DNA from: Spironucleus salmonicida
Lineage: Eukaryota
DNA length: 64,000 nucleotides
Direction: 5' to 3'
Assembly (NCBI RefSeq): GCF_000497125.1
Contig: NC_090600.1
Location: 496,001 to 560,000, forward strand
The notes below the pieces were generated by a model. It was not told where the DNA came from and ran no database searches. It saw only the letters and a list, made by a program, of their open reading frames with translations. Positions within the stretch are counted from its first letter, which is position 1. The number at the start of each line of letters is the position of its first letter. The translations under genes were made by a program, and so were the position numbers. Shown here one piece after another: positions 1 through 64,000 of the stretch.

Positions 1-3000
1 TAACGATGCCAGCGATTCCCCCCGCACCAATCTGCGCAGTTTGCACTGAACACTTTCCCTTAACGGGAATCGAGCCGTCCGCGCAGGAAATACACTTATT
101 TGCGCTGGTGCAGCGCCCGCACCCTTCACCGCATGACTTGCACACATTCTAGGACAAGAAAAGCCCAAACTTGCAGTCTGTGCAATTTGTCAAGGGATCC
201 AAGCTTTTGTAGCAGATTTCGCACTAATTTTCATTCCCCATAACGCAGGTTTGGCAGTCCTTGACCTTGCATATTTAGGCTATTTCGCAGGACCCAGCGG
301 CCGTCAAATCGTAATCTTGGGCGCACCCCTGGCAGCGGTTTGGGTTGTTCCAGACGCAGGTGAGGCAGTTCTCCACTACGCAGCTTTGCTTGAGTTCGCA
401 GTGTTTATAGCTGGTGAGCTAGTAGTTTGGAGCGCAAACTTTGCACTTTTTGGCGTCGCCCTAAACGCAGGTTTGGCAATTTTAGACTTCGCAGGTTTCC
501 AGATTCTCGCAGTTCCGGCCGTTGTATCCGGGCTTGCACTCGCAGGTGCTGTTGCCAGACGTGGTTTTGCAGGCCCCGTTGCCGCCGCACGGCACGGAAA
601 ACTCGCATGAAACGCTCTGGCAGAACGTACCGTTGAACTGCTTCATGCCGGCGCCGCAGTCGGTCTCGCAGGTCACGCCGGTGAAACTCGCCGTGCAGGC
701 GTCGCAGGTGATGTCCGTGAACTGGTCGGCCTGGGTGCAGGTGCGGCAGTTTGGAATAGCGGCAGTGCAGCCGACGCAGTTCGCGTTTTTGAGGAATGGG
801 AAATCGGAGTCGATTTTGCATTTGGTGCAAGCTGTGGGGGCCTCCATTTCGCAGCCGCCGCAGTTGTTCGTGCAGCACTCGGTCTGGTTGTGGTTTATGG
901 TGGTGCCGGCAGCGCAAATCGCGCAGGCAGCTGGGCTCGTGTTCGTGCAGATCACGCATTTTTCGATCTTGTATTTTCCGTTGCAGGTCTTTCCAGAGCC
1001 AGAATGAATCTCGCAGTTGGGGCCTGTTGAGTCAGACTTGCAGGTACATTTCAGACCAGTTCCGGATGCAGTGCATTGGGATTATCCGGAGCACGGGTGG
1101 GGTGTCGTGCAGGAAAATGGTTGGCAGCCCACGTTATTGTACGGAACGGTATCTAATTTGCATTCAATTTCACAGCTTTGCCCGGTAAAATGAGGTAGGC
1201 ATTTGTTGCAGCTGAGGGGGCTGGTGAAAGCGCATTTATCGCAGTTGGGGAACTTCGTCTAGCAATTTGTGCAGGTGGAGCCTTCAACTACATCAAAGTT
1301 ATAGCATGATAGGCATGTGGTCTTATCCTCTTGGCAGGTTTTGCAGGGTGCGGCGCAATTGTTCTCGCAGTTAGGACCGCTAAAGTTTTCGTTGCAAACA
1401 CATTTTTTGCCAATAGTCGAGTCTTCTTAACAGACTCCATTGCTGTTACAGCCAGATGCGCATGAAGTTGGTTGGCAATGTTCCTGTTCGTATTGCTCAT
1501 AACCATTATCGCATTACTTATCGCACTATTCGCCAGTATATCCATGTTTACATGTACCGCACGTGAAATTACCAGTTGAACCTTAGCACAAACTTTAACA
1601 ATTAGGAATGGACTCCTGGCAAGTTAAGGCTGCACACATATTTCCCTGAATCTTGTAGTCGTTTATGCATTCTTAGCATGTATTGCTATCATGGAGTTAA
1701 CACAATTTACAATTTTACACAGAGCAGGGTGGCCTAGATTCACAGTTAATGCCACCAACTCCATCCTGACACTGGCACACCATGTCGTCTTGATTACGGA
1801 CACACTACCCTTCTCCGTTACAGGGAACATGATCATCGCAAGTAATAGGCTGACAATAGCTCTACATGAACTATTTATTTCCGGCAGGACATTGCTAAGT
1901 ACAATCCTCGCCAGTAAATGTAGCTTTGCAAGTGCTGCAAGTAACTTTATTCAGGAAGCCTATTTAAGCACAGGATTGACAATTGGGATAGACCTGTTCG
2001 CATGTTTTACACTCTTAATTATCAAAGAAAGGTGCGTCGCTAGCTTTATCACAACCGAAGCAAGTACTAGGGGTAGCGCTTTCGCAACTGTGGCATCCAA
2101 CGGCGCAACACTAAAGTGCATCGGTTGACAGCGCAGCACCCATAAAGCATTAAGCGCATGTTTTTCCATTTGTACACTTGAAACAATTCTTAATCTCAGG
2201 GCCTCCGCCACATTTTTTACCCGTAGTCAGAACCTCACAATTTGCCCCAGAAACTCCACTATCGCATGTGCAGACGAAATTGTTAGATTTGACAGAGCAT
2301 GCACCATATCCGTTGCAGGGCTTGGCTCCATCGCAGGAGGTTGCCTGGCAGTATAGGCTGTTGTACTGAACCTGGCCTTCCGGGCACTCCTTTTCGCAGG
2401 AAATTCCAGTAAACCCTCTGGAGCAGAACTCGCACGTAACTGCAGATTCTGGTGCAGTCTGGGCACAACCGTGGCAGTTAGGGACATCCTGGCACGAAAT
2501 ACAAGCAGATCCAACCAAAAATTAACCGGGCGGACAGCTAGTGCACACCTTGTGGTCTGCACTAGTACATGTAGCGCAACTACTATCGCATTGATTTTCA
2601 CAATTTTGCCCAGCAAAACCCTATGTGCAGTTACAAACTTTGTCTCCCTCCATGTTTACCTGGCAGGTACCGTTTCCAGAGCACGCCTGACCGCTAATGC
2701 AGGACGGGTTCTAGCATTGGCTTTCAGTAAACTAAACATAATTTCCAGGGCATTATTTCTTGCAATCCGACTGTGTGAAGCTACCAGAGCATTTTTTGCA
2801 GGTAAAATTAGGGAAAACTCCATCGCAAGTCGCACAGTTTGTAATAATTTATTCACACGTTTTTGGAGCGCAGGTATTTTCTGATAGCATATAGTTTGCA
2901 TCGCAAACAGAGCATACATTAGAAACACTACAAACAGCGCAATTCTCAATATTGCAGGTTGCGGTGCTGGTCTCGCAATTGGCTCCAATAAAGCCGGAAT

Positions 3001-3862
3001 TGCAGGAGCAAAATAGGAACTCGTCCTTTTTCACGCAAGTGCCATTTCCGTTGCATTAGCTAGTCTCAGTGCAGGATGTAGAGGAGCAGAAGTTAATATT
3101 GTGCTAAATTGTGCCAGCAGGGCATTCTCGCTCACAATTTTCACCGGTGAGGCGATCGCGGCATTACGTGCATTGGGCTTCTGCGCCAGAATTTTGAGCG
3201 CATTTCAAGCAGCCATTAATGGCATCAAAGCAGGAAATACACGAATCATCTTTTAAAACTGACCTGATGGAGTCTGGGTCGCATGACTTACACACCGAGG
3301 GCGGGAAAGGGTTCGTAGTCTCAAAATTACCCGTGGTATTTAAGCACGTCTTGCAGCCATTATTGCAGCATCCGGACGCGGGGTCAGGGCCTAACGTTCC
3401 TGGAATGCATCCAGCGCAATCTGCATTATTGCATCCTGAACAAACGGGGAATAAAGTCCCATTACATGTAACACCTACTTTGCGCCTATCGCAATTAGGG
3501 CCTGTGAAATGGCGCTGTTAGTTTTTGGGCTTTTTATCATTTGTACAAAGGCAGGAAGTATCACCATTATTGACAGCAGCCTAAATGGCTCCGTATTTCG
3601 CCCCAGAGCAAATATTTTCGGTTTTACCTTCGAAAGGGAAAGCGGCAGTAAAAGGCTAGCAGTTGCCTTCATTAAGCTGTACCATTCCATCACCGCAATT
3701 TCTAGCGCATGCAGGCCCAGTGAATGGTATTTTGCAGACTTTGCAGGTGATAGTAGTGGAATCGGATTATTAGCAGATTCTGCAATTTGGAATTGCAGTT
3801 TGGCAGGAAACGCAGGTTCCGTTGTTATTGAAAGGTGTCAGAGAAGTCAGATCACACGTCAT
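1..3862 (-). CDS. Cysteine-rich membrane protein (CXXC plus EGF-like modules), copy 1; 3' end runs off the window inside the TM helix
   Basis: ATG at 3862 (MTCDLTSLTPFNNNGTCVSC...), open with TAR=Gln. Colinear inverted duplicate of 26124-29985: matching coordinates sum to 29986 at both ends. Confidence 0.9.
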
Positions 3863-5522
3863 TTTTAAATATACAAAAAGTAACAATTATGAACATTATG
3901 GTAAATTACGTATATATCGCTGTTGTATTTTAATTTGTGAATTTTTATATTTATATAAATAATATAATTATACACTTTCAACATAAAAATATTTATATTA
4001 TATTATTATATAACTTTTAAGTAAAAACTCAAAATTTAAGAAGTGAATATTTGATAAAATTTAAATATTAAGGCGTTAGTCGCGACAATAAGCAAAAACT
4101 TTCAAGCGGGTTATTGTATAAAGTCAAATTAGAGATGTTTTTATTAATTTATGTTACTATATTATTAAAACATAATATTCAATTGTTAGGGTAGTAAAAT
4201 GTATTAATGAAATTATTCTAAATTATAGAGGAAGCTTGAACTATGAGGATTATAGATATGACATAATGAATGAAAACTTACATTCCAAAATAAGTAGTTT
4301 ATCATTCAACAAGTATTTATCTACGAAAATATTATCATAATTTACTTGCTGGATTATATTTAAAACTAAATTTCAGTAATCTTATAATAAAAATCCATAT
4401 CTATACATTAATGATAGAAAAATATCGTCGAATTATGATTGAAAATCACTAATATCTTGTCTGTTACAACAAATTTTTTGAACAGTTTAACATTATTCAT
4501 AATTTTTAGACAAAGCCATCATTTAAAGATCTAATTCAATAATTATAGATATTTATGTAATATTTACTAAATAACTAATTAATAACTATTAATATAGACC
4601 ATTATCTTCTTAACTTCAAACTTGATTAGTTCCATGAAGCTAACTATGTAAGCTTCGTACTATTTTTGAAAATTTATAAATATAATTATAATATAAATAT
4701 TAATAAAGCCATAAATTTAAATAATTTTAACATCAAAATTCTGCATCAATGTGCCTTTCAATACAATAGATTGATCTTAACTCATATCATTTAATTAGTA
4801 AATTATTGTAAAATCTTAACATATTTCTATTGGAAGGGTCTATTCATCAACATAATTATATAATATAAATGAATAATTTTTAAAACTATATTTGTTATTT
4901 AATTTAACTATATTTAGATATATTTTATTATTTCAATAGAAACCCTATAATAACAATATATTTATTAAAATATTTTTTAACCAGTTTAATACAATGAAAA
5001 TAATTTCATTATAAATAGGCAAATCAATCATATTTTTTATTATAAATCTTTTATATAATGAATTACATTTGCTTAACAATAAAACCAGACCGGCTATGAT
5101 ACTTCCTGATGCAGTCGATTATTGAAAAGCTAGTTAAATTGAGTATATATGGTTCATATATAAAAATCACTCAAAATATACATTTATTTTATGTATAGTT
5201 TAAATTTACAATTACAAATAAAAAATTAAAATTGTCCTAAGTATTGTAACGTATTATATGCATATCATTATATATAAATAATTTATACAGATTGTCTGCA
5301 ATATTATTACTAATTATTGTGGTTTAATTATTATAATAACATAAATTTTCTACATATAAAAACTATAAAATTGCTATTATACTATAAAAATATTATCATC
5401 ACTGATTATACCAAATACATTTTTACCTATTTTTAACTTATTTAAAATGTATTTTTTCCAAAAGTATAATAAATGCTTTTAATAACAATTATATAATAAA
5501 AATAAATTTTTGATAATCAAGA

Positions 5523-7094
5523 ATGCTAATAATATTATTGCAAGAATAGATACAGTGCTTTAGTGTTGATTCTATATTAATCGGAGTTTTATAACGTTCA
5601 TAATTTAACATGATTGTTAACCCATCTAAAAATCAAACTTTACACTGTCTTGCTTTTAACAATACTACTTCTACAGCCAGTTTAAATTATGTGGAAGCTG
5701 GAGCTATAAAAAGTATTTAAACTGATTTTCTTTATTAAAGCGAGCATCCTTTAAACATAACATTTGATAAAATTCCTAGTCTTGTATTTAACTTTATGAC
5801 AGACCTTTCTATAGTATCATATACAGTTGTATTAGGCAAAGAGTTAGCTGTACCTGGGACATTCTCACTTATTTAACATACTTTAGTCAATACTTCAAAC
5901 TGTTGGAATGATGTTACTTTAGTATATAATCGTTCTGATAACTCATATATTACGATTAATGCCTAACCCAATGACTGCTTAGTTACGACACCCAAAGTAG
6001 ATTTCTAATATCAGCTAAATAATAATTGGATCTCTATTCCAATTGCCCCTAATTCCTCATCACCAGAATCATATTTTAAGTTTCCCTTTATACATATGGA
6101 CACAAAAAATTATCAAATTTTTTCGGAAACCTAGTCCTTTGAGATATAATAACTAATAACTAACTTTTTTACTAACTTTGCTTAGAATCGGTAACTTCCT
6201 ATCCGTATTGCTTTAATATTTACGTAAGCAGGCTCAAGTCTTAGCTAAGAAATTTTTGGCACTGTAACAAAAATAGAAACTGACACAAATAACTGTATTT
6301 TAGATCTTAACTCAATTGCTATAGTTACGGCAGAAGCCATTCAGAATGTTGCAGCGTTAACAAGTCTAAATTCATGTCTGATTAGCTCCACAGTAACTGT
6401 CACAAGTGTCTTCTAAAAACAATAAATTAGCAATACAGAACCGACTACTGGTATCAGCGGAAAGACTGCAATTGTTTTCAATTTTCAAGTCAAGAATGAC
6501 TAGATATTACTTTAAAATCTGACTGGATAATAGCAATAGTTTTTTATCTCCTTCTTTGACGCTGACGGAAATATAATCCTAGAGTAGACTACAGTTTTTG
6601 ATCCAATATAGTCCTGCTTTTTCGATATCATAAGCAAAGTCAGTTTAAAAAATACGTGTGTTGTGCTATTTCCGACTCTGACACCAATATGTATCGAAAA
6701 ATATCATAGTGGAGTAGTGACAACGTAGTAGTAAATCCTATAATTGACAGAGAGTACGACCTCACGGATACAGTATTAGGTGTATTAAAAGAAGTTAACA
6801 GTACCTAATATAACCTTTTATTAGGAGTGCTTTAATGTTGATGTTACAATAACAGAAAGTCAGTTTCCTTTCTATCCAGGAGATTATGCAGTGCGGCAAA
6901 AGGCGTTTATTACAGATATGAAAACAGCTTTTCGGCCAAGCATTTTTATCACAAATGACATTGATTACTAACTAAGTTATGACGTCATAATTGATCAGAC
7001 TAGTATAATTCTTATATACTTTTGGATTATAATAAGCGTTTTACTTATTATTGCTGTAGCAGTAACAGCTTTTTATAGTTTGAAGCAGCAATGA
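5523..7094 (+). CDS. Type-I transmembrane protein, 523 aa, unknown function; paralog of 30740-32278
   Basis: TGA-free frame MLIILLQEQIQCFSVDS...; short hydrophobic N-terminus, scattered Cys, C-terminal TM IILIYFWIIISVLLIIAVAVTAFYSL, then KQQ-TGA. Confidence 0.85.
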
Positions 7095-7641
7095 TTTTTG
7101 TATTTAATTTATATATGATATTTTATAAATTTAAATCAATATTTTCTCCGCGTAATAGACTTGATAAAAATCAGTTAGATGCATAAATAATATCATGAAT
7201 ATAATTTAATCATTAAGGATTAAAAATGGAAAATATATGTAATTAAAAAGACTAATAATCACATTGAACGAGTAATTAAAAATTATTAAACAGATAATAA
7301 AATTTCATGCTGAAACTCGTATAATAGTTCTTTTTCGAAGATAGTGTATAAAGTTTTTGCATTACTATATTAAATGTCCAAAACTAGGAAAGTTTAACGG
7401 ATTTCAAAAGAACCAGATCTATTACAATGAACTAAGATTAAAAAATAATTTGTATAGTTAATACTCTTATATTTCTAAAAAGTCATTATATTTATTTTAG
7501 TAAGAAAATAAGAACAATCCAAATATAAATATATCTGATAGAAAGAATGAATTTCTAATTATAGCAACAATTGGATCTAGAATAAAATATTTTATATACA
7601 AAAAACTTTTATATACCTTAAGTTACTTTTTATTCATAATA

Positions 7642-8010
7642 TCATTCCATAATCTTTCCGATTGCATCAATCTCTACTACTGCTCCAGCTGCTATATCCT
7701 CAACTTCAATAACAACCTTTTAAACATCACATCCATTGAAATATTCATTAAAAATCTTAATAACAATATCCTAAGAATTACCTTTCTTAATAAAAATTTA
7801 GCATTTGTATACTTGTTAAATGGATGATTTCCCAGCTTCTAAAACAGCCTTTAAATTAATCAAAACGTTATTTGTTTAATCTATAATTGAAGGAGGCATA
7901 ACTCCATCACGGAAACCTAATTATCCTGATGTAAATATAGTATTATTAGCAATAATAGCTGGTGAATAAGGGCCTACTGTGGTAGAGGAAGTCGATATTT
8001 ATGTAAGCAT
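7642..8010 (-). CDS. RidA/YjgF/UK114 (endoribonuclease L-PSP) family protein, 122 aa
   Basis: Family motifs VGPYSPAI, IFTSGQLG (Q encoded by TAA), QT..VL.NLKAVLEAG and VEIDAIG. Confidence 0.9.
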
Positions 8011-8271
8011 TTTAATAAATATTTAAAATATAGCTAGATTATATAATATTATAATAGTATTATTTTTGGTTTATTTGAAAAAATCGAGTTTAGTAAAATC
8101 TTTAAAAGAAAAATTTAATGAACTAAATGTTTATGAAATAAACGTGCATAAATTACTACAAATACTTAATATTCTAAGTGTCATTTATGGTATTATAGTA
8201 ATAAATAAACAATTGAGATAATCTATATTATTATATGATATATTAAATAATACACTAAGTAAAACTGAAAA

Positions 8272-8598
8272 ATGGATTTTTAATTTGATTTTAGTGCTCT
8301 TTCATTAGCTGAACTTTAATAACCTGCTATAATTGCCTTATAATAGCATATATCTATGTAAACTTTAACTCCATAAATACTTAGAAACTTACGTGCCTAA
8401 ATTTTAAGCTCAAATGAAATTTTTATATAACTTTTATATAAAGAGGAGCCAACTATACTAGATTCACTATAGGCAAGAAATTTAGAGCTTCGGGTAAGAT
8501 TAGATTAAATGAAGCATCCAGATCAGCCAATTTTTATGTTTGCATGTATAGGTGTCTCATGGGCAATATTTTTAGTATGGTTAAGCTTAAATATATGA
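8272..8598 (+). CDS. Small tail-anchored membrane protein, 108 aa, hypothetical
   Basis: ATG-to-TGA frame with TAR=Gln; short coiled-coil followed by a C-terminal hydrophobic helix IFMFACIGVSWAIFLVWLSLNI. Confidence 0.65.
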
Positions 8599-8676
8599 AA
8601 TTACTTAGTACAACTAAATAAATAATGATATAAAATATTAATATAAGTATATAGTTTATGCACTATGATAATGATC

Positions 8677-9261
8677 TCACTCTGCATCAATATTTCCTTC
8701 ACAGTATCTTTCGCATAATTTATCAATTTAGAAACCACGGGATATTTCTTAAATAGCAGTATTATTAGATTTTGCAACATTTGTAAATTTCTTAAGTTAT
8801 ACACCAGCATACTTTTATTCTGTTTCACTGCTATGATTGTAAGCTTGCACATCAAGAAACTTGGGAGCAATATTATTATATTAAAACTATGTTGGGATAA
8901 ATATAGATGGTAAAATTAATAAGATTAATAACACAAAAACAAAAAATGAATTTTAATTAAACTGATATGGTTCGTCAGTAAAAATAGTGGGATCAAGTTC
9001 TAGTTATTGATTTTCGACTATTTCAGCTCCATTTTAGTTCATTTTCTATATTTCGTATGCTAGATCTTTAATTGTGCTATGAAGCTCTAAAAATACTGAA
9101 TTATTTTGCTACTTTAACAAAGAATTTTCTGCCTCTAATTTAATATTTTCAAGCTATAATCGATCTAATACTTCCTACTATTACATTTATATTTCTTTTT
9201 ACTTTTCCCTATATTATTTAGAGGCCATCTTCTGCTTTTCTTTTGAATCTAATTCATCCAT
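8677..9261 (-). CDS. bZIP-like protein with one internal transmembrane helix, 194 aa
   Basis: MDELDSKEKQKMASKQYREKQKEIQMQQQEVLDRLQLENIKLEAENSLLKQQN...FFVFVLLILLILPSIFIPT...NIDAE; ends GAG-TGA. The ORF is solid; the bZIP call is by motif inspection. Confidence 0.75.
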
Positions 9262-9331
9262 TTTAAAACGGAATATGATGCTATGATGTATACCATTATA
9301 TAATATTATTATTTAAAAAATATTATACTAA

Positions 9332-9898
9332 ATGCCTGTGTATCAACCGCCATTATTTCATCTTAATCTGGGTTATAATGAAAATCATATGATTTTTAAC
9401 ATGTAAATATAAACAAAACAATATAATCCTAAATTTGTAGTATTCTAGTGCTCTAATAATCTTCTGCCTTAGATCTTAAAAAAAACCTCTCAACTTTAAG
9501 TCGTTTTAAAGAACTATTTGCATTACTTACTTTAAACTACATTATAGCCTATAGAACCACCAACTACAAACCTTTTAACTATTTTAACTAAAAATACAGA
9601 TTTTCTACTCACAATACTACAGTTAACCATTTAAAAAAACGGCAAATTCATTTTTGTGATTCCAGACTATTTATTCCTCAACCGCGATCTCACACCAACT
9701 TACAATGCGCTGCTCCAGCCCTTGCAGAACATCCTGAAAATCGTGTATAACCACTACACAGAAAATCACTATTTTGCGCTCAACAACACTCCTGCACCTA
9801 AGCACGTCGCTTTAAGCCAAAATTCAACGCAGCCACGCAAATCTCATATTACTGCCCAAATTCTAAAACCCAAAGTGACCGTTTACACGACTTACTGA
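9332..9898 (+). CDS. Hypothetical protein, 188 aa
   Basis: TGA-free frame from ATG 9332 (MPVYQPPLFH...) that contains the track ORF 9656-9898. Confidence 0.6.
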
Positions 9899-9910
9899 CA
9901 ATTTCTACCC

Positions 9911-10978
9911 TCACTTCTTCAAATTAACGATATTCTTCATGTCCGCCTGCCCTCTCTTCTGGCCTACGCACTCGACGATCCACACGATGTTCTCGATTTC
10001 GATCTCCCGCATCATCAGATACGCCCAAACGCAGCCAATATTGAACTGCTAGCTCAGCGTGTCGATCAGGACGTCCACTTTCGCGATTTGGAACTGCTCC
10101 TGCAACCCCCTGCCCTGCGCGAGCGCGGCGTCGAAAACGCCGCTGTACTCCTAGAAGTCCGAAACGGCCTGCCTCAGGCTGTCGATGTCCGTGGAAAGGC
10201 CGATTTGGTCGTGCCAGAGCGGGTAAAGGAGGCCGATCGGAGCGAACATTTCGGCCAGTTTCTGCGGTTTCTGGAAGTTGTAGTTCAGCAAATCGGCTTT
10301 CAGGAGGATCGCGCGCACGTCGCACTCGAACGCCAGCAGCGTCCTGCAGGCCTCGTAGGTGTTTCCGCCGCAGCGCTGCAGGAACCGCTCGAAAACTATG
10401 TAAAACTGCTTGTAGACGCGGCACCTCATCATTTCGAGCTCGATGAGGTAGTCCTGCTCAGGGAGCGATTTGAGGTTGTGGAGCGTATCTGCGTCGATCT
10501 GGGCGCTTTCGAAGTAGGACGCGATGGGGAGCTGCTCCAGAACGATCGTGAAGGCGTCTTCGGACTGCGCGAGCTGGGCCAGAGGAGGGAGAAATCCGAT
10601 GGGATGGAATGTTGCCTGCTCATCGCTGTGCTTCAGATATGATAGGAGGGCTATGAAGACGTTGTCGATCATGTAGCGGTGACGGATGAACTGGATTATC
10701 GCGTAGAACGGAGCTTCCGATTCGCCTTCAATTTCATCGATCTCGTCGCTCAGGCGCTTCGTGAGCCTGGATCTGAGCTGCGATGCCTGTGGTACGCGCA
10801 AATCTGCGACCGCAGACTGCAGATATGTGCCCTGGAGCGCCGTCAGCACTTCTTGTACCGAGTTGAGCTGCGAGAGGGCGCCATATTCGGCGGGTGAGAG
10901 GAATTTGTCGCATTTGGAGCGAATGAAGGCCTCAGTATCACCGCTGGATGCGTTAAACAGCGCACTGTTCGCAATCAT
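9911..10978 (-). CDS. VMA6: V-type ATPase V0 subunit d (AC39/Vma6), 355 aa
   Basis: Motifs EAFIRS..FLSPAEY..L.Q, YMIDNV, FHPIG, LAFECD.R, IGLLYP and C-terminal E.EIENIVWI.EC; reads through TAG at 10151-10153 to AAG-TGA. Confidence 0.93.
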
Positions 10979-11063
10979 TTTTTGGATTTAGTTGACGTGG
11001 AAGGGTAAAATCATACTATATTATATATAATATTGATAAAATATTTTCATGACACCACTTTGC

Positions 11064-11597
11064 TCAGCGCCAATTTTTCTTCCTGTACGCGGCGAAGAAC
11101 ACATTGAATTCCATGACTCCCCTGCTGCCAAACTCCCTTCTGACCCGCTCGACCTCGAAATCGACGATTTTTGTGAATTCCGCGACTGTCGCGAAGTCGA
11201 ACTAACGCAGGAACGCATCGCTCTGGGCCATTTTTGCCAGCAGCTGGTGCGCAACGTTGATCATCAGCAATCCCCAGCCGAGCTCTTCACGCGCATAGAC
11301 AGACATGGATGCGTCCATTACGTGCGCTGCGAGGGCGCCGAGCCCACGGAAGTCTGACACCGGCGATCCAGCACGCTAGAAACCGACATCCTGCCAACTA
11401 TCCACGTGATGCCGCGCCCGGAATGTCTCGATCAGGCGCTCTTCCGGGATCTGGATGGTGGCTTTTGCAAGATTCTGCATTCGCAACAGCGCAGCGCGTT
11501 GTGCGCTGGAGGATGGCTGAAGGGTGGTGCGTAGGTGGAAAACGAGCGGGATTGCCACGAACACAGAGAACAGAAAAAATTTTGCCAATTGGGTCAT
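11064..11597 (-). CDS. ELMO/CED-12 domain protein (ELMOD-like, putative ARF/ARL GAP), 177 aa
   Basis: WQDVGFQRAGSPVSDFRGLGALA matches the ELMO W..GFQ...P.TDFRG.G signature (the GFQ Gln is TAG); downstream LMINVA and MEFN motifs. Confidence 0.85.
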
Positions 11598-11743
11598 TTT
11601 TTCATAATATTATATTTGATATAATACTGATAAAAAGTGAATTATTGTTTAAGTGGATAATTATAACATATAAAAATATTTTTAATACTAAATTTCTTGG
11701 TTTATATAATAATTTGAATAGGTTCGATTGCATAATGTAAAAA

Positions 11744-12343
11744 ATGGGAAGTCCTATGCTGTATGTGCCTAATCTGATTGACTATATCAGATTGTTGTTG
11801 CTAGTAATAGTGTTGTATGTTAAATCGGTTAAGAAACAAGCGGTTCTGCTTATCCTGTCAGATGTTTTGGATCTTTTGGATGGATATATTGCGCGCTTGC
11901 TTAAGCAGATGACTATATTAGGGTAAATTTTAGACATGGTGGTTGACCGTATATCGTCAACTATAATTTCTATATTGATAATTTAGCATTCTCCGTAATA
12001 TCTAACACCTTTCACATTGCTAATTGTAATTGACATAAGTGCTCATTGGCTTAGGCACGTATGTGGTTTTATATTAAAATCTCATCATAAAGAGATAATT
12101 ACTGTTCAACCTTTACTTAATTTATATTATCAAAGTAAAATACTCCTTACACTTTTATGTTTTTGTTATCAAGGGTTTTTAATTAGCTTCTTGCTTTACA
12201 TTAACGGAGAACTTGAGACAGTATCTAAGTTATTTTGTAGCATAAGTTTTATACCATTAATACTTAAAGTATGGATTAGTATTTTATAAGGGTGGGAAGG
12301 GTTGAAGTTACTGTCAGCTTTGGAATGTGAAAAAAGCGAATGA
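11744..12343 (+). CDS. PIS1: CDP-diacylglycerol-inositol phosphatidyltransferase (PI synthase), 199 aa
   Basis: LYVPNLIDYIR start; CDP-alcohol phosphotransferase motif DLLDGYIARLLKQMTILGQILDMVVDR; DISAHW, SHHK and LLNLYY motifs. Confidence 0.93.
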
Positions 12344-12646
12344 TTTATACTATTAAAATAATTATATTTGTTATATGGTGCTATAAATTTACAGTTATGT
12401 TAAAAAGATAATTATGAAAGGTAGTATCAAACAAAAATCATTAATATACGCAGCCATAACTGTCAATATACTAGTTTATTATGGTTTCTTTGAACTTCAA
12501 AAAAGATTAAAATTCCACTATTATACACCACTAATAATCTAAACTATTATCGTTTTTCATTTTTTAAACTATTATATAAGATTTTATACATATATATTTA
12601 CTATGTAATTTTAATTTTAATTAAAAATTTCATTCCTTTTGAGATA

Positions 12647-13354
12647 ATGGCTATTCCTGAAATCTACATGAAAAACAGAAAGTCTGCTGCTGATGCTACC
12701 GCTGCCCGTGCCACTGCTATTTCCAAATAATAAGTTGTTGACGCCGAGCTTACTAAGCTTGCTGCTACTAATTTTGCTAAGTATGAGACTGAATACAAGT
12801 AGATTGAAGCTACCCATAACAAGTCTGTCGCTGATGCTGAAAAGCAAGGTGGATTCTTCATTAAGGCTGAGCCCAAGGTTCTTTTAGTTATCAGAATCAA
12901 AGGTATCACTAAAATGTCTCCCCAGCAGAAATAGATCATGGCTCTTTTCCGTCTCAAAACCATCAACTCTGCTGTTTTCATCAAGGCTAATAAGGCTACT
13001 TTGAATGCTCTTCGCTATGTTGCCCACTTCGTTACCTGGGGTGCACCAACTGTTGATACTATCCGTAACTTAATGTATGTTCGTGGTTATGGTAAGCTCA
13101 ATAAGGATCGTGTACCAATTGTTGATAACTCTGTTATTGATAAGGCTATCGGTGAAACTGGTATCCGTACCATTGAAGATCTTATCCACGAAATCTTCAC
13201 CTGTGGTGAAAACTTTAAGAAAGCCAACAACTTCATCTGGCCTTTCAAACTTAATTCTCGCCGTCTTGTTGACAAACGTGTTAATTTCTCCGAAGGTGGT
13301 GACCACGGTTTCCGCGGTGATTACATCAACGAATTCATCTCTAAGATGCTTTGA
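12647..13354 (+). CDS. RPL7: 60S ribosomal protein L7 (uL30), 235 aa
   Basis: MAIPEIYMK start; motifs EPKVLLVIRIKGI, LFRLKTINSAVF, IEDLIHEIFTCGENFKKANNFIWPFKL and GGDHGFRGDYIN. Confidence 0.97.
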
Positions 13355-13636
13355 ATGATTAATTGATTACATGTCTATTTGAATAGGCATTATTGATTTA
13401 TACAAATACAAGACTGGATAGTTATTATAAGTATTTGATAGGTTGATACATTTGTCTTAGCAGTTTATTATATATGTTATCTTTGATATTTTCTCTTTTC
13501 TATTTAAGTAATAAAGTAATTTATTAGCTATATTTCTAATTGTATAGTGTTTTATTCATATATTTAAATATTTAGTTTGCTAATTAGTTATAACTGAATA
13601 ATATAATATTCAAAAAGAAAATAAATATTAATAATA

Positions 13637-16600
13637 TCACTCTGTTAGTTAAGTTTAATACTCGCCTAATTTTTCTTTCAACTATTCATTTTCAAACTGT
13701 AATTATGTTATTGTTGTATCATTTAGTTCGCAGAGCTAAGATATTTTAATTTTAAATGTTTCTATTTCTTAATCCAAGAAATAAACTGTTGATTTAAGCT
13801 AATTTCCCTAATTTTCCAATATAGATATTATTTAGTTTAATTCATTATTATCTTTTTCTAATAATAAAACCCTAACTTGTAATTACTTGTTGGAATTTTC
13901 GACGCCGGACGCAGCCTGGAGATCCGCGATCTGCTGGTTGAGCTGGGTGGTTTGGCGAGTGAGTGACTCGATCTCCTTCTGCTTCTACTACGCTTGGGAT
14001 TCTGATGCTTGCTTGAGAGTCGCAATCTCTTGCTAGAGGTTCTGGGTACGCTGGGTGGCCTATTCTTCGACCAAGCCGCGGGCGACGTCATCTTCGGAAC
14101 TGCGCTGCGAGAGCTGCTTCTTGAGCTCTTCGATAGTAACGGAAAGCTGCTTGGCCTCTGCCTCGTACTGCTCCTGGAGGGAGTCGACGGTCGCCTCGAG
14201 ATCGGCATTGTCGGTACGGGCGTCGTGAAGTTGCTTGGTGGCTTCGGCTAGCTTGGTCTTCAGTCCGTGGACGCGGCCTACCAGCTCTTCGTTGGTCTGG
14301 CGGGCTACATCGGCATCCTGGTTCACGGACATGTTGAGCTGGGAGAGGTTCGTGATGCTCATCTTCAGGTCCTCAACCTCACGGTCTAGGGTCTCGATGG
14401 ACGTCTTCTTCTTGGCATTCTGTACGTTGGCGAACCCAATGATCTAATCGAGGTTCTCGCACTTGTCCTGGAGAGCCTCCACCTGCTGGCGGAGTAGCTC
14501 CTCAGATTCTCTGGAAGCAGTAAGCTGGGAGCGGAGGGCATCCATGGCACCATCACGGTCGACGCCGGACGCAGCCTGGAGATCCGCGATCTGCTGGTTG
14601 AGCTGGGTGGTTTGGCGAGTGAGTGACTCGATCTCCTTCTGCTTCTACTACGCTTGGGATTCTGATGCTTGCTTGAGAGTCGCAATCTCTTGCTAGAGGT
14701 TCTGGGTACGCTGGGTGGCCTATTCTTCGACCAAGCCGCGGGCGACGTCATCTTCGGAACTGCGCTGCGAGAGCTGCTTCTTGAGCTCTTCGATAGTAAC
14801 GGAAAGCTGCTTGGCCTCTGCCTCGTACTGCTCCTGGAGGGAGTCGACGGTCGCCTCGAGATCGGCATTGTCGGTACGGGCGTCGTGAAGTTGCTTGGTG
14901 GCTTCGGCTAGCTTGGTCTTCAGTCCGTGGACGCGGCCTACCAGCTCTTCGTTGGTCTGGCGGGCTACATCGGCATCCTGGTTCACGGACATGTTGAGCT
15001 GGGAGAGGTTCGTGATGCTCATCTTCAGGTCCTCAACCTCACGGTCTAGGGTCTCGATGGACGTCTTCTTCTTGGCATTCTGTACGTTGGCGAACCCAAT
15101 GATCTAATCGAGGTTCTCGCACTTGTCCTGGAGAGCCTCCACCTGCTGGCGGAGTAGCTCCTCAGATTCTCTGGAAGCAGTAAGCTGGGAGCGGAGGGCA
15201 TCCATGGCACCATCACGGTCGACGCCGGACGCAGCCTGGAGATCCGCGATCTGCTGGTTGAGCTGGGTGGTTTGGCGAGTGAGTGACTCGATCTCCTTCT
15301 GCTTCTACTACGCTTGGGATTCTGATGCTTGCTTGAGAGTCGCAATCTCTTGCTAGAGGTTCTGGGTACGCTGGGTGGCCTATTCTTCGACCAAGCCGCG
15401 GGCGACGTCATCTTCGGAACTGCGCTGCGAGAGCTGCTTCTTGAGCTCTTCGATAGTAACGGAAAGCTGCTTGGCCTCTGCCTCGTACTGCTCCTGGAGG
15501 GAGTCGACGGTCGCCTCGAGATCGGCATTGTCGGTACGGGCGTCGTGAAGTTGCTTGGTGGCTTCGGCTAGCTTGGTCTTCAGTCCGTGGACGCGGCCTA
15601 CCAGCTCTTCGTTGGTCTGGCGGGCTACATCGGCATCCTGGTTCACGGACATGTTGAGCTGGGAGAGGTTCGTGATGCTCATCTTCAGGTCCTCAACCTC
15701 ACGGTCTAGGGTCTCGATGGACGTCTTCTTCTTGGCATTCTGTACGTTGGCGAACCCAATGATCTAATCGAGGTTCTCGCACTTGTCCTGGAGAGCCTCC
15801 ACCTGCTGGCGGAGTAGCTCCTCAGATTCTCTGGAAGCAGTAAGCTGGGAGCGGAGGGCATCCATGGCACCATCACGGTCGACGCCGGACGCAGCCTGGA
15901 GATCCGCGATCTGCTGGTTGAGCTGGGTGGTTTGGCGAGTGAGTGACTCGATCTCCTTCTGCTTCTACTACGCTTGGGATTCTGATGCTTGCTTGAGAGT
16001 CGCAATCTCTTGCTAGAGGTTCTGGGTACGCTGGGTGGCCTATTCTTCGACCAAGCCGCGGGCGACGTCATCTTCGGAACTGCGCTGCGAGAGCTGCTTC
16101 TTGAGCTCTTCGATAGTAACGGAAAGCTGCTTGGCCTCTGCCTCGTACTGCTCCTGGAGGGAGTCGACGGTCGCCTCGAGATCGGCATTGTCGGTACGGG
16201 CGTCGTGAAGTTGCTTGGTGGCTTCGGCTAGCTTGGTCTTCAGTCCGTGGACGCGGCCTACCAGCTCTTCGTTGGTCTGGCGGGCTACATCGGCATCCTG
16301 GTTCACGGACATGTTGAGCTGGGAGAGGTTCGTGATGCTCATCTTCAGGTCCTCAACCTCACGGTCTAGGGTCTCGATGGACGTCTTCTTCTTGGCATTC
16401 TGTACGTTGGCGAACCCAATGATCTAATCGAGGTTCTCGCACTTGTCCTGGAGAGCCTCCACCTGCTGGCGGAGTAGCTCCTCAGATTCTCTGGAAGCAG
16501 TAAGCTGGGAGCGGAGGGCATCCATGGCACCATCACGGTCGACGCCGGACGCAGCCTGGAGATCCGCGATCTGCTGGTTGAGCTGGGTGGTTTGGCGAGT

Positions 16601-19600
16601 GAGTGACTCGATCTCCTTCTGCTTCTACTACGCTTGGGATTCTGATGCTTGCTTGAGAGTCGCAATCTCTTGCTAGAGGTTCTGGGTACGCTGGGTGGCC
16701 TATTCTTCGACCAAGCCGCGGGCGACGTCATCTTCGGAACTGCGCTGCGAGAGCTGCTTCTTGAGCTCTTCGATAGTAACGGAAAGCTGCTTGGCCTCTG
16801 CCTCGTACTGCTCCTGGAGGGAGTCGACGGTCGCCTCGAGATCGGCATTGTCGGTACGGGCGTCGTGAAGTTGCTTGGTGGCTTCGGCTAGCTTGGTCTT
16901 CAGTCCGTGGACGCGGCCTACCAGCTCTTCGTTGGTCTGGCGGGCTACATCGGCATCCTGGTTCACGGACATGTTGAGCTGGGAGAGGTTCGTGATGCTC
17001 ATCTTCAGGTCCTCAACCTCACGGTCTAGGGTCTCGATGGACGTCTTCTTCTTGGCATTCTGTACGTTGGCGAACCCAATGATCTAATCGAGGTTCTCGC
17101 ACTTGTCCTGGAGAGCCTCCACCTGCTGGCGGAGTAGCTCCTCAGATTCTCTGGAAGCAGTAAGCTGGGAGCGGAGGGCATCCATGGCACCATCACGGTC
17201 GACGCCGGACGCAGCCTGGAGATCCGCGATCTGCTGGTTGAGCTGGGTGGTTTGGCGAGTGAGTGACTCGATCTCCTTCTGCTTCTACTACGCTTGGGAT
17301 TCTGATGCTTGCTTGAGAGTCGCAATCTCTTGCTAGAGGTTCTGGGTACGCTGGGTGGCCTATTCTTCGACCAAGCCGCGGGCGACGTCATCTTCGGAAC
17401 TGCGCTGCGAGAGCTGCTTCTTGAGCTCTTCGATAGTAACGGAAAGCTGCTTGGCCTCTGCCTCGTACTGCTCCTGGAGGGAGTCGACGGTCGCCTCGAG
17501 ATCGGCATTGTCGGTACGGGCGTCGTGAAGTTGCTTGGTGGCTTCGGCTAGCTTGGTCTTCAGTCCGTGGACGCGGCCTACCAGCTCTTCGTTGGTCTGG
17601 CGGGCTACATCGGCATCCTGGTTCACGGACATGTTGAGCTGGGAGAGGTTCGTGATGCTCATCTTCAGGTCCTCAACCTCACGGTCTAGGGTCTCGATGG
17701 ACGTCTTCTTCTTGGCATTCTGTACGTTGGCGAACCCAATGATCTAATCGAGGTTCTCGCACTTGTCCTGGAGAGCCTCCACCTGCTGGCGGAGTAGCTC
17801 CTCAGATTCTCTGGAAGCAGTAAGCTGGGAGCGGAGGGCATCCATGGCACCATCACGGTCGACGCCGGACGCAGCCTGGAGATCCGCGATCTGCTGGTTG
17901 AGCTGGGTGGTTTGGCGAGTGAGTGACTCGATCTCCTTCTGCTTCTACTACGCTTGGGATTCTGATGCTTGCTTGAGAGTCGCAATCTCTTGCTAGAGGT
18001 TCTGGGTACGCTGGGTGGCCTATTCTTCGACCAAGCCGCGGGCGACGTCATCTTCGGAACTGCGCTGCGAGAGCTGCTTCTTGAGCTCTTCGATAGTAAC
18101 GGAAAGCTGCTTGGCCTCTGCCTCGTACTGCTCCTGGAGGGAGTCGACGGTCGCCTCGAGATCGGCATTGTCGGTACGGGCGTCGTGAAGTTGCTTGGTG
18201 GCTTCGGCTAGCTTGGTCTTCAGTCCGTGGACGCGGCCTACCAGCTCTTCGTTGGTCTGGCGGGCTACATCGGCATCCTGGTTCACGGACATGTTGAGCT
18301 GGGAGAGGTTCGTGATGCTCATCTTCAGGTCCTCAACCTCACGGTCTAGGGTCTCGATGGACGTCTTCTTCTTGGCATTCTGTACGTTGGCGAACCCAAT
18401 GATCTAATCGAGGTTCTCGCACTTGTCCTGGAGAGCCTCCACCTGCTGGCGGAGTAGCTCCTCAGATTCTCTGGAAGCAGTAAGCTGGGAGCGGAGGGCA
18501 TCCATGGCACCATCACGGTCGACGCCGGACGCAGCCTGGAGATCCGCGATCTGCTGGTTGAGCTGGGTGGTTTGGCGAGTGAGTGACTCGATCTCCTTCT
18601 GCTTCTACTACGCTTGGGATTCTGATGCTTGCTTGAGAGTCGCAATCTCTTGCTAGAGGTTCTGGGTACGCTGGGTGGCCTATTCTTCGACCAAGCCGCG
18701 GGCGACGTCATCTTCGGAACTGCGCTGCGAGAGCTGCTTCTTGAGCTCTTCGATAGTAACGGAAAGCTGCTTGGCCTCTGCCTCGTACTGCTCCTGGAGG
18801 GAGTCGACGGTCGCCTCGAGATCGGCATTGTCGGTACGGGCGTCGTGAAGTTGCTTGGTGGCTTCGGCTAGCTTGGTCTTCAGTCCGTGGACGCGGCCTA
18901 CCAGCTCTTCGTTGGTCTGGCGGGCTACATCGGCATCCTGGTTCACGGACATGTTGAGCTGGGAGAGGTTCGTGATGCTCATCTTCAGGTCCTCAACCTC
19001 ACGGTCTAGGGTCTCGATGGACGTCTTCTTCTTGGCATTCTGTACGTTGGCGAACCCAATGATCTAATCGAGGTTCTCGCACTTGTCCTGGAGAGCCTCC
19101 ACCTGCTGGCGGAGTAGCTCCTCAGATTCTCTGGAAGCAGTAAGCTGGGAGCGGAGGGCATCCATGGCACCATCACGGTCGACGCCGGACGCAGCCTGGA
19201 GATCCGCGATCTGCTGGTTGAGCTGGGTGGTTTGGCGAGTGAGTGACTCGATCTCCTTCTGCTTCTACTACGCTTGGGATTCTGATGCTTGCTTGAGAGT
19301 CGCAATCTCTTGCTAGAGGTTCTGGGTACGCTGGGTGGCCTATTCTTCGACCAAGCCGCGGGCGACGTCATCTTCGGAACTGCGCTGCGAGAGCTGCTTC
19401 TTGAGCTCTTCGATAGTAACGGAAAGCTGCTTGGCCTCTGCCTCGTACTGCTCCTGGAGGGAGTCGACGGTCGCCTCGAGATCGGCATTGTCGGTACGGG
19501 CGTCGTGAAGTTGCTTGGTGGCTTCGGCTAGCTTGGTCTTCAGTCCGTGGACGCGGCCTACCAGCTCTTCGTTGGTCTGGCGGGCTACATCGGCATCCTG

Positions 19601-22600
19601 GTTCACGGACATGTTGAGCTGGGAGAGGTTCGTGATGCTCATCTTCAGGTCCTCAACCTCACGGTCTAGGGTCTCGATGGACGTCTTCTTCTTGGCATTC
19701 TGTACGTTGGCGAACCCAATGATCTAATCGAGGTTCTCGCACTTGTCCTGGAGAGCCTCCACCTGCTGGCGGAGTAGCTCCTCAGATTCTCTGGAAGCAG
19801 TAAGCTGGGAGCGGAGGGCATCCATGGCACCATCACGGTCGACGCCGGACGCAGCCTGGAGATCCGCGATCTGCTGGTTGAGCTGGGTGGTTTGGCGAGT
19901 GAGTGACTCGATCTCCTTCTGCTTCTACTACGCTTGGGATTCTGATGCTTGCTTGAGAGTCGCAATCTCTTGCTAGAGGTTCTGGGTACGCTGGGTGGCC
20001 TATTCTTCGACCAAGCCGCGGGCGACGTCATCTTCGGAACTGCGCTGCGAGAGCTGCTTCTTGAGCTCTTCGATAGTAACGGAAAGCTGCTTGGCCTCTG
20101 CCTCGTACTGCTCCTGGAGGGAGTCGACGGTCGCCTCGAGATCGGCATTGTCGGTACGGGCGTCGTGAAGTTGCTTGGTGGCTTCGGCTAGCTTGGTCTT
20201 CAGTCCGTGGACGCGGCCTACCAGCTCTTCGTTGGTCTGGCGGGCTACATCGGCATCCTGGTTCACGGACATGTTGAGCTGGGAGAGGTTCGTGATGCTC
20301 ATCTTCAGGTCCTCAACCTCACGGTCTAGGGTCTCGATGGACGTCTTCTTCTTGGCATTCTGTACGTTGGCGAACCCAATGATCTAATCGAGGTTCTCGC
20401 ACTTGTCCTGGAGAGCCTCCACCTGCTGGCGGAGTAGCTCCTCAGATTCTCTGGAAGCAGTAAGCTGGGAGCGGAGGGCATCCATGGCACCATCACGGTC
20501 GACGCCGGACGCAGCCTGGAGATCCGCGATCTGCTGGTTGAGCTGGGTGGTTTGGCGAGTGAGTGACTCGATCTCCTTCTGCTTCTACTACGCTTGGGAT
20601 TCTGATGCTTGCTTGAGAGTCGCAATCTCTTGCTAGAGGTTCTGGGTACGCTGGGTGGCCTATTCTTCGACCAAGCCGCGGGCGACGTCATCTTCGGAAC
20701 TGCGCTGCGAGAGCTGCTTCTTGAGCTCTTCGATAGTAACGGAAAGCTGCTTGGCCTCTGCCTCGTACTGCTCCTGGAGGGAGTCGACGGTCGCCTCGAG
20801 ATCGGCATTGTCGGTACGGGCGTCGTGAAGTTGCTTGGTGGCTTCGGCTAGCTTGGTCTTCAGTCCGTGGACGCGGCCTACCAGCTCTTCGTTGGTCTGG
20901 CGGGCTACATCGGCATCCTGGTTCACGGACATGTTGAGCTGGGAGAGGTTCGTGATGCTCATCTTCAGGTCCTCAACCTCACGGTCTAGGGTCTCGATGG
21001 ACGTCTTCTTCTTGGCATTCTGTACGTTGGCGAACCCAATGATCTAATCGAGGTTCTCGCACTTGTCCTGGAGAGCCTCCACCTGCTGGCGGAGTAGCTC
21101 CTCAGATTCTCTGGAAGCAGTAAGCTGGGAGCGGAGGGCATCCATGGCACCATCACGGTCGACGCCGGACGCAGCCTGGAGATCCGCGATCTGCTGGTTG
21201 AGCTGGGTGGTTTGGCGAGTGAGTGACTCGATCTCCTTCTGCTTCTACTACGCTTGGGATTCTGATGCTTGCTTGAGAGTCGCAATCTCTTGCTAGAGGT
21301 TCTGGGTACGCTGGGTGGCCTATTCTTCGACCAAGCCGCGGGCGACGTCATCTTCGGAACTGCGCTGCGAGAGCTGCTTCTTGAGCTCTTCGATAGTAAC
21401 GGAAAGCTGCTTGGCCTCTGCCTCGTACTGCTCCTGGAGGGAGTCGACGGTCGCCTCGAGATCGGCATTGTCGGTACGGGCGTCGTGAAGTTGCTTGGTG
21501 GCTTCGGCTAGCTTGGTCTTCAGTCCGTGGACGCGGCCTACCAGCTCTTCGTTGGTCTGGCGGGCTACATCGGCATCCTGGTTCACGGACATGTTGAGCT
21601 GGGAGAGGTTCGTGATGCTCATCTTCAGGTCCTCAACCTCACGGTCTAGGGTCTCGATGGACGTCTTCTTCTTGGCATTCTGTACGTTGGCGAACCCAAT
21701 GATCTAATCGAGGTTCTCGCACTTGTCCTGGAGAGCCTCCACCTGCTGGCGGAGTAGCTCCTCAGATTCTCTGGAAGCAGTAAGCTGGGAGCGGAGGGCA
21801 TCCATGGCACCATCACGGTCGACGCCGGACGCAGCCTGGAGATCCGCGATCTGCTGGTTGAGCTGGGTGGTTTGGCGAGTGAGAGCATCTACATCATATT
21901 GTGCATTCTTGATTGAGCTGATCTCCTTTTTACTTTCGTTGTCCTTTTATTCATTTGACTAGATAAACTTTTACAACTCTTGCACTTACTCTAATAAACT
22001 TTAAATTTTATCCGTATTATCTATTGTTTCTTATTAATGAATTTAGTTTAGCATGATAACTTATTTTTAGTATTCAGTTCGTTCAGATTCTAGTTATCTT
22101 TTTAATTCTTCCTAGTTGCTGTCAATAATTTACTTTTTTATTTCCTCAAATTATATCTTTTGCTCACATAACTATTAAAAGTATTGTTCTTTCTATAGCT
22201 AAAGCTAATCACAGTTCATGCAAATTGTTTTTGATTATAATAATAAATCTTAATTTTATTTATTACAAATATTATGATCCTATAAAGTTTAACACTTAAT
22301 ATTTACTAAATCCAATTCATTAATAACGTTTTCACACTATTATGTCTTTTCTACCAATTATTATTAACATTATTAAAGTTATTTTCTCAATGCTTCCACT
22401 TCGGTTTGAACAAATGCAGAGTTCAATTTTTCACTTTTTCCTGGCTCAGAATCTAAAAGTTCTGAATTAACAGACTCTTATAATGCATGAAGCTTCATTT
22501 AAATTTTATTCATTTAAAGCTAATCTGATTCAAACTTAACCTTCCAATCTGCAGCGGAAGTAGAAGGTTTTATACGTTTTCTTTCCTCAATATGCTGTTT

Positions 22601-22645
22601 ACGTACAGCTAAACGTTATTATCTTGTCAGAGTTAAGTCTTCCAT
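13637..22645 (-). CDS. Giant coiled-coil protein, ~3002 aa, containing 12 apparently identical 220-aa repeats
   Basis: Continuous TGA-free frame from ATG 22645 (MEDLTLTRQQRLAV...) through the repeat array to GAG-TGA at 13637; heptad-rich E/Q/K/L composition. Confidence 0.88.
13899..21883. repeat. Coding tandem repeat, 660-bp unit x ~12.1
   Basis: Sequence lines repeat every 11 lines (660 bp); ORF-track entries recur at +660; no unit differences seen by eye. Confidence 0.98.
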
Positions 22646-22897
22646 TATTTCAAAAATAGGAAAGAACTGTTTATAACAATAAAACAAGTATAATATTCAT
22701 AAATATACTTTTTTTAATGTTTTTTGTATTAAATAATATACACATATTACTATAAATTATAAACAAGAATTACCATTTCAAAGTATAATAGCATAATAAT
22801 ATATAATTAAGTATTAATAAAGAATATAAAATTATGAGTAATAACATAAATTAACAATGCTATTAATAAAAGTAAAATACATAGCATTACAGTACAC

Positions 22898-23161
22898 TCA
22901 CACAATTAACTAATCTTCTTATCTCATTTGCAATTCTCGTATTTTTATATATTCAGATCTAAACTATTTCATTGATTATGAGATTCTAGTAATTCGTAAT
23001 CTTATTTGTTCTAATTCATGGTGAAGATCAAAAATACTACTTCTTGGTGTGATTTCAGAGTTTTCAGATAATGAAACATCGATCATTTCAGTAATAGCTG
23101 AAAATGTTTGCGACCATTCTGATGATTCTAAAAATGTAAGCTTAGAAACTTTTTTTGACAT
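22898..23161 (-). CDS. Small hypothetical protein, 87 aa; frame stays open further upstream, so the start is uncertain
   Basis: Track ORF MSKKVSKLTF... extends through TAA to TGA at 22898. Confidence 0.45.
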
Positions 23162-26123
23162 TATTATCGATGGAACGGTAATATAATTTTTATCTATATA
23201 ATATATTTAAGGTTCATTTTAATTTCTATTTATAATGTAATTTTTATATACGATAAAGTTTTAACAAAAAACTAATGTAACGATTTCAATCTAATTATAT
23301 TTATATTGAACAATATATACAAATATTTATTATATATCCTTAATGATTACTTTGCGTTAATTCTATTCATACTGTAAGTTAAATATTAGTTATTACATAT
23401 ATTCTTAAATTGTGTTATTATATAAAATTTAAGCAAATTCTATCAAAACTGACTTATATTAGTAATTATTTCTAATATATTATATTTAATATAGGAGATA
23501 GATCTATTTTAGGATTATACGGTTGAGAATCATATAGAGAGTAAATTATTATACCAAGTGACTAATTTGACAATTCAATATGCTTACAAATTGGTATAAT
23601 ATAATAATAAGGAAATCAAGTTTAAAAAAGCAATCCTATATTTTCTTAAGATAATGAATATACTACATAATTTCGTGATTATATAAATTAATAGTTAAAA
23701 TCTTGACTTGTAGTTTATCATACTAATTAACATTGTTATATTATATATAATAATATATCAACGTATTACTTAAAATATAATTTATTATTTTAATTATGTT
23801 TTTTAACTATCAAATTAAGATCAGTTTAATTTTATTACTATTATAAAGTTATAATTATAACTTGATAAAGTTATTACGTTTAATTAGTAATATATTTTAC
23901 ATAATTTATCGTTTAATTATAGTAATATATGGAAGCTATTACTATGCGATATTTCACATAAATGATTATTTTTCAGTTATACTTACTTTACGTTTATATA
24001 TTTTATCAATCTAATTTTGCTATAAAATAACTAATACTAATTTTATTGTAATATTTAGAATTTATTAAGGCTTAAATATTCTCTATCATTTATTTTTAAC
24101 CTAATAAGAACTTCACGTTTATCAATATCATAAGAGTAAGTTAGTACATCATTAATTCCAAACCAATGACAATGAATTTTTTCCTGATCATTTATAAAGT
24201 TTATACTTTATTTTTATTAGCAATAATAAATATCGCAAATCAAGTATTAACTATTTTTCAGTTATCTTATGATATAATATTAAAACATGAGTAAATAGTT
24301 ATATCTATTTTCTTTTTATGATAAAACTTAGATAAATGTTAAAACTTTATATAAACACAAAATTTAATTATTAAGTTAACATAAAATGTTTACCATATAA
24401 CTTTTTACTAGATACTCGTATTATTAGTATAATAAAGTGATGTATGGTCTAAAATAAGATATTTGCCCTTTTAAACTAACATTATAAAAAATTATCCAAT
24501 AAGTATAGTAGTATTAGTAGGAAACCAGAGTTATTCATGAAATATATTTATTAAATTATCATATTTCAAGTACAATTATCTTATTTCTCACTACTCAATC
24601 TCCTATACCATAATTGGTATTTGTTTTTATGCCTATATATAGCCTTGTTCTACTTAAATTTGCGATTTAGTGTAAGTTTTTAATAAATTTTATATGGAAA
24701 TCTATTTTGGTAGATTATATACTTTCACATTAGATGTTTTATTAGTTATAATAGATTTTCTTATTACAGTAAACGAAATTGGAGCTGATGCTATAATTAT
24801 TTGCTTAGTCTTAGGAAAAATTACAAAAGGTTTCAATTTATTCTGAAGATGCAAGAAAAATAAAAATAAATAATTATCTAATTGATAATCATTCAATATT
24901 CATATACTAATTTTGCGAATACTGAAGTTATATTTGGATCATAGAACATGGTATCTTATTATCTACATAAATATTGGGAAGATTATTGTATGCTGCTGAT
25001 ATTATACTTGTAATTTTTAGCATTTATAATCATTGAGCTTTTGCATATGATGATATTAATTTCATAAATTGTAAGATTCGTTAATTTTAAATAATATACA
25101 TCCAGTAAATGTAAATTGGTTATTAAATTTTAATATAATAATAAATTTTTAGTTCTTGTAGAGTAAATATTCGTACTAGTCTATGCCATCTTAAACCTAT
25201 AATGAATTCAAATTTTAGTTCGTTATATTATTTACTCTGATAACATTATTTGCAGCTTATTTATCATAGTTTAGTATGAGTATATTAATTGTGGATTATA
25301 CTACAAATTTAGGAAAGAATAATTAACAAATTATTTAATAGTTAAAATATTACAGCAATATTGTTGATATTCAGTATCTTATATAATATTCTAGTAATTA
25401 TTATGCAATAAGATCATGAAATAGGCTTACAATTATCTAATGTATGAAATCAATTTTATAAATACTATTGACTTTATTAAAAAATTATAATGAAATTTAT
25501 ATTTTTAAAACTGTGTGAAAAATCTAGCAGCCTTCAAAGATGGATACTATTTTTAACAAAAGGTAAAATATTAGTAAATACCTTGCATAAATCTATGTAG
25601 TAATAATCAATTGTAATATGTACGTGTTATAGAAAATAATCATTGTATATTATACTTTACTTTACAGAAATATAGAATATAATTATTTTATATTGATATG
25701 AATTATTAATCAAAATAATATATTTTATTTTTGTAAAATATCTTTTGATATTAATTTTTTATTACTAAAATAATAACTATTTTTTAGTTTTTAAATTATT
25801 TATATTAATACTATTAAACTTGTTTTATTCCTAGAAATTATATATAAAATCTATTTTATTACTCCTTGTTATATTTATTGATGAAATATTTGAAATGCCA
25901 TAAATTAGTTATATGGGTTTGATAGTTTAATATTAATATTGTCAAATTTTTAAATTTTGGAAAACCAAGAGAATGTACTAAACTTTATAGCTAATATAAT
26001 TGTATAATTAATTATAAGATTTAGTGTTAGTTTCGTATAGTAGGAAATGATTTTAAAATAAAATAAACATGTATATTCTATTTGAATAAATATATATAAT
26101 TCTTAATTTGTGGATATTTAAAA

Positions 26124-29100
26124 ATGACGTGTGATCTGACTTCTCTGACACCTTTCAATAACAACGGAACCTGCGTTTCCTGCCAAACTGCAATTCCAAA
26201 TTGCAGAATCTGCTAATAATCCGAACTCACTACTATTACCTGCAAAGTCTGCAAAATACCATTCACTGGGCCTGCATGCGCTAGAAATTGCGGTGATGGA
26301 ATGGTACAGCTTAATGAAGGCAACTGCTAGCCTTTTACTGCCGCTTTCCCTTTCGAAGGTAAAACCGAAAATATTTGCTCTGGGGCGAAATACGGAGCCA
26401 TTTAGGCTGCTGTCAATAATGGTGATACTTCCTGCCTTTGTACAAATGATAAAAAGCCCAAAAACTAACAGCGCCATTTCACAGGCCCTAATTGCGATAG
26501 GCGCAAAGTAGGTGTTACATGTAATGGGACTTTATTCCCCGTTTGTTCAGGATGCAATAATGCAGATTGCGCTGGATGCATTCCAGGAACGTTAGGCCCT
26601 GACCCCGCGTCCGGATGCTGCAATAATGGCTGCAAGACGTGCTTAAATACCACGGGTAATTTTGAGACTACGAACCCTTTCCCGCCCTCGGTGTGTAAGT
26701 CATGCGACCCAGACTCCATCAGGTCAGTTTTAAAAGGCGATTCGTGTATTTCCTGCTTTGATGCCATTAATGGCTGCTTGAAATGCGCTCAAAATTCTGG
26801 CGCAGAAGCCCAATGCACGTAATGCCGCGATCGCCTCACCGGTGAAAATTGTGAGCGAGAATGCGCTACTGGCACAGTTTAGCACAATATTACGTCTTGC
26901 ACCTCCACCTCCTGCACTGAGACTAGCTAATGCAACGGAAATGGCACTTGCGGGGATACCAACGGGAACCTGCTTTGCGCCTGCAATGTCGGCTTTGCTG
27001 GAGCCAATTGCGAGACTAGCACCGCAAGCTGCAATATTGCTAATTGCACTGTTTGTAATGTTTCTAATGTATGCTCTGTTTGCGAGACAAACTATATGCT
27101 ATCAGAAAACGCCTGTGCTCCAAAAACGTGCGAATAAATTATTACAAACTGTGCGACTTGCGATGGAGGTTTCCCTAATTTTACCTGCAAAAAATGCTCT
27201 GGTAACTTCACTCAGTCGGATTGCAAGAAATAATGCCCTGGAAATTACGTCTAGTTTACTGAAAGCAAATGCTAGAACCCGTCCTGCATTAGCGGTCAGG
27301 CGTGCTCTGGAAACGGTACCTGCCAGGTAAACATGGAGGGAGACAAAGTTTGTAACTGCACATAGGGTTTTGCTGGGCAAAATTGTGAAAATCAATGCGA
27401 TAGTAGTTGCGCTACATGTACTAGTGCAGACCACAAGGTGTGCACTAGCTGTCCGCCCGGTTAATTTTTGGTTGGATCTGCTTGTATTTCGTGCCAGGAT
27501 GTCCCTAACTGCCACGGTTGTGCCCAGACTGCACCAGAATCTGCAGTTACGTGCGAGTTCTGCTCCAGAGGGTTTACTGGAATTTCCTGCGAAAAGGAGT
27601 GCCCGGAAGGCCAGGTTCAGTACAACAGCCTATACTGCCAGGCAACCTCCTGCGATGGAGCCAAGCCCTGCAACGGATATGGTGCATGCTCTGTCAAATC
27701 TAACAATTTAATCTGCACATGCGATAGTGGAGTTTCTGGGGCAAATTGTGAGGTTCTGACTACGGGTAAAAAATGTGGCGGAGGCCCTGAGATTAAGAAT
27801 TGTTTCAAGTGTACAAATGGAAAAACATGCGCTTAATGCTTTATGGGTGCTGCGCTGTCAACCGATGCACTTTAGTGTTGCGCCGTTGGATGCCACAGTT
27901 GCGAAAGCGCTACCCCTAGTACTTGCTTCGGTTGTGATAAAGCTAGCGACGCACCTTTCTTTGATAATTAAGAGTGTAAAACATGCGAACAGGTCTATCC
28001 CAATTGTCAATCCTGTGCTTAAATAGGCTTCCTGAATAAAGTTACTTGCAGCACTTGCAAAGCTACATTTACTGGCGAGGATTGTACTTAGCAATGTCCT
28101 GCCGGAAATAAATAGTTCATGTAGAGCTATTGTCAGCCTATTACTTGCGATGATCATGTTCCCTGTAACGGAGAAGGGTAGTGTGTCAGTGATCTAGATA
28201 ATATGGTGTGCCAGTGTCAGCATGGAGTTGGTGGCATTAACTGTGAATCTAGGCCACCCTGCTCTGTGTAAAATTGTAAATTGTGTTAACTCCATGATAG
28301 CAATACATGCTAAGAATGCATAAACGACTACAAGATTCAGGGAAATATGTGTGCAGCCTTAACTTGCCAGGAGTCCATTCCTAATTGCTAAAGTTTGTGC
28401 TAAGGTTCAACTGGTAATTTCACGTGCGGTACATGTAAACCTGGATATACTGGCTAATAGTGCGATAAGTAATGCGATAATGGTTATGAGCAATACGAAC
28501 AGGAACATTGCCAACCAACTTCATGCGCATCTGGCTGTAACAGCAATGGAGTCTGTTAAGAAGACTCGACTATTGGCAAAAAATGTGTTTGCAACGAAAA
28601 CTTTAGCGGTCCTAACTGCGAGAACAATTGCGCCGCGCCCTGCAAAACCTGCCAGTCGGATAAGACCACATGCCTATCATGCTATAACTTTGATGTAGTT
28701 GAAGGCTCCACCTGCACAAATTGCTAGACGAAGTTCCCCAACTGCGATAAATGCTCTTTCACCAGCCCCCTCAGCTGCAACAAATGCCTACCTCAGTTTA
28801 CCGGACAAAGCTGTGATATTGAATGCAAATTAGATACCGTTCCGTACAATAACGTGGGCTGCCAACCCTTTTCCTGCACGACACCCCACCCGTGCTCCGG
28901 ATAATCCCAATGCACTGCATCCGGAACTGGTCTGAAATGTACCTGCAAGTCTGACTCAACAGGCCCCAACTGCGAGATTCATTCTGGCTCTGGAAAGACT
29001 TGCAACGGAAAATACAAGATCGAAAAATGCGTGATCTGCACGAACACGAGCCCAGCTGCCTGCGCGATTTGCGCTGCCGGCACCACCATAAACCACAACC

Positions 29101-30128
29101 AGACCGAGTGCTGCACGAACAACTGCGGCGGATGCGAAATGGAGGCCCCCACAGCTTGCACCAAATGCAAAATCGACTCCGATTTCCCATTCCTCAAAAA
29201 CGCGAACTGCGTCGGCTGCACTGCCGCTATTCCAAACTGCCGCGCCTGCACCCAGGCCGACCAGTTCACGGACATCACCTGCGACGCCTGCACGGCGAGT
29301 TTCACCGGCGTGACCTGCGATACCGACTGCGGCGCCGGCATGAAGCAGTTCAACGGTACGTTCTGCCAGAGCGTTTCATGCGAGTTTTCCGTGCCGTGCG
29401 GCGGCAACGGGGCCTGCAAAACCACGTCTGGCAACAGCACCTGCGAGTGCAAGCCCGGATTTAGCGGCCGGAACTGCGAGAATCTGGAAACCTGCGAAGT
29501 CTAAAATTGCCAAACCTGCGTTTAGGGCGACGCCAAAAAGTGCAAAGTTTGCGCTCCAAACTACTAGCTCACCAGCTATAAACACTGCGAACTCAAGCAA
29601 AGCTGCGTAGTGGAGAACTGCCTCACCTGCGTCTGGAACAACCCAAACCGCTGCCAGGGGTGCGCCCAAGATTACGATTTGACGGCCGCTGGGTCCTGCG
29701 AAATAGCCTAAATATGCAAGGTCAAGGACTGCCAAACCTGCGTTATGGGGAATGAAAATTAGTGCGAAATCTGCTACAAAAGCTTGGATCCATTGACAAA
29801 TTGCACAGACTGCAAGTTTGGGCTTTTCTTGTCCTAGAATGTGTGCAAGTCATGCGGTGAAGGGTGCGGGCGCTGCACCAGCGCAAATAAGTGTATTTCC
29901 TGCGCGGACGGCTCGATTCCCGTTAAGGGAAAGTGTTCAGTGCAAACTGCACAGATTGGTGCGGGGGGAATCGCTGGAATCGTTATCGCGCTGATAGCGG
30001 TTTTGCTTGTTGTTATACTGACAGTAATTTTGGTAAAGAGACGCAAATCAAATGCAAAAAGGGCTTAATATGTTGATTAAGGCCTTCTAGACAGAGGTAA
30101 CGGTAGCTAGGTGGCTATTGTTGAGTGA
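26124..30128 (+). CDS. Cysteine-rich membrane protein (about 8 CXXC/EGF modules, C-terminal TM, KRRK tail), 1334 aa, copy 2
   Basis: Open frame with repeated C..C...IPNC..C.Q / FTG..C / C.G.G.C...C.C..G..G.NCE; TM IAGIVIALIAVLLVVILTVILV then KRRKSNAKRAQYVDQ...VAIVE and GAG-TGA. Confidence 0.93.
30124..30128 (+). promoter_or_regulatory. Putative polyadenylation signal AGTGA overlapping the stop codon (representative example)
   Basis: Same AG-TGA ending in the genes stopping at 8677, 9911, 13637, 33870, 57318, 59536 and 63883; resembles the described diplomonad AGTRAA/AGTGA signals. Confidence 0.7.
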
Positions 30129-30739
30129 GGGTTTATGTAACGATTTGGAATGAAAGCTACTGATTGTAATATGAAATGTTAGAAAGGGTTCTTGATTTTT
30201 CAAGTATTTTATTTACTTGCTTATTATAGTGAGAATAAAGATGTATTGTGAAAGTTATTTGAAAGTTTTCACGGCAAAAGATTGAATATATGAAACACTT
30301 CATTGTATATACGATAATTAGGTCAAAATGTTTTTACTGGATAACTTAAAAGTGATTTAATTATTTAACAAATATGAGGTATATAAGTTAAATAATTCTT
30401 TATATGGGAATTTTATCCATCGATCTAATTTAGTAGAAAATAATACTTACTTATAATTCAAAACTACATAACTCTTAAAAATATGATGTTATAATATTAT
30501 AAAATATTGTACATTATTGTTAAAAAACTTATATAAATTTTATGTTAATTAGATAAATTACGTAATATATTAAATTTGTAAAATATTTATTCAATGTTAA
30601 ACATGCTGAAAAATGCTAATAATGTGTAATAAAAATATTATTAAAAATAATAAATAAAGTTGTCTGACTTCATAATTTTACTGTAAAATAAATAATTATT
30701 TTGACACATGTATAATCATAGTAAATTCTTTATTGTAGA

Positions 30740-32278
30740 ATGCTAGTTTTACTTTTATCAGCATCGTCACCTAATTGTTTTTCGACTAACACATATCTTG
30801 AAGGTGATATACAGTCTCGGATTTTAACAGTATACTTAATACCCCAAAATCCAATAGATCCCCTTTGTATTGCTTTAAATGATTCAGAAAGTAAATTAGA
30901 CTTAATATATAGAAATGCAGAGGACAAAGGTTTACCACTGTTAGTATCAGAGCCTTTTATTTATAGACCTGGGGTTATAAATGAAGCCCATGTATCTATT
31001 TCAGCATTATCACCTGATCAAATAATTATTCTAATTGAAATTATAGCAGCAGATTATATCGTCAAGATAGCAAAAGCAGCAGACTATCATGGAACATTTG
31101 ATATAATAAAATATTTAAAATAAGATGTTTCTTCTTGCTGGTCCAATTTAATATTTTCATATTCCGCAGTTTTTGGAGAAGAATAATTATCGTTTGAACT
31201 TGTTCCGAATGATTGCACTATTCCACCTGATGCAGAACTGTTCCCAAGTTTTACATTTAATGCAAATGAATCAGTTATTGTATTAGCTGAATTTTAAGAA
31301 GGAAATGGCGATGAGGATTATAAACATCCATATATTCATAATCAAGTTAAATTCTGTAAACTAGTTTGTAGAGAAATTGTTGATAGTGAAAAAATGGAGG
31401 AATGTTTAAGAGTTATCGATTTCATGACTATCAGTTTATAGTACTTATTTGGATTAGAATTGGTTTATTTTACTGGCGAAATTAAAACCGAAGTTATTTA
31501 AGAAACAATGGAGTATTAAGGTGATGGTTCAATAGACTGTGCTGAAGTAATTGGATTGCTATGTTATATTAATCCAGATGGCTATATTTTATATCATGAA
31601 CCTTTAGCTGATTACCCATAATGTATTATAGATGAAAAAACTGTGCTAGTTAAATTATAAACAATGATACAAAGTGGATCTCTAACTTTAATATACAATG
31701 GAGTTTATACACTTGAATAATATAGTACATAATAATATTTAGTAAATACATATGATATGAAACCTTATTTAAATAGTAGAGTTCTATTGTATCCTTAATT
31801 TATTTAGTTTAATAATGAGGAATAAATTAGCGGCTAATTTTACACAACGGTTCAAACTGTTAAATAATGCATATATTTAATAATTTTAGACGTTAAAGGT
31901 TAAAACAATATTGAATTGTAGTTCCGTTGTGAATATAATGAGGTATGTAACTAAATTAATGAAGAAATAGAATTAGAATTAATTAACGGTGATTAGAATA
32001 TCCTATTTCAACAATTTTTTAAATTAAAGTTAGACCAAAAAATATCTATATAAAAAGTTCATTATTAACTTAAAAAGGATATTCGAAATATTATTAAAAA
32101 TAATTAAGGTGTTGTATTTACAGTAAGAGGATCTAGCTTTTATATTGTTAGCAATGAGATTACATTTGATAATATGATAGGATTTTTGGCAATTTAGTTA
32201 AGTTTTGTTATTTTATATCTGACTGCTGGTATTCTAATAGTTTTTATTATTATTACAAAATAGAATAAAGCTGATTGA
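30740..32278 (+). CDS. Type-I transmembrane protein, 512 aa, unknown function; paralog of 5523-7094
   Basis: MLVLLLSASSPNCFS signal-like start; TGA-free with TAR=Gln; C-terminal TM LSFVILYLTAGILIVFIIIT. Confidence 0.87.
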
Positions 32279-33170
32279 TTTCTCTTATTTAATTCAAATT
32301 CAAGAATAATACTAACTATATATTCCATATATACTACATGACCACGAGTTATAAAAGCTCGAAAGTTACTAATAATAAGGATAGTTTAAATTTTTTTGTA
32401 TAGTTATAAAAATTTGTTACAAAACTTAATATAAATCTGCCTTTAAGATGTTCTATTAAAAATATTTAGTAAATTTCTCTATTTTAAACCAGTTTTAGTG
32501 AACTCTTTATTAGATTTCCGGTATCTTTTATGCAATATTATTTTCTTTGGAATATGTATTACATTTAAAATTGCTGAATTTATGATTCATTAAAATTTAG
32601 CTTCATTGATAAGAATAAAATTAAGGAAGTTTAAATCATAAAATTTTACATGTAAGTAATTATTGTAAATATATTAGAAAGCACAAGTTTACTATACTTA
32701 ACAATATTTTTCAGATGAAATTTTAAAACTCTATATGGCTAAATAGTTGAAATTACCTATTCAGCTGGAGTCCTATTAAATCTTTATACAAAGCTGCTAA
32801 CCATTAACATTTACTAATAGTGTGGTGTCAGTGATTCAATTTATAATGACTCAGATATTTAATTAACTTTTTCAAAATAATATTTTTCAATTTATTATAC
32901 TGTAACTCACGGAATTAAGAAACTACTATACTTCATAAAGAATAAAGAGTATATATTTATTTTAAACTAAAATAAATACTACGACGAATACATATTAATA
33001 GAAAAATGGGTAGTTTTAATTTATAGTTAGTTTGAGCTTTTCATTTGTTAGAAATTAAACTTTAAAAATCATTTTAATTTTTATCTTACATCTAATTTAT
33101 TTTATTATATATAAATTATTACTAAAGTAAAAATATTTTAATTTATTTCAAAATATTAAAATTAATTATT

Positions 33171-33201
33171 ACTTTCCTCAATCTTTTTCTCTTTCCTCTA
33201 A
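33171..33201 (+). promoter_or_regulatory. Pyrimidine/C-rich element just upstream of ATG (representative example)
   Basis: actttcctcaatctttttctctttcctctaa-ATG; TTCC-containing patches also precede the ATGs at 9261, 10978, 12647, 22645 and 34139. Confidence 0.5.
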
Positions 33202-33870
33202 ATGACACTTGAATTAGTGAAGATATTTAATAAACCAATTGTTGAAGTTGAGAAGGACTCTACCATGGATTAGCCATTTAAATTTATCATAAAAATTGAG
33301 ACTTTGGTAGCCTTAGAACATCCAATCACTTTCACCTTCAGCTACACGGACGGTCAATATGAGGAGCTCCTAAAGTCAGTTAATCTTCCAGCTTCACTCC
33401 CAAAGAAATAAAGATTTACTGCAGAGGTTCCTACGCCAACATTGGCAAAAACTCCTTTAAAAGGCCTTTTAAATGGGTCTGCAATTCTGATCGACGTCCT
33501 CTATAACGCTTAAATCCTTTCAAGAATTCCCGTGCATATGGTTGTTGAAGATCAGAAGCACGAACTGCGCGTTTAGGAGGCAGAGGAGGAGGATTTTGCA
33601 GACGAAGAGGAAGTCAAAGAGCAAAATGAGGCGATTGAAGAAGCTTTCGGAGGTGAAGAAGAGGACTTCGACCCTTAGCTCTTAATGCTGCTTCAGGAAA
33701 TGGCGCAGAAAAAACTCAACTAAAAATTAGGAACCAAAGAGGAGAGCGTTGCGATTCCGCAATTTGGAACAAACGAGATTTTTGGAAGATTAAAGAGGGA
33801 TCTAGTCGTTTTAGGGAATTCAGTTACCGAAGGATATACTAAGATGCTAATCAAAACAATTGACGAGTGA
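33202..33870 (+). CDS. ASF1: Divergent ASF1-like histone chaperone, 222 aa
   Basis: DQPFKFIIKIETLVALEHPITFTFSY, EELLKSVNL and RFTAEVPTP..AKTP...LLNGSAILIDVLYNAQILSRI align by eye with the ASF1 Ig-fold pattern (PyeFeItfEcLesL...wkltY, dqeLdSilv, kFvf...pP...iP...l...vIll...Y....f.Rv); acidic stretch; ends GAG-TGA. Confidence 0.7.
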
Positions 33871-34138
33871 GTGGGGATTTTAAAAAATAAGGTTGAGATA
33901 TTGAGTATGTTGGCATTAAATTTTTAATTATAAAATATTTATATAATAGATATTAGTAATTAATTATTTTTTGTATTATATATATTAATAAACAAAAATA
34001 GATTTCGAAAATAAAATACTAATCAAATTATTAATTATATAATACACCTTAAATAAACTTAGTTAAAATAGCATAAGTTAAAAATAAAAGGCATTACATA
34101 TATAACCATTAAAAATATTTCCATTCCACTAATCCATA

Positions 34139-37100
34139 ATGTCCCTCTTAAATTCTTTTAAGAACTAGCCATTTAACGAATAAAAAAGTTCATTTTATGA
34201 ACTTATGAAGCATTATTTAGATCGTGATTAGAAAAGAATTTATGAAATTGAACTTGTTAAGAAAACAGTTTCATTTTAAGAATAACAAATTACAGAATTA
34301 GAAAATTTATTATAATCTAAGAATGAAATTCTTACATTTTATCTTTAAAAACCTTAAAATGTGTAACCTATTGAGTTTGACTTTGATGAACTCAGATCAG
34401 AAATCCTATCTCTTTCACAAAGTGAAGTATCAAATGCTTCTGTTTAAAATATTTAATCTTTATTAGAATCATTTGATAATTAGTTTTATAATTCATAATA
34501 AGGCAAAAAGTAGTAAGATATGATTTTATAATTAGAAAATCGTAATAAAGATTTGGTATCATAAATTTTGCAAATGCAACAAGATAACTAATTAATTGCA
34601 TAGTAAGCTGACTTAGAATAATAAAAATTATTTCATAACTTATAATCTTAGGATTAATAAAGACAGAGTACCTAGGCTTTGCAAAAATTATTAGCAGAGT
34701 CAAATTCAGCAAGTAAAATTCTTAAGAATTTAATTGTAGATAAAGACTAAGAATTGAAACTGATAAGAAATGAATTATAAATATCTAAGTAAGCTCTTAC
34801 TTAAAGAAATAACGAAATAGACCAACTAGGTTAAAATGTTTCTAATTAAGATATCCTAAGATAAGAATTAGAAAAGTAAGTATCTAGTTTAAGATCATAA
34901 GGTCTATTAGAAAAGGAAACCTTACGTCATTAAGTAAAAGTGTTATAATAGAGAGTAATAGAATAAAATAATATTAAACCATAAGTGGTTAATCAATTTA
35001 TTTAAGCCTCTACAAGTAATAACGATAGTATAAATATCGAGTAGCTAAAATAAGAAAATTAATATCTAAATGAAGTTATAGGAACAATGGTTTAAGATAT
35101 TGAAGAAAAAAATAAAGTTAAGTAATTACCAGACCGTAGTTTATTAGCACTTCAAACATAGATATCGCAGTTACAGCAGGAGCTCGAGTCCAAACAGGCC
35201 GAGTCCCAGTAGAATACTACCGACTTAGAGGCTCTGAAAGCTTAGAACGAGTCCCTTGCCAAAGAGGTTTCGGACCTCTAGGCGTAGGCCGACGAGATCA
35301 AGGCCACGGCCGATGAAAATGTCGTGGCGCTCGCCGACGAGATCAAGCAACTGTAGGATGCCCACCAGGCTGAAGCTGATCGCCTGAACGAACAACTAGG
35401 CTAGCAAGCCGCATCCTCCGAAGAACTTAAGCAGGAGATCTAAGACCACAGGGCCGCCGAGGAAGAGCAGGACGCTTAAATTCAAGCACTCCACGAAGAG
35501 CGTTCAACGCTCCAGACCTAGCTCGAACTTGCTACGGCGGTTACTGAATCCCACGAGGTCACTTTCCAGACCGAAGTCGCCCAAGAATGCGCTGAGGTCC
35601 AATGTGGCGCAGAGCTGAACGACTTTGATACCCAGGCCACTGTCGACCTAGTGGTCGCTTCCACTCAACCGTCTTCCCGCGAGGATAGCGTGAATGAGGC
35701 CGCTCTCGCTCTTCAGGAGCAGAATGCCGAGCTTGTCGAGCAGATATCGCAGTTACAGCAGGAGCTCTAGTCCAAACAGGCCGAGTCCCAGTAGAATACT
35801 ACCGACTTAGAGGCTCTGAAAGCTTAGAACGAGTCCCTTGCCAAAGAGGTTTCGGACCTCTAGGCGTAGGCCGACGAGATCAAGGCCACGGCCGATGAAA
35901 ATGTCGTGGCGCTCGCCGACGAGATCAAGCAACTGTAGGATGCCCACCAGGCTGAAGCTGATCGCCTGAACGAACAACTAGGCTAGCAAGCCGCATCCTC
36001 CGAAGAACTTAAGCAGGAGATCTAAGACCACAGGGCCGCCGAGGAAGAGCAGGACGCTTAAATTCAAGCACTCCACGAAGAGCGTTCAACGCTCCAGACC
36101 TAGCTCGAACTTGCTACGGCGGTTACTGAATCCCACGAGGTCACTTTCCAGACCGAAGTCGCCCAAGAATGCGCTGAGGTCCAATGTGGCGCAGAGCTGA
36201 ACGACTTTGATACCCAGGCCACTGTCGACCTAGTGGTCGCTTCCACTCAACCGTCTTCCCGCGAGGATAGCGTGAATGAGGCCGCTCTCGCTCTTCAGGA
36301 GCAGAATGCCGAGCTTGTCGAGCAGATATCGCAGTTACAGCAGGAGCTCGAGTCCAAACAGGCCGAGTCCCAGTAGAATACTACCGACTTAGAGGCTCTG
36401 AAAGCTTAGAACGAGTCCCTTGCCAAAGAGGTTTCGGACCTCTAGGCGTAGGCCGACGAGATCAAGGCCACGGCCGATGAAAATGTCGTGGCGCTCGCCG
36501 ACGAGATCAAGCAACTGTAGGATGCCCACCAGGCTGAAGCTGATCGCCTGAACGAACAACTAGGCTAGCAAGCCGCATCCTCCGAAGAACTTAAGCAGGA
36601 GATCTAAGACCACAGGGCCGCCGAGGAAGAGCAGGACGCTTAAATTCAAGCACTCCACGAAGAGCGTTCAACGCTCCAGACCTAGCTCGAACTTGCTACG
36701 GCGGTTACTGAATCCCACGAGGTCACTTTCCAGACCGAAGTCGCCCAAGAATGCGCTGAGGTCCAATGTGGCGCAGAGCTGAACGACTTTGATACCCAGG
36801 CCACTGTCGACCTAGTGGTCGCTTCCACTCAACCGTCTTCCCGCGAGGATAGCGTGAATGAGGCCGCTCTCGCTCTTCAGGAGCAGAATGCCGAGCTTGT
36901 CGAGCAGATATCGCAGTTACAGCAGGAGCTCTAGTCCAAACAGGCCGAGTCCCAGTAGAATACTACCGACTTAGAGGCTCTGAAAGCTTAGAACGAGTCC
37001 CTTGCCAAAGAGGTTTCGGACCTCTAGGCGTAGGCCGACGAGATCAAGGCCACGGCCGATGAAAATGTCGTGGCGCTCGCCGACGAGATCAAGCAACTGT

Positions 37101-40100
37101 AGGATGCCCACCAGGCTGAAGCTGATCGCCTGAACGAACAACTAGGCTAGCAAGCCGCATCCTCCGAAGAACTTAAGCAGGAGATCTAAGACCACAGGGC
37201 CGCCGAGGAAGAGCAGGACGCTTAAATTCAAGCACTCCACGAAGAGCGTTCAACGCTCCAGACCTAGCTCGAACTTGCTACGGCGGTTACTGAATCCCAC
37301 GAGGTCACTTTCCAGACCGAAGTCGCCCAAGAATGCGCTGAGGTCCAATGTGGCGCAGAGCTGAACGACTTTGATACCCAGGCCACTGTCGACCTAGTGG
37401 TCGCTTCCACTCAACCGTCTTCCCGCGAGGATAGCGTGAATGAGGCCGCTCTCGCTCTTCAGGAGCAGAATGCCGAGCTTGTCGAGCAGATATCGCAGTT
37501 ACAGCAGGAGCTCTAGTCCAAACAGGCCGAGTCCCAGTAGAATACTACCGACTTAGAGGCTCTGAAAGCTTAGAACGAGTCCCTTGCCAAAGAGGTTTCG
37601 GACCTCTAGGCGTAGGCCGACGAGATCAAGGCCACGGCCGATGAAAATGTCGTGGCGCTCGCCGACGAGATCAAGCAACTGTAGGATGCCCACCAGGCTG
37701 AAGCTGATCGCCTGAACGAACAACTAGGCTAGCAAGCCGCATCCTCCGAAGAACTTAAGCAGGAGATCTAAGACCACAGGGCCGCCGAGGAAGAGCAGGA
37801 CGCTTAAATTCAAGCACTCCACGAAGAGCGTTCAACGCTCCAGACCTAGCTCGAACTTGCTACGGCGGTTACTGAATCCCACGAGGTCACTTTCCAGACC
37901 GAAGTCGCCCAAGAATGCGCTGAGGTCCAATGTGGCGCAGAGCTGAACGACTTTGATACCCAGGCCACTGTCGACCTAGTGGTCGCTTCCACTCAACCGT
38001 CTTCCCGCGAGGATAGCGTGAATGAGGCCGCTCTCGCTCTTCAGGAGCAGAATGCCGAGCTTGTCGAGCAGATATCGCAGTTACAGCAGGAGCTCGAGTC
38101 CAAACAGGCCGAGTCCCAGTAGAATACTACCGACTTAGAGGCTCTGAAAGCTTAGAACGAGTCCCTTGCCAAAGAGGTTTCGGACCTCTAGGCGTAGGCC
38201 GACGAGATCAAGGCCACGGCCGATGAAAATGTCGTGGCGCTCGCCGACGAGATCAAGCAACTGTAGGATGCCCACCAGGCTGAAGCTGATCGCCTGAACG
38301 AACAACTAGGCTAGCAAGCCGCATCCTCCGAAGAACTTAAGCAGGAGATCTAAGACCACAGGGCCGCCGAGGAAGAGCAGGACGCTTAAATTCAAGCACT
38401 CCACGAAGAGCGTTCAACGCTCCAGACCTAGCTCGAACTTGCTACGGCGGTTACTGAATCCCACGAGGTCACTTTCCAGACCGAAGTCGCCCAAGAATGC
38501 GCTGAGGTCCAATGTGGCGCAGAGCTGAACGACTTTGATACCCAGGCCACTGTCGACCTAGTGGTCGCTTCCACTCAACCGTCTTCCCGCGAGGATAGCG
38601 TGAATGAGGCCGCTCTCGCTCTTCAGGAGCAGAATGCCGAGCTTGTCGAGCAGATATCGCAGTTACAGCAGGAGCTCGAGTCCAAACAGGCCGAGTCCCA
38701 GTAGAATACTACCGACTTAGAGGCTCTGAAAGCTTAGAACGAGTCCCTTGCCAAAGAGGTTTCGGACCTCTAGGCGTAGGCCGACGAGATCAAGGCCACG
38801 GCCGATGAAAATGTCGTGGCGCTCGCCGACGAGATCAAGCAACTGTAGGATGCCCACCAGGCTGAAGCTGATCGCCTGAACGAACAACTAGGCTAGCAAG
38901 CCGCATCCTCCGAAGAACTTAAGCAGGAGATCTAAGACCACAGGGCCGCCGAGGAAGAGCAGGACGCTTAAATTCAAGCACTCCACGAAGAGCGTTCAAC
39001 GCTCCAGACCTAGCTCGAACTTGCTACGGCGGTTACTGAATCCCACGAGGTCACTTTCCAGACCGAAGTCGCCCAAGAATGCGCTGAGGTCCAATGTGGC
39101 GCAGAGCTGAACGACTTTGATACCCAGGCCACTGTCGACCTAGTGGTCGCTTCCACTCAACCGTCTTCCCGCGAGGATAGCGTGAATGAGGCCGCTCTCG
39201 CTCTTCAGGAGCAGAATGCCGAGCTTGTCGAGCAGATATCGCAGTTACAGCAGGAGCTCGAGTCCAAACAGGCCGAGTCCCAGTAGAATACTACCGACTT
39301 AGAGGCTCTGAAAGCTTAGAACGAGTCCCTTGCCAAAGAGGTTTCGGACCTCTAGGCGTAGGCCGACGAGATCAAGGCCACGGCCGATGAAAATGTCGTG
39401 GCGCTCGCCGACGAGATCAAGCAACTGTAGGATGCCCACCAGGCTGAAGCTGATCGCCTGAACGAACAACTAGGCTAGCAAGCCGCATCCTCCGAAGAAC
39501 TTAAGCAGGAGATCTAAGACCACAGGGCCGCCGAGGAAGAGCAGGACGCTTAAATTCAAGCACTCCACGAAGAGCGTTCAACGCTCCAGACCTAGCTCGA
39601 ACTTGCTACGGCGGTTACTGAATCCCACGAGGTCACTTTCCAGACCGAAGTCGCCCAAGAATGCGCTGAGGTCCAATGTGGCGCAGAGCTGAACGACTTT
39701 GATACCCAGGCCACTGTCGACCTAGTGGTCGCTTCCACTCAACCGTCTTCCCGCGAGGATAGCGTGAATGAGGCCGCTCTCGCTCTTCAGGAGCAGAATG
39801 CCGAGCTTGTCGAGCAGATATCGCAGTTACAGCAGGAGCTCGAGTCCAAACAGGCCGAGTCCCAGTAGAATACTACCGACTTAGAGGCTCTGAAAGCTTA
39901 GAACGAGTCCCTTGCCAAAGAGGTTTCGGACCTCTAGGCGTAGGCCGACGAGATCAAGGCCACGGCCGATGAAAATGTCGTGGCGCTCGCCGACGAGATC
40001 AAGCAACTGTAGGATGCCCACCAGGCTGAAGCTGATCGCCTGAACGAACAACTAGGCTAGCAAGCCGCATCCTCCGAAGAACTTAAGCAGGAGATCTAAG

Positions 40101-43100
40101 ACCACAGGGCCGCCGAGGAAGAGCAGGACGCTTAAATTCAAGCACTCCACGAAGAGCGTTCAACGCTCCAGACCTAGCTCGAACTTGCTACGGCGGTTAC
40201 TGAATCCCACGAGGTCACTTTCCAGACCGAAGTCGCCCAAGAATGCGCTGAGGTCCAATGTGGCGCAGAGCTGAACGACTTTGATACCCAGGCCACTGTC
40301 GACCTAGTGGTCGCTTCCACTCAACCGTCTTCCCGCGAGGATAGCGTGAATGAGGCCGCTCTCGCTCTTCAGGAGCAGAATGCCGAGCTTGTCGAGCAGA
40401 TATCGCAGTTACAGCAGGAGCTCTAGTCCAAACAGGCCGAGTCCCAGTAGAATACTACCGACTTAGAGGCTCTGAAAGCTTAGAACGAGTCCCTTGCCAA
40501 AGAGGTTTCGGACCTCTAGGCGTAGGCCGACGAGATCAAGGCCACGGCCGATGAAAATGTCGTGGCGCTCGCCGACGAGATCAAGCAACTGTAGGATGCC
40601 CACCAGGCTGAAGCTGATCGCCTGAACGAACAACTAGGCTAGCAAGCCGCATCCTCCGAAGAACTTAAGCAGGAGATCTAAGACCACAGGGCCGCCGAGG
40701 AAGAGCAGGACGCTTAAATTCAAGCACTCCACGAAGAGCGTTCAACGCTCCAGACCTAGCTCGAACTTGCTACGGCGGTTACTGAATCCCACGAGGTCAC
40801 TTTCCAGACCGAAGTCGCCCAAGAATGCGCTGAGGTCCAATGTGGCGCAGAGCTGAACGACTTTGATACCCAGGCCACTGTCGACCTAGTGGTCGCTTCC
40901 ACTCAACCGTCTTCCCGCGAGGATAGCGTGAATGAGGCCGCTCTCGCTCTTCAGGAGCAGAATGCCGAGCTTGTCGAGCAGATATCGCAGTTACAGCAGG
41001 AGCTCGAGTCCAAACAGGCCGAGTCCCAGTAGAATACTACCGACTTAGAGGCTCTGAAAGCTTAGAACGAGTCCCTTGCCAAAGAGGTTTCGGACCTCTA
41101 GGCGTAGGCCGACGAGATCAAGGCCACGGCCGATGAAAATGTCGTGGCGCTCGCCGACGAGATCAAGCAACTGTAGGATGCCCACCAGGCTGAAGCTGAT
41201 CGCCTGAACGAACAACTAGGCTAGCAAGCCGCATCCTCCGAAGAACTTAAGCAGGAGATCTAAGACCACAGGGCCGCCGAGGAAGAGCAGGACGCTTAAA
41301 TTCAAGCACTCCACGAAGAGCGTTCAACGCTCCAGACCTAGCTCGAACTTGCTACGGCGGTTACTGAATCCCACGAGGTCACTTTCCAGACCGAAGTCGC
41401 CCAAGAATGCGCTGAGGTCCAATGTGGCGCAGAGCTGAACGACTTTGATACCCAGGCCACTGTCGACCTAGTGGTCGCTTCCACTCAACCGTCTTCCCGC
41501 GAGGATAGCGTGAATGAGGCCGCTCTCGCTCTTCAGGAGCAGAATGCCGAGCTTGTCGAGCAGATATCGCAGTTACAGCAGGAGCTCGAGTCCAAACAGG
41601 CCGAGTCCCAGTAGAATACTACCGACTTAGAGGCTCTGAAAGCTTAGAACGAGTCCCTTGCCAAAGAGGTTTCGGACCTCTAGGCGTAGGCCGACGAGAT
41701 CAAGGCCACGGCCGATGAAAATGTCGTGGCGCTCGCCGACGAGATCAAGCAACTGTAGGATGCCCACCAGGCTGAAGCTGATCGCCTGAACGAACAACTA
41801 GGCTAGCAAGCCGCATCCTCCGAAGAACTTAAGCAGGAGATCTAAGACCACAGGGCCGCCGAGGAAGAGCAGGACGCTTAAATTCAAGCACTCCACGAAG
41901 AGCGTTCAACGCTCCAGACCTAGCTCGAACTTGCTACGGCGGTTACTGAATCCCACGAGGTCACTTTCCAGACCGAAGTCGCCCAAGAATGCGCTGAGGT
42001 CCAATGTGGCGCAGAGCTGAACGACTTTGATACCCAGGCCACTGTCGACCTAGTGGTCGCTTCCACTCAACCGTCTTCCCGCGAGGATAGCGTGAATGAG
42101 GCCGCTCTCGCTCTTCAGGAGCAGAATGCCGAGCTTGTCGAGCAGATATCGCAGTTACAGCAGGAGCTCGAGTCCAAACAGGCCGAGTCCCAGTAGAATA
42201 CTACCGACTTAGAGGCTCTGAAAGCTTAGAACGAGTCCCTTGCCAAAGAGGTTTCGGACCTCTAGGCGTAGGCCGACGAGATCAAGGCCACGGCCGATGA
42301 AAATGTCGTGGCGCTCGCCGACGAGATCAAGCAACTGTAGGATGCCCACCAGGCTGAAGCTGATCGCCTGAACGAACAACTAGGCTAGCAAGCCGCATCC
42401 TCCGAAGAACTTAAGCAGGAGATCTAAGACCACAGGGCCGCCGAGGAAGAGCAGGACGCTTAAATTCAAGCACTCCACGAAGAGCGTTCAACGCTCCAGA
42501 CCTAGCTCGAACTTGCTACGGCGGTTACTGAATCCCACGAGGTCACTTTCCAGACCGAAGTCGCCCAAGAATGCGCTGAGGTCCAATGTGGCGCAGAGCT
42601 GAACGACTTTGATACCCAGGCCACTGTCGACCTAGTGGTCGCTTCCACTCAACCGTCTTCCCGCGAGGATAGCGTGAATGAGGCCGCTCTCGCTCTTCAG
42701 GAGCAGAATGCCGAGCTTGTCGAGCAGATATCGCAGTTACAGCAGGAGCTCGAGTCCAAACAGGCCGAGTCCCAGTAGAATACTACCGACTTAGAGGCTC
42801 TGAAAGCTTAGAACGAGTCCCTTGCCAAAGAGGTTTCGGACCTCTAGGCGTAGGCCGACGAGATCAAGGCCACGGCCGATGAAAATGTCGTGGCGCTCGC
42901 CGACGAGATCAAGCAACTGTAGGATGCCCACCAGGCTGAAGCTGATCGCCTGAACGAACAACTAGGCTAGCAAGCCGCATCCTCCGAAGAACTTAAGCAG
43001 GAGATCTAAGACCACAGGGCCGCCGAGGAAGAGCAGGACGCTTAAATTCAAGCACTCCACGAAGAGCGTTCAACGCTCCAGACCTAGCTCGAACTTGCTA

Positions 43101-46100
43101 CGGCGGTTACTGAATCCCACGAGGTCACTTTCCAGACCGAAGTCGCCCAAGAATGCGCTGAGGTCCAATGTGGCGCAGAGCTGAACGACTTTGATACCCA
43201 GGCCACTGTCGACCTAGTGGTCGCTTCCACTCAACCGTCTTCCCGCGAGGATAGCGTGAATGAGGCCGCTCTCGCTCTTCAGGAGCAGAATGCCGAGCTT
43301 GTCGAGCAGATATCGCAGTTACAGCAGGAGCTCGAGTCCAAACAGGCCGAGTCCCAGCAGCCAATCGCCACCCTCGAGCCCGCCGCAGACACACCCGTAA
43401 TGGTCGCACAGACCAGTTAGACTGAAGTCGCCCTCGACTAGCTTGAGGCTCTCTAGGCCCAGGCCGAAGAACAGCGCGCGGCGTACGAACAATAGCTAAC
43501 TGCCCTCAACGAGGAACTAGAGGAGTTGAAGCTGAGCGAATCAGACTTGATCGCAGAAAACGACGAACTTCAAGGCAAGGTCGACGAGCTTGAGGAAGTT
43601 CTCGAATACGTCAACCAGCAGAGCACTTCTAAGCGCGACTCTATCGGCCTCCTCGGCAGGGAGCTCGATGACTTTAAGGACGCCTTCAAGCAGCTTTCTA
43701 CCTCCAACGAGGAAACCCTGCGCGAGGTAGCCGCATTGCGTGCCGATAAGCAACTACTCCAGAGCGAGGTTGAAGAGCTTCGCAACCAAATGCAGAACCT
43801 CGCCGAGCAGCTAGAAGATACCCAGCGCGAGAACACCGCCGCCCAGGACGCAACTACCGACCTCTAAGAACGTCTTGCACGCGAAACCGAGTCTCTCACC
43901 CGCACCGTGGCCGAAAAGGAGCAGGCTGTCTACCAGTTACAGCAGGAGCTCGAGTCCAAACAGGCCGAGTCCCAGCAGCCAATCGCCACCCTCGAGCCCG
44001 CCGCAGGCACACCCGTAATGGTCGCACAGACCAGTTAGACTGAAGTCGCCCTCGACTAGCTTGAGGCTCTCTAGGCCCAGGCCGAAGAACAGCGCGCGGC
44101 GTACGAACAATAGCTAACTGCCCTCAACGAGGAACTAGAGGAGTTGAAGCTGAGCGAATCAGACTTGATCGCAGAAAACGACGAACTTCAAGGCAAGGTC
44201 GACGAGCTTGAGGAAGTTCTCGAATACGTCAACCAGCAGAGCACTTCTAAGCGCGACTCTATCGGCCTCCTCGGCAGGGAGCTCGATGACTTTAAGGACG
44301 CCTTCAAGCAGCTTTCTACCTCCAACGAGGAAACCCTGCGCGAGGTAGCCGCATTGCGTGCCGATAAGCAACTACTCCAGAGCGAGGTTGAAGAGCTTCG
44401 CAACCAAATGCAGAACCTCGCCGAGCAGCTAGAAGATACCCAGCGCGAGAACACCGCCGCCCAGGACGCAACTACCGACCTCTAAGAACGTCTTGCACGC
44501 GAAACCGAGTCTCTCACCCGCACCGTGGCCGAAAAGGAGCAGGCTGTCTACCAGTTACAGCAGGAGCTCGAGTCCAAACAGGCCGAGTCCCAGCAGCCAA
44601 TCGCCACCCTCGAGCCCGCCGCAGACACACCCGTAATGGTCGCACAGACCAGTTAGACTGAAGTCGCCCTCGACTAGCTTGAGGCTCTCTAGGCCCAGGC
44701 CGAAGAACAGCGCGCGGCGTACGAACAATAGCTAACTGCCCTCAACGAGGAACTAGAGGAGTTGAAGCTGAGCGAATCAGACTTGATCGCAGAAAACGAC
44801 GAACTTCAAGGCAAGGTCGACGAGCTTGAGGAAGTTCTCGAATACGTCAACCAGCAGAGCACTTCTAAGCGCGACTCTATCGGCCTCCTCGACAGGGAGC
44901 TCGATGACTTTAAGGACGCCTTCAAGCAGCTTTCTACCTCCAACGAGGAAACCCTGCGCGAGGTAGCCGCATTGCGTGCCGATAAGCAACTACTCCAGAG
45001 CGAGGTTGAAGAGCTTCGCAACCAAATGCAGAACCTCGCCGAGCAGCTAGAAGATACCCAGCGCGAGAACACCGCCGCCCAGGACGCAACTACCGACCTC
45101 TAAGAACGTCTTGCACGCGAAACCGAGTCTCTCACCCGCACCGTGGCCGAAAAGGAGCAGGCTGTCTACCAGTTACAGCAGGAGCTCGAGTCCAAACAGG
45201 CCGAGTCCCAGCAGCCAATCGCCACCCTCGAGCCCGCCGCAGACACACCCGTAATGGTCGCACAGACCAGTTAGACTGAAGTCGCCCTCGACTAGCTTGA
45301 GGCTCTCTAGGCCCAGGCCGAAGAACAGCGCGCGGCGTACGAACAATAGCTAACTGCCCTCAACGAGGAACTAGAGGAGTTGAAGCTGAGCGAATCAGAC
45401 TTGATCGCAGAAAACGACGAACTTCAAGGCAAGGTCGACGAGCTTGAGGAAGTTCTCGAATACGTCAACCAGCAGAGCACTTCTAAGCGCGACTCTATCG
45501 GCCTCCTCGACAGGGAGCTCGATGACTTTAAGGACGCCTTCAAGCAGCTTTCTACCTCCAACGAGGAAACCCTGCGCGAGGTAGCCGCATTGCGTGCCGA
45601 TAAGCAACTACTCCAGAGCGAGGTTGAAGAGCTTCGCAACCAAATGCAGAACCTCGCCGAGCAGCTAGAAGATACCCAGCGCGAGAACACCGCCGCCCAG
45701 GACGCAACTACCGACCTCTAAGAACGTCTTGCACGCGAAACCGAGTCTCTCACCCGCACCGTGGCCGAAAAGGAGCAGGCTGTCTACCAGTTACAGCAGG
45801 AGCTCGAGTCCAAACAGGCCGAGTCCCAGCAGCCAATCGCCACCCTCGAGCCCGCCGCAGGCACACCCGTAATGGTCGCACAGACCAGTTAGACTGAAGT
45901 CGCCCTCGACTAGCTTGAGGCTCTCTAGGCCCAGGCCGAAGAACAGCGCGCGGCGTACGAACAATAGCTAACTGCCCTCAACGAGGAACTAGAGGAGTTG
46001 AAGCTGAGCGAATCAGACTTGATCGCAGAAAACGACGAACTTCAAGGCAAGGTCGACGAGCTTGAGGAAGTTCTCGAATACGTCAACCAGCAGAGCACTT

Positions 46101-49100
46101 CTAAGCGCGACTCTATCGGCCTCCTCGACAGGGAGCTCGATGACTTTAAGGACGCCTTCAAGCAGCTTTCTACCTCCAACGAGGAAACCCTGCGCGAGGT
46201 AGCCGCATTGCGTGCCGATAAGCAACTACTCCAGAGCGAGGTTGAAGAGCTTCGCAACCAAATGCAGAACCTCGCCGAGCAGCTAGAAGATACCCAGCGC
46301 GAGAACACCGCCGCCCAGGACGCAACTACCGACCTCTAAGAACGTCTTGCACGCGAAACCGAGTCTCTCACCCGCACCGTGGCCGAAAAGGAGCAGGCTG
46401 TCTACCAGTTACAGCAGGAGCTCGAGTCCAAACAGGCCGAGTCCCAGCAGCCAATCGCCACCCTCGAGCCCGCCGCAGACACACCCGTAATGGTCGCACA
46501 GACCAGTTAGACTGAAGTCGCCCTCGACTAGCTTGAGGCTCTCTAGGCCCAGGCCGAAGAACAGCGCGCGGCGTACGAACAATAGCTAACTGCCCTCAAC
46601 GAGGAACTAGAGGAGTTGAAGCTGAGCGAATCAGACTTGATCGCAGAAAACGACGAACTTCAAGGCAAGGTCGACGAGCTTGAGGAAGTTCTCGAATACG
46701 TCAACCAGCAGAGCACTTCTAAGCGCGACTCTATCGGCCTCCTCGACAGGGAGCTCGATGACTTTAAGGACGCCTTCAAGCAGCTTTCTACCTCCAACGA
46801 GGAAACCCTGCGCGAGGTAGCCGCATTGCGTGCCGATAAGCAACTACTCCAGAGCGAGGTTGAAGAGCTTCGCAACCAAATGCAGAACCTCGCCGAGCAG
46901 CTAGAAGATACCCAGCGCGAGAACACCGCCGCCCAGGACGCAACTACCGACCTCTAAGAACGTCTTGCACGCGAAACCGAGTCTCTCACCCGCACCGTGG
47001 CCGAAAAGGAGCAGGCTGTCTACCAGTTACAGCAGGAGCTCGAGTCCAAACAGGCCGAGTCCCAGCAGCCAATCGCCACCCTCGAGCCCGCCGCAGACAC
47101 ACCCGTAATGGTCGCACAGACCAGTTAGACTGAAGTCGCCCTCGACTAGCTTGAGGCTCTCTAGGCCCAGGCCGAAGAACAGCGCGCGGCGTACGAACAA
47201 TAGCTAACTGCCCTCAACGAGGAACTAGAGGAGTTGAAGCTGAGCGAATCAGACTTGATCGCAGAAAACGACGAACTTCAAGGCAAGGTCGACGAGCTTG
47301 AGGAAGTTCTCGAATACGTCAACCAGCAGAGCACTTCTAAGCGCGACTCTATCGGCCTCCTCGACAGGGAGCTCGATGACTTTAAGGACGCCTTCAAGCA
47401 GCTTTCTACCTCCAACGAGGAAACCCTGCGCGAGGTAGCCGCATTGCGTGCCGATAAGCAACTACTCCAGAGCGAGGTTGAAGAGCTTCGCAACCAAATG
47501 CAGAACCTCGCCGAGCAGCTAGAAGATACCCAGCGCGAGAACACCGCCGCCCAGGACGCAACTACCGACCTCTAAGAACGTCTTGCACGCGAAACCGAGT
47601 CTCTCACCCGCACCGTGGCCGAAAAGGAGCAGGCTGTCTACCAGTTACAGCAGGAGCTCGAGTCCAAACAGGCCGAGTCCCAGCAGCCAATCGCCACCCT
47701 CGAGCCCGCCGCAGGCACACCCGTAATGGTCGCACAGACCAGTTAGACTGAAGTCGCCCTCGACTAGCTTGAGGCTCTCTAGGCCCAGGCCGAAGAACAG
47801 CGCGCGGCGTACGAACAATAGCTAACTGCCCTCAACGAGGAACTAGAGGAGTTGAAGCTGAGCGAATCAGACTTGATCGCAGAAAACGACGAACTTCAAG
47901 GCAAGGTCGACGAGCTTGAGGAAGTTCTCGAATACGTCAACCAGCAGAGCACTTCTAAGCGCGACTCTATCGGCCTCCTCGGCAGGGAGCTCGATGACTT
48001 TAAGGACGCCTTCAAGCAGCTTTCTACCTCCAACGAGGAAACCCTGCGCGAGGTAGCCGCATTGCGTGCCGATAAGCAACTACTCCAGAGCGAGGTTGAA
48101 GAGCTTCGCAACCAAATGCAGAACCTCGCCGAGCAGCTAGAAGATACCCAGCGCGAGAACACCGCCGCCCAGGACGCAACTACCGACCTCTAAGAACGTC
48201 TTGCACGCGAAACCGAGTCTCTCACCCGCACCGTGGCCGAAAAGGAGCAGGCTGTCTACCAGTTACAGCAGGAGCTCGAGTCCAAACAGGCCGAGTCCCA
48301 GCAGCCAATCGCCACCCTCGAGCCCGCCGCAGGCACACCCGTAATGGTCGCACAGACCAGTTAGACTGAAGTCGCCCTCGACTAGCTTGAGGCTCTCTAG
48401 GCCCAGGCCGAAGAACAGCGCGCGGCGTACGAACAATAGCTAACTGCCCTCAACGAGGAACTAGAGGAGTTGAAGCTGAGCGAATCAGACTTGATCGCAG
48501 AAAACGACGAACTTCAAGGCAAGGTCGACGAGCTTGAGGAAGTTCTCGAATACGTCAACCAGCAGAGCACTTCTAAGCGCGACTCTATCGGCCTCCTCGG
48601 CAGGGAGCTCGATGACTTTAAGGACGCCTTCAAGCAGCTTTCTACCTCCAACGAGGAAACCCTGCGCGAGGTAGCCGCATTGCGTGCCGATAAGCAACTA
48701 CTCCAGAGCGAGGTTGAAGAGCTTCGCAACCAAATGCAGAACCTCGCCGAGCAGCTAGAAGATACCCAGCGCGAGAACACCGCCGCCCAGGACGCAACTA
48801 CCGACCTCTAAGAACGTCTTGCACGCGAAACCGAGTCTCTCACCCGCACCGTGGCCGAAAAGGAGCAGGCTGTCTACCAGTTACAGCAGGAGCTCGAGTC
48901 CAAACAGGCCGAGTCCCAGCAGCCAATCGCCACCCTCGAGCCCGCCGCAGGCACACCCGTAATGGTCGCACAGACCAGTTAGACTGAAGTCGCCCTCGAC
49001 TAGCTTGAGGCTCTCTAGGCCCAGGCCGAAGAACAGCGCGCGGCGTACGAACAATAGCTAACTGCCCTCAACGAGGAACTAGAGGAGTTGAAGCTGAGCG

Positions 49101-52100
49101 AATCAGACTTGATCGCAGAAAACGACGAACTTCAAGGCAAGGTCGACGAGCTTGAGGAAGTTCTCGAATACGTCAACCAGCAGAGCACTTCTAAGCGCGA
49201 CTCTATCGGCCTCCTCGACAGGGAGCTCGATGACTTTAAGGACGCCTTCAAGCAGCTTTCTACCTCCAACGAGGAAACCCTGCGCGAGGTAGCCGCATTG
49301 CGTGCCGATAAGCAACTACTCCAGAGCGAGGTTGAAGAGCTTCGCAACCAAATGCAGAACCTCGCCGAGCAGCTAGAAGATACCCAGCGCGAGAACACCG
49401 CCGCCCAGGACGCAACTACCGACCTCTAAGAACGTCTTGCACGCGAAACCGAGTCTCTCACCCGCACCGTGGCCGAAAAGGAGCAGGCTGTCTACCAGTT
49501 ACAGCAGGAGCTCGAGTCCAAACAGGCCGAGTCCCAGCAGCCAATCGCCACCCTCGAGCCCGCCGCAGACACACCCGTAATGGTCGCACAGACCAGTTAG
49601 ACTGAAGTCGCCCTCGACTAGCTTGAGGCTCTCTAGGCCCAGGCCGAAGAACAGCGCGCGGCGTACGAACAATAGCTAACTGCCCTCAACGAGGAACTAG
49701 AGGAGTTGAAGCTGAGCGAATCAGACTTGATCGCAGAAAACGACGAACTTCAAGGCAAGGTCGACGAGCTTGAGGAAGTTCTCGAATACGTCAACCAGCA
49801 GAGCACTTCTAAGCGCGACTCTATCGGCCTCCTCGACAGGGAGCTCGATGACTTTAAGGACGCCTTCAAGCAGCTTTCTACCTCCAACGAGGAAACCCTG
49901 CGCGAGGTAGCCGCATTGCGTGCCGATAAGCAACTACTCCAGAGCGAGGTTGAAGAGCTTCGCAACCAAATGCAGAACCTCGCCGAGCAGCTAGAAGATA
50001 CCCAGCGCGAGAACACCGCCGCCCAGGACGCAACTACCGACCTCTAAGAACGTCTTGCACGCGAAACCGAGTCTCTCACCCGCACCGTGGCCGAAAAGGA
50101 GCAGGCTGTCTACCAGTTACAGCAGGAGCTCGAGTCCAAACAGGCCGAGTCCCAGCAGCCAATCGCCACCCTCGAGCCCGCCGCAGGCACACCCGTAATG
50201 GTCGCACAGACCAGTTAGACTGAAGTCGCCCTCGACTAGCTTGAGGCTCTCTAGGCCCAGGCCGAAGAACAGCGCGCGGCGTACGAACAATAGCTAACTG
50301 CCCTCAACGAGGAACTAGAGGAGTTGAAGCTGAGCGAATCAGACTTGATCGCAGAAAACGACGAACTTCAAGGCAAGGTCGACGAGCTTGAGGAAGTTCT
50401 CGAATACGTCAACCAGCAGAGCACTTCTAAGCGCGACTCTATCGGCCTCCTCGCAGGGAGCTCGATGACTTTAAGGACGCCTTCAAGCAGCTTTCTACCT
50501 CCAACGAGGAAACCCTGCGCGAGGTAGCCGCATTGCGTGCCGATAAGCAACTACTCCAGAGCGAGGTTGAAGAGCTTCGCAACCAAATGCAGAACCTCGC
50601 CGAGCAGCTAGAAGATACCCAGCGCGAGAACACCGCCGCCCAGGACGCAACTACCGACCTCTAAGAACGTCTTGCACGCGAAACCGAGTCTCTCACCCGC
50701 ACCGTGGCCGAAAAGGAGCAGGCTGTCTACCAGTTACAGCAGGAGCTCGAGTCCAAACAGGCCGAGTCCCAGCAGCCAATCGCCACCCTCGAGCCCGCCG
50801 CAGACACACCCGTAATGGTCGCACAGACCAGTTAGACTGAAGTCGCCCTCGACTAGCTTGAGGCTCTCTAGGCCCAGGCCGAAGAACAGCGCGCGGCGTA
50901 CGAACAATAGCTAACTGCCCTCAACGAGGAACTAGAGGAGTTGAAGCTGAGCGAATCAGACTTGATCGCAGAAAACGACGAACTTCAAGGCAAGGTCGAC
51001 GAGCTTGAGGAAGTTCTCGAATACGTCAACCAGCAGAGCACTTCTAAGCGCGACTCTATCGGCCTCCTCGGCAGGGAGCTCGATGACTTTAAGGACGCCT
51101 TCAAGCAGCTTTCTACCTCCAACGAGGAAACCCTGCGCGAGGTAGCCGCATTGCGTGCCGATAAGCAACTACTCCAGAGCGAGGTTGAAGAGCTTCGCAA
51201 CCAAATGCAGAACCTCGCCGAGCAGCTAGAAGATACCCAGCGCGAGAACACCGCCGCCCAGGACGCAACTACCGACCTCTAAGAACGTCTTGCACGCGAA
51301 ACCGAGTCTCTCACCCGCACCGTGGCCGAAAAGGAGCAGGCTGTCTACCAGTTACAGCAGGAGCTCGAGTCCAAACAGGCCGAGTCCCAGCAGCCAATCG
51401 CCACCCTCGAGCCCGCCGCAGGCACACCCGTAATGGTCGCACAGACCAGTTAGACTGAAGTCGCCCTCGACTAGCTTGAGGCTCTCTAGGCCCAGGCCGA
51501 AGAACAGCGCGCGGCGTACGAACAATAGCTAACTGCCCTCAACGAGGAACTAGAGGAGTTGAAGCTGAGCGAATCAGACTTGATCGCAGAAAACGACGAA
51601 CTTCAAGGCAAGGTCGACGAGCTTGAGGAAGTTCTCGAATACGTCAACCAGCAGAGCACTTCTAAGCGCGACTCTATCGGCCTCCTCGGCAGGGAGCTCG
51701 ATGACTTTAAGGACGCCTTCAAGCAGCTTTCTACCTCCAACGAGGAAACCCTGCGCGAGGTAGCCGCATTGCGTGCCGATAAGCAACTACTCCAGAGCGA
51801 GGTTGAAGAGCTTCGCAACCAAATGCAGAACCTCGCCGAGCAGCTAGAAGATACCCAGCGCGAGAACACCGCCGCCCAGGACGCAACTACCGACCTCTAA
51901 GAACGTCTTGCACGCGAAACCGAGTCTCTCACCCGCACCGTGGCCGAAAAGGAGCAGGCTGTCTACCAGTTACAGCAGGAGCTCGAGTCCAAACAGGCCG
52001 AGTCCCAGCAGCCAATCGCCACCCTCGAGCCCGCCGCAGACACACCCGTAATGGTCGCACAGACCAGTTAGACTGAAGTCGCCCTCGACTAGCTTGAGGC

Positions 52101-55100
52101 TCTCTAGGCCCAGGCCGAAGAACAGCGCGCGGCGTACGAACAATAGCTAACTGCCCTCAACGAGGAACTAGAGGAGTTGAAGCTGAGCGAATCAGACTTG
52201 ATCGCAGAAAACGACGAACTTCAAGGCAAGGTCGACGAGCTTGAGGAAGTTCTCGAATACGTCAACCAGCAGAGCACTTCTAAGCGCGACTCTATCGGCC
52301 TCCTCGGCAGGGAGCTCGATGACTTTAAGGACGCCTTCAAGCAGCTTTCTACCTCCAACGAGGAAACCCTGCGCGAGGTAGCCGCATTGCGTGCCGATAA
52401 GCAACTACTCCAGAGCGAGGTTGAAGAGCTTCGCAACCAAATGCAGAACCTCGCCGAGCAGCTAGAAGATACCCAGCGCGAGAACACCGCCGCCCAGGAC
52501 GCAACTACCGACCTCTAAGAACGTCTTGCACGCGAAACCGAGTCTCTCACCCGCACCGTGGCCGAAAAGGAGCAGGCTGTCTACCAGTTACAGCAGGAGC
52601 TCGAGTCCAAACAGGCCGAGTCCCAGCAGCCAATCGCCACCCTCGAGCCCGCCGCAGACACACCCGTAATGGTCGCACAGACCAGTTAGACTGAAGTCGC
52701 CCTCGACTAGCTTGAGGCTCTCTAGGCCCAGGCCGAAGAACAGCGCGCGGCGTACGAACAATAGCTAACTGCCCTCAACGAGGAACTAGAGGAGTTGAAG
52801 CTGAGCGAATCAGACTTGATCGCAGAAAACGACGAACTTCAAGGCAAGGTCGACGAGCTTGAGGAAGTTCTCGAATACGTCAACCAGCAGAGCACTTCTA
52901 AGCGCGACTCTATCGGCCTCCTCGACAGGGAGCTCGATGACTTTAAGGACGCCTTCAAGCAGCTTTCTACCTCCAACGAGGAAACCCTGCGCGAGGTAGC
53001 CGCATTGCGTGCCGATAAGCAACTACTCCAGAGCGAGGTTGAAGAGCTTCGCAACCAAATGCAGAACCTCGCCGAGCAGCTAGAAGATACCCAGCGCGAG
53101 AACACCGCCGCCCAGGACGCAACTACCGACCTCTAAGAACGTCTTGCACGCGAAACCGAGTCTCTCACCCGCACCGTGGCCGAAAAGGAGCAGGCTGTCT
53201 ACCAGTTACAGCAGGAGCTCGAGTCCAAACAGGCCGAGTCCCAGCAGCCAATCGCCACCCTCGAGCCCGCCGCAGACACACCCGTAATGGTCGCACAGAC
53301 CAGTTAGACTGAAGTCGCCCTCGACTAGCTTGAGGCTCTCTAGGCCCAGGCCGAAGAACAGCGCGCGGCGTACGAACAATAGCTAACTGCCCTCAACGAG
53401 GAACTAGAGGAGTTGAAGCTGAGCGAATCAGACTTGATCGCAGAAAACGACGAACTTCAAGGCAAGGTCGACGAGCTTGAGGAAGTTCTCGAATACGTCA
53501 ACCAGCAGAGCACTTCTAAGCGCGACTCTATCGGCCTCCTCGACAGGGAGCTCGATGACTTTAAGGACGCCTTCAAGCAGCTTTCTACCTCCAACGAGGA
53601 AACCCTGCGCGAGGTAGCCGCATTGCGTGCCGATAAGCAACTACTCCAGAGCGAGGTTGAAGAGCTTCGCAACCAAATGCAGAACCTCGCCGAGCAGCTA
53701 GAAGATACCCAGCGCGAGAACACCGCCGCCCAGGACGCAACTACCGACCTCTAAGAACGTCTTGCACGCGAAACCGAGTCTCTCACCCGCACCGTGGCCG
53801 AAAAGGAGCAGGCTGTCTACCAGTTACAGCAGGAGCTCGAGTCCAAACAGGCCGAGTCCCAGCAGCCAATCGCCACCCTCGAGCCCGCCGCAGGCACACC
53901 CGTAATGGTCGCACAGACCAGTTAGACTGAAGTCGCCCTCGACTAGCTTGAGGCTCTCTAGGCCCAGGCCGAAGAACAGCGCGCGGCGTACGAACAATAG
54001 CTAACTGCCCTCAACGAGGAACTAGAGGAGTTGAAGCTGAGCGAATCAGACTTGATCGCAGAAAACGACGAACTTCAAGGCAAGGTCGACGAGCTTGAGG
54101 AAGTTCTCGAATACGTCAACCAGCAGAGCACTTCTAAGCGCGACTCTATCGGCCTCCTCGACAGGGAGCTCGATGACTTTAAGGACGCCTTCAAGCAGCT
54201 TTCTACCTCCAACGAGGAAACCCTGCGCGAGGTAGCCGCATTGCGTGCCGATAAGCAACTACTCCAGAGCGAGGTTGAAGAGCTTCGCAACCAAATGCAG
54301 AACCTCGCCGAGCAGCTAGAAGATACCCAGCGCGAGAACACCGCCGCCCAGGACGCAACTACCGACCTCTAAGAACGTCTTGCACGCGAAACCGAGTCTC
54401 TCACCCGCACCGTGGCCGAAAAGGAGCAGGCTGTCTACCAGTTACAGCAGGAGCTCGAGTCCAAACAGGCCGAGTCCCAGCAGCCAATCGCCACCCTCGA
54501 GCCCGCCGCAGACACACCCGTAATGGTCGCACAGACCAGTTAGACTGAAGTCGCCCTCGACTAGCTTGAGGCTCTCTAGGCCCAGGCCGAAGAACAGCGC
54601 GCGGCGTACGAACAATAGCTAACTGCCCTCAACGAGGAACTAGAGGAGTTGAAGCTGAGCGAATCAGACTTGATCGCAGAAAACGACGAACTTCAAGGCA
54701 AGGTCGACGAGCTTGAGGAAGTTCTCGAATACGTCAACCAGCAGAGCACTTCTAAGCGCGACTCTATCGGCCTCCTCGGCAGGGAGCTCGATGACTTTAA
54801 GGACGCCTTCAAGCAGCTTTCTACCTCCAACGAGGAAACCCTGCGCGAGGTAGCCGCATTGCGTGCCGATAAGCAACTACTCCAGAGCGAGGTTGAAGAG
54901 CTTCGCAACCAAATGCAGAACCTCGCCGAGCAGCTAGAAGATACCCAGCGCGAGAACACCGCCGCCCAGGACGCAACTACCGACCTCTAAGAACGTCTTG
55001 CACGCGAAACCGAGTCTCTCACCCGCACCGTGGCCGAAAAGGAGCAGGCTGTCTACCAGTTACAGCAGGAGCTCGAGTCCAAACAGGCCGAGTCCCAGCA

Positions 55101-57318
55101 GCCAATCGCCACCCTCGAGCCCGCCGCAGGCACACCCGTAATGGTCGCACAGACCAGTTAGACTGAAGTCGCCCTCGACTAGCTTGAGGCTCTCTAGGCC
55201 CAGGCCGAAGAACAGCGCGCGGCGTACGAACAATAGCTAACTGCCCTCAACGAGGAACTAGAGGAGTTGAAGCTGAGCGAATCAGACTTGATCGCAGAAA
55301 ACGACGAACTTCAAGGCAAGGTCGACGAGCTTGAGGAAGTTCTCGAATACGTCAACCAGCAGAGCACTTCTAAGCGCGACTCTATCGGCCTCCTCGACAG
55401 GGAGCTCGATGACTTTAAGGACGCCTTCAAGCAGCTTTCTACCTCCAACGAGGAAACCCTGCGCGAGGTAGCCGCATTGCGTGCCGATAAGCAACTACTC
55501 CAGAGCGAGGTTGAAGAGCTTCGCAACCAAATGCAGAACCTCGCCGAGCAGCTAGAAGATACCCAGCGCGAGAACACCGCCGCCCAGGACGCAACTACCG
55601 ACCTCTAAGAACGTCTTGCACGCGAAACCGAGTCTCTCACCCGCACCGTGGCCGAAAAGGAGCAGGCTGTCTACCAGTTACAGCAGGAGCTCGAGTCCAA
55701 ACAGGCCGAGTCCCAGCAGCCAATCGCCACCCTCGAGCCCGCCGCAGACACACCCGTAATGGTCGCACAGACCAGTTAGACTGAAGTCGCCCTCGACTAG
55801 CTTGAGGCTCTCTAGGCCCAGGCCGAAGAACAGCGCGCGGCGTACGAACAATAGCTAACTGCCCTCAACGAGGAACTAGAGGAGTTGAAGCTGAGCGAAT
55901 CAGACTTGATCGCAGAAAACGACGAACTTCAAGGCAAGGTCGACGAGCTTGAGGAAGTTCTCGAATACGTCAACCAGCAGAGCACTTCTAAGCGCGACTC
56001 TATCGGCCTCCTCGGCAGGGAGCTCGATGACTTTAAGGACGCCTTCAAGCAGCTTTCTACCTCCAACGAGGAAACCCTGCGCGAGGTAGCCGCATTGCGT
56101 GCCGATAAGCAACTACTCCAGAGCGAGGTTGAAGAGCTTCGCAACCAAATGCAGAACCTCGCCGAGCAGCTAGAAGATACCCAGCGCGAGAACACCGCCG
56201 CCCAGGACGCAACTACCGACCTCTAAGAACGTCTTGCACGCGAAACCGAGTCTCTCACCCGCACCGTGGCCGAAAAGGAGCAGGCTGTCTACCAGTTACA
56301 GCAGGAGCTCGAGTCCAAACAGGCCGAGTCCCAGCAGCCAATCGCCACCCTCGAGCCCGCCGCAGACACACCCGTAATGGTCGCACAGACCAGTTAGACT
56401 GAAGTCGCCCTCGACTAGCTTGAGGCTCTCTAGGCCCAGGCCGAAGAACAGCGCGCGGCGTACGAACAATAGCTAACTGCCCTCAACGAGGAACTAGAGG
56501 AGTTGAAGCTGAGCGAATCAGACTTGATCGCAGAAAACGACGAACTTCAAGGCAAGGTCGACGAGCTTGAGGAAGTTCTCGAATACGTCAACCAGCAGAG
56601 CACTTCTAAGCGCGACTCTATCGGCCTCCTCGGCAGGGAGCTCGATGACTTTAAGGACGCCTTCAAGCAGCTTTCTACCTCCAACGAGGAAACCCTGCGC
56701 GAGGTAGCCGCATTGCGTGCCGATAAGCAACTACTCCAGAGCGAGGTTGAAGAGCTTCGCAACCAAATGCAGAACCTCGCCGAGCAGCTAGAAGATACCC
56801 AGCGCGAGAACACCGCCGCCCAGGACGCAACTACCGACCTCTAAGAACGTCTTGCACGCGAAACCGAGTCTCTCACCCGCACCGTGGCCGAAAAGGAGCA
56901 GGCTGTCTACCAGTTACAGCAGGACCTTAAGGAAACCTTATCTTAGCTTACATAATTGAAAATTACATCTCTATAATAAAATGAAATCTAAATATAAGAA
57001 AGACAGAAACTTCTATTATAAAACTCATTGTATAGCTCTGAGTCTACATATGTTGAAGAAGGTTAATAGGAATTCAGTTGCGAATAATAAACGCAAAAGC
57101 AAAGTTAGATATTACTAGAAAGCTAGTAATCAGAAATGTAGATTACGCAATCTATTCATAAATAGATTTCATTGAAATAACTTGATCAAAATGATGAAGA
57201 TGATATAAAATCATGTTATCTTATTGTTCTATCTGAATTATATAAAGCATAGGATGATATACTAAAGATGAAGTATAAACAATTAATTTAAGAAGAGGAT
57301 TTGAAATATAATAAGTGA
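34139..57318 (+). CDS. Giant repetitive coiled-coil protein, ~7726 aa if the 1-nt gap at ~50453 is an error
   Basis: Open from ATG 34139 (MSLLNSFKNQ...) through the 582-bp and 618-bp arrays to AAG-TGA at 57316-57318; one frameshift in unit 12 of the 618-bp array. Confidence 0.82.
35160..43357. repeat. Coding tandem repeat A, 582-bp unit (194 aa) x14
   Basis: GATATCGCAGTTACAG recurs at 35161, 35743 ... 38071, 40981 and 43309 (period 582). Confidence 0.97.
43316..56924. repeat. Coding tandem repeat B, 618-bp unit (206 aa) x22
   Basis: Track ORF MKLSESD... recurs 22 times at +618, once at +617. Confidence 0.97.
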
Positions 57319-57931
57319 TTTATTATTATTTTCGCTTTAAATTAGATTCGAATAGAGTGGCACCTATCAACTAAAATATTTGTGCTAAGTAATTGTTTAA
57401 TCTGTTCTTAAATATTATTTATAAAAAGCAAAGTAATATTGTGATTAATTATTATATTTTATTTGCTCGTTATATAAAATTAATGCTTAATAAGTAGGTT
57501 AGATATATTATAATGTATATTAATAGTAGATATTATGTTAAAAGATCATATAAAACCTGAATCAATTCAATTTTACATTTTAGTATTTATTATTCCACTT
57601 CATTAGAAGACAAATCAAGTTAAAGTGGTAATAGTGGTGAAACTCTTAGAACCTATGTGGATTAATTACCTATGAAATTATTTTATCATTTTTATTCATC
57701 ATGAAAATAATAATTGGAGCATAACAATAAATGTGATGGTGGATATTTTACAAATGATTATTTCATGATGATTTTTATTTTTAATACCAATTTTCAAGAA
57801 AATCTCTTAAAACCCTTTCATCTATTATTCAAATGTTCTAAACTATCTTATAGTTTCTCGCCATGAAATCTAAATATAATTATATTATTATATACTATAA
57901 ATCAGTAAATTACTCCGCTTAATATCTATAA

Positions 57932-59509
57932 ATGGAATAAACAGAACTAGGGGTAACGCTTGATTTCTAGGTTATATTATTGAAATATTAATAAATTCTC
58001 TAATAAAAGAACTAGCTATAGCGTGCTTTAGTAGAGTTAGAGAGTAGAAACTAAGAACAACAAACAATTATTTTCAAGCTTTAGAATTAACATTAACATG
58101 AGTGCTCAAAGGCTAGCGGTTTGAAGCTGCAGATACATAGAAGTTAAACAAATCTTACAGAGTCTGCTCTGTCTCATAATCAACAAACAACATAGCTAGC
58201 TACGCAGCTTCAAGAGTCCTAAAAAGAACTATTTACATCCAAATCGGACATTATTAATAAAGATAATCAGCTTTAAAAAATTAAAAAAGAAGTATAAGAT
58301 CTAACAAGCGAAAACGAGCGGCTGCTAACACGAACTTATGACCTACAGACTCAGATCGCAAAAGATGTAATAAACCCACACGCCAGCTACAATAAGCAGT
58401 ATCAAAATCTAATATATACCTAACTAGAATAGGAAAATGAGCTTCTACGTGCTTTATGTAATTAGAATAAAATTGACACCTCGCCTCTGGCGCAGCTGCA
58501 GTAGAAATTTTGCACGCACAAACGCGTACTCGACGCACAATTCAAATCAGAAACAGTTTAACAAGTCGATGCTTTACAGAGATAACTCTAGACCGAGGTA
58601 GAGAGACTGTAAATAGACGTGCAGTGTGCTGAAATCGGCGCTGGAGCACAGAAGGCGACAGACTCGTTCTGGCGCGAGTAGTAAGTGTTGCTAATTGCGC
58701 GGTGCAAGAACCAGCAGACCAAAACCGGCGTAAAAGGTCTCGAGGTACACGCGCTGCTCGCTCAAGTGCGGGAGCTCATGGACGACCTGCAGACCGCGAG
58801 AATCCTCCAGAACCTGCAGGACCTAAACGCCGCAGAGCTTGCCATAGCGCTGGGTGCGCAGGTGTCCAAAACTTCGGGCTGTTAAGTCGAAGTCCGTGCG
58901 CTGAGAGCCGAAAATGCCGAAATTCACGCCAGCAGTGCGCATGAAATCCGCTCACTTTGTGAGATGTTCAGCATAAAAATCTGTAGTTTACTTGATGAGA
59001 TTTCTCTTTAAGATTAATCTATAGATAAAATTGGTGCAGCAGTCGGGGGTGATGAACTTGAGATTTACTAAGTAGCTCAGGCATAATTCAACTCTTAGCT
59101 GAAGCAGAAACTCTTACGGTCTAAATTGCAGAAACGGTGCTTCCTGCGAAAACTTATTGTAACCCTGCGCGCCAACCAGATGATATAAGGTAATTTTTAT
59201 ACGCAGATTACAAGTTTGGAAGCGCAATTATAAGAACAAAAGGATCTTCTGGTGCGCTTCCAGGAGGAGTCCGAGGCCCGCGAACGGGTGTTTTCTGAGG
59301 AGCGCAGTGCGCAGCAGGAGCTTCTCCAGGCTATGGAGCGGTCGGAAAAGAACTTCCTGCAGCAGGAGGCCTCAATGCGCGACATGTTGGACGTGGAACG
59401 GCTTAAAATGCGTTGTCTGGAAACTGAGAATGATAAGCTCAACGCCAGTTTGCGTGAGGTTGAGAAAGTGGCTGAGACTTACAGAGAGAAATTTGGACGC
59501 GTTATGTGA
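57932..59509 (+). CDS. Coiled-coil protein, 525 aa
   Basis: TGA-free frame from ATG 57932 (MEQTELGV...) joining track ORFs 58685 and 59252. Confidence 0.82.
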
Positions 59510-59535
59510 TGAGTTTTGTCAAAATTATCAATATT

Positions 59536-60264
59536 TCACTTCGTTTGCCTCTCGATTACTAGTGCTTCCTTCAGGCGATTTATCTCCCTCTAGGCCTCTT
59601 CGTAATTATAGTTTAAGGCTTCATATCGATAGTATGTGTACTATTAATTTCTGAGCATATTTCTTTGCTCATGTAGCTCGTTCCGCTACCTTTCAACCTC
59701 ATCGAGTAAGAATCTCACATCATCAGATTCGATGTTATCTCGTATTCTTTATAATTAGTAGTCAAAGGATTAATTTTGATTTTTAAGGCTTGATGTCAAC
59801 AATATAAGTTCCTTTTGAGTCTGTTTATGTTTCTCAAGTAGTTCGTCAACAACTATTATTTTTTCGTGATTGTTGAGGTCACCACTTGTCATTTCTGACT
59901 TCAGTATCGAGAGCTAGCTTACAAACTTATTGTTTTTATCACTAACTTTTTGTATGTACGATGAATTAGTAGAGATATTGGATCTGTCTTCAAATGGAGT
60001 TTCAATATATGATGAACTTGCTCTAGTATGAGATAGTGTACTACCTAGGCCATTTAGATTGCAGGTAAGTCCTCTTACCTTACTTCTAATAGACTGCAAT
60101 TAGATGTCCAAATTTCTTGATTCTGCTTCCAGTTATAGTTTAAATGCACTAGTTGAAATACTTGGGCGTATGATTGAAACCTCTTGGTTGATTGAATCAT
60201 CAATTTTTGACGTACTTTAGATGTCTATTTCAGAGAAAGATATATCGTTTTTGCTCAGCTACAT
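59536..60264 (-). CDS. Hypothetical protein with C-terminal coiled-coil, 242 aa
   Basis: ATG 60264 (MQLSKNDISF...), includes track ORF 59914-60099, ends AAG-TGA. Confidence 0.78.
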
Positions 60265-60793
60265 TTTAAAAATTTGATAAATACGTTAATATGTTAAAAT
60301 AATATTATATATATTTGTGGTTTTTATCAGTTTAACAAGGCGAGTATGAGTAAATTTTAGTTTTGTTTATTTCTAGATGAATGAAACCACAAGTTCTAAT
60401 AATAAAAATACTCAACTTTTTACTAAATAGATAATAATTGGCTAAATTAAATCTATTTATTTTTATGTTATTTATGAAGATTTTAAAAAGTTGATAAAAT
60501 AAACTTTTTTGGTAAATTTATTATATATAGTTAAGGATTTTTGAAAATAAAATCAGATATATTTAACTATACCTTTACTTATATGAGTAAAATAAGATAT
60601 GTTCTAATATATAATTTTAAACGGTGAATTCAAATAATTTTTTATATTATAATTAAATAATGAGGTTTATTATCAGAAATTAAGATCTTGAAAATACTAA
60701 TTATGATTTATCTAATAGTATGTTAAGTTTTAGTCAAAGGTATATTATTTTATATATTATTACAATACATAATGATTTGCCACCGCTTTAAAT

Positions 60794-63700
60794 ATGCCAC
60801 CTTCATAGAAAACACTTCATATAGCCAAAAAATATGGTAACGTTAAGGATTAAATTTATATATTTAAATCAGGACTTAATGAATCATCCTTAAATATAAG
60901 CTAACTTGATAAGCATGAATAGAAAATATAACAAATACAAAATAGTGGTCACTATTCTCCAACTGTCCCTATTATTACTGATTAAAAAGATCATCTAGAT
61001 GCATAAATTTAAGAGAATATTTTATCTATAGAGGTAGCAAGTTTGGTAACAGAGAATAAAGCTTTAAGATAAATCATATAGGAATAAAATAACAAGATTT
61101 GTTCATTCAAACTTAGCTTTACCACTGTATAGGCAGATTTATAATAAGTATAGTAACTTAATGATAAATTAAGGGATAAATCAACTGAATCATGTAAATT
61201 TTGTGATTCTATGAGTAAAAATCTAGAGGAGTAGATATAAATAAATTAAGAACTGTCTAAAGATATTAATTAAGTAAAAGATGAACTTATTTTATTAAAA
61301 GAATAATACTAACTGGATGATAATATTCTATAGGGCGAATTTTAAATAGTTCAATATGAATAAGAAATTAAAGATCTATAAACTAAAATTTAAGAATTGG
61401 AATCTGTTAATATTTAATCTAACATTGAGTAAGATTATTGTTGCTTACAAAATTAAATAAATTAACTGGAAAAAGATGCATTGTTGTAAGTAGCAAAAAA
61501 GAAAAGCCTTAAAAATTAAATTAATGAATTATTATAGTTAAACAATGATTACAAGCAGATTATTGATCAGTAAGAAGTTTAAACTTAGCTATTTAGGAAA
61601 GAAATGAACGAATATAAATAAATTTAAAAAGCTTAATCATAACTATTTTAAGATTCACTAAATGATAAAGATTACTTAATTACGGAGGTTGAATAAGAGC
61701 TAAAGAATTAGAAAATATAATTTTAAGAGAAAATTGATCAGTTTAAAGATTAGTTGATAGTTCAAAATTCCGAAAATAGTAAACTAGCAAGAATATAGTT
61801 TAATACTGATGAAACGACAATTTAAGATTTTTAGATTAAACTGGAAGAATTATAAATGATTAATAAATAACTGTAGGAAAATTTAATATAAAAGGAATAA
61901 ATTATCAATTCATTAAATTCACACTAGAAGACTGCTCACAATAACAGCGCAAATGAACAAAATTAACTGCATAACGTTTAAAATGTTTTAAACACAAAAG
62001 ATAAATAGATCATTGTATTATAATAAAATATTAATGATTTGGATGCTAGATTTGATAGTTTATAACAAATAAACAATTAACTATAAGAAAACTTCTCAGA
62101 AAATTAAAAAAATACATCATAAAAAGACATTACAATATAAAATTATGCAAAGGATTTAACCAATCTTTAGTTTCAATATACAGAAGTATAAAAAAATTTA
62201 GCTCACTGTTAAGCATCAATGAATTCTTTTAATATTGATTTATAAAATTATTAAGACGTAATTTTTTAAAAAGAAAAAGAAATTATTAGTTTGAAAAGTT
62301 AAATTTTACAGATAGAATCGCACAATTCAAAACTATAAAAATAAGACACTACTGAATATACAAAATCACAATAATTATCATATTTAGCGGGACCTTCACC
62401 AGACACTAAAATAGGTACCAATACCTACCCAGCTACAGAATAAAACGAAATTCCTACCAATTAACATATTGAATCTGATTAATCCAATACACCAGGACTC
62501 GATAATACTTACTTAAAAACACAATCATCTCTCACTAACTGCAAATTATTGCAAGAACAAGTTTATGCCCTAAATATCGAAAATTTATAGCTTAAATCTG
62601 AGCATTTTCAAGCGTAAAACCTTGCACAAACCACTGCTCAGGAAATTGAACTCCTGAAAAACTAAATAGAAATATTAACAAATACAGTGAACGATTTGAA
62701 CAGACAAAACTCGTCTTTTACGTCATTTTTAGATACCTCACAAACTGCAGAGAACTCAAAAATCAATAAAATTTTAACCTCGAAAACCGCAGAACTCACT
62801 GCCCTGCACACCGAAAACTCAAACCTCCAATCTCAGCTCCAAATTGCACTACACTAAAATCTTCAGCTCACGCAGCGAATCGAAGCATAAGAAATGGAAA
62901 TTCAAAATCAAATTGAAAAAATATAATTTTTAACTCAAAATTTAAATTCTCTAAAACAGTCAGAAACTTCGTACATCGAAATTCTCTCAGAAAACAACCC
63001 CCAAGTGCTCAAATTCGAACTGAGCGAGGCCGAAAAGCGTCTCAAAAGCGAGAAGTTGCAGGCCCAGGAACTCCTCAAAATCGCCGAAAAATTGCAGGAA
63101 AAACTTGACGCCAAAAAGTCGAAAATCGAGATTCTGACGAGCGAAAATCGGCGTTTTTAGCTCTAAATTATCGACCTGGAGAACCAGATTCAGCTTGAAA
63201 AAATGGGTCAAAATGAAGCGGATTTCGGCGGTTTTCAGGCCAAAATTAAGCTCATCGAAGAAGCGAATTTAAGCGTCTAGAGGAGTTTGCTTGAAGGTGA
63301 TAAAGGGAGCGGAAATGAAATAGGAGTGGAAAGTTAAAATCTAAATGCTATTTAAAAAGAAATGGAAAATCAAATTGTAAGTCAATTTGAAACTGAAATA
63401 AACGACTTAAAGGCTGAAAATGAGAATTTGAAGTAGCAGATTGACCGTTTGGAGCAGGAAATCGAAGCCCTGAGGGCGCAGAACGCGGGACTTTTGCAGG
63501 CCGAAGAAAACGATTTCCAGAAGGGCGAAGCTCAGATTCAAACAGAGCAAAACTGGGAATTAAACACCGTGGAAAAGGCCCCCGAGGCCTCAATTTAGAG
63601 CAAAAACTCGCCCCCGGACGGCACGGACGAGGTCATCGAGTACTACCGGCAGCAGCTGCACGAGGCGCACAACATGCTCCGGGACCCGAAATACAGCATG

Positions 63701-63883
63701 TACAGGCTCGAAACGATGCGCCACGACCACAAAGTACTGGCCAGGCAGTTCGACGCTGTGAGCCAGCAGCTCGCCGCCGAAAGGGAGGCGCAGAAGCGGA
63801 TGGAGGCCGCGAACGAGGTGCTCCGGATCGAGGTGCTGAACTTAAGCTGCGGCCGCAAAACGCTTGAAAATGAGGCTGAGTGA
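60794..63883 (+). CDS. Long coiled-coil protein, 1029 aa
   Basis: TGA-free frame from ATG 60794 (MPPSQKTL...) to GAG-TGA at 63883; Q/E/K/N-rich heptads. Confidence 0.85.
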
Positions 63884-64000
63884 GCGTTGGACTTAACGAA
63901 GGTGAAGCATTTCGGTGTCTGCGCTAGGTAATTGTGGGGGAAATTAAGTAGATAGTAAAGTAGGGCTATTGAGGTTTGCAGAGTAAAAACAGTGTGTCTA

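What the first reader, a model, noticed from the sequence alone, without database searches (positions are those of the whole stretch)
8677..9261. Candidate membrane-tethered bZIP transcription factor in a diplomonad-like genome
Seen in the sequence, and invisible in the standard-code track: the N-terminal KEKQKMASKQYREKQKE has the bZIP N-x7-R spacing, with Gln in place of the invariant Asn. Leucines follow at +17, +24 and +31 from the Arg, with the classic L..EN..L signature. Then come a linker, one TM helix with internal prolines (FFVFVLLILLILPSIFIPT) and a ~70-aa tail with two N-glycosylation sequons (NHS, NNT) and a CERYC pair. Established: this type-II architecture defines ATF6, CREB3 and plant bZIP17/28/60, which are released by regulated proteolysis or IRE1 splicing. 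Diplomonads are generally regarded as having a very reduced transcription-factor set and no recognised ATF6 branch. Inference: a minimal ER-to-nucleus signalling factor. I see no clear RxxL site-1 protease site, so the release mechanism could be unusual.
Basis: partly seen in the sequence, partly recalled or inferred. Interest (0 to 1): 0.85.

Follow-up and report, generated by a model that had tools for sequence, protein, structure and literature searches.

The report
Membrane-anchored divergent bZIP protein, diplomonad
This is a real small gene of a diplomonad protist that encodes a very divergent leucine-zipper (bZIP) DNA-binding-type domain tied to a membrane anchor, an architecture conserved across diplomonads and a plausible candidate for the ER-to-nucleus signal carrier these organisms are thought to lack.

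Summary

ORF length alone means nothing here: a 25% GC block under a one-stop code gives about 7 such ORFs by chance. Four other lines show a real gene:
- codon-position G periodicity that 0 of 5865 simulated ORFs reach;
- a separate, error-free contig covering just this ORF in 4 of 4 probable-RNA runs;
- the same AAAATG start context as neighbouring genes;
- four relatives among 1.84 billion representatives.

The relatives come from Hexamita inflata (three paralogues), a Giardia muris protein annotated "bZIP transcription factor domain protein", and unnamed sources. All seven full-length sequences keep the order basic region, zipper, linker, one proline-containing TM helix, tail; the eighth is a 93-aa fragment that ends in the TM helix.

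bZIP homology is supported at family level. Two members pass Pfam bZIP_2, and the family profile hits ATF-2, NFIL3 and C/EBPβ in register. This protein itself is sub-threshold, and the invariant Asn is Gln (Glu in the Giardia muris-type members).

Membrane release, topology, DNA binding and a stress role are all inferred. There is no S1P site, no ATF6-like luminal domain and no IRE1-type hairpin. I rate it a new variant of a known kind, of moderately high interest.

The parts
8677..9261 (-). Coding sequence, 194 codons plus TGA (8677-8679), read with TAA/TAG = Gln
   Evidence: Codon periodicity. Homologues. A separate contig covers it in 4 of 4 runs.
9262..9271 (-). A/T-rich start context (TTTTAAAA directly before the ATG), shared with neighbouring genes
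   Evidence: The candidate has ...ccgttttaaaATG, RidA ...tttattaaaATG, V-ATPase d ...aaatccaaaaaATG and CDP-OH transferase ...aatgtaaaaaATG. The internal Met12 lacks this context (gcagaagATG).
9190..9249 (-). Basic region, residues 5-24 (D-S-K-E-K-Q-K-M-A-S-K-Q-Y-R-E-K-Q-K-E-I). Gln10 is at the invariant-Asn position and Arg18 at the invariant-Arg position.
   Evidence: D5, S14, Y17, R18, K20 and Q21 are invariant in the 5-sequence N-terminal alignment.
9040..9189 (-). Leucine-zipper / coiled-coil region, residues 25-74. d positions: Q28, L35, L42, L49, V56. a positions: L32, N39, N46, N53, L60, L67.
   Evidence: register. N39, L42, E45, N46, F57 and L67 are invariant in 7 sequences. The AF2 model has one helix over 2-84, with pLDDT 85-96 for residues 1-70.
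8947..9039 (-). Linker, residues 75-105. Low confidence and variable in length among relatives, with a conserved Pro98 motif just before the membrane segment.
   Evidence: P98 invariant; linker 31 to about 70 residues. (pLDDT below 50 for 82-101).
8890..8946 (-). Single transmembrane helix, residues 106-124, with invariant Pro118 and Pro123 (L-P-S-x-F-x-P)
   Evidence: one strong hydrophobic window in 8 of 8 family sequences. P118 and P123 invariant; helix 103-121.
8680..8889 (-). C-terminal tail, residues 125-194, presumed luminal; no recognisable family
   Evidence: best feature score 0.84, no named family; pLDDT below 50.
8701..8715 (-). C-x3-C pair (Cys183, Cys187) near the C-terminus
   Evidence: Aligned with CQDVC (H. 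inflata paralogues P0004 and P0007) and CKNLC (P0005). Only the first Cys aligns in the two G. muris-type sequences. P0008 has the same two Cys spacing by the table (Cys212/216) but was not in the alignment.
8673..9256 (.). Extent of the separate contigs in four probable-RNA runs (X1 8674-9225, X2 8677-9253, X3 8673-9253, X4 8676-9256), 0 differences
   Evidence: table 8. Contigs give no strand. The run kind is 'RNA?', a guess by the tool.

Best explanation
The ORF is an expressed gene of a hexamitid-type diplomonad. It encodes the local member of a small, diplomonad-restricted family of membrane-anchored, highly divergent bZIP proteins.

Shown or directly supported:
- The gene is real.
- The N-terminal ~75 residues are one long helix homologous to bZIP basic-region/zipper domains. 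They keep the invariant Arg but have Gln in place of the invariant Asn.
- A single proline-kinked TM helix follows about 30 residues later, then a 70-aa tail ending in a C-x3-C pair.
- The same order of parts is kept from Hexamita to Giardia muris.

Inferred mechanism:
- The protein inserts into the ER/nuclear-envelope membrane with the bZIP part on the cytosolic/nucleoplasmic side and the Cys-bearing tail in the lumen.
- It is held inactive at the membrane.
- The bZIP part is freed by cleavage in or next to the Pro-containing TM helix. There is no site-1 (RxxL) step and no IRE1-type splicing.
- The freed part then acts as a dimeric transcription factor whose DNA half-site differs from that of Asn-bearing bZIPs.
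- A role in the ER/redox stress response is the most attractive guess, but it is only a guess.
For: The gene is real:
- G1/G2/G3 = 0.262/0.072/0.133. 0 of 5865 simulated ORFs of 150 codons or more reach this.
- Of the 16 real ORFs of 150 codons or more in block 4000-9600, only three have G1 of 0.21 or more: this one, RidA and ORF 5523-7094.
- In 4 of 4 runs of one study, a separate contig of 552-603 nt with 0 differences covers 8673/8677-9225/9256.
- In the same runs the neighbouring genes form their own contigs. Within 8 kb the contig depths run from about 3 to more than 36,000, the highest over a ribosomal protein uL30-like gene. One loose end is adapter plus poly-T. I take this as cDNA-like behaviour; the tool labels the runs only 'RNA?'.
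- The start context matches neighbouring genes.

Relatives:
- phmmer against 1.84 billion representatives gave 5 proteins at E of 0.001 or less, self included: P0003 at 4e-14, H. inflata P0004 at 7.5e-8 over residues 5-191, P0005 at 5e-5, P0006 at 2e-4.
- The family profile also recovers G. muris P0009, annotated as a bZIP-domain protein with PF07716.

bZIP homology:
- Pfam bZIP_2 scores 28.5 bits against a cut-off of 22.3 for P0006.
- PF07716 is precomputed on P0006 and P0009.
- P0001 scores 14.7 bits, E 0.032, residues 12-52 on profile positions 14-54.
- The N-terminal family profile against PDB gives ATF-2 at E 2.1e-4, NFIL3 at 0.004 and C/EBPβ at 0.018. 21 of the 34 hits at E of 1 or less are bZIP domains, aligned from the basic region onward in one register.
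- In the ESM Atlas feature search the first hit scores 0.91 with 192 of 256 shared features, in a cluster where 55% carry bZIP_1 and 48% bZIP_2. All ten best family-bearing hits agree.
- AF2 gives a single helix over 2-84 with pLDDT 85-96 for residues 1-70.

Architecture:
- There is one TM window in 8 of 8 sequences, and Pro118 and Pro123 are invariant.
- The C-x3-C pair is kept in P0001 and in the three other hexamitine-type sequences in the alignment (P0004, P0007, P0005).

No alternative release route is visible:
- The tail has no RxxL.
- Of the 4 CNGNNGN heptamers in the mRNA, none has a stem longer than 1 bp. The motif is recalled, not taken from a tool.
Against: - P0001 itself is below the Pfam threshold (14.7 against 22.3 bits). 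P0005 is weaker (E 0.11). 3 of 3 H. inflata paralogues give no bZIP hit even at E of 1 or less.
- The Asn that is nearly invariant across eukaryotic bZIPs (PMC4736632, passage) is absent in 7 of 7 family sequences that include a basic region. It is Gln in the 4 hexamitine-type sequences in the alignment, and also in P0008 by my reading of its printed sequence. It is Glu in 2. Sequence-specific DNA binding is therefore in doubt.
- 13 of the 34 PDB hits are generic coiled coils or unrelated proteins (geminin coiled-coil, HEXIM1, COMP, SCOC, FAAH and others). Part of the score is therefore coiled-coil composition.
- Per the tool's own calibration, shuffled proteins get an Atlas first hit of 0.9 or more 4-10 times in 100.
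- Topology: the 15 residues before the TM helix hold 0 Lys/Arg and a net charge of -1 to -4 in 8 of 8 sequences. The 15 after it hold 1-2 Lys/Arg in 7 of 7. By the positive-inside rule (established knowledge) this favours the opposite orientation.
- There is no evidence of any kind for cleavage, relocation, stress induction or a protease partner. No genome was available to look for S2P, SPP, rhomboid or IRE1.
- The runs are not on record as RNA, all belong to one study, and may be from the strain the window was assembled from.
Confidence: 0.5

Rival explanations
1. A permanently membrane-bound bZIP. The protein is never cleaved. It diffuses from the ER into the inner nuclear membrane, and its 105-residue N-terminal part binds DNA or another nuclear factor there. 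It would regulate genes or tether chromatin at the nuclear periphery, or hold a soluble partner at the membrane.
For: The architecture and bZIP homology are the same as in the best explanation. No site-1 motif, no ATF6-like luminal domain and no splice hairpins are visible. The N-terminal domain is small enough to reach the inner nuclear membrane by diffusion (general knowledge, not tested).
Against: The two invariant prolines in the TM helix and the conserved Pro motif before it are easier to explain if the helix is a protease substrate. That is an inference from what is known of S2P, SPP and rhomboid substrates. The solved bZIPs matched are all soluble nuclear factors, and the known membrane-bound bZIPs are activated by release (established knowledge).
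Confidence: 0.2
2. A coiled-coil membrane protein that no longer acts, or never acted, as a DNA-binding factor. The bZIP-like helix would serve only as a dimerisation or scaffold element of an ER/Golgi or surface membrane protein, possibly with the N-terminus outside the cytosol.
For: The DNA-contacting Asn is missing in 7 of 7 sequences. This protein and 4 of its 6 full-length relatives fail the Pfam threshold. The flank charges favour N-out. Generic coiled coils are among the PDB hits (13 of 34).
Against: The most conserved stretch of the family is the basic segment, not the zipper: S14, Y17, R18, K20 and Q21 are invariant. The bZIP hits align from the basic region onward, whereas most non-bZIP coiled-coil hits start only at profile positions 37-40. 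Two members pass Pfam bZIP_2. A 105-residue, highly charged N-terminal domain without a signal peptide is a poor candidate for translocation (general knowledge).
Confidence: 0.22
3. Not a gene: a chance open frame in AT-rich DNA under a code with a single stop codon, or the antisense frame of a gene on the plus strand (ORF 8544-9278, 244 aa).
For: ORFs of this length are expected by chance here: 7.3 expected, 9 seen. A longer ORF overlaps on the other strand.
Against: 0 of 5865 simulated ORFs reach its codon periodicity. The plus-strand ORF has G1 of 0.106 and an antisense-like Phe/Ile/Leu/Tyr composition. Independent relatives exist at E down to 4e-14 with the same architecture. Contigs match the ORF's bounds.
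Confidence: 0.02

Closest known systems
ATF6 / CREB3 (OASIS) family of animals and plant bZIP17, bZIP28, bZIP60 (membrane-tethered bZIP factors)
   Same: Same order of parts: N-terminal bZIP, linker, one TM helix containing helix-breaking residues, C-terminal tail with cysteines. The likely logic is also the same: a transcription factor stored on the ER membrane.
   Different: It is far smaller (194 aa). It has no RxxL site-1 motif and no recognisable luminal domain. It has no IRE1-type hairpins. The basic region reads Q-x2-A-S-x2-Y-R, not the N-x2-S-A-x2-S-R signature reported for the ATF6-OASIS/HAC1/proto-B cluster (PMC4736632, passage). The flank charges are atypical. Common descent of the membrane anchor, as against independent acquisition, could not be tested.
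Giardia muris 'bZIP transcription factor domain protein' (P0009) and its unnamed 79%-identical relative P0006
   Same: Same family. The profile built from this protein and its relatives recovers P0009 at E 2.9e-53, driven mostly by P0006, which is in the profile. It shares the basic motif A-S-x-x-Y-R-E-K-Q, the zipper motif E/Q-N-x2-L-x-A-E-N, and the Pro-containing TM helix.
   Different: It is 316 aa, with an extra 30-residue N-terminal extension and a 140-residue tail. It has Glu, not Gln, at the Asn position. Only one Cys aligns with the C-x3-C pair. It passes Pfam bZIP_2, whereas the window's protein does not.
The 'solitary bZIP' of Giardia lamblia described in the literature
   Same: It is a single diplomonad bZIP with a non-Asn residue at the invariant position 13 (Gly) (PMC4736632, passage). 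Others have speculated that it relates to unfolded-protein and oxidative stress (PMC2492810, passage).
   Different: I could not retrieve its sequence: one search found only P0009 and P0006 among 7604 candidates. Orthology with this family and presence of a TM helix are therefore untested. The word 'transmembrane' does not occur in PMC4736632.
Soluble bZIPs with solved structures (ATF-2, NFIL3, C/EBPβ, Fos/Jun, ATF4)
   Same: These are the best sequence-profile matches. They align in one register from the basic region through four or five heptads.
   Different: They are soluble nuclear proteins that carry the invariant Asn. E-values are modest (2e-4 to about 1).

Membership tests
bZIP superfamily (Pfam bZIP_2 PF07716 / bZIP_1 PF00170) | Score above the curated Pfam gathering threshold | tested here: not met
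   P0001 scores 14.7 bits against bZIP_2, cut-off 22.3, E 0.032. At family level it is met by P0006 (28.5 bits), and PF07716 is precomputed on P0006 and P0009. It is not met by P0005 (13.1 bits) or by 3 of 3 H. inflata paralogues (no hit at E of 1 or less).
bZIP superfamily | Invariant Asn of the basic region (position 13 of the N-x7-R motif) | tested here: not met
   Gln10 occupies the position that aligns with the Asn of ATF-2 and NFIL3. The position is Gln in the 4 hexamitine-type sequences aligned and Glu in the 2 G. muris-type sequences; P0008 also has Gln by its printed sequence.
bZIP superfamily | Invariant Arg/Lys eight residues after that position, within a Lys/Arg-rich segment | tested here: met
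   Arg18 is invariant in all 5 aligned N-termini, together with S14, Y17, K20 and Q21.
bZIP superfamily | Heptad Leu repeat in register with the basic region (d positions at +10, +17, +24, +31 from the Arg) | tested here: met
   Q28, L35, L42, L49 and V56 are at d positions; L32, N39, N46, N53 and L60 are at a positions. Three of the first four d positions are Leu. L42 and N39 are invariant.
bZIP superfamily | Basic region and zipper form one continuous alpha-helix | tested here: met
   The AF2 model from the 7-sequence alignment has a helix over 2-84, with mean pLDDT 85-96 for residues 1-70. This is a prediction only.
bZIP superfamily | Sequence-specific DNA binding as a dimer | not testable with these tools
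   Needs an experiment (EMSA, SELEX or DAP-seq with residues 1-80).
Membrane-tethered bZIPs of the ATF6 / CREB3 / plant bZIP17-28-60 kind | bZIP domain N-terminal to a single TM helix, with a C-terminal tail beyond it | tested here: met
   There is one hydrophobic window (KD 2.1-2.8) in 8 of 8 family sequences. The tail is 70-141 aa in the 7 full-length sequences.
Membrane-tethered bZIPs of the ATF6 / CREB3 / plant bZIP17-28-60 kind | Type-II topology (N-terminus cytosolic, C-terminus luminal) | tested here: inconclusive
   Flank charges favour the opposite orientation: 0 Lys/Arg before the helix and 1-2 after it. The absence of a signal peptide, the long charged N-domain and the tail cysteines favour type II. 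No topology predictor or experiment was available.
Membrane-tethered bZIPs of the ATF6 / CREB3 / plant bZIP17-28-60 kind | Luminal site-1 protease motif (RxxL or similar) after the TM helix | tested here: not met
   The tail of P0001 has two Arg (SRGF, ERYC) and neither fits RxxL. The H. inflata tail printed has no Arg at all.
Membrane-tethered bZIPs of the ATF6 / CREB3 / plant bZIP17-28-60 kind | Helix-destabilising residues in the TM helix, as needed by intramembrane proteases | tested here: met
   Pro118 and Pro123 are invariant in all 7 aligned sequences. That they serve cleavage is an inference.
Membrane-tethered bZIPs of the ATF6 / CREB3 / plant bZIP17-28-60 kind | Basic-region signature N-x2-S-A-x2-S-R of the ATF6-OASIS/HAC1/proto-B cluster (PMC4736632) | tested here: not met
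   P0001 reads Q-K-M-A-S-K-Q-Y-R. Only the final Arg matches exactly.
Membrane-tethered bZIPs of the ATF6 / CREB3 / plant bZIP17-28-60 kind | Stress-dependent release (S1P/S2P cleavage, or IRE1 splicing that removes the TM helix) | not testable with these tools
   Two indirect checks only. None of the 4 CNGNNGN heptamers in the mRNA has a stem longer than 1 bp. No joints appear in the contigs of 4 runs, but contigs drop rare forms.

The most novel reading that the evidence does not exclude
This family is the missing ER-stress sensor and transducer of diplomonads. It would be a minimal, ATF6-like, membrane-stored bZIP whose short luminal tail senses folding or redox state through its C-x3-C pair. 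Its release would need no site-1 protease and no IRE1, only a cut at the proline-kinked TM helix. If so, storing a bZIP on the ER membrane would be an ancestral eukaryotic device rather than an invention of animals and plants. [quoted passage not shown] The Gln/Glu/Gly replacement of the invariant Asn would define a new bZIP DNA-recognition mode.
Probability: 0.2. Interest if true: 0.85.

Novelty: new variant of a known kind. Interest (0 to 1): 0.6.

Why it matters
Diplomonads (Giardia, Spironucleus, Hexamita) are textbook cases of a pared-down eukaryotic cell.

What the held literature says:
- They have at most one bZIP (PMC2492810 and PMC4736632, passages).
- In the parasites one study surveyed, bZIP, IRE1 and ATF6-type domains are missing (PMC3084755, passages).
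- A 2013 paper, seen only as a title in reference lists, reports an ER-directed transcriptional response in Giardia without conserved sensor-transducers.

A conserved, apparently expressed, membrane-anchored bZIP is the obvious candidate to test for that role, and it turns the question into a simple tagging and knock-down experiment.

It also bears on two wider points. One is whether membrane-stored bZIPs go back to the last eukaryotic common ancestor. The other is what a bZIP basic region does when its most conserved DNA-contacting residue is replaced.

For annotation, it shows that short genes in very AT-rich, one-stop-codon DNA can be told from chance ORFs by codon-position G content.

Tried and rejected
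- **Homodimer prediction.** Residues 1-95, two copies. No verdict: score 0.28 against a mark of 0.32, controls not run, and the tool did not use the alignment I gave. This is no evidence either way.
- **Sequencing runs.** No RNA holder is listed on record; the four holders are labelled 'RNA?' by guess. The parts of 5000-13000 without contig cover are not used as evidence.
- **Whole genome.** None is held. I could not search for S1P, S2P, SPP, rhomboid, IRE1 or further bZIPs.
- **Word-index search with P0001 alone.** Only itself among 97 candidates.
- **Word-index search with profile A1.** 3 of 8000 scored candidates passed, and even alignment members P0003-P0005 were not returned. I suspect, but did not check, that poly-Gln words swamped the candidate list.
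- **Word-index search with G. muris P0009.** Only itself and P0006 among 7604 candidates. No G. intestinalis orthologue was retrieved.
- **Metagenome scan with profile A4.** 48 pattern matches, 0 confirmed.
- **PDB by single sequence.** Nothing below E 0.16.
- **ESM Atlas on residues 88-194.** Best score 0.84 and no family, so the tail remains unassigned.
- **Atlas structure search.** Only long-helix look-alikes with TM-scores of 0.54 or less; not used.
- **Foldseek on my AF2 model.** Not run, because a single long helix with overall pTM 0.29 would give meaningless matches.
- **IRE1-type twin hairpins.** None found. The motif is recalled.
- **Papers not held.** PMC509262 and PubMed 23617761.
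- **Literature searches that found no paper on a membrane-anchored diplomonad bZIP:**
  - bZIP + Giardia + transmembrane (12 papers)
  - bZIP + diplomonad
  - bZIP + Giardia (48 papers, 30 listed)
  - ATF6 + Giardia (38 papers, 20 listed)
  - Giardia + intramembrane proteolysis
  - Spironucleus + unfolded protein response
  - Giardia/rhomboid/SPP/S2P, which gave nothing on diplomonad intramembrane proteases
The bZIP alignments in the additional files of PMC4736632, which could show the Giardia sequence, were not seen.
Full report
**1. What is in the sequence**

With TAA and TAG read as Gln (NCBI table 6), the minus strand 8677-9261 gives a 194-aa protein with 18 reassigned codons.
- the basic stretch K-E-K-Q-K-M-A-S-K-Q-Y-R-E-K-Q-K-E, with Gln10 and Arg18 eight residues apart;
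- Leu35, Leu42 and Leu49 at +17, +24 and +31 from Arg18;
- L-x2-E-N-x2-L;
- one strongly hydrophobic segment, 106-124, with two prolines;
- a 70-residue tail with NHS, NNT and CERYC, and no RxxL.

The canonical first zipper position (+10) is Gln28. The 'a' positions carry Asn three times in a row (39, 46, 53).

**2. Is it a gene?**

ORF length is no argument here. The ORF lies in a 25% GC block, and only TGA stops translation. First-order Markov simulations of block 4000-9600 give on average 7.3 ORFs of 194 codons or more, and 9 are observed. A longer ORF (244 aa) overlaps on the plus strand. Four other lines of evidence settle the question.

- *Codon periodicity.* G is 0.262, 0.072 and 0.133 at codon positions 1, 2 and 3. 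This resembles the Pfam-supported RidA gene next door (0.363/0.115/0.106) and differs from every competing frame. 0 of 5865 simulated ORFs of 150 codons or more reach its G1 or its G1 excess. Among the 16 real ORFs of that size in the block, only three have G1 of 0.21 or more: this one, RidA and ORF 5523-7094.
- *Contigs from sequencing runs.* Four public runs of one coded study hold the region. When they were laid on 5000-13000, each run had a separate contig with no differences covering 8674-9225, 8677-9253, 8673-9253 or 8676-9256. That is the ORF and essentially nothing else.
  - The tool labels these runs 'RNA?' only by guess.
  - I read them as cDNA-like for three reasons. Neighbouring genes form their own gene-sized contigs. 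Contig depths within 8 kb run from about 3 to over 36,000, and the extreme lies over a gene whose product reads as ribosomal protein uL30/L7 (the name is my reading of the translation and was not scanned). One loose end is adapter plus poly-T.
  - The runs come from one study and may be from the strain that gave the assembly, so they are not independent of the window.
- *Start context.* The ATG at 9261 is preceded by TTTTAAAA, the same A-rich context as the likely starts of RidA, V-ATPase subunit d and the CDP-alcohol phosphatidyltransferase gene. The internal Met12 is not. Residues before Met12 (D5, K/R7, K/R9, Q10, K11) are conserved in relatives. I therefore take Met1 as the start, although the contigs stop 5-36 nt short of it. 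RidA's contigs also stop just short of its ATG.
- *Relatives.* An exhaustive phmmer search of 1.84 billion representatives found 5 proteins at E of 0.001 or less, self included.

**3. The family**

The relatives found are:

| Protein | Length | E-value | Source or identity |
|---|---|---|---|
| P0003 | 93-aa fragment | 4e-14 | unnamed |
| P0004 | 221 aa | 7.5e-8, aligned over residues 5-191 | Hexamita inflata, 'conserved hypothetical protein', with two paralogues P0007 and P0008 |
| P0005 | 239 aa | 5e-5 | database identifier only |
| P0006 | 312 aa | 2e-4 | unnamed |

A profile search added P0009 (316 aa), which is 79% identical to P0006 and annotated 'bZIP transcription factor domain protein [Giardia muris]'.

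All seven full-length sequences share the same order of parts:
- a basic motif [Q/E]-[K/R]-x-[A/S]-S-[K/Q]-[Q/R]-Y-R-[E/D]-K-Q-[K/R];
- a zipper with invariant N39, L42, E45 and N46;
- an invariant F57, L67 and K73;
- a linker of variable length ending in an invariant Pro98;
- one TM helix with invariant Pro118 and Pro123;
- a tail.

The C-x3-C pair is kept in P0001 and in the three other hexamitine-type sequences aligned. The G. muris-type tail is twice as long and keeps only the first Cys.

The window itself fits a hexamitid diplomonad on three counts: the code, two near-identical cysteine-rich EGF-like membrane protein genes, and a closest named relative in H. inflata. The window's own record names are masked, so I go no further than that.

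**4. Is it a bZIP?**

For this protein alone the answer is 'not by the book'. Pfam bZIP_2 gives 14.7 bits against a cut-off of 22.3 (E 0.032). The match is nevertheless in the right place, residues 12-52 on profile positions 14-54.

At family level the case is good:
- P0006 passes bZIP_2 (28.5 bits, E 1.7e-6), and PF07716 is precomputed for P0006 and P0009.
- A profile of the five N-terminal regions searched against all PDB sequences gives ATF-2 at E 2.1e-4, NFIL3 at 0.004-0.009 and C/EBPβ from 0.018.
- 21 of the 34 hits at E of 1 or less are bZIP domains (ATF-2, NFIL3, C/EBPβ, Fos, FosB, JunD, BZLF1, ATF4). All are aligned from the basic region onward in one register (the full-length profile gave the same picture more weakly).
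- The other 13 are generic coiled coils or unrelated proteins. Most of those coiled coils match only from profile position 37-40, the zipper part.
- The ESM Atlas feature search points the same way. The first hit scores 0.91 with 192 of 256 shared features, in a bZIP_1/bZIP_2 cluster, and all ten best family-bearing hits agree. The tool warns that shuffled proteins reach 0.9 in 4-10% of cases.
- AlphaFold2 on the 7-sequence alignment gives one uninterrupted helix over 2-84 (pLDDT 85-96 for residues 1-70), a TM helix over 103-121 (about 68) and an unmodelled tail.

Points against:
- 3 of 3 H. inflata paralogues give no bZIP hit at E of 1 or less, and P0005 gives only E 0.11.
- The Asn position is Gln or Glu in 7 of 7 sequences.
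- According to Jindrich and Degnan (PMC4736632, passages read), Asn13 and Arg21 are the most conserved bZIP residues across 896 proteins. There are only three kinds of exception, one being the 'solitary' Giardia bZIP with Gly13. The diplomonad lineage as a whole thus seems to have given up the Asn, which makes its DNA recognition unusual or doubtful.

**5. How it probably works**

Shown: a bZIP-homologous helix, a single TM helix with conserved prolines, and a short Cys-bearing tail, conserved across diplomonads.

Inferred: the protein sits in the ER/nuclear-envelope membrane with the bZIP part facing the cytosol, and is released by a cut in or next to the TM helix.
- Helix-breaking residues in TM segments are what S2P, SPP and rhomboid need (established knowledge; for rhomboid I saw only the abstract listing of PMC3494066).
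- A site-1 step is unlikely, because the tail has no RxxL.
- IRE1-type splicing is unlikely, because none of the 4 CNGNNGN heptamers has a stem longer than 1 bp (recalled motif) and no joints appear in the contigs (weak).

The orientation is the weakest link. The 15 residues before the helix hold no Lys or Arg and are net acidic in 8 of 8 sequences. The 15 after it hold 1-2 Lys/Arg in 7 of 7. On its own this favours N-out. Against that stand the absence of a signal peptide, the long and highly charged N-domain, the bZIP homology and the tail cysteines.

The rivals are:
- a never-cleaved bZIP acting at the inner nuclear membrane;
- a coiled-coil membrane protein that no longer binds DNA;
- a chance ORF, which is practically excluded.

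**6. Comparison with what is known**

It works like, or at least is built like, ATF6, CREB3/OASIS and plant bZIP17/28/60. I do not file it as a member of that group, for these reasons:
- the site-1 motif was tested and is not met;
- the N-x2-S-A-x2-S-R signature of the ATF6-OASIS/HAC1/proto-B cluster (PMC4736632) was tested and is not met;
- no ATF6-like luminal domain is recognisable;
- topology and processing are untested;
- common descent of the anchor cannot be judged from about 60 alignable residues.

As a bZIP-superfamily member it is acceptable at family level, with two defining features missing in this protein: the Pfam threshold and the Asn.

**7. Novelty**

A bZIP in diplomonads is known:
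- PMC2492810 (passage) speaks of a single bZIP in G. lamblia and speculates on unfolded-protein and oxidative stress.
- PMC4736632 (passages) notes the Gly13.
- The G. muris protein is annotated as a bZIP-domain protein.

I found no description of the membrane anchor and its conservation, nor of the hexamitine members, which are annotated 'conserved hypothetical'. Six searches of the held library turned up no such paper, and 'transmembrane' does not occur in PMC4736632.

Gosline et al. (PMC3084755, passages) report bZIP, IRE1 and ATF6 domains missing from the parasites they surveyed, and cite an apparent lack of a transcriptional UPR in Giardia. [quoted passage not shown] The library misses most subscription journals, and supplements are closed, so prior description elsewhere cannot be excluded.

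**8. Limits**

- No genome of the organism was available, so neither proteases nor further bZIPs could be sought.
- The G. lamblia protein could not be retrieved, so its orthology with this family and its TM helix are untested.
- The expression evidence rests on contigs of runs whose RNA nature is a guess.
- The dimer prediction gave no verdict and is recorded only under things tried.

**Verdict.** This is a real, conserved, membrane-anchored divergent bZIP. It is a new variant of a known kind, of moderately high interest, and its function as an ER-to-nucleus transducer is plausible but entirely untested.

Noticed in passing
window 5-3862 (-) and 26124-30128 (+): Two very large cysteine-rich, EGF-like membrane protein genes (1286+ and 1334 aa; Pfam EGF_Teneurin). 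They are near-identical over most of their length and lie in opposite orientation about 22 kb apart. The first runs off the window end. They look like the cysteine-rich surface protein families typical of diplomonads.
   Followed up: partly
window 13637-22645 (-): A 3002-aa ORF at about 57% GC in an otherwise AT-rich neighbourhood. It is made almost entirely of exact tandem copies of a coiled-coil unit of roughly 230 aa. Its Pfam hits are only generic coiled-coil families (Filament, crescentin rod and others).
   Followed up: partly
window 12647-13354 (+): A 235-aa ORF whose translation reads like ribosomal protein uL30/L7. Contigs over 12777-13000 have depths of 16,000-36,000 in all four runs, against 3-1300 for the neighbours. 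Two longer ORFs on the opposite strand (291 and 277 aa) are probably spurious.
   Followed up: partly
window 11037-11580 and 11309-12343 (+): The 344-aa '+' ORF is a chimera of compositions. Its GC-rich first third (11309 to about 11700) has no Pfam match. The CDP-alcohol phosphatidyltransferase domain lies in the AT-rich part, which has its own AAAATG start at 11744 and its own contigs from about 11728-11754. A separate contig covers 11037-11580, with an adapter plus poly-T loose end at 11037, hinting at a minus-strand transcript ending there.
   Followed up: no
window 9911-11218 (-): The ORF for V-ATPase subunit d (Pfam vATP-synt_AC39, E 3e-42) is probably over-extended at its 5' end. The domain starts at residue 96, the contigs end at 10935-10970, and an ATG with the usual AAAAATG context lies at 10978.
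   Followed up: partly
window 5523-7094 (+) and 30740-32278 (+): Two ORFs of about 515 aa with no Pfam family. Each ends in a hydrophobic segment and a short basic tail, which looks like a type-I membrane protein. The first has coding periodicity and its own contigs at 5531-6994. Whether the two are paralogues was not checked.
   Followed up: no
window 7642-8010 (-): A RidA / L-PSP endoribonuclease-family gene (Pfam E 7e-19) lies in the same AT-rich block. Its listed ORF (180 aa) is probably over-extended; the ATG with the AAAATG context is at 8010, and its contigs span 7627-8007.
   Followed up: partly
whole window: Base composition is extremely uneven from gene to gene, about 18-33% GC against 55-60% GC within a few kb. 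Any ORF-length criterion therefore has to be composition-aware under this one-stop code.
   Followed up: partly

Follow-up and report, generated by a model that had tools for sequence, protein, structure and literature searches.

Positions 34,139 to 57,318 of the window (the whole stretch of Spironucleus salmonicida DNA that was analysed, 64,000 nucleotides) hold two different tandem repeat arrays, A and B, whose units are headed by the same 42-nt linker. This raises the question of whether the two arrays form one gene, and what part the linker has played in building it. Our analysis points, with some reserve, to one diplomonad nuclear gene that probably encodes a putative cytoskeletal coiled-coil protein of ~7,700 amino acids, in which both arrays are homogenised, the linker marks the border at which they were founded and a one-base gap in the twelfth B unit (B12) is a consensus error.

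Under translation table 11 there is no ORF of at least 150 amino acids anywhere in 34139-57318, and table 6 gives two, 34139..50944 (5601 aa) and 50587..57318 (2243 aa), so that the single 23-kb ORF originally predicted was not recovered. In these two ORFs 243 and 70 TAA/TAG codons (313) are read as a residue. The frame is open only with TAA and TAG as glutamine, which is the diplomonad code with TGA as the sole stop. The available text of the S. salmonicida genome paper (PMC3916229) describes both this reassignment and AGTGA as a stop/polyadenylation signal. We identified AGTGA at the gene stop at 57318 and at four of the five other gene ends checked in the window; it is absent from the shifted-frame stop at 50944. 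A ciliate origin, to which the code had first pointed, was rejected in view of this motif and of a nearby cysteine-rich gene whose best named match is from S. salmonicida.

Array anatomy and the place of the linker

The 42-mer has 36 matches in the window, all on the + strand (32 exact and four with one mismatch), against a chance expectation of none (100 shuffles). Linker-to-linker spacings run through 14 of 582 nt, 11 of 618 nt, one of 617 nt and nine of 618 nt, and together with the last full B unit at 56293-56910 they give a total of 14 A and 22 B units with no spacer between them, in agreement with the original prediction (Table 1). Ten of the 14 A units equal the consensus and the other four carry a single G>T at unit offset 18. 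Full length was seen in 20 of the 21 B units compared, with 0-2 departures each from the consensus, at offsets 73 and 340. The first 42 nt of the A and B units are exactly common (45 nt if one mismatch is allowed), and the switch from A to B falls where it had been placed, inside a linker copy identical at 42 of 42 nt. Past the linker the local nucleotide similarity of A and B is not significant, with 96 of 300 codon shuffles equal or better, and outside the linker their protein score has a z of 3.2, a statistic that residue shuffles inflate for coiled coils. The proposed limits of the arrays also held. The start at 35160 lies 8 nt before the first linker, these 8 nt (AGATATCG) being common to the N-terminal flank and the end of the A unit, and the end at 56924 lies 14 nt into a 37th linker; relative to the linker the borders of the repeated zone are thus at -8, inside it for the A/B switch, and at +14. 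The C-terminal flank takes the form of a diverged AT-rich linker copy onward, with 22 of 42 nt identical, the first 14 of them contiguous.

Table 1 Features of the array gene and of its related neighbour, in window coordinates
Feature	Position	Strand	Remarks
5′ coding flank, unique, AT-rich, N-terminal ~340 aa (about 343), helical/coiled-coil-like	34139..35159	+	First ATG of table-6 ORF; GC 0.236, GC3 0.168; no Pfam family
A array, 14 units of 582 nt (194 aa), each headed by the 42-nt linker; first linker at 35168	35160..43315	+	GC 0.558, GC3 0.649
Linker copy with A-to-B switch (QLQQELESKQAESQ)	43316..43357	+	Modelled within one continuous helix that begins in the last part of the unit before
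B array, 22 units of 618 nt (206 aa); B12 (50114-50730) of 617 nt	43316..56910	+	GC 0.571, GC3 0.694
Missing base in B12, approximate place; A/G polymorphic site, unit offset 340	50454	+	Frame shift in the assembly
Final 14 nt identical to the linker; end of the homogenised zone	56911..56924	+	
3′ coding flank, unique, AT-rich, C-terminal ~130 aa, TGA inside AGTGA	56925..57318	+	GC 0.249, GC3 0.231
Related array gene, 3002 aa, 12.1 x 660-nt array at 13899-21883	13637..22645	-	Table-6 ORF; unit homologous to B

The linker had been proposed to act as a common in-frame recombination joint. The analysis confirmed that the joint is seamless and in frame and that the start, the A/B switch and the end of the repeated zone each fall inside the linker or no more than 8 nt from it (14 nt into it for the end); ongoing swapping of modules found no support, there being a single A-to-B switch. 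On our best reading the linker copies served as a homology or conversion border when the arrays were founded, which would explain why the transition from A to B is seamless and in frame. By descent the linker would be part of the B-type unit, an old module of which the neighbouring 3,002-aa gene is likewise composed. Every A unit starts with the linker too, and the linker may mark the short homology or conversion border at which both arrays were founded.

Amplification and contraction at the present day need no linker, because the identical units of 582 or 618 nt give far more homology than 42 nt, a short homology beside the perfect match between like units. It therefore seems unlikely that the linker is a portable in-frame crossover still in use, through which A and B units are amplified, deleted or swapped to yield alleles variable in length and composition. 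The 42 of 42 nt identity, which takes in all synonymous sites in units that are otherwise not alignable, speaks for such a joint, as does the position of the three borders in the linker or at most 8 nt away; moreover, if the arrays are old, as their GC enrichment suggests, linker identity needs upkeep, and conversion across arrays would provide it. Against it, the unit type changes just once along the 36 linkers, from A to B and never back; the T variant at linker offset 18 occurs in four of the 14 A units and in none of the 21 B units compared; and the contigs of DNA runs X1 and X4 contain no further left context of the linker.

GC content at the array edges and a related neighbouring gene

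At either edge of the repeated zone, and likewise of the array of a neighbouring gene, a single 60-nt bin takes GC content from 0.22-0.27 to 0.50-0.65, and this jump (~25 % to ~57 %) at the array edges is new here. Also new is that the B unit is homologous to the unit of this second, 12-copy array gene 12 kb away: aligned with the neighbour's 220-aa unit it is 30 % identical over 341 aa (E 2e-19), and the alignment crosses the linker region. Set against this 30 % protein identity to the neighbour's homologous units, the B units differ at 0-2 of 618 nt, as befits a homogenised tandem array running head-to-tail in frame, and in the neighbour all 11 units compared are identical. The two genes have in common AT-rich unique ends around a GC-rich homogenised core, the GC step within 60 nt at both edges and the AGTGA stop. 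The neighbour differs in having a single unit type, no copy of the 42-mer and no A-type module, and in its C-terminal flank, which is clearly a diverged unit that keeps the phase of the array (z 7.1, 0 of 300 shuffles); the same could not be demonstrated for the studied gene. In the latter the N-terminal flank compared with the A unit gives a z of 3.4 (one of 300 shuffles) and the C-terminal flank has no significant similarity to the A or B unit; that its own flanks are old diverged units is weakly suggested.

In the neighbour, the diverged flank unit and the array unit agree at 26 residues, where GC3 is 0.23 in the former vs 0.77 in the latter, and the share of GARP residues is 0.19 in array units vs 0.02-0.09 in flanks. 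The GC step would fit long-lived homogenised arrays under GC-biased gene conversion, as read from composition alone. Unequal exchange and gene conversion between whole units would uphold the uniformity of the arrays, and GC-biased conversion would have moved their codons and amino acids off the AT-rich norm of the genome. In the accessible part of PMC9509377 duplicated regions of S. salmonicida are given a GC content of 44.7 % vs 30.7 % elsewhere, and GC enrichment of duplicated DNA by gene conversion has been reported for human segmental duplications in the corresponding part of PMC10172114. The studied arrays resemble the duplicated DNA of these two accounts in that recombining repeats are GC-richer than their single-copy surroundings. 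Unlike those duplications, they show the step inside single ORFs and within 60 nt, and a GC3 of ~0.2 vs 0.65-0.75 that reaches the amino-acid composition; the bias of conversion is here what we infer. For diplomonads, this within-ORF step at the array borders would allow GC-biased gene conversion to be examined in a clean, naturally occurring contrast.

A more ambitious reading, which we hold to be quite unlikely, is that both arrays and that of the neighbour are long-lived zones of continuous GC-biased conversion between units, which would have remade codon and amino-acid composition up to a border of less than 60 nt, that the linker is kept identical between the two unrelated unit types by conversion across arrays and that this in-frame coupling both fixes and alters how long a micrometre-scale 'ruler' fibre is. 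If true, these array genes could serve as a natural measure of how biased conversion is, whether mitotic or meiotic, in an organism of unsettled sexuality.

The one-base gap in B12 and the integrity of the locus

The split into two ORFs arises because one base is missing in B12, at unit offset 340. This is an A/G site with 11 A and 10 G in the assembly and the base missing in B12, and with a ratio of 1798:1400 in the contigs of DNA run X4. The gap is most likely a long-read consensus error at a polymorphic site rather than a real frameshift. A real frameshift would leave either a decaying pseudogene or a truncated ~5,600-aa protein with an out-of-frame end, and is very unlikely even though the gap is present in the assembly as given, since it falls exactly at the polymorphic site, where a consensus caller is likeliest to fail, and the remaining 6.8 kb after it is still open in the original frame to a canonical AGTGA. 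The 194 annotated pseudogenes of the S. salmonicida reference genome, as reported in the part of PMC9509377 at hand, favour decay to some extent, as does the absence of the protein and its relatives from two protein collections, which is expected if none was ever filed. Weakly against it, the DNA contigs of X1 and X4 show no indel; contigs can drop rare variants, though X4 kept a variant contig of depth 30.7 elsewhere. The G variant at B offset 73, carried by nine of the 21 B units compared, is unlisted in the contigs of all four runs, and some unit-to-unit differences may therefore be consensus noise.

On the preferred reading of an intact gene, the likely consensus error may have hidden it from protein catalogues. 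Searches with the N-terminal flank and the first A unit (537 aa) gave no relatives among proteins of 941-2685 aa and a single match (E 3.8e-4), with no others, among 1.84 billion representatives, and the last B unit with the C-terminal flank (341 aa) had none among proteins of 187-597 aa. The available portions of the S. salmonicida genome papers (PMC3916229, PMC9509377) contain no mention of 'coiled' or of intragenic arrays, and the titles and abstracts of the papers matched by a literature search name no Spironucleus salmonicida coiled-coil repeat protein; supplementary tables may list the gene.

The contigs of DNA runs X1 and X4 contain only three left contexts entering the linker, namely the N-terminal flank, the A-unit end and the B-unit end, and no other module joined to it. 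As the N-terminal flank is the single unique left context, both arrays must share one locus. The A:B contig depth ratio is 0.65 (X1) and 0.63 (X4) vs 14/22 = 0.64 in the assembly. Such depths do not measure copy number; those of X1 (165.9 for A and 254.3 for B vs 14.8 for the unique contig) correspond to ~11 A and ~17 B units. No Logan contig spans the A-to-B junction, these contigs breaking at the linker because the 42-mer exceeds their 31-letter word. With such a shared linker, short reads and tryptic peptides cannot prove the junction, which matters for annotating and validating genes of this kind. No run on record as RNA is listed as carrying this sequence, and X5-X8 are RNA only by guess. 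In the runs so guessed, depth goes from none at the N-terminal flank (its words absent, share 0.52) through 7.3 and 28.1 in A to 70.9 and 140.9 in B, and metagenome contigs gave 0 matches to the exact 42-mer.

It is highly improbable that two genes or loci were misjoined through the 42-mer, or units miscounted. In favour of such an artefact, near-identical units across 21.8 kb are difficult to span, the gap at the polymorphic site betrays an imperfect consensus, the offset-73 variant is unseen in short-read contigs and the depth relative to the unique contig gives ~11 A and ~17 B copies where the assembly has 14 and 22. Against it, a second locus needs a second unique entry to the linker, of which none is listed, the N-terminal flank being at single-copy depth, the A:B depth ratios agree with 14/22, an ATG start stands before the A array and an AGTGA gene end after the B array, and the depth rising from N-terminal flank to A to B fits a single 3′-biased transcript, a weak hint given that RNA is guessed.

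Predicted structure and nature of the product

A single-sequence AlphaFold2 model of A14 joined to B1 (mean pLDDT 75) has helices at residues 2-141, 171-206, 229-296 and 301-399, with low-confidence gaps at 142-170 and 207-228. The A unit is modelled in it as a helix (2-141), a low-confidence stretch (142-170) and a second helix (171-194) that continues into the next linker. Hydrophobic power at period 3.5 was reached by four of 500 shuffles for the B unit and by 97 of 500 for the A unit. In a homodimer test the 123-aa B core scored 0.37 vs 0.00 for the best of three controls. Contacts were i-to-i, recurring every 3-4 residues without a break for 117 residues; at least 99 % of them agreed across runs, and the pLDDT of the partner was at least 87. 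Of 30 proteins solved as one-chain pairs 21 attain the mark for a homodimer, and of 23 solved as single chains none does; for eukaryotes the figures are 17 of 29 pairs, but only one of the seven that have no older solved relative. Solved structures include many coiled coils, so the pass of the B core may come from likeness. The B core is predicted, without alignments, to form a parallel in-register dimer.

Pfam searches on four parts of the protein gave nothing above the curated cut-off and only sub-threshold coiled-coil matches. An intermediate filament protein (PF00038) was rejected, the B unit reaching 20.6 bits vs a cut-off of 40 and the A unit having no match. So was a diplomonad cysteine-rich surface protein of the VSP/CRMP type, as there is almost no cysteine (two per A unit and none in B) and, for a membrane protein of that kind, no hydrophobic span in either flank of the translation. 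No signal peptide or anchor is evident by eye in the N-terminal sequence. The modelling suggests an orphan segmented coiled-coil protein made of helical rods and short flexible spacers.

The product would most likely be a cytoplasmic protein of ~7,700 aa (~0.85 MDa), a putative cytoskeletal structural fibre or tether. AT-rich unique ends of about 343 aa and ~130 aa would enclose adjoining GC-rich arrays, the first with 14 A units (194 aa) and the second with 22 B units (206 aa), and a unit would comprise a helical rod of ~165-180 residues and a flexible spacer of 22-30 residues. The rods are predicted to pair as parallel in-register dimers, and from the helix lengths the extended molecule would be of the order of 1 micrometre.

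Trypanosoma brucei has giant repetitive cytoskeletal proteins, such as microtubule-associated repetitive proteins and repeat proteins of the flagellum attachment zone. They resemble the product proposed here in their great size, their structural role in the cytoplasm and their make-up of many near-identical tandem units, and also in being lineage-specific and difficult to assemble. The likeness is one of design, no relation in sequence being expected; the studied protein has long coiled-coil rods (194 and 206 aa) in place of short microtubule-binding repeats, and two unrelated arrays with an exact common junction segment. Streptococcal M proteins are dimeric coiled-coil fibrils with separate A, B and C repeat blocks, the number of which is altered by intragenic homologous recombination. 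They share with the studied protein coiled-coil rods of different repeat blocks in series, with block size expected to change by recombination; they differ in being bacterial, secreted and wall-anchored, a few hundred amino acids long and built of short repeats, whereas the studied protein has a eukaryote host, is 20-fold larger and shows no evident signal peptide or anchor. The gene is striking, yet it is an ordinary kind of repeat-built structural protein. The cytoskeleton of this fish-pathogenic diplomonad is poorly known, and the gene with its related neighbour would add to it a lineage-specific structural protein of very large size.

The window also contains two CRMP-like genes in the neighbourhood, each with a cysteine-rich ectodomain, a C-terminal membrane span and a short basic tail. 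For the cysteine-rich gene at 26124..30128 the best named match (54 % identity) is 'Cysteine-rich membrane protein 2, Spironucleus salmonicida', a paralogue.

Reading frame and organisation of the repeats

No ORF of at least 150 aa was found in the region of the giant repeat gene using the standard or bacterial code, and the frame is open only when TAA and TAG are read as sense (table 6), with 313 such codons across two ORFs. In S. salmonicida both triplets are reported to specify Gln, leaving TGA as the sole stop (PMC3916229). The original prediction of a single ORF does not hold for the sequence as assembled, since table 6 yields two ORFs, 34139..50944 and 50587..57318. The break lies in the twelfth B unit (B12), which is short of one base at unit offset 340 (around window position 50454), precisely where B units are polymorphic for A and G. 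We regard this gap as probably an error of the consensus. The AGTGA motif, described as a joint stop and polyadenylation signal in this species (PMC3916229), is present at the 57318 end and at four of the five other gene ends checked and is absent at the shifted-frame stop, 50944. No contigs carrying an indel were listed in the DNA runs X1 and X4, though elsewhere a variant contig with a depth of 30.7 had been retained; as rare variants can be dropped from contigs this is a weak argument, and the gap may be a real frameshift.

The 42-nt linker that heads every A and B unit occurs 36 times on the forward strand, 32 copies being exact and four having one mismatch, where chance would give none. 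Successive linkers are spaced 14 times by 582 nt, then 11 times by 618, once by 617 and 9 times by 618 nt, and these distances, with the final complete B unit at 56293-56910, bear out the predicted tally of 14 A units (194 aa each) and 22 B units (206 aa each). The linker is indeed common to both unit types, which are identical over their first 42 nt (45 nt with one mismatch), while past the linker no nucleotide similarity of A to B was detected, the best local alignment score being equalled in 96 of 300 codon shuffles. A diverged and AT-rich version of the linker follows in the C-flank, with 22 of 42 nt identical, the first 14 of them contiguous.

Ten of the 14 A units match their consensus and four carry a G>T change at unit offset 18, converting GAG to TAG. 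This site (35185 and 35767 among others), which is also linker offset 18, is the only variable one in the A unit; TAG, a stop under the standard code, is read as Gln here. Twenty of the 21 B units compared are full-length and show 0-2 departures from the consensus, confined to offsets 73 and 340, both A/G, with all four combinations of letters at the two sites represented. The G at offset 73 (e.g. 44007, 45861) is carried by 9 of the 21 and is listed in none of the four runs examined; it may reflect noise in the consensus, or the contigs may have lost it, and part of the unit-to-unit pattern may likewise be consensus noise.

Positions of the repeat genes and of other features in the window
Feature	Position	Strand	Description
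Gene under study	34139..57318	+	N-flank, A array, B array, C-flank
Repeated zone, start	35160	+	8 nt common to N-flank and A-unit end
Repeated zone, end	56924	+	14 nt inside 37th linker
Neighbouring array gene	13637..22645	-	3,002 aa, giant coiled-coil
Array of neighbouring gene	13899-21883	-	12.1 copies of 660-nt unit
Inverted duplication, left copy	1-3890		Extends past window edge
Inverted duplication, right copy	26096-29985
Left AT-rich ORF	5523-7094	+	~520 aa
V-ATPase subunit d gene	9911-11218	-
Cys-rich membrane protein gene	26124..30128		1,334 aa
Right AT-rich ORF	30740-32278	+	~520 aa
First downstream ORF	57833-59509	+	558 aa, helical, Gln-rich
Second downstream ORF	60794-63883	+	1,029 aa, helical, Gln-rich

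Chaining of the arrays and proposed history of the linker

The contigs representing the four runs are made from words of 31 letters and stop inside the 42-nt linker; no record bridging A to B was present among them. Trypsin cleaves within the linker as well (after ...ESK), and a tryptic peptide would thus not tell an A-to-B junction from A-to-A or B-to-B, whereas cleavage at Arg alone would yield one long peptide specific to the junction. Three sequences only enter the linker in X1 and X4, namely the A-end, the B-end and the N-flank (a contig of 5,269 nt at depth 14.8), no further loose ends being listed in either run. Since only the N-flank is a unique entry, both arrays must be linked in series at one locus. 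The A:B depth ratio is 0.65 in X1 (165.9/254.3) and 0.63 in X4 (about 1950/3082), against 0.64 (14/22) in the assembly; relative to the unique contig the depths correspond to about 11 A and 17 B copies, although such depths are no copy number. Counts at the A/G site of B-unit offset 340 are 1798:1400 in X4 and 11 A to 10 G in the assembly. X5 and X6, which are taken as RNA by guess only, have A depths of 7.3 and 28.1 and B depths of 70.9 and 140.9, and words of the N-flank appear to be missing from them (share 0.52), a depth pattern that gives a weak hint of one 3′-biased transcript.

The window holds a second array gene, of which 11 units were compared and found to be 100% identical. Homology between its 220-aa unit and the B unit extends over 341 aa, or more than one and a half units, with 30% identity (E 2e-19), and the alignment passes through the linker region; the linker is thus a part of the B-type unit by descent. 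Neither the B unit nor the neighbour's unit is significantly similar to the A unit. The C-flank of the neighbour consists of a diverged unit that keeps the phase of the array (z 7.1, equalled in none of 300 shuffles), thus the neighbour's array is a homogenised core within an array that is older and has decayed. The flanks of the gene under study did not show such an origin, the N-flank giving a borderline z of 3.4 against the A unit and the C-flank being not significant as a diverged A or B unit.

The joint proposed originally is real, and each of the three borders of the repeated zone falls within the linker or beside it. In the most economical history an ancestral gene would have carried linker-like copies about every 200 aa around two segments, 'a' and 'b'; the two arrays could then have been founded by unequal exchange between such copies, or conversion tracts may end there. 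Later expansion, contraction and homogenisation would have proceeded by exchange between whole identical units of 582 or 618 nt, for which the linker is not needed. The alternative put forward originally, that the linker is a swap site in frequent use for module exchange, appears unlikely. The 42 nt are identical at synonymous sites too, though both arrays look old, which points to some exchange across the arrays. However the switch from A to B occurs once and the reverse switch never, the T variant at linker offset 18 is found in A units only, the linker has no other partners (no other modules joined to the 42-mer were seen in X1 or X4), and the window contains no copies of it outside the gene.

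Base composition of the arrays

The flanks of the gene under study have a GC content of 0.24-0.25 (GC3 0.17-0.23) and its A and B units one of 0.56-0.57 (GC3 0.65-0.69), while the neighbour's unit, with GC 0.58 and GC3 0.75, also sits between AT-rich flanks. At all four array edges of the two genes the step in GC is finished inside one 60-nt bin. Where the neighbour's flank unit and array unit have the same residue (26 positions), GC3 is 0.23 in the flank versus 0.77 in the array, therefore the shift does not stem from the protein sequence. It extends to amino-acid usage, with a GARP share of 0.19 in the arrays and 0.02-0.09 in the flanks and a FYMINK share of 0.10-0.17 in the arrays and 0.28-0.33 in the flanks. 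Coding and intergenic sequence of S. salmonicida have been reported at 36.2% and 25.4% GC (PMC3916229). The GC enrichment of duplicated DNA is already published for this species (mean 44.7% versus 30.7% elsewhere), and gene conversion has been suggested around its Cys-rich families (PMC9509377). Our inference from the composition is that these long-recombining arrays have been subject to GC-biased gene conversion.

Predicted protein and surrounding genes

None of the four protein parts profiled (N-flank of 343 aa, A unit, B unit and C-flank of 135 aa) matched a Pfam family above the cut-off, coiled-coil profiles being sub-threshold only (for instance Filament against the B unit, 20.6 bits with a cut-off of 40). 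A search with the N-flank and first A unit among 1.84 billion representatives, from which the protein itself is also absent, returned no relatives save one match at E 3.8e-4, and word-based searches found none within their length limits. A single-sequence AlphaFold2 model of the last A and first B unit (mean pLDDT 75) contains helices at 2-141, 171-206, 229-296 and 301-399, with low-confidence stretches at 142-170 in A and at 207-228 in B, the latter Pro-rich and following the linker. Helix 171-206 of the model would place the linker within a helix that already starts in the tail of the unit before. Hydrophobic periodicity of 3.5 residues is clear in the B unit (equalled in 4 of 500 shuffles) and not clear in the A unit (97 of 500).

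In a homodimer test the 123-aa core of the B unit scored 0.37 versus 0.00 for the best of three controls, with at least 99% contact agreement between runs and a partner pLDDT of at least 87. Of 30 proteins solved as pairs of one chain 21 pass the mark, and of 23 solved as single chains none does; among eukaryotes it is passed by 17 of 29 pairs, and by just one of the seven that have no older solved relative. The modelled contacts are i-to-i with a 3-4 spacing unbroken across 117 residues, as in a parallel in-register coiled coil, although the pass may reflect likeness to solved coiled coils, which are abundant among structures. Some 6,200 residues are predicted as helical, which, with the usual rise per residue of a helix, would give an extended length on the order of 1 micrometre. 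By-eye inspection of the N- and C-flanks revealed no evident signal peptide or membrane span. We therefore propose a cytoplasmic structural fibre or tether as the product.

Giant proteins of near-identical repeats are familiar in parasitic protists, and the present protein resembles them in this build. Streptococcal M proteins, which form coiled-coil fibrils with several repeat blocks and change by intragenic recombination, share with it the multi-block coiled-coil design. The gene under study is an orphan. Its noteworthy features are an exact junction common to two arrays of unrelated units, a module with a homologue in the neighbour, and the sharp GC step within an ORF. Such genes are not mentioned in the passages covered of the two genome papers (PMC3916229, PMC9509377), nor does a protein of this kind appear in the titles or abstracts of the papers found on S. 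salmonicida and coiled-coil repeats.

The two copies of an inverted duplication, 97.8% identical across 3.9 kb and bearing two CRMP2-like Cys-rich membrane protein genes, flank the V-ATPase d gene and the neighbouring array gene. Among named proteins, the closest to the product of the Cys-rich gene in the right copy is 'Cysteine-rich membrane protein 2, Spironucleus salmonicida' (54% identity), and the same genome has a 95% identical copy on a contig of 1.73 Mb. This relative and the AGTGA gene ends point to S. salmonicida or a close relative as the source of the window, rather than to a ciliate, which the code alone had suggested. In the table-6 ORF of the V-ATPase subunit d gene (Pfam E 3.4e-42, PDB relatives E 1e-38) the match does not begin until residue 86-96; the true start hence probably lies further in, or there is an intron or upstream extension. 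Two ORFs directly downstream of the gene under study match no Pfam family, and the first of these has a GC-richer middle and ends in TGTGA, not AGTGA. The two AT-rich ORFs each encode a C-terminal hydrophobic span followed by a short tail, and their products may be paralogous type I membrane proteins located on either side of the inverted duplication.

Follow-up and report, generated by a model that had tools for sequence, protein, structure and literature searches.

Ladders of LC8-binding sites are known in animals and in yeast, where they occur as single blocks, and Swallow, Ana2 and myosin Va carry one or two LC8 sites that adjoin a coiled coil. According to the available parts of the relevant reports, the linkers between the sites have 3-4 residues in KANK1 and 4-5 residues in Nup159 (PMC12803091), and the QT2-3 pair of ASCIZ has a 3-residue linker, binds cooperatively and possibly brings adjacent LC8 dimers into contact (PMC10046861). 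The linker L2 of KANK1 is a single long, disordered ladder of about 15 non-canonical sites next to a coiled coil. The individual sites are weak and fail as single peptides, about 15 LC8 dimers are bound cooperatively in measured binding, and the proposed product is a rigid rod of stacked LC8 dimers with a modelled length of about 53 nm for 15 dimers (PMC12803091, in the accessible sections). The dynein-light-chain-interacting region of Nup159 is likewise a structural stacked rod, built on five strong, easily predicted QT motifs that lie close together in one block (PMC12803091, PMC10046861, accessible sections). ASCIZ/ATMIN, a transcription factor whose sites are not flanked by coiled-coil repeats, is of high valency, with mostly canonical TQT motifs, uneven linkers and heterogeneous complexes (PMC10046861, accessible sections). 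According to the available portion of the LC8Pred paper (PMC6607443), binding to LC8 is less favourable when a motif departs from the anchor, when position -4 is taken by a large hydrophobic residue, when prolines lie inside the motif and when it has several charges of the same sign.

The locus described here belongs to Spironucleus salmonicida, and its sequence appears to resemble an LC8 ladder in geometry and context, not in anchors. The window is the whole stretch of 64,000 nucleotides that was analysed (C5:496001-560000), and the genome searched was the 14.5-Mb assembly of 42 contigs. Code 6, in which TAA and TAG encode Gln, was used for the window because it gives long ORFs of 3002, 5601 and 2243 codons; table 11 gives short frames only in the giant-gene region, and that reading was dropped. 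The ORF of 5601 codons is open under code 6 only and forms the first part of a giant coiled-coil gene (Table 1), which would have about 7,700 codons if the break in its frame is an assembly error. A search for diplomonad LC8 clients or periodic LC8 ladders in giant coiled coils, which took in few of the subscription papers, returned none, and a term search of the available text of PMC9509377 found neither 'coiled' nor 'dynein'.

Table 1. Features of the giant gene, in positions of the window.
Feature	Position	Strand	Remarks
Giant coiled-coil gene (code 6)	34139..57318	+	ORF 34139-50944 + ORF 50392-57318
Unique N-terminal region, ~340 aa	34139..35159	+	AT-rich, GC3 0.17; single copy in genome
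Array A, 14 units x 582 bp (194 aa)	35160..43357	+	end approximate
Four-motif cassette, first copy	35549..35677	+	later copies at 35549 + 582k, last 43115
Motif 1, HEVTFQTE	35552..35575	+	anchor FQT; 6/8 positions as in measured binders; bulky F at -1
Motif 2, ECAEVQCG	35585..35608	+	anchor VQC; 8/8; small Ala at -3
Motif 3, NDFDTQAT	35618..35641	+	anchor TQA; 7/8; favourable D at -4; Ala at +1 absent from binder table
Motif 4, VVASTQPS	35651..35674	+	anchor TQP; 7/8, including Pro at +1; Val at -4, internal Pro
Array B, 22 units x 618 bp (206 aa)	43358..56924	+	borders approximate
Array-B motif VAQTSQTE, first copy	43403..43426	+	anchor SQT; 8/8 positions seen in binders
Sole 617-bp unit of array B	50192..50808	+	frame break near 50454
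Unique C-terminal region, ~130 aa	56925..57318	+

Each unit of array A comprises a heptad helix of about 140 aa and a cassette/linker of about 50 aa, and each unit of array B comprises a helix of about 186 aa and a Pro-containing linker of 20 aa. Both units contain a block of about 42 bp, which points to a shared origin or to recombination at this place. The 13 complete units of array A differ at a single variable site, which lies outside the cassette, and the units of array B have two variable sites, besides the one unit that is one base short. GC3 changes sharply within the gene, from 0.17 in the unique N-terminus to 0.65-0.69 across the repeat units. Word depth in the DNA run X1, which may be the assembly's own source, is 153.4 on the 582-bp unit against 14.5 on the unique 5' part; because of this ratio of about 11, array A is real and no invention of the assembly. 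No run in which the sequence occurs is recorded as RNA. Among the eight runs listed, four were examined, and in the three guessed to be RNA the 582-bp unit is covered and the unique 5' part is without coverage, a pattern compatible with low expression and with DNA carry-over alike. A second giant coiled-coil gene of 3002 aa is found at 13637-22645 (-) of the window, with near-identical 660-bp units (12 anchor copies) that are likewise GC-rich.

The cassette SHEVTFQTEVAQECAEVQCGAELNDFDTQATVDLVVASTQPSS lies in frame within the first ORF and recurs in 14 copies at an exact period of 582 bp. All 14 copies are identical, and the genome-wide search returned no occurrence outside them. The earlier note on this DNA had reported four glutamines at exact 11-residue spacing in each 582-bp unit, and this is borne out, as they stand at offsets 6, 17, 28 and 39; an additional glutamine is found at offset 11. 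The step of 11 corresponds to an 8-residue motif and a 3-residue linker, three such linkers per cassette, and linkers so uniform and short fall within the range of LC8 ladders (3-5 residues). None of the four anchors is of the canonical [TVIS]-Q-T form, and FQT, VQC, TQA and TQP do not occur among the 62 tabulated measured binders. The anchor of motif 2 is that of the gephyrin site EDKGVQCE. Compared by hand with the rules in the available portion of PMC6607443, motif 1 fits at -4, -3 and +2 but its Phe at -1 is oversized, motif 3 conforms at -4 and -3, the -3 residue of motifs 2 and 4 is small, and motif 4 breaks two rules with its Val at -4 and Pro at +1. In the binder table, Pro at +1 comes only from the weak PAK1 site. 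Lys and Arg are absent from all four motifs, the 50-residue segment has a net charge of -9, and the fraction of beta-formers (Val, Thr, Ile, Phe, Cys) is 0.36 in the cassette and 0.10 elsewhere in the unit. The cassette is not classed as a member of the LC8 clients, because its anchors depart from the canonical form and its binding is predicted only.

Homologues of the repeats were sought among proteins of up to 2000 aa, by searches that are weak for long coiled coils. Unit A had no homologue at E 0.01 among proteins of 341-2000 aa, and the last B unit with the C-terminus had none among proteins of 553-2000 aa. The N-terminal 344 aa, compared with 1.84 billion representatives, gave a single chance coiled-coil match (E 1.7e-4). 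No PDB entry matched the cassette region at E 10, and Pfam returned only generic coiled-coil matches below the cut-off for the giant gene and no family for its unique N-terminus. The units are nearly identical, and their amplification is therefore recent. A count of about 56 LC8-type sites with exceptional valency had been proposed from the sequence. The number itself is right (4 x 14 = 56). However, since four sites have been copied 14 times, the copies are identical and a homologue was not found, these 56 sites provide no evidence of conservation. Rather, the sites are to be weighed as four distinct ones, multiplied by recent duplication, and the exceptional valency loses its basis, for it rests on identical copies and not on independent sites. 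Of the description as LC8-type motifs, the context and geometry of a multivalent client can be kept, and the canonical motifs cannot.

The regularity of the motifs was compared with chance. Four equally spaced glutamines appeared in 207 of 100,000 shuffles of the 50-residue cassette. A motif score was made from per-position letter sets of the 62 measured binders (cassette values in Table 1), and runs of four equally spaced motifs were counted at ≥6/8, a threshold picked after the motifs had been seen; of 20,000 shuffled versions of the unit, 126 contained such a run. None of 72 background ORFs (34,756 aa) contained one and five reached three, in a small background that comprises five window sequences and frames from loci retrieved by the searches of this analysis. 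The letter-set score is lenient, with 255 of 3192 (8.0%) background Q-centred 8-mers at 7/8; in the unit, four of the 31 Q-centred 8-mers attain at least 7/8, three of them within the cassette. Shuffle values of 16 and 0 of 100,000 were discounted because the letter sets had been fitted to the motifs. The periodic motif run is a non-random feature beyond chance expectation.

Nup159 and ASCIZ had been named as the models for this array. Close spacing is indeed shared with Nup159 and with one site pair of ASCIZ; a closer model is KANK1, whose many weak non-canonical sites are nearer to the cassette. As far as the accessible text of PMC12803091 describes it, KANK1 L2 resembles the cassette in its many non-canonical sites, its linkers of 3-4 residues and its adjacent coiled coil. 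The ladder of KANK1 is a single one, whereas in the giant gene four-site ladders alternate with helices of about 140 residues 14 times, and binding, measured there, is predicted here; a sequence relationship between the two was not found. Nup159 agrees with the present proposal in its close motifs and stacked rod, and differs in that the cassette motifs are non-canonical and repeated along the chain (PMC12803091, PMC10046861, accessible sections). ASCIZ/ATMIN shares with the cassette its high valency and one site pair with a 3-residue linker, and differs in its motifs, linkers and domain context as given above (PMC10046861, accessible sections).

Units of both arrays were modelled by single-sequence AlphaFold2. 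The models consist of long helices with low-confidence interruptions, about 60 residues long in unit A (first copy) and about 20 in unit B. The first modelled cassette is non-helical with pLDDT mostly <50, which accords with motifs placed in disorder as in multivalent LC8 clients; in the second cassette modelled, the flanking helix runs on, at low confidence, through motif 1. Hydrophobic residues in the helices on either side of the cassette have a period of 3.52, as in heptad coiled coils, at 14.7x the mean, and the best period within the cassette is 3.16 at 4.0x the mean. A hendecad (11-residue) helix as the source of the spacing is not favoured, for the cassette is modelled as mostly non-helical and is without a strong hydrophobic period. 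Complex prediction with four LC8 and two cassette chains, run with no control folds, scored 0.38, 0.00 and 0.17, the mark being 0.34, and is given no weight in either direction.

These features are compatible with a KANK1-like cooperative ladder of weak putative LC8 sites within a giant parallel coiled coil, a reading to which we give an even chance. The heptad helices of about 140 residues on either side would keep two parallel chains in register, and two cassettes, side by side, would be clamped cooperatively as beta strands by two to four LC8 dimers. The dimers would stack with 3-residue linkers in the KANK1 manner, and each cassette, otherwise a flexible hinge, would become a short rod; scaled from KANK1 (~53 nm for 15 dimers), the rod would measure at most about 14 nm. 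By rough geometry, a rod of ~14 nm and a helix of ~21 nm would give a period of ~35 nm, and both arrays together would extend over ~1.2 micrometres. It is unlikely that every site is occupied; along such a dimer of ~1.2 micrometres, up to 78 LC8 dimers would take fixed places with a period of ~35 nm, coiled-coil segments alternating with LC8 rods, and its valency would be ~5x that reported for KANK1. In that case the product would be a modular filament with its length set by gene-repeat number and its stiffness by LC8 supply. If dimerisation and binding are as predicted, some cytoskeletal role, such as the ruler or tether suggested earlier, might be assigned to the protein. A protein in which a short ladder recurs between coiled-coil segments would represent a new type of architecture, and the cooperative weak-site principle would reach a distant eukaryotic lineage. 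The 194-residue unit, with four weak sites and its own flanking helices, is a convenient natural test object. If LC8 binding fails, the giant gene would be another orphan repetitive coiled-coil gene of a diplomonad.

The array-B motif differs from the cassette in its anchor. The sequence PVMVAQTSQTEV is present in 22/22 of the 618-bp units, as had been noted earlier, and its anchor SQT is canonical and found in 4 of the 62 measured binders. VAQTSQTE straddles the border of linker and helix, with the anchor as the first helical turn in the single-sequence model. S-x-x-E is a classic N-cap where it opens a helix, and the motif may double as one. In the mechanism proposed, this one better-looking site at each helix start would hold the next coiled-coil segment together. 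Single similar motifs in neighbouring coiled-coil genes were also located as claimed, with SAFVQTEV at 22420-22397 (-), before the first helix of the neighbouring giant gene, and EAQIQTEQ at 63527-63550 (+). VAQTSQTE and SAFVQTEV stand directly before a helix, as in Swallow, Ana2 and myosin Va, but in array B this arrangement is repeated 22 times.

Alternatively, the cassette may be a flexible acidic hinge in which the glutamine pattern is a coincidence in a Gln/Thr-rich protein or a leftover of a small internal duplication, tandemly amplified 14 times, the array-B motif being a capping box. This main rival we consider rather doubtful. It would account for the non-canonical form of all four cassette anchors and for the near-identity of the units. 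Motifs 1 and 3 agree at 19 of 33 bases, against 9-13 for every other pair, which hints at a duplication that could create periodicity without selection, and internal duplication may have produced part of the glutamine periodicity. Likewise, the 660-bp unit of the neighbouring giant gene has no strict LC8-type motif, which implies that such arrays exist without LC8 sites, and the array-B model starts its helix at S-x-x-E. Nevertheless, the four 11-residue segments share just 1-2 of 11 residues in any pair, yet all of them keep a Q after a beta-branched or aromatic residue at the spacing suited to stacked LC8 dimers, and the shuffle and background tests speak against coincidence.

The ladder of putative LC8 sites also presupposes LC8, and its genes are present. 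The genome has eight PF01221 matches, equal to seven distinct proteins. Two of the matches (L001 and L002) are an identical, canonical LC8 of 89 residues that matches DYNLL2 over 1-89 (E 2.9e-46), with the groove residues E35, K36, F62, G63, S64, Y65, T67, H68, F73, Y75, Y77 and L84 in place. A paralogue, L004:1498-1764 (-) (G000:C4 near 1517903), has FTTNISHE instead of the canonical FGSYITHE; its groove strand is changed and its specificity may differ. The cassette could be a beta-strand ladder for some other partner, such as a diverged LC8 paralogue, a Tctex-type light chain or a neighbouring chain in lateral bundling, possibly via the two cysteines of motif 2. The seven distinct proteins and the altered strand of L004 lend themselves to this explanation, and a changed groove could account for the consistent departure of the anchors. 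We regard it as quite improbable, for LC8 seems to follow its ordinary rules in this organism, where the array-B motif and the paired motifs of three small paralogues (L057-L059) look canonical.

Lastly, it is very improbable that repeat expansion has left the giant gene without function or with hardly any expression, and that a frameshift has broken it. The 617-bp unit does shift the frame near 50454 and homologues were not found in the searches run, but the frame is open over 5601 codons, of which ~340 are unique and AT-rich, and then over >2200 to a unique C-terminus, and the helices have a clean heptad periodicity. The loss of one base where the copies of a long repeat vary is typical of assembly errors. 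The one-base break near 50454 coincides with a site that is variable among the array-B units and is probably such an error.

Further ladders were sought in the genome with DNA patterns and reversed-pattern controls. The patterns gave one triple match (L009) and three paralogous paired matches (L057-L059); the other matches were apparently satellites or noise, with counts not above those of the reversed-pattern controls, and 37 control matches of one ladder pattern were an unrelated 33-bp repeat. The three small paralogues (G000:C6:663000, 683294 and 702232, -) have a short coiled-coil-like stretch and then two QTD motifs, TAGVQTD and ALAAQTD, 12 residues apart, and by their motifs they appear to be better LC8-client candidates than the cassette. 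L009 (G000:C6:1240749-1240820, -) has IQT and TQT motifs 11 residues apart near the N-terminus of a protein that, we presume, resembles a cyclin. At L010 (G000:C3:1670497-1671756), a tandem repeat of 33 bp is open in one frame and encodes 11-residue units such as DPPTSGKMNLA.

Pfam, applied to 13 window proteins, identified a V-ATPase AC39 subunit, a CDP-alcohol phosphatidyltransferase and membrane proteins of the cysteine-rich EGF type among the neighbours of the giant gene, a setting that fits a hexamitid diplomonad. Two of the cysteine-rich EGF-type genes form an inverted pair at 1-3862 (-) and 26124-30128 (+), with 97.9% identity over 3862 bases. Two further orphan coiled-coil-like genes lie immediately 3' of the giant gene, at 57833-59509 and 60794-63883 (+), and the former contains IDVQCAE at 58613, which is similar to motif 2 of the cassette. 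Satellite-like repeats of 38 bp and 34 bp occur at G000:C4:844875-850934, C26, C8:201792-202834 and C22, each of the two repeats being found on one large and one small contig.
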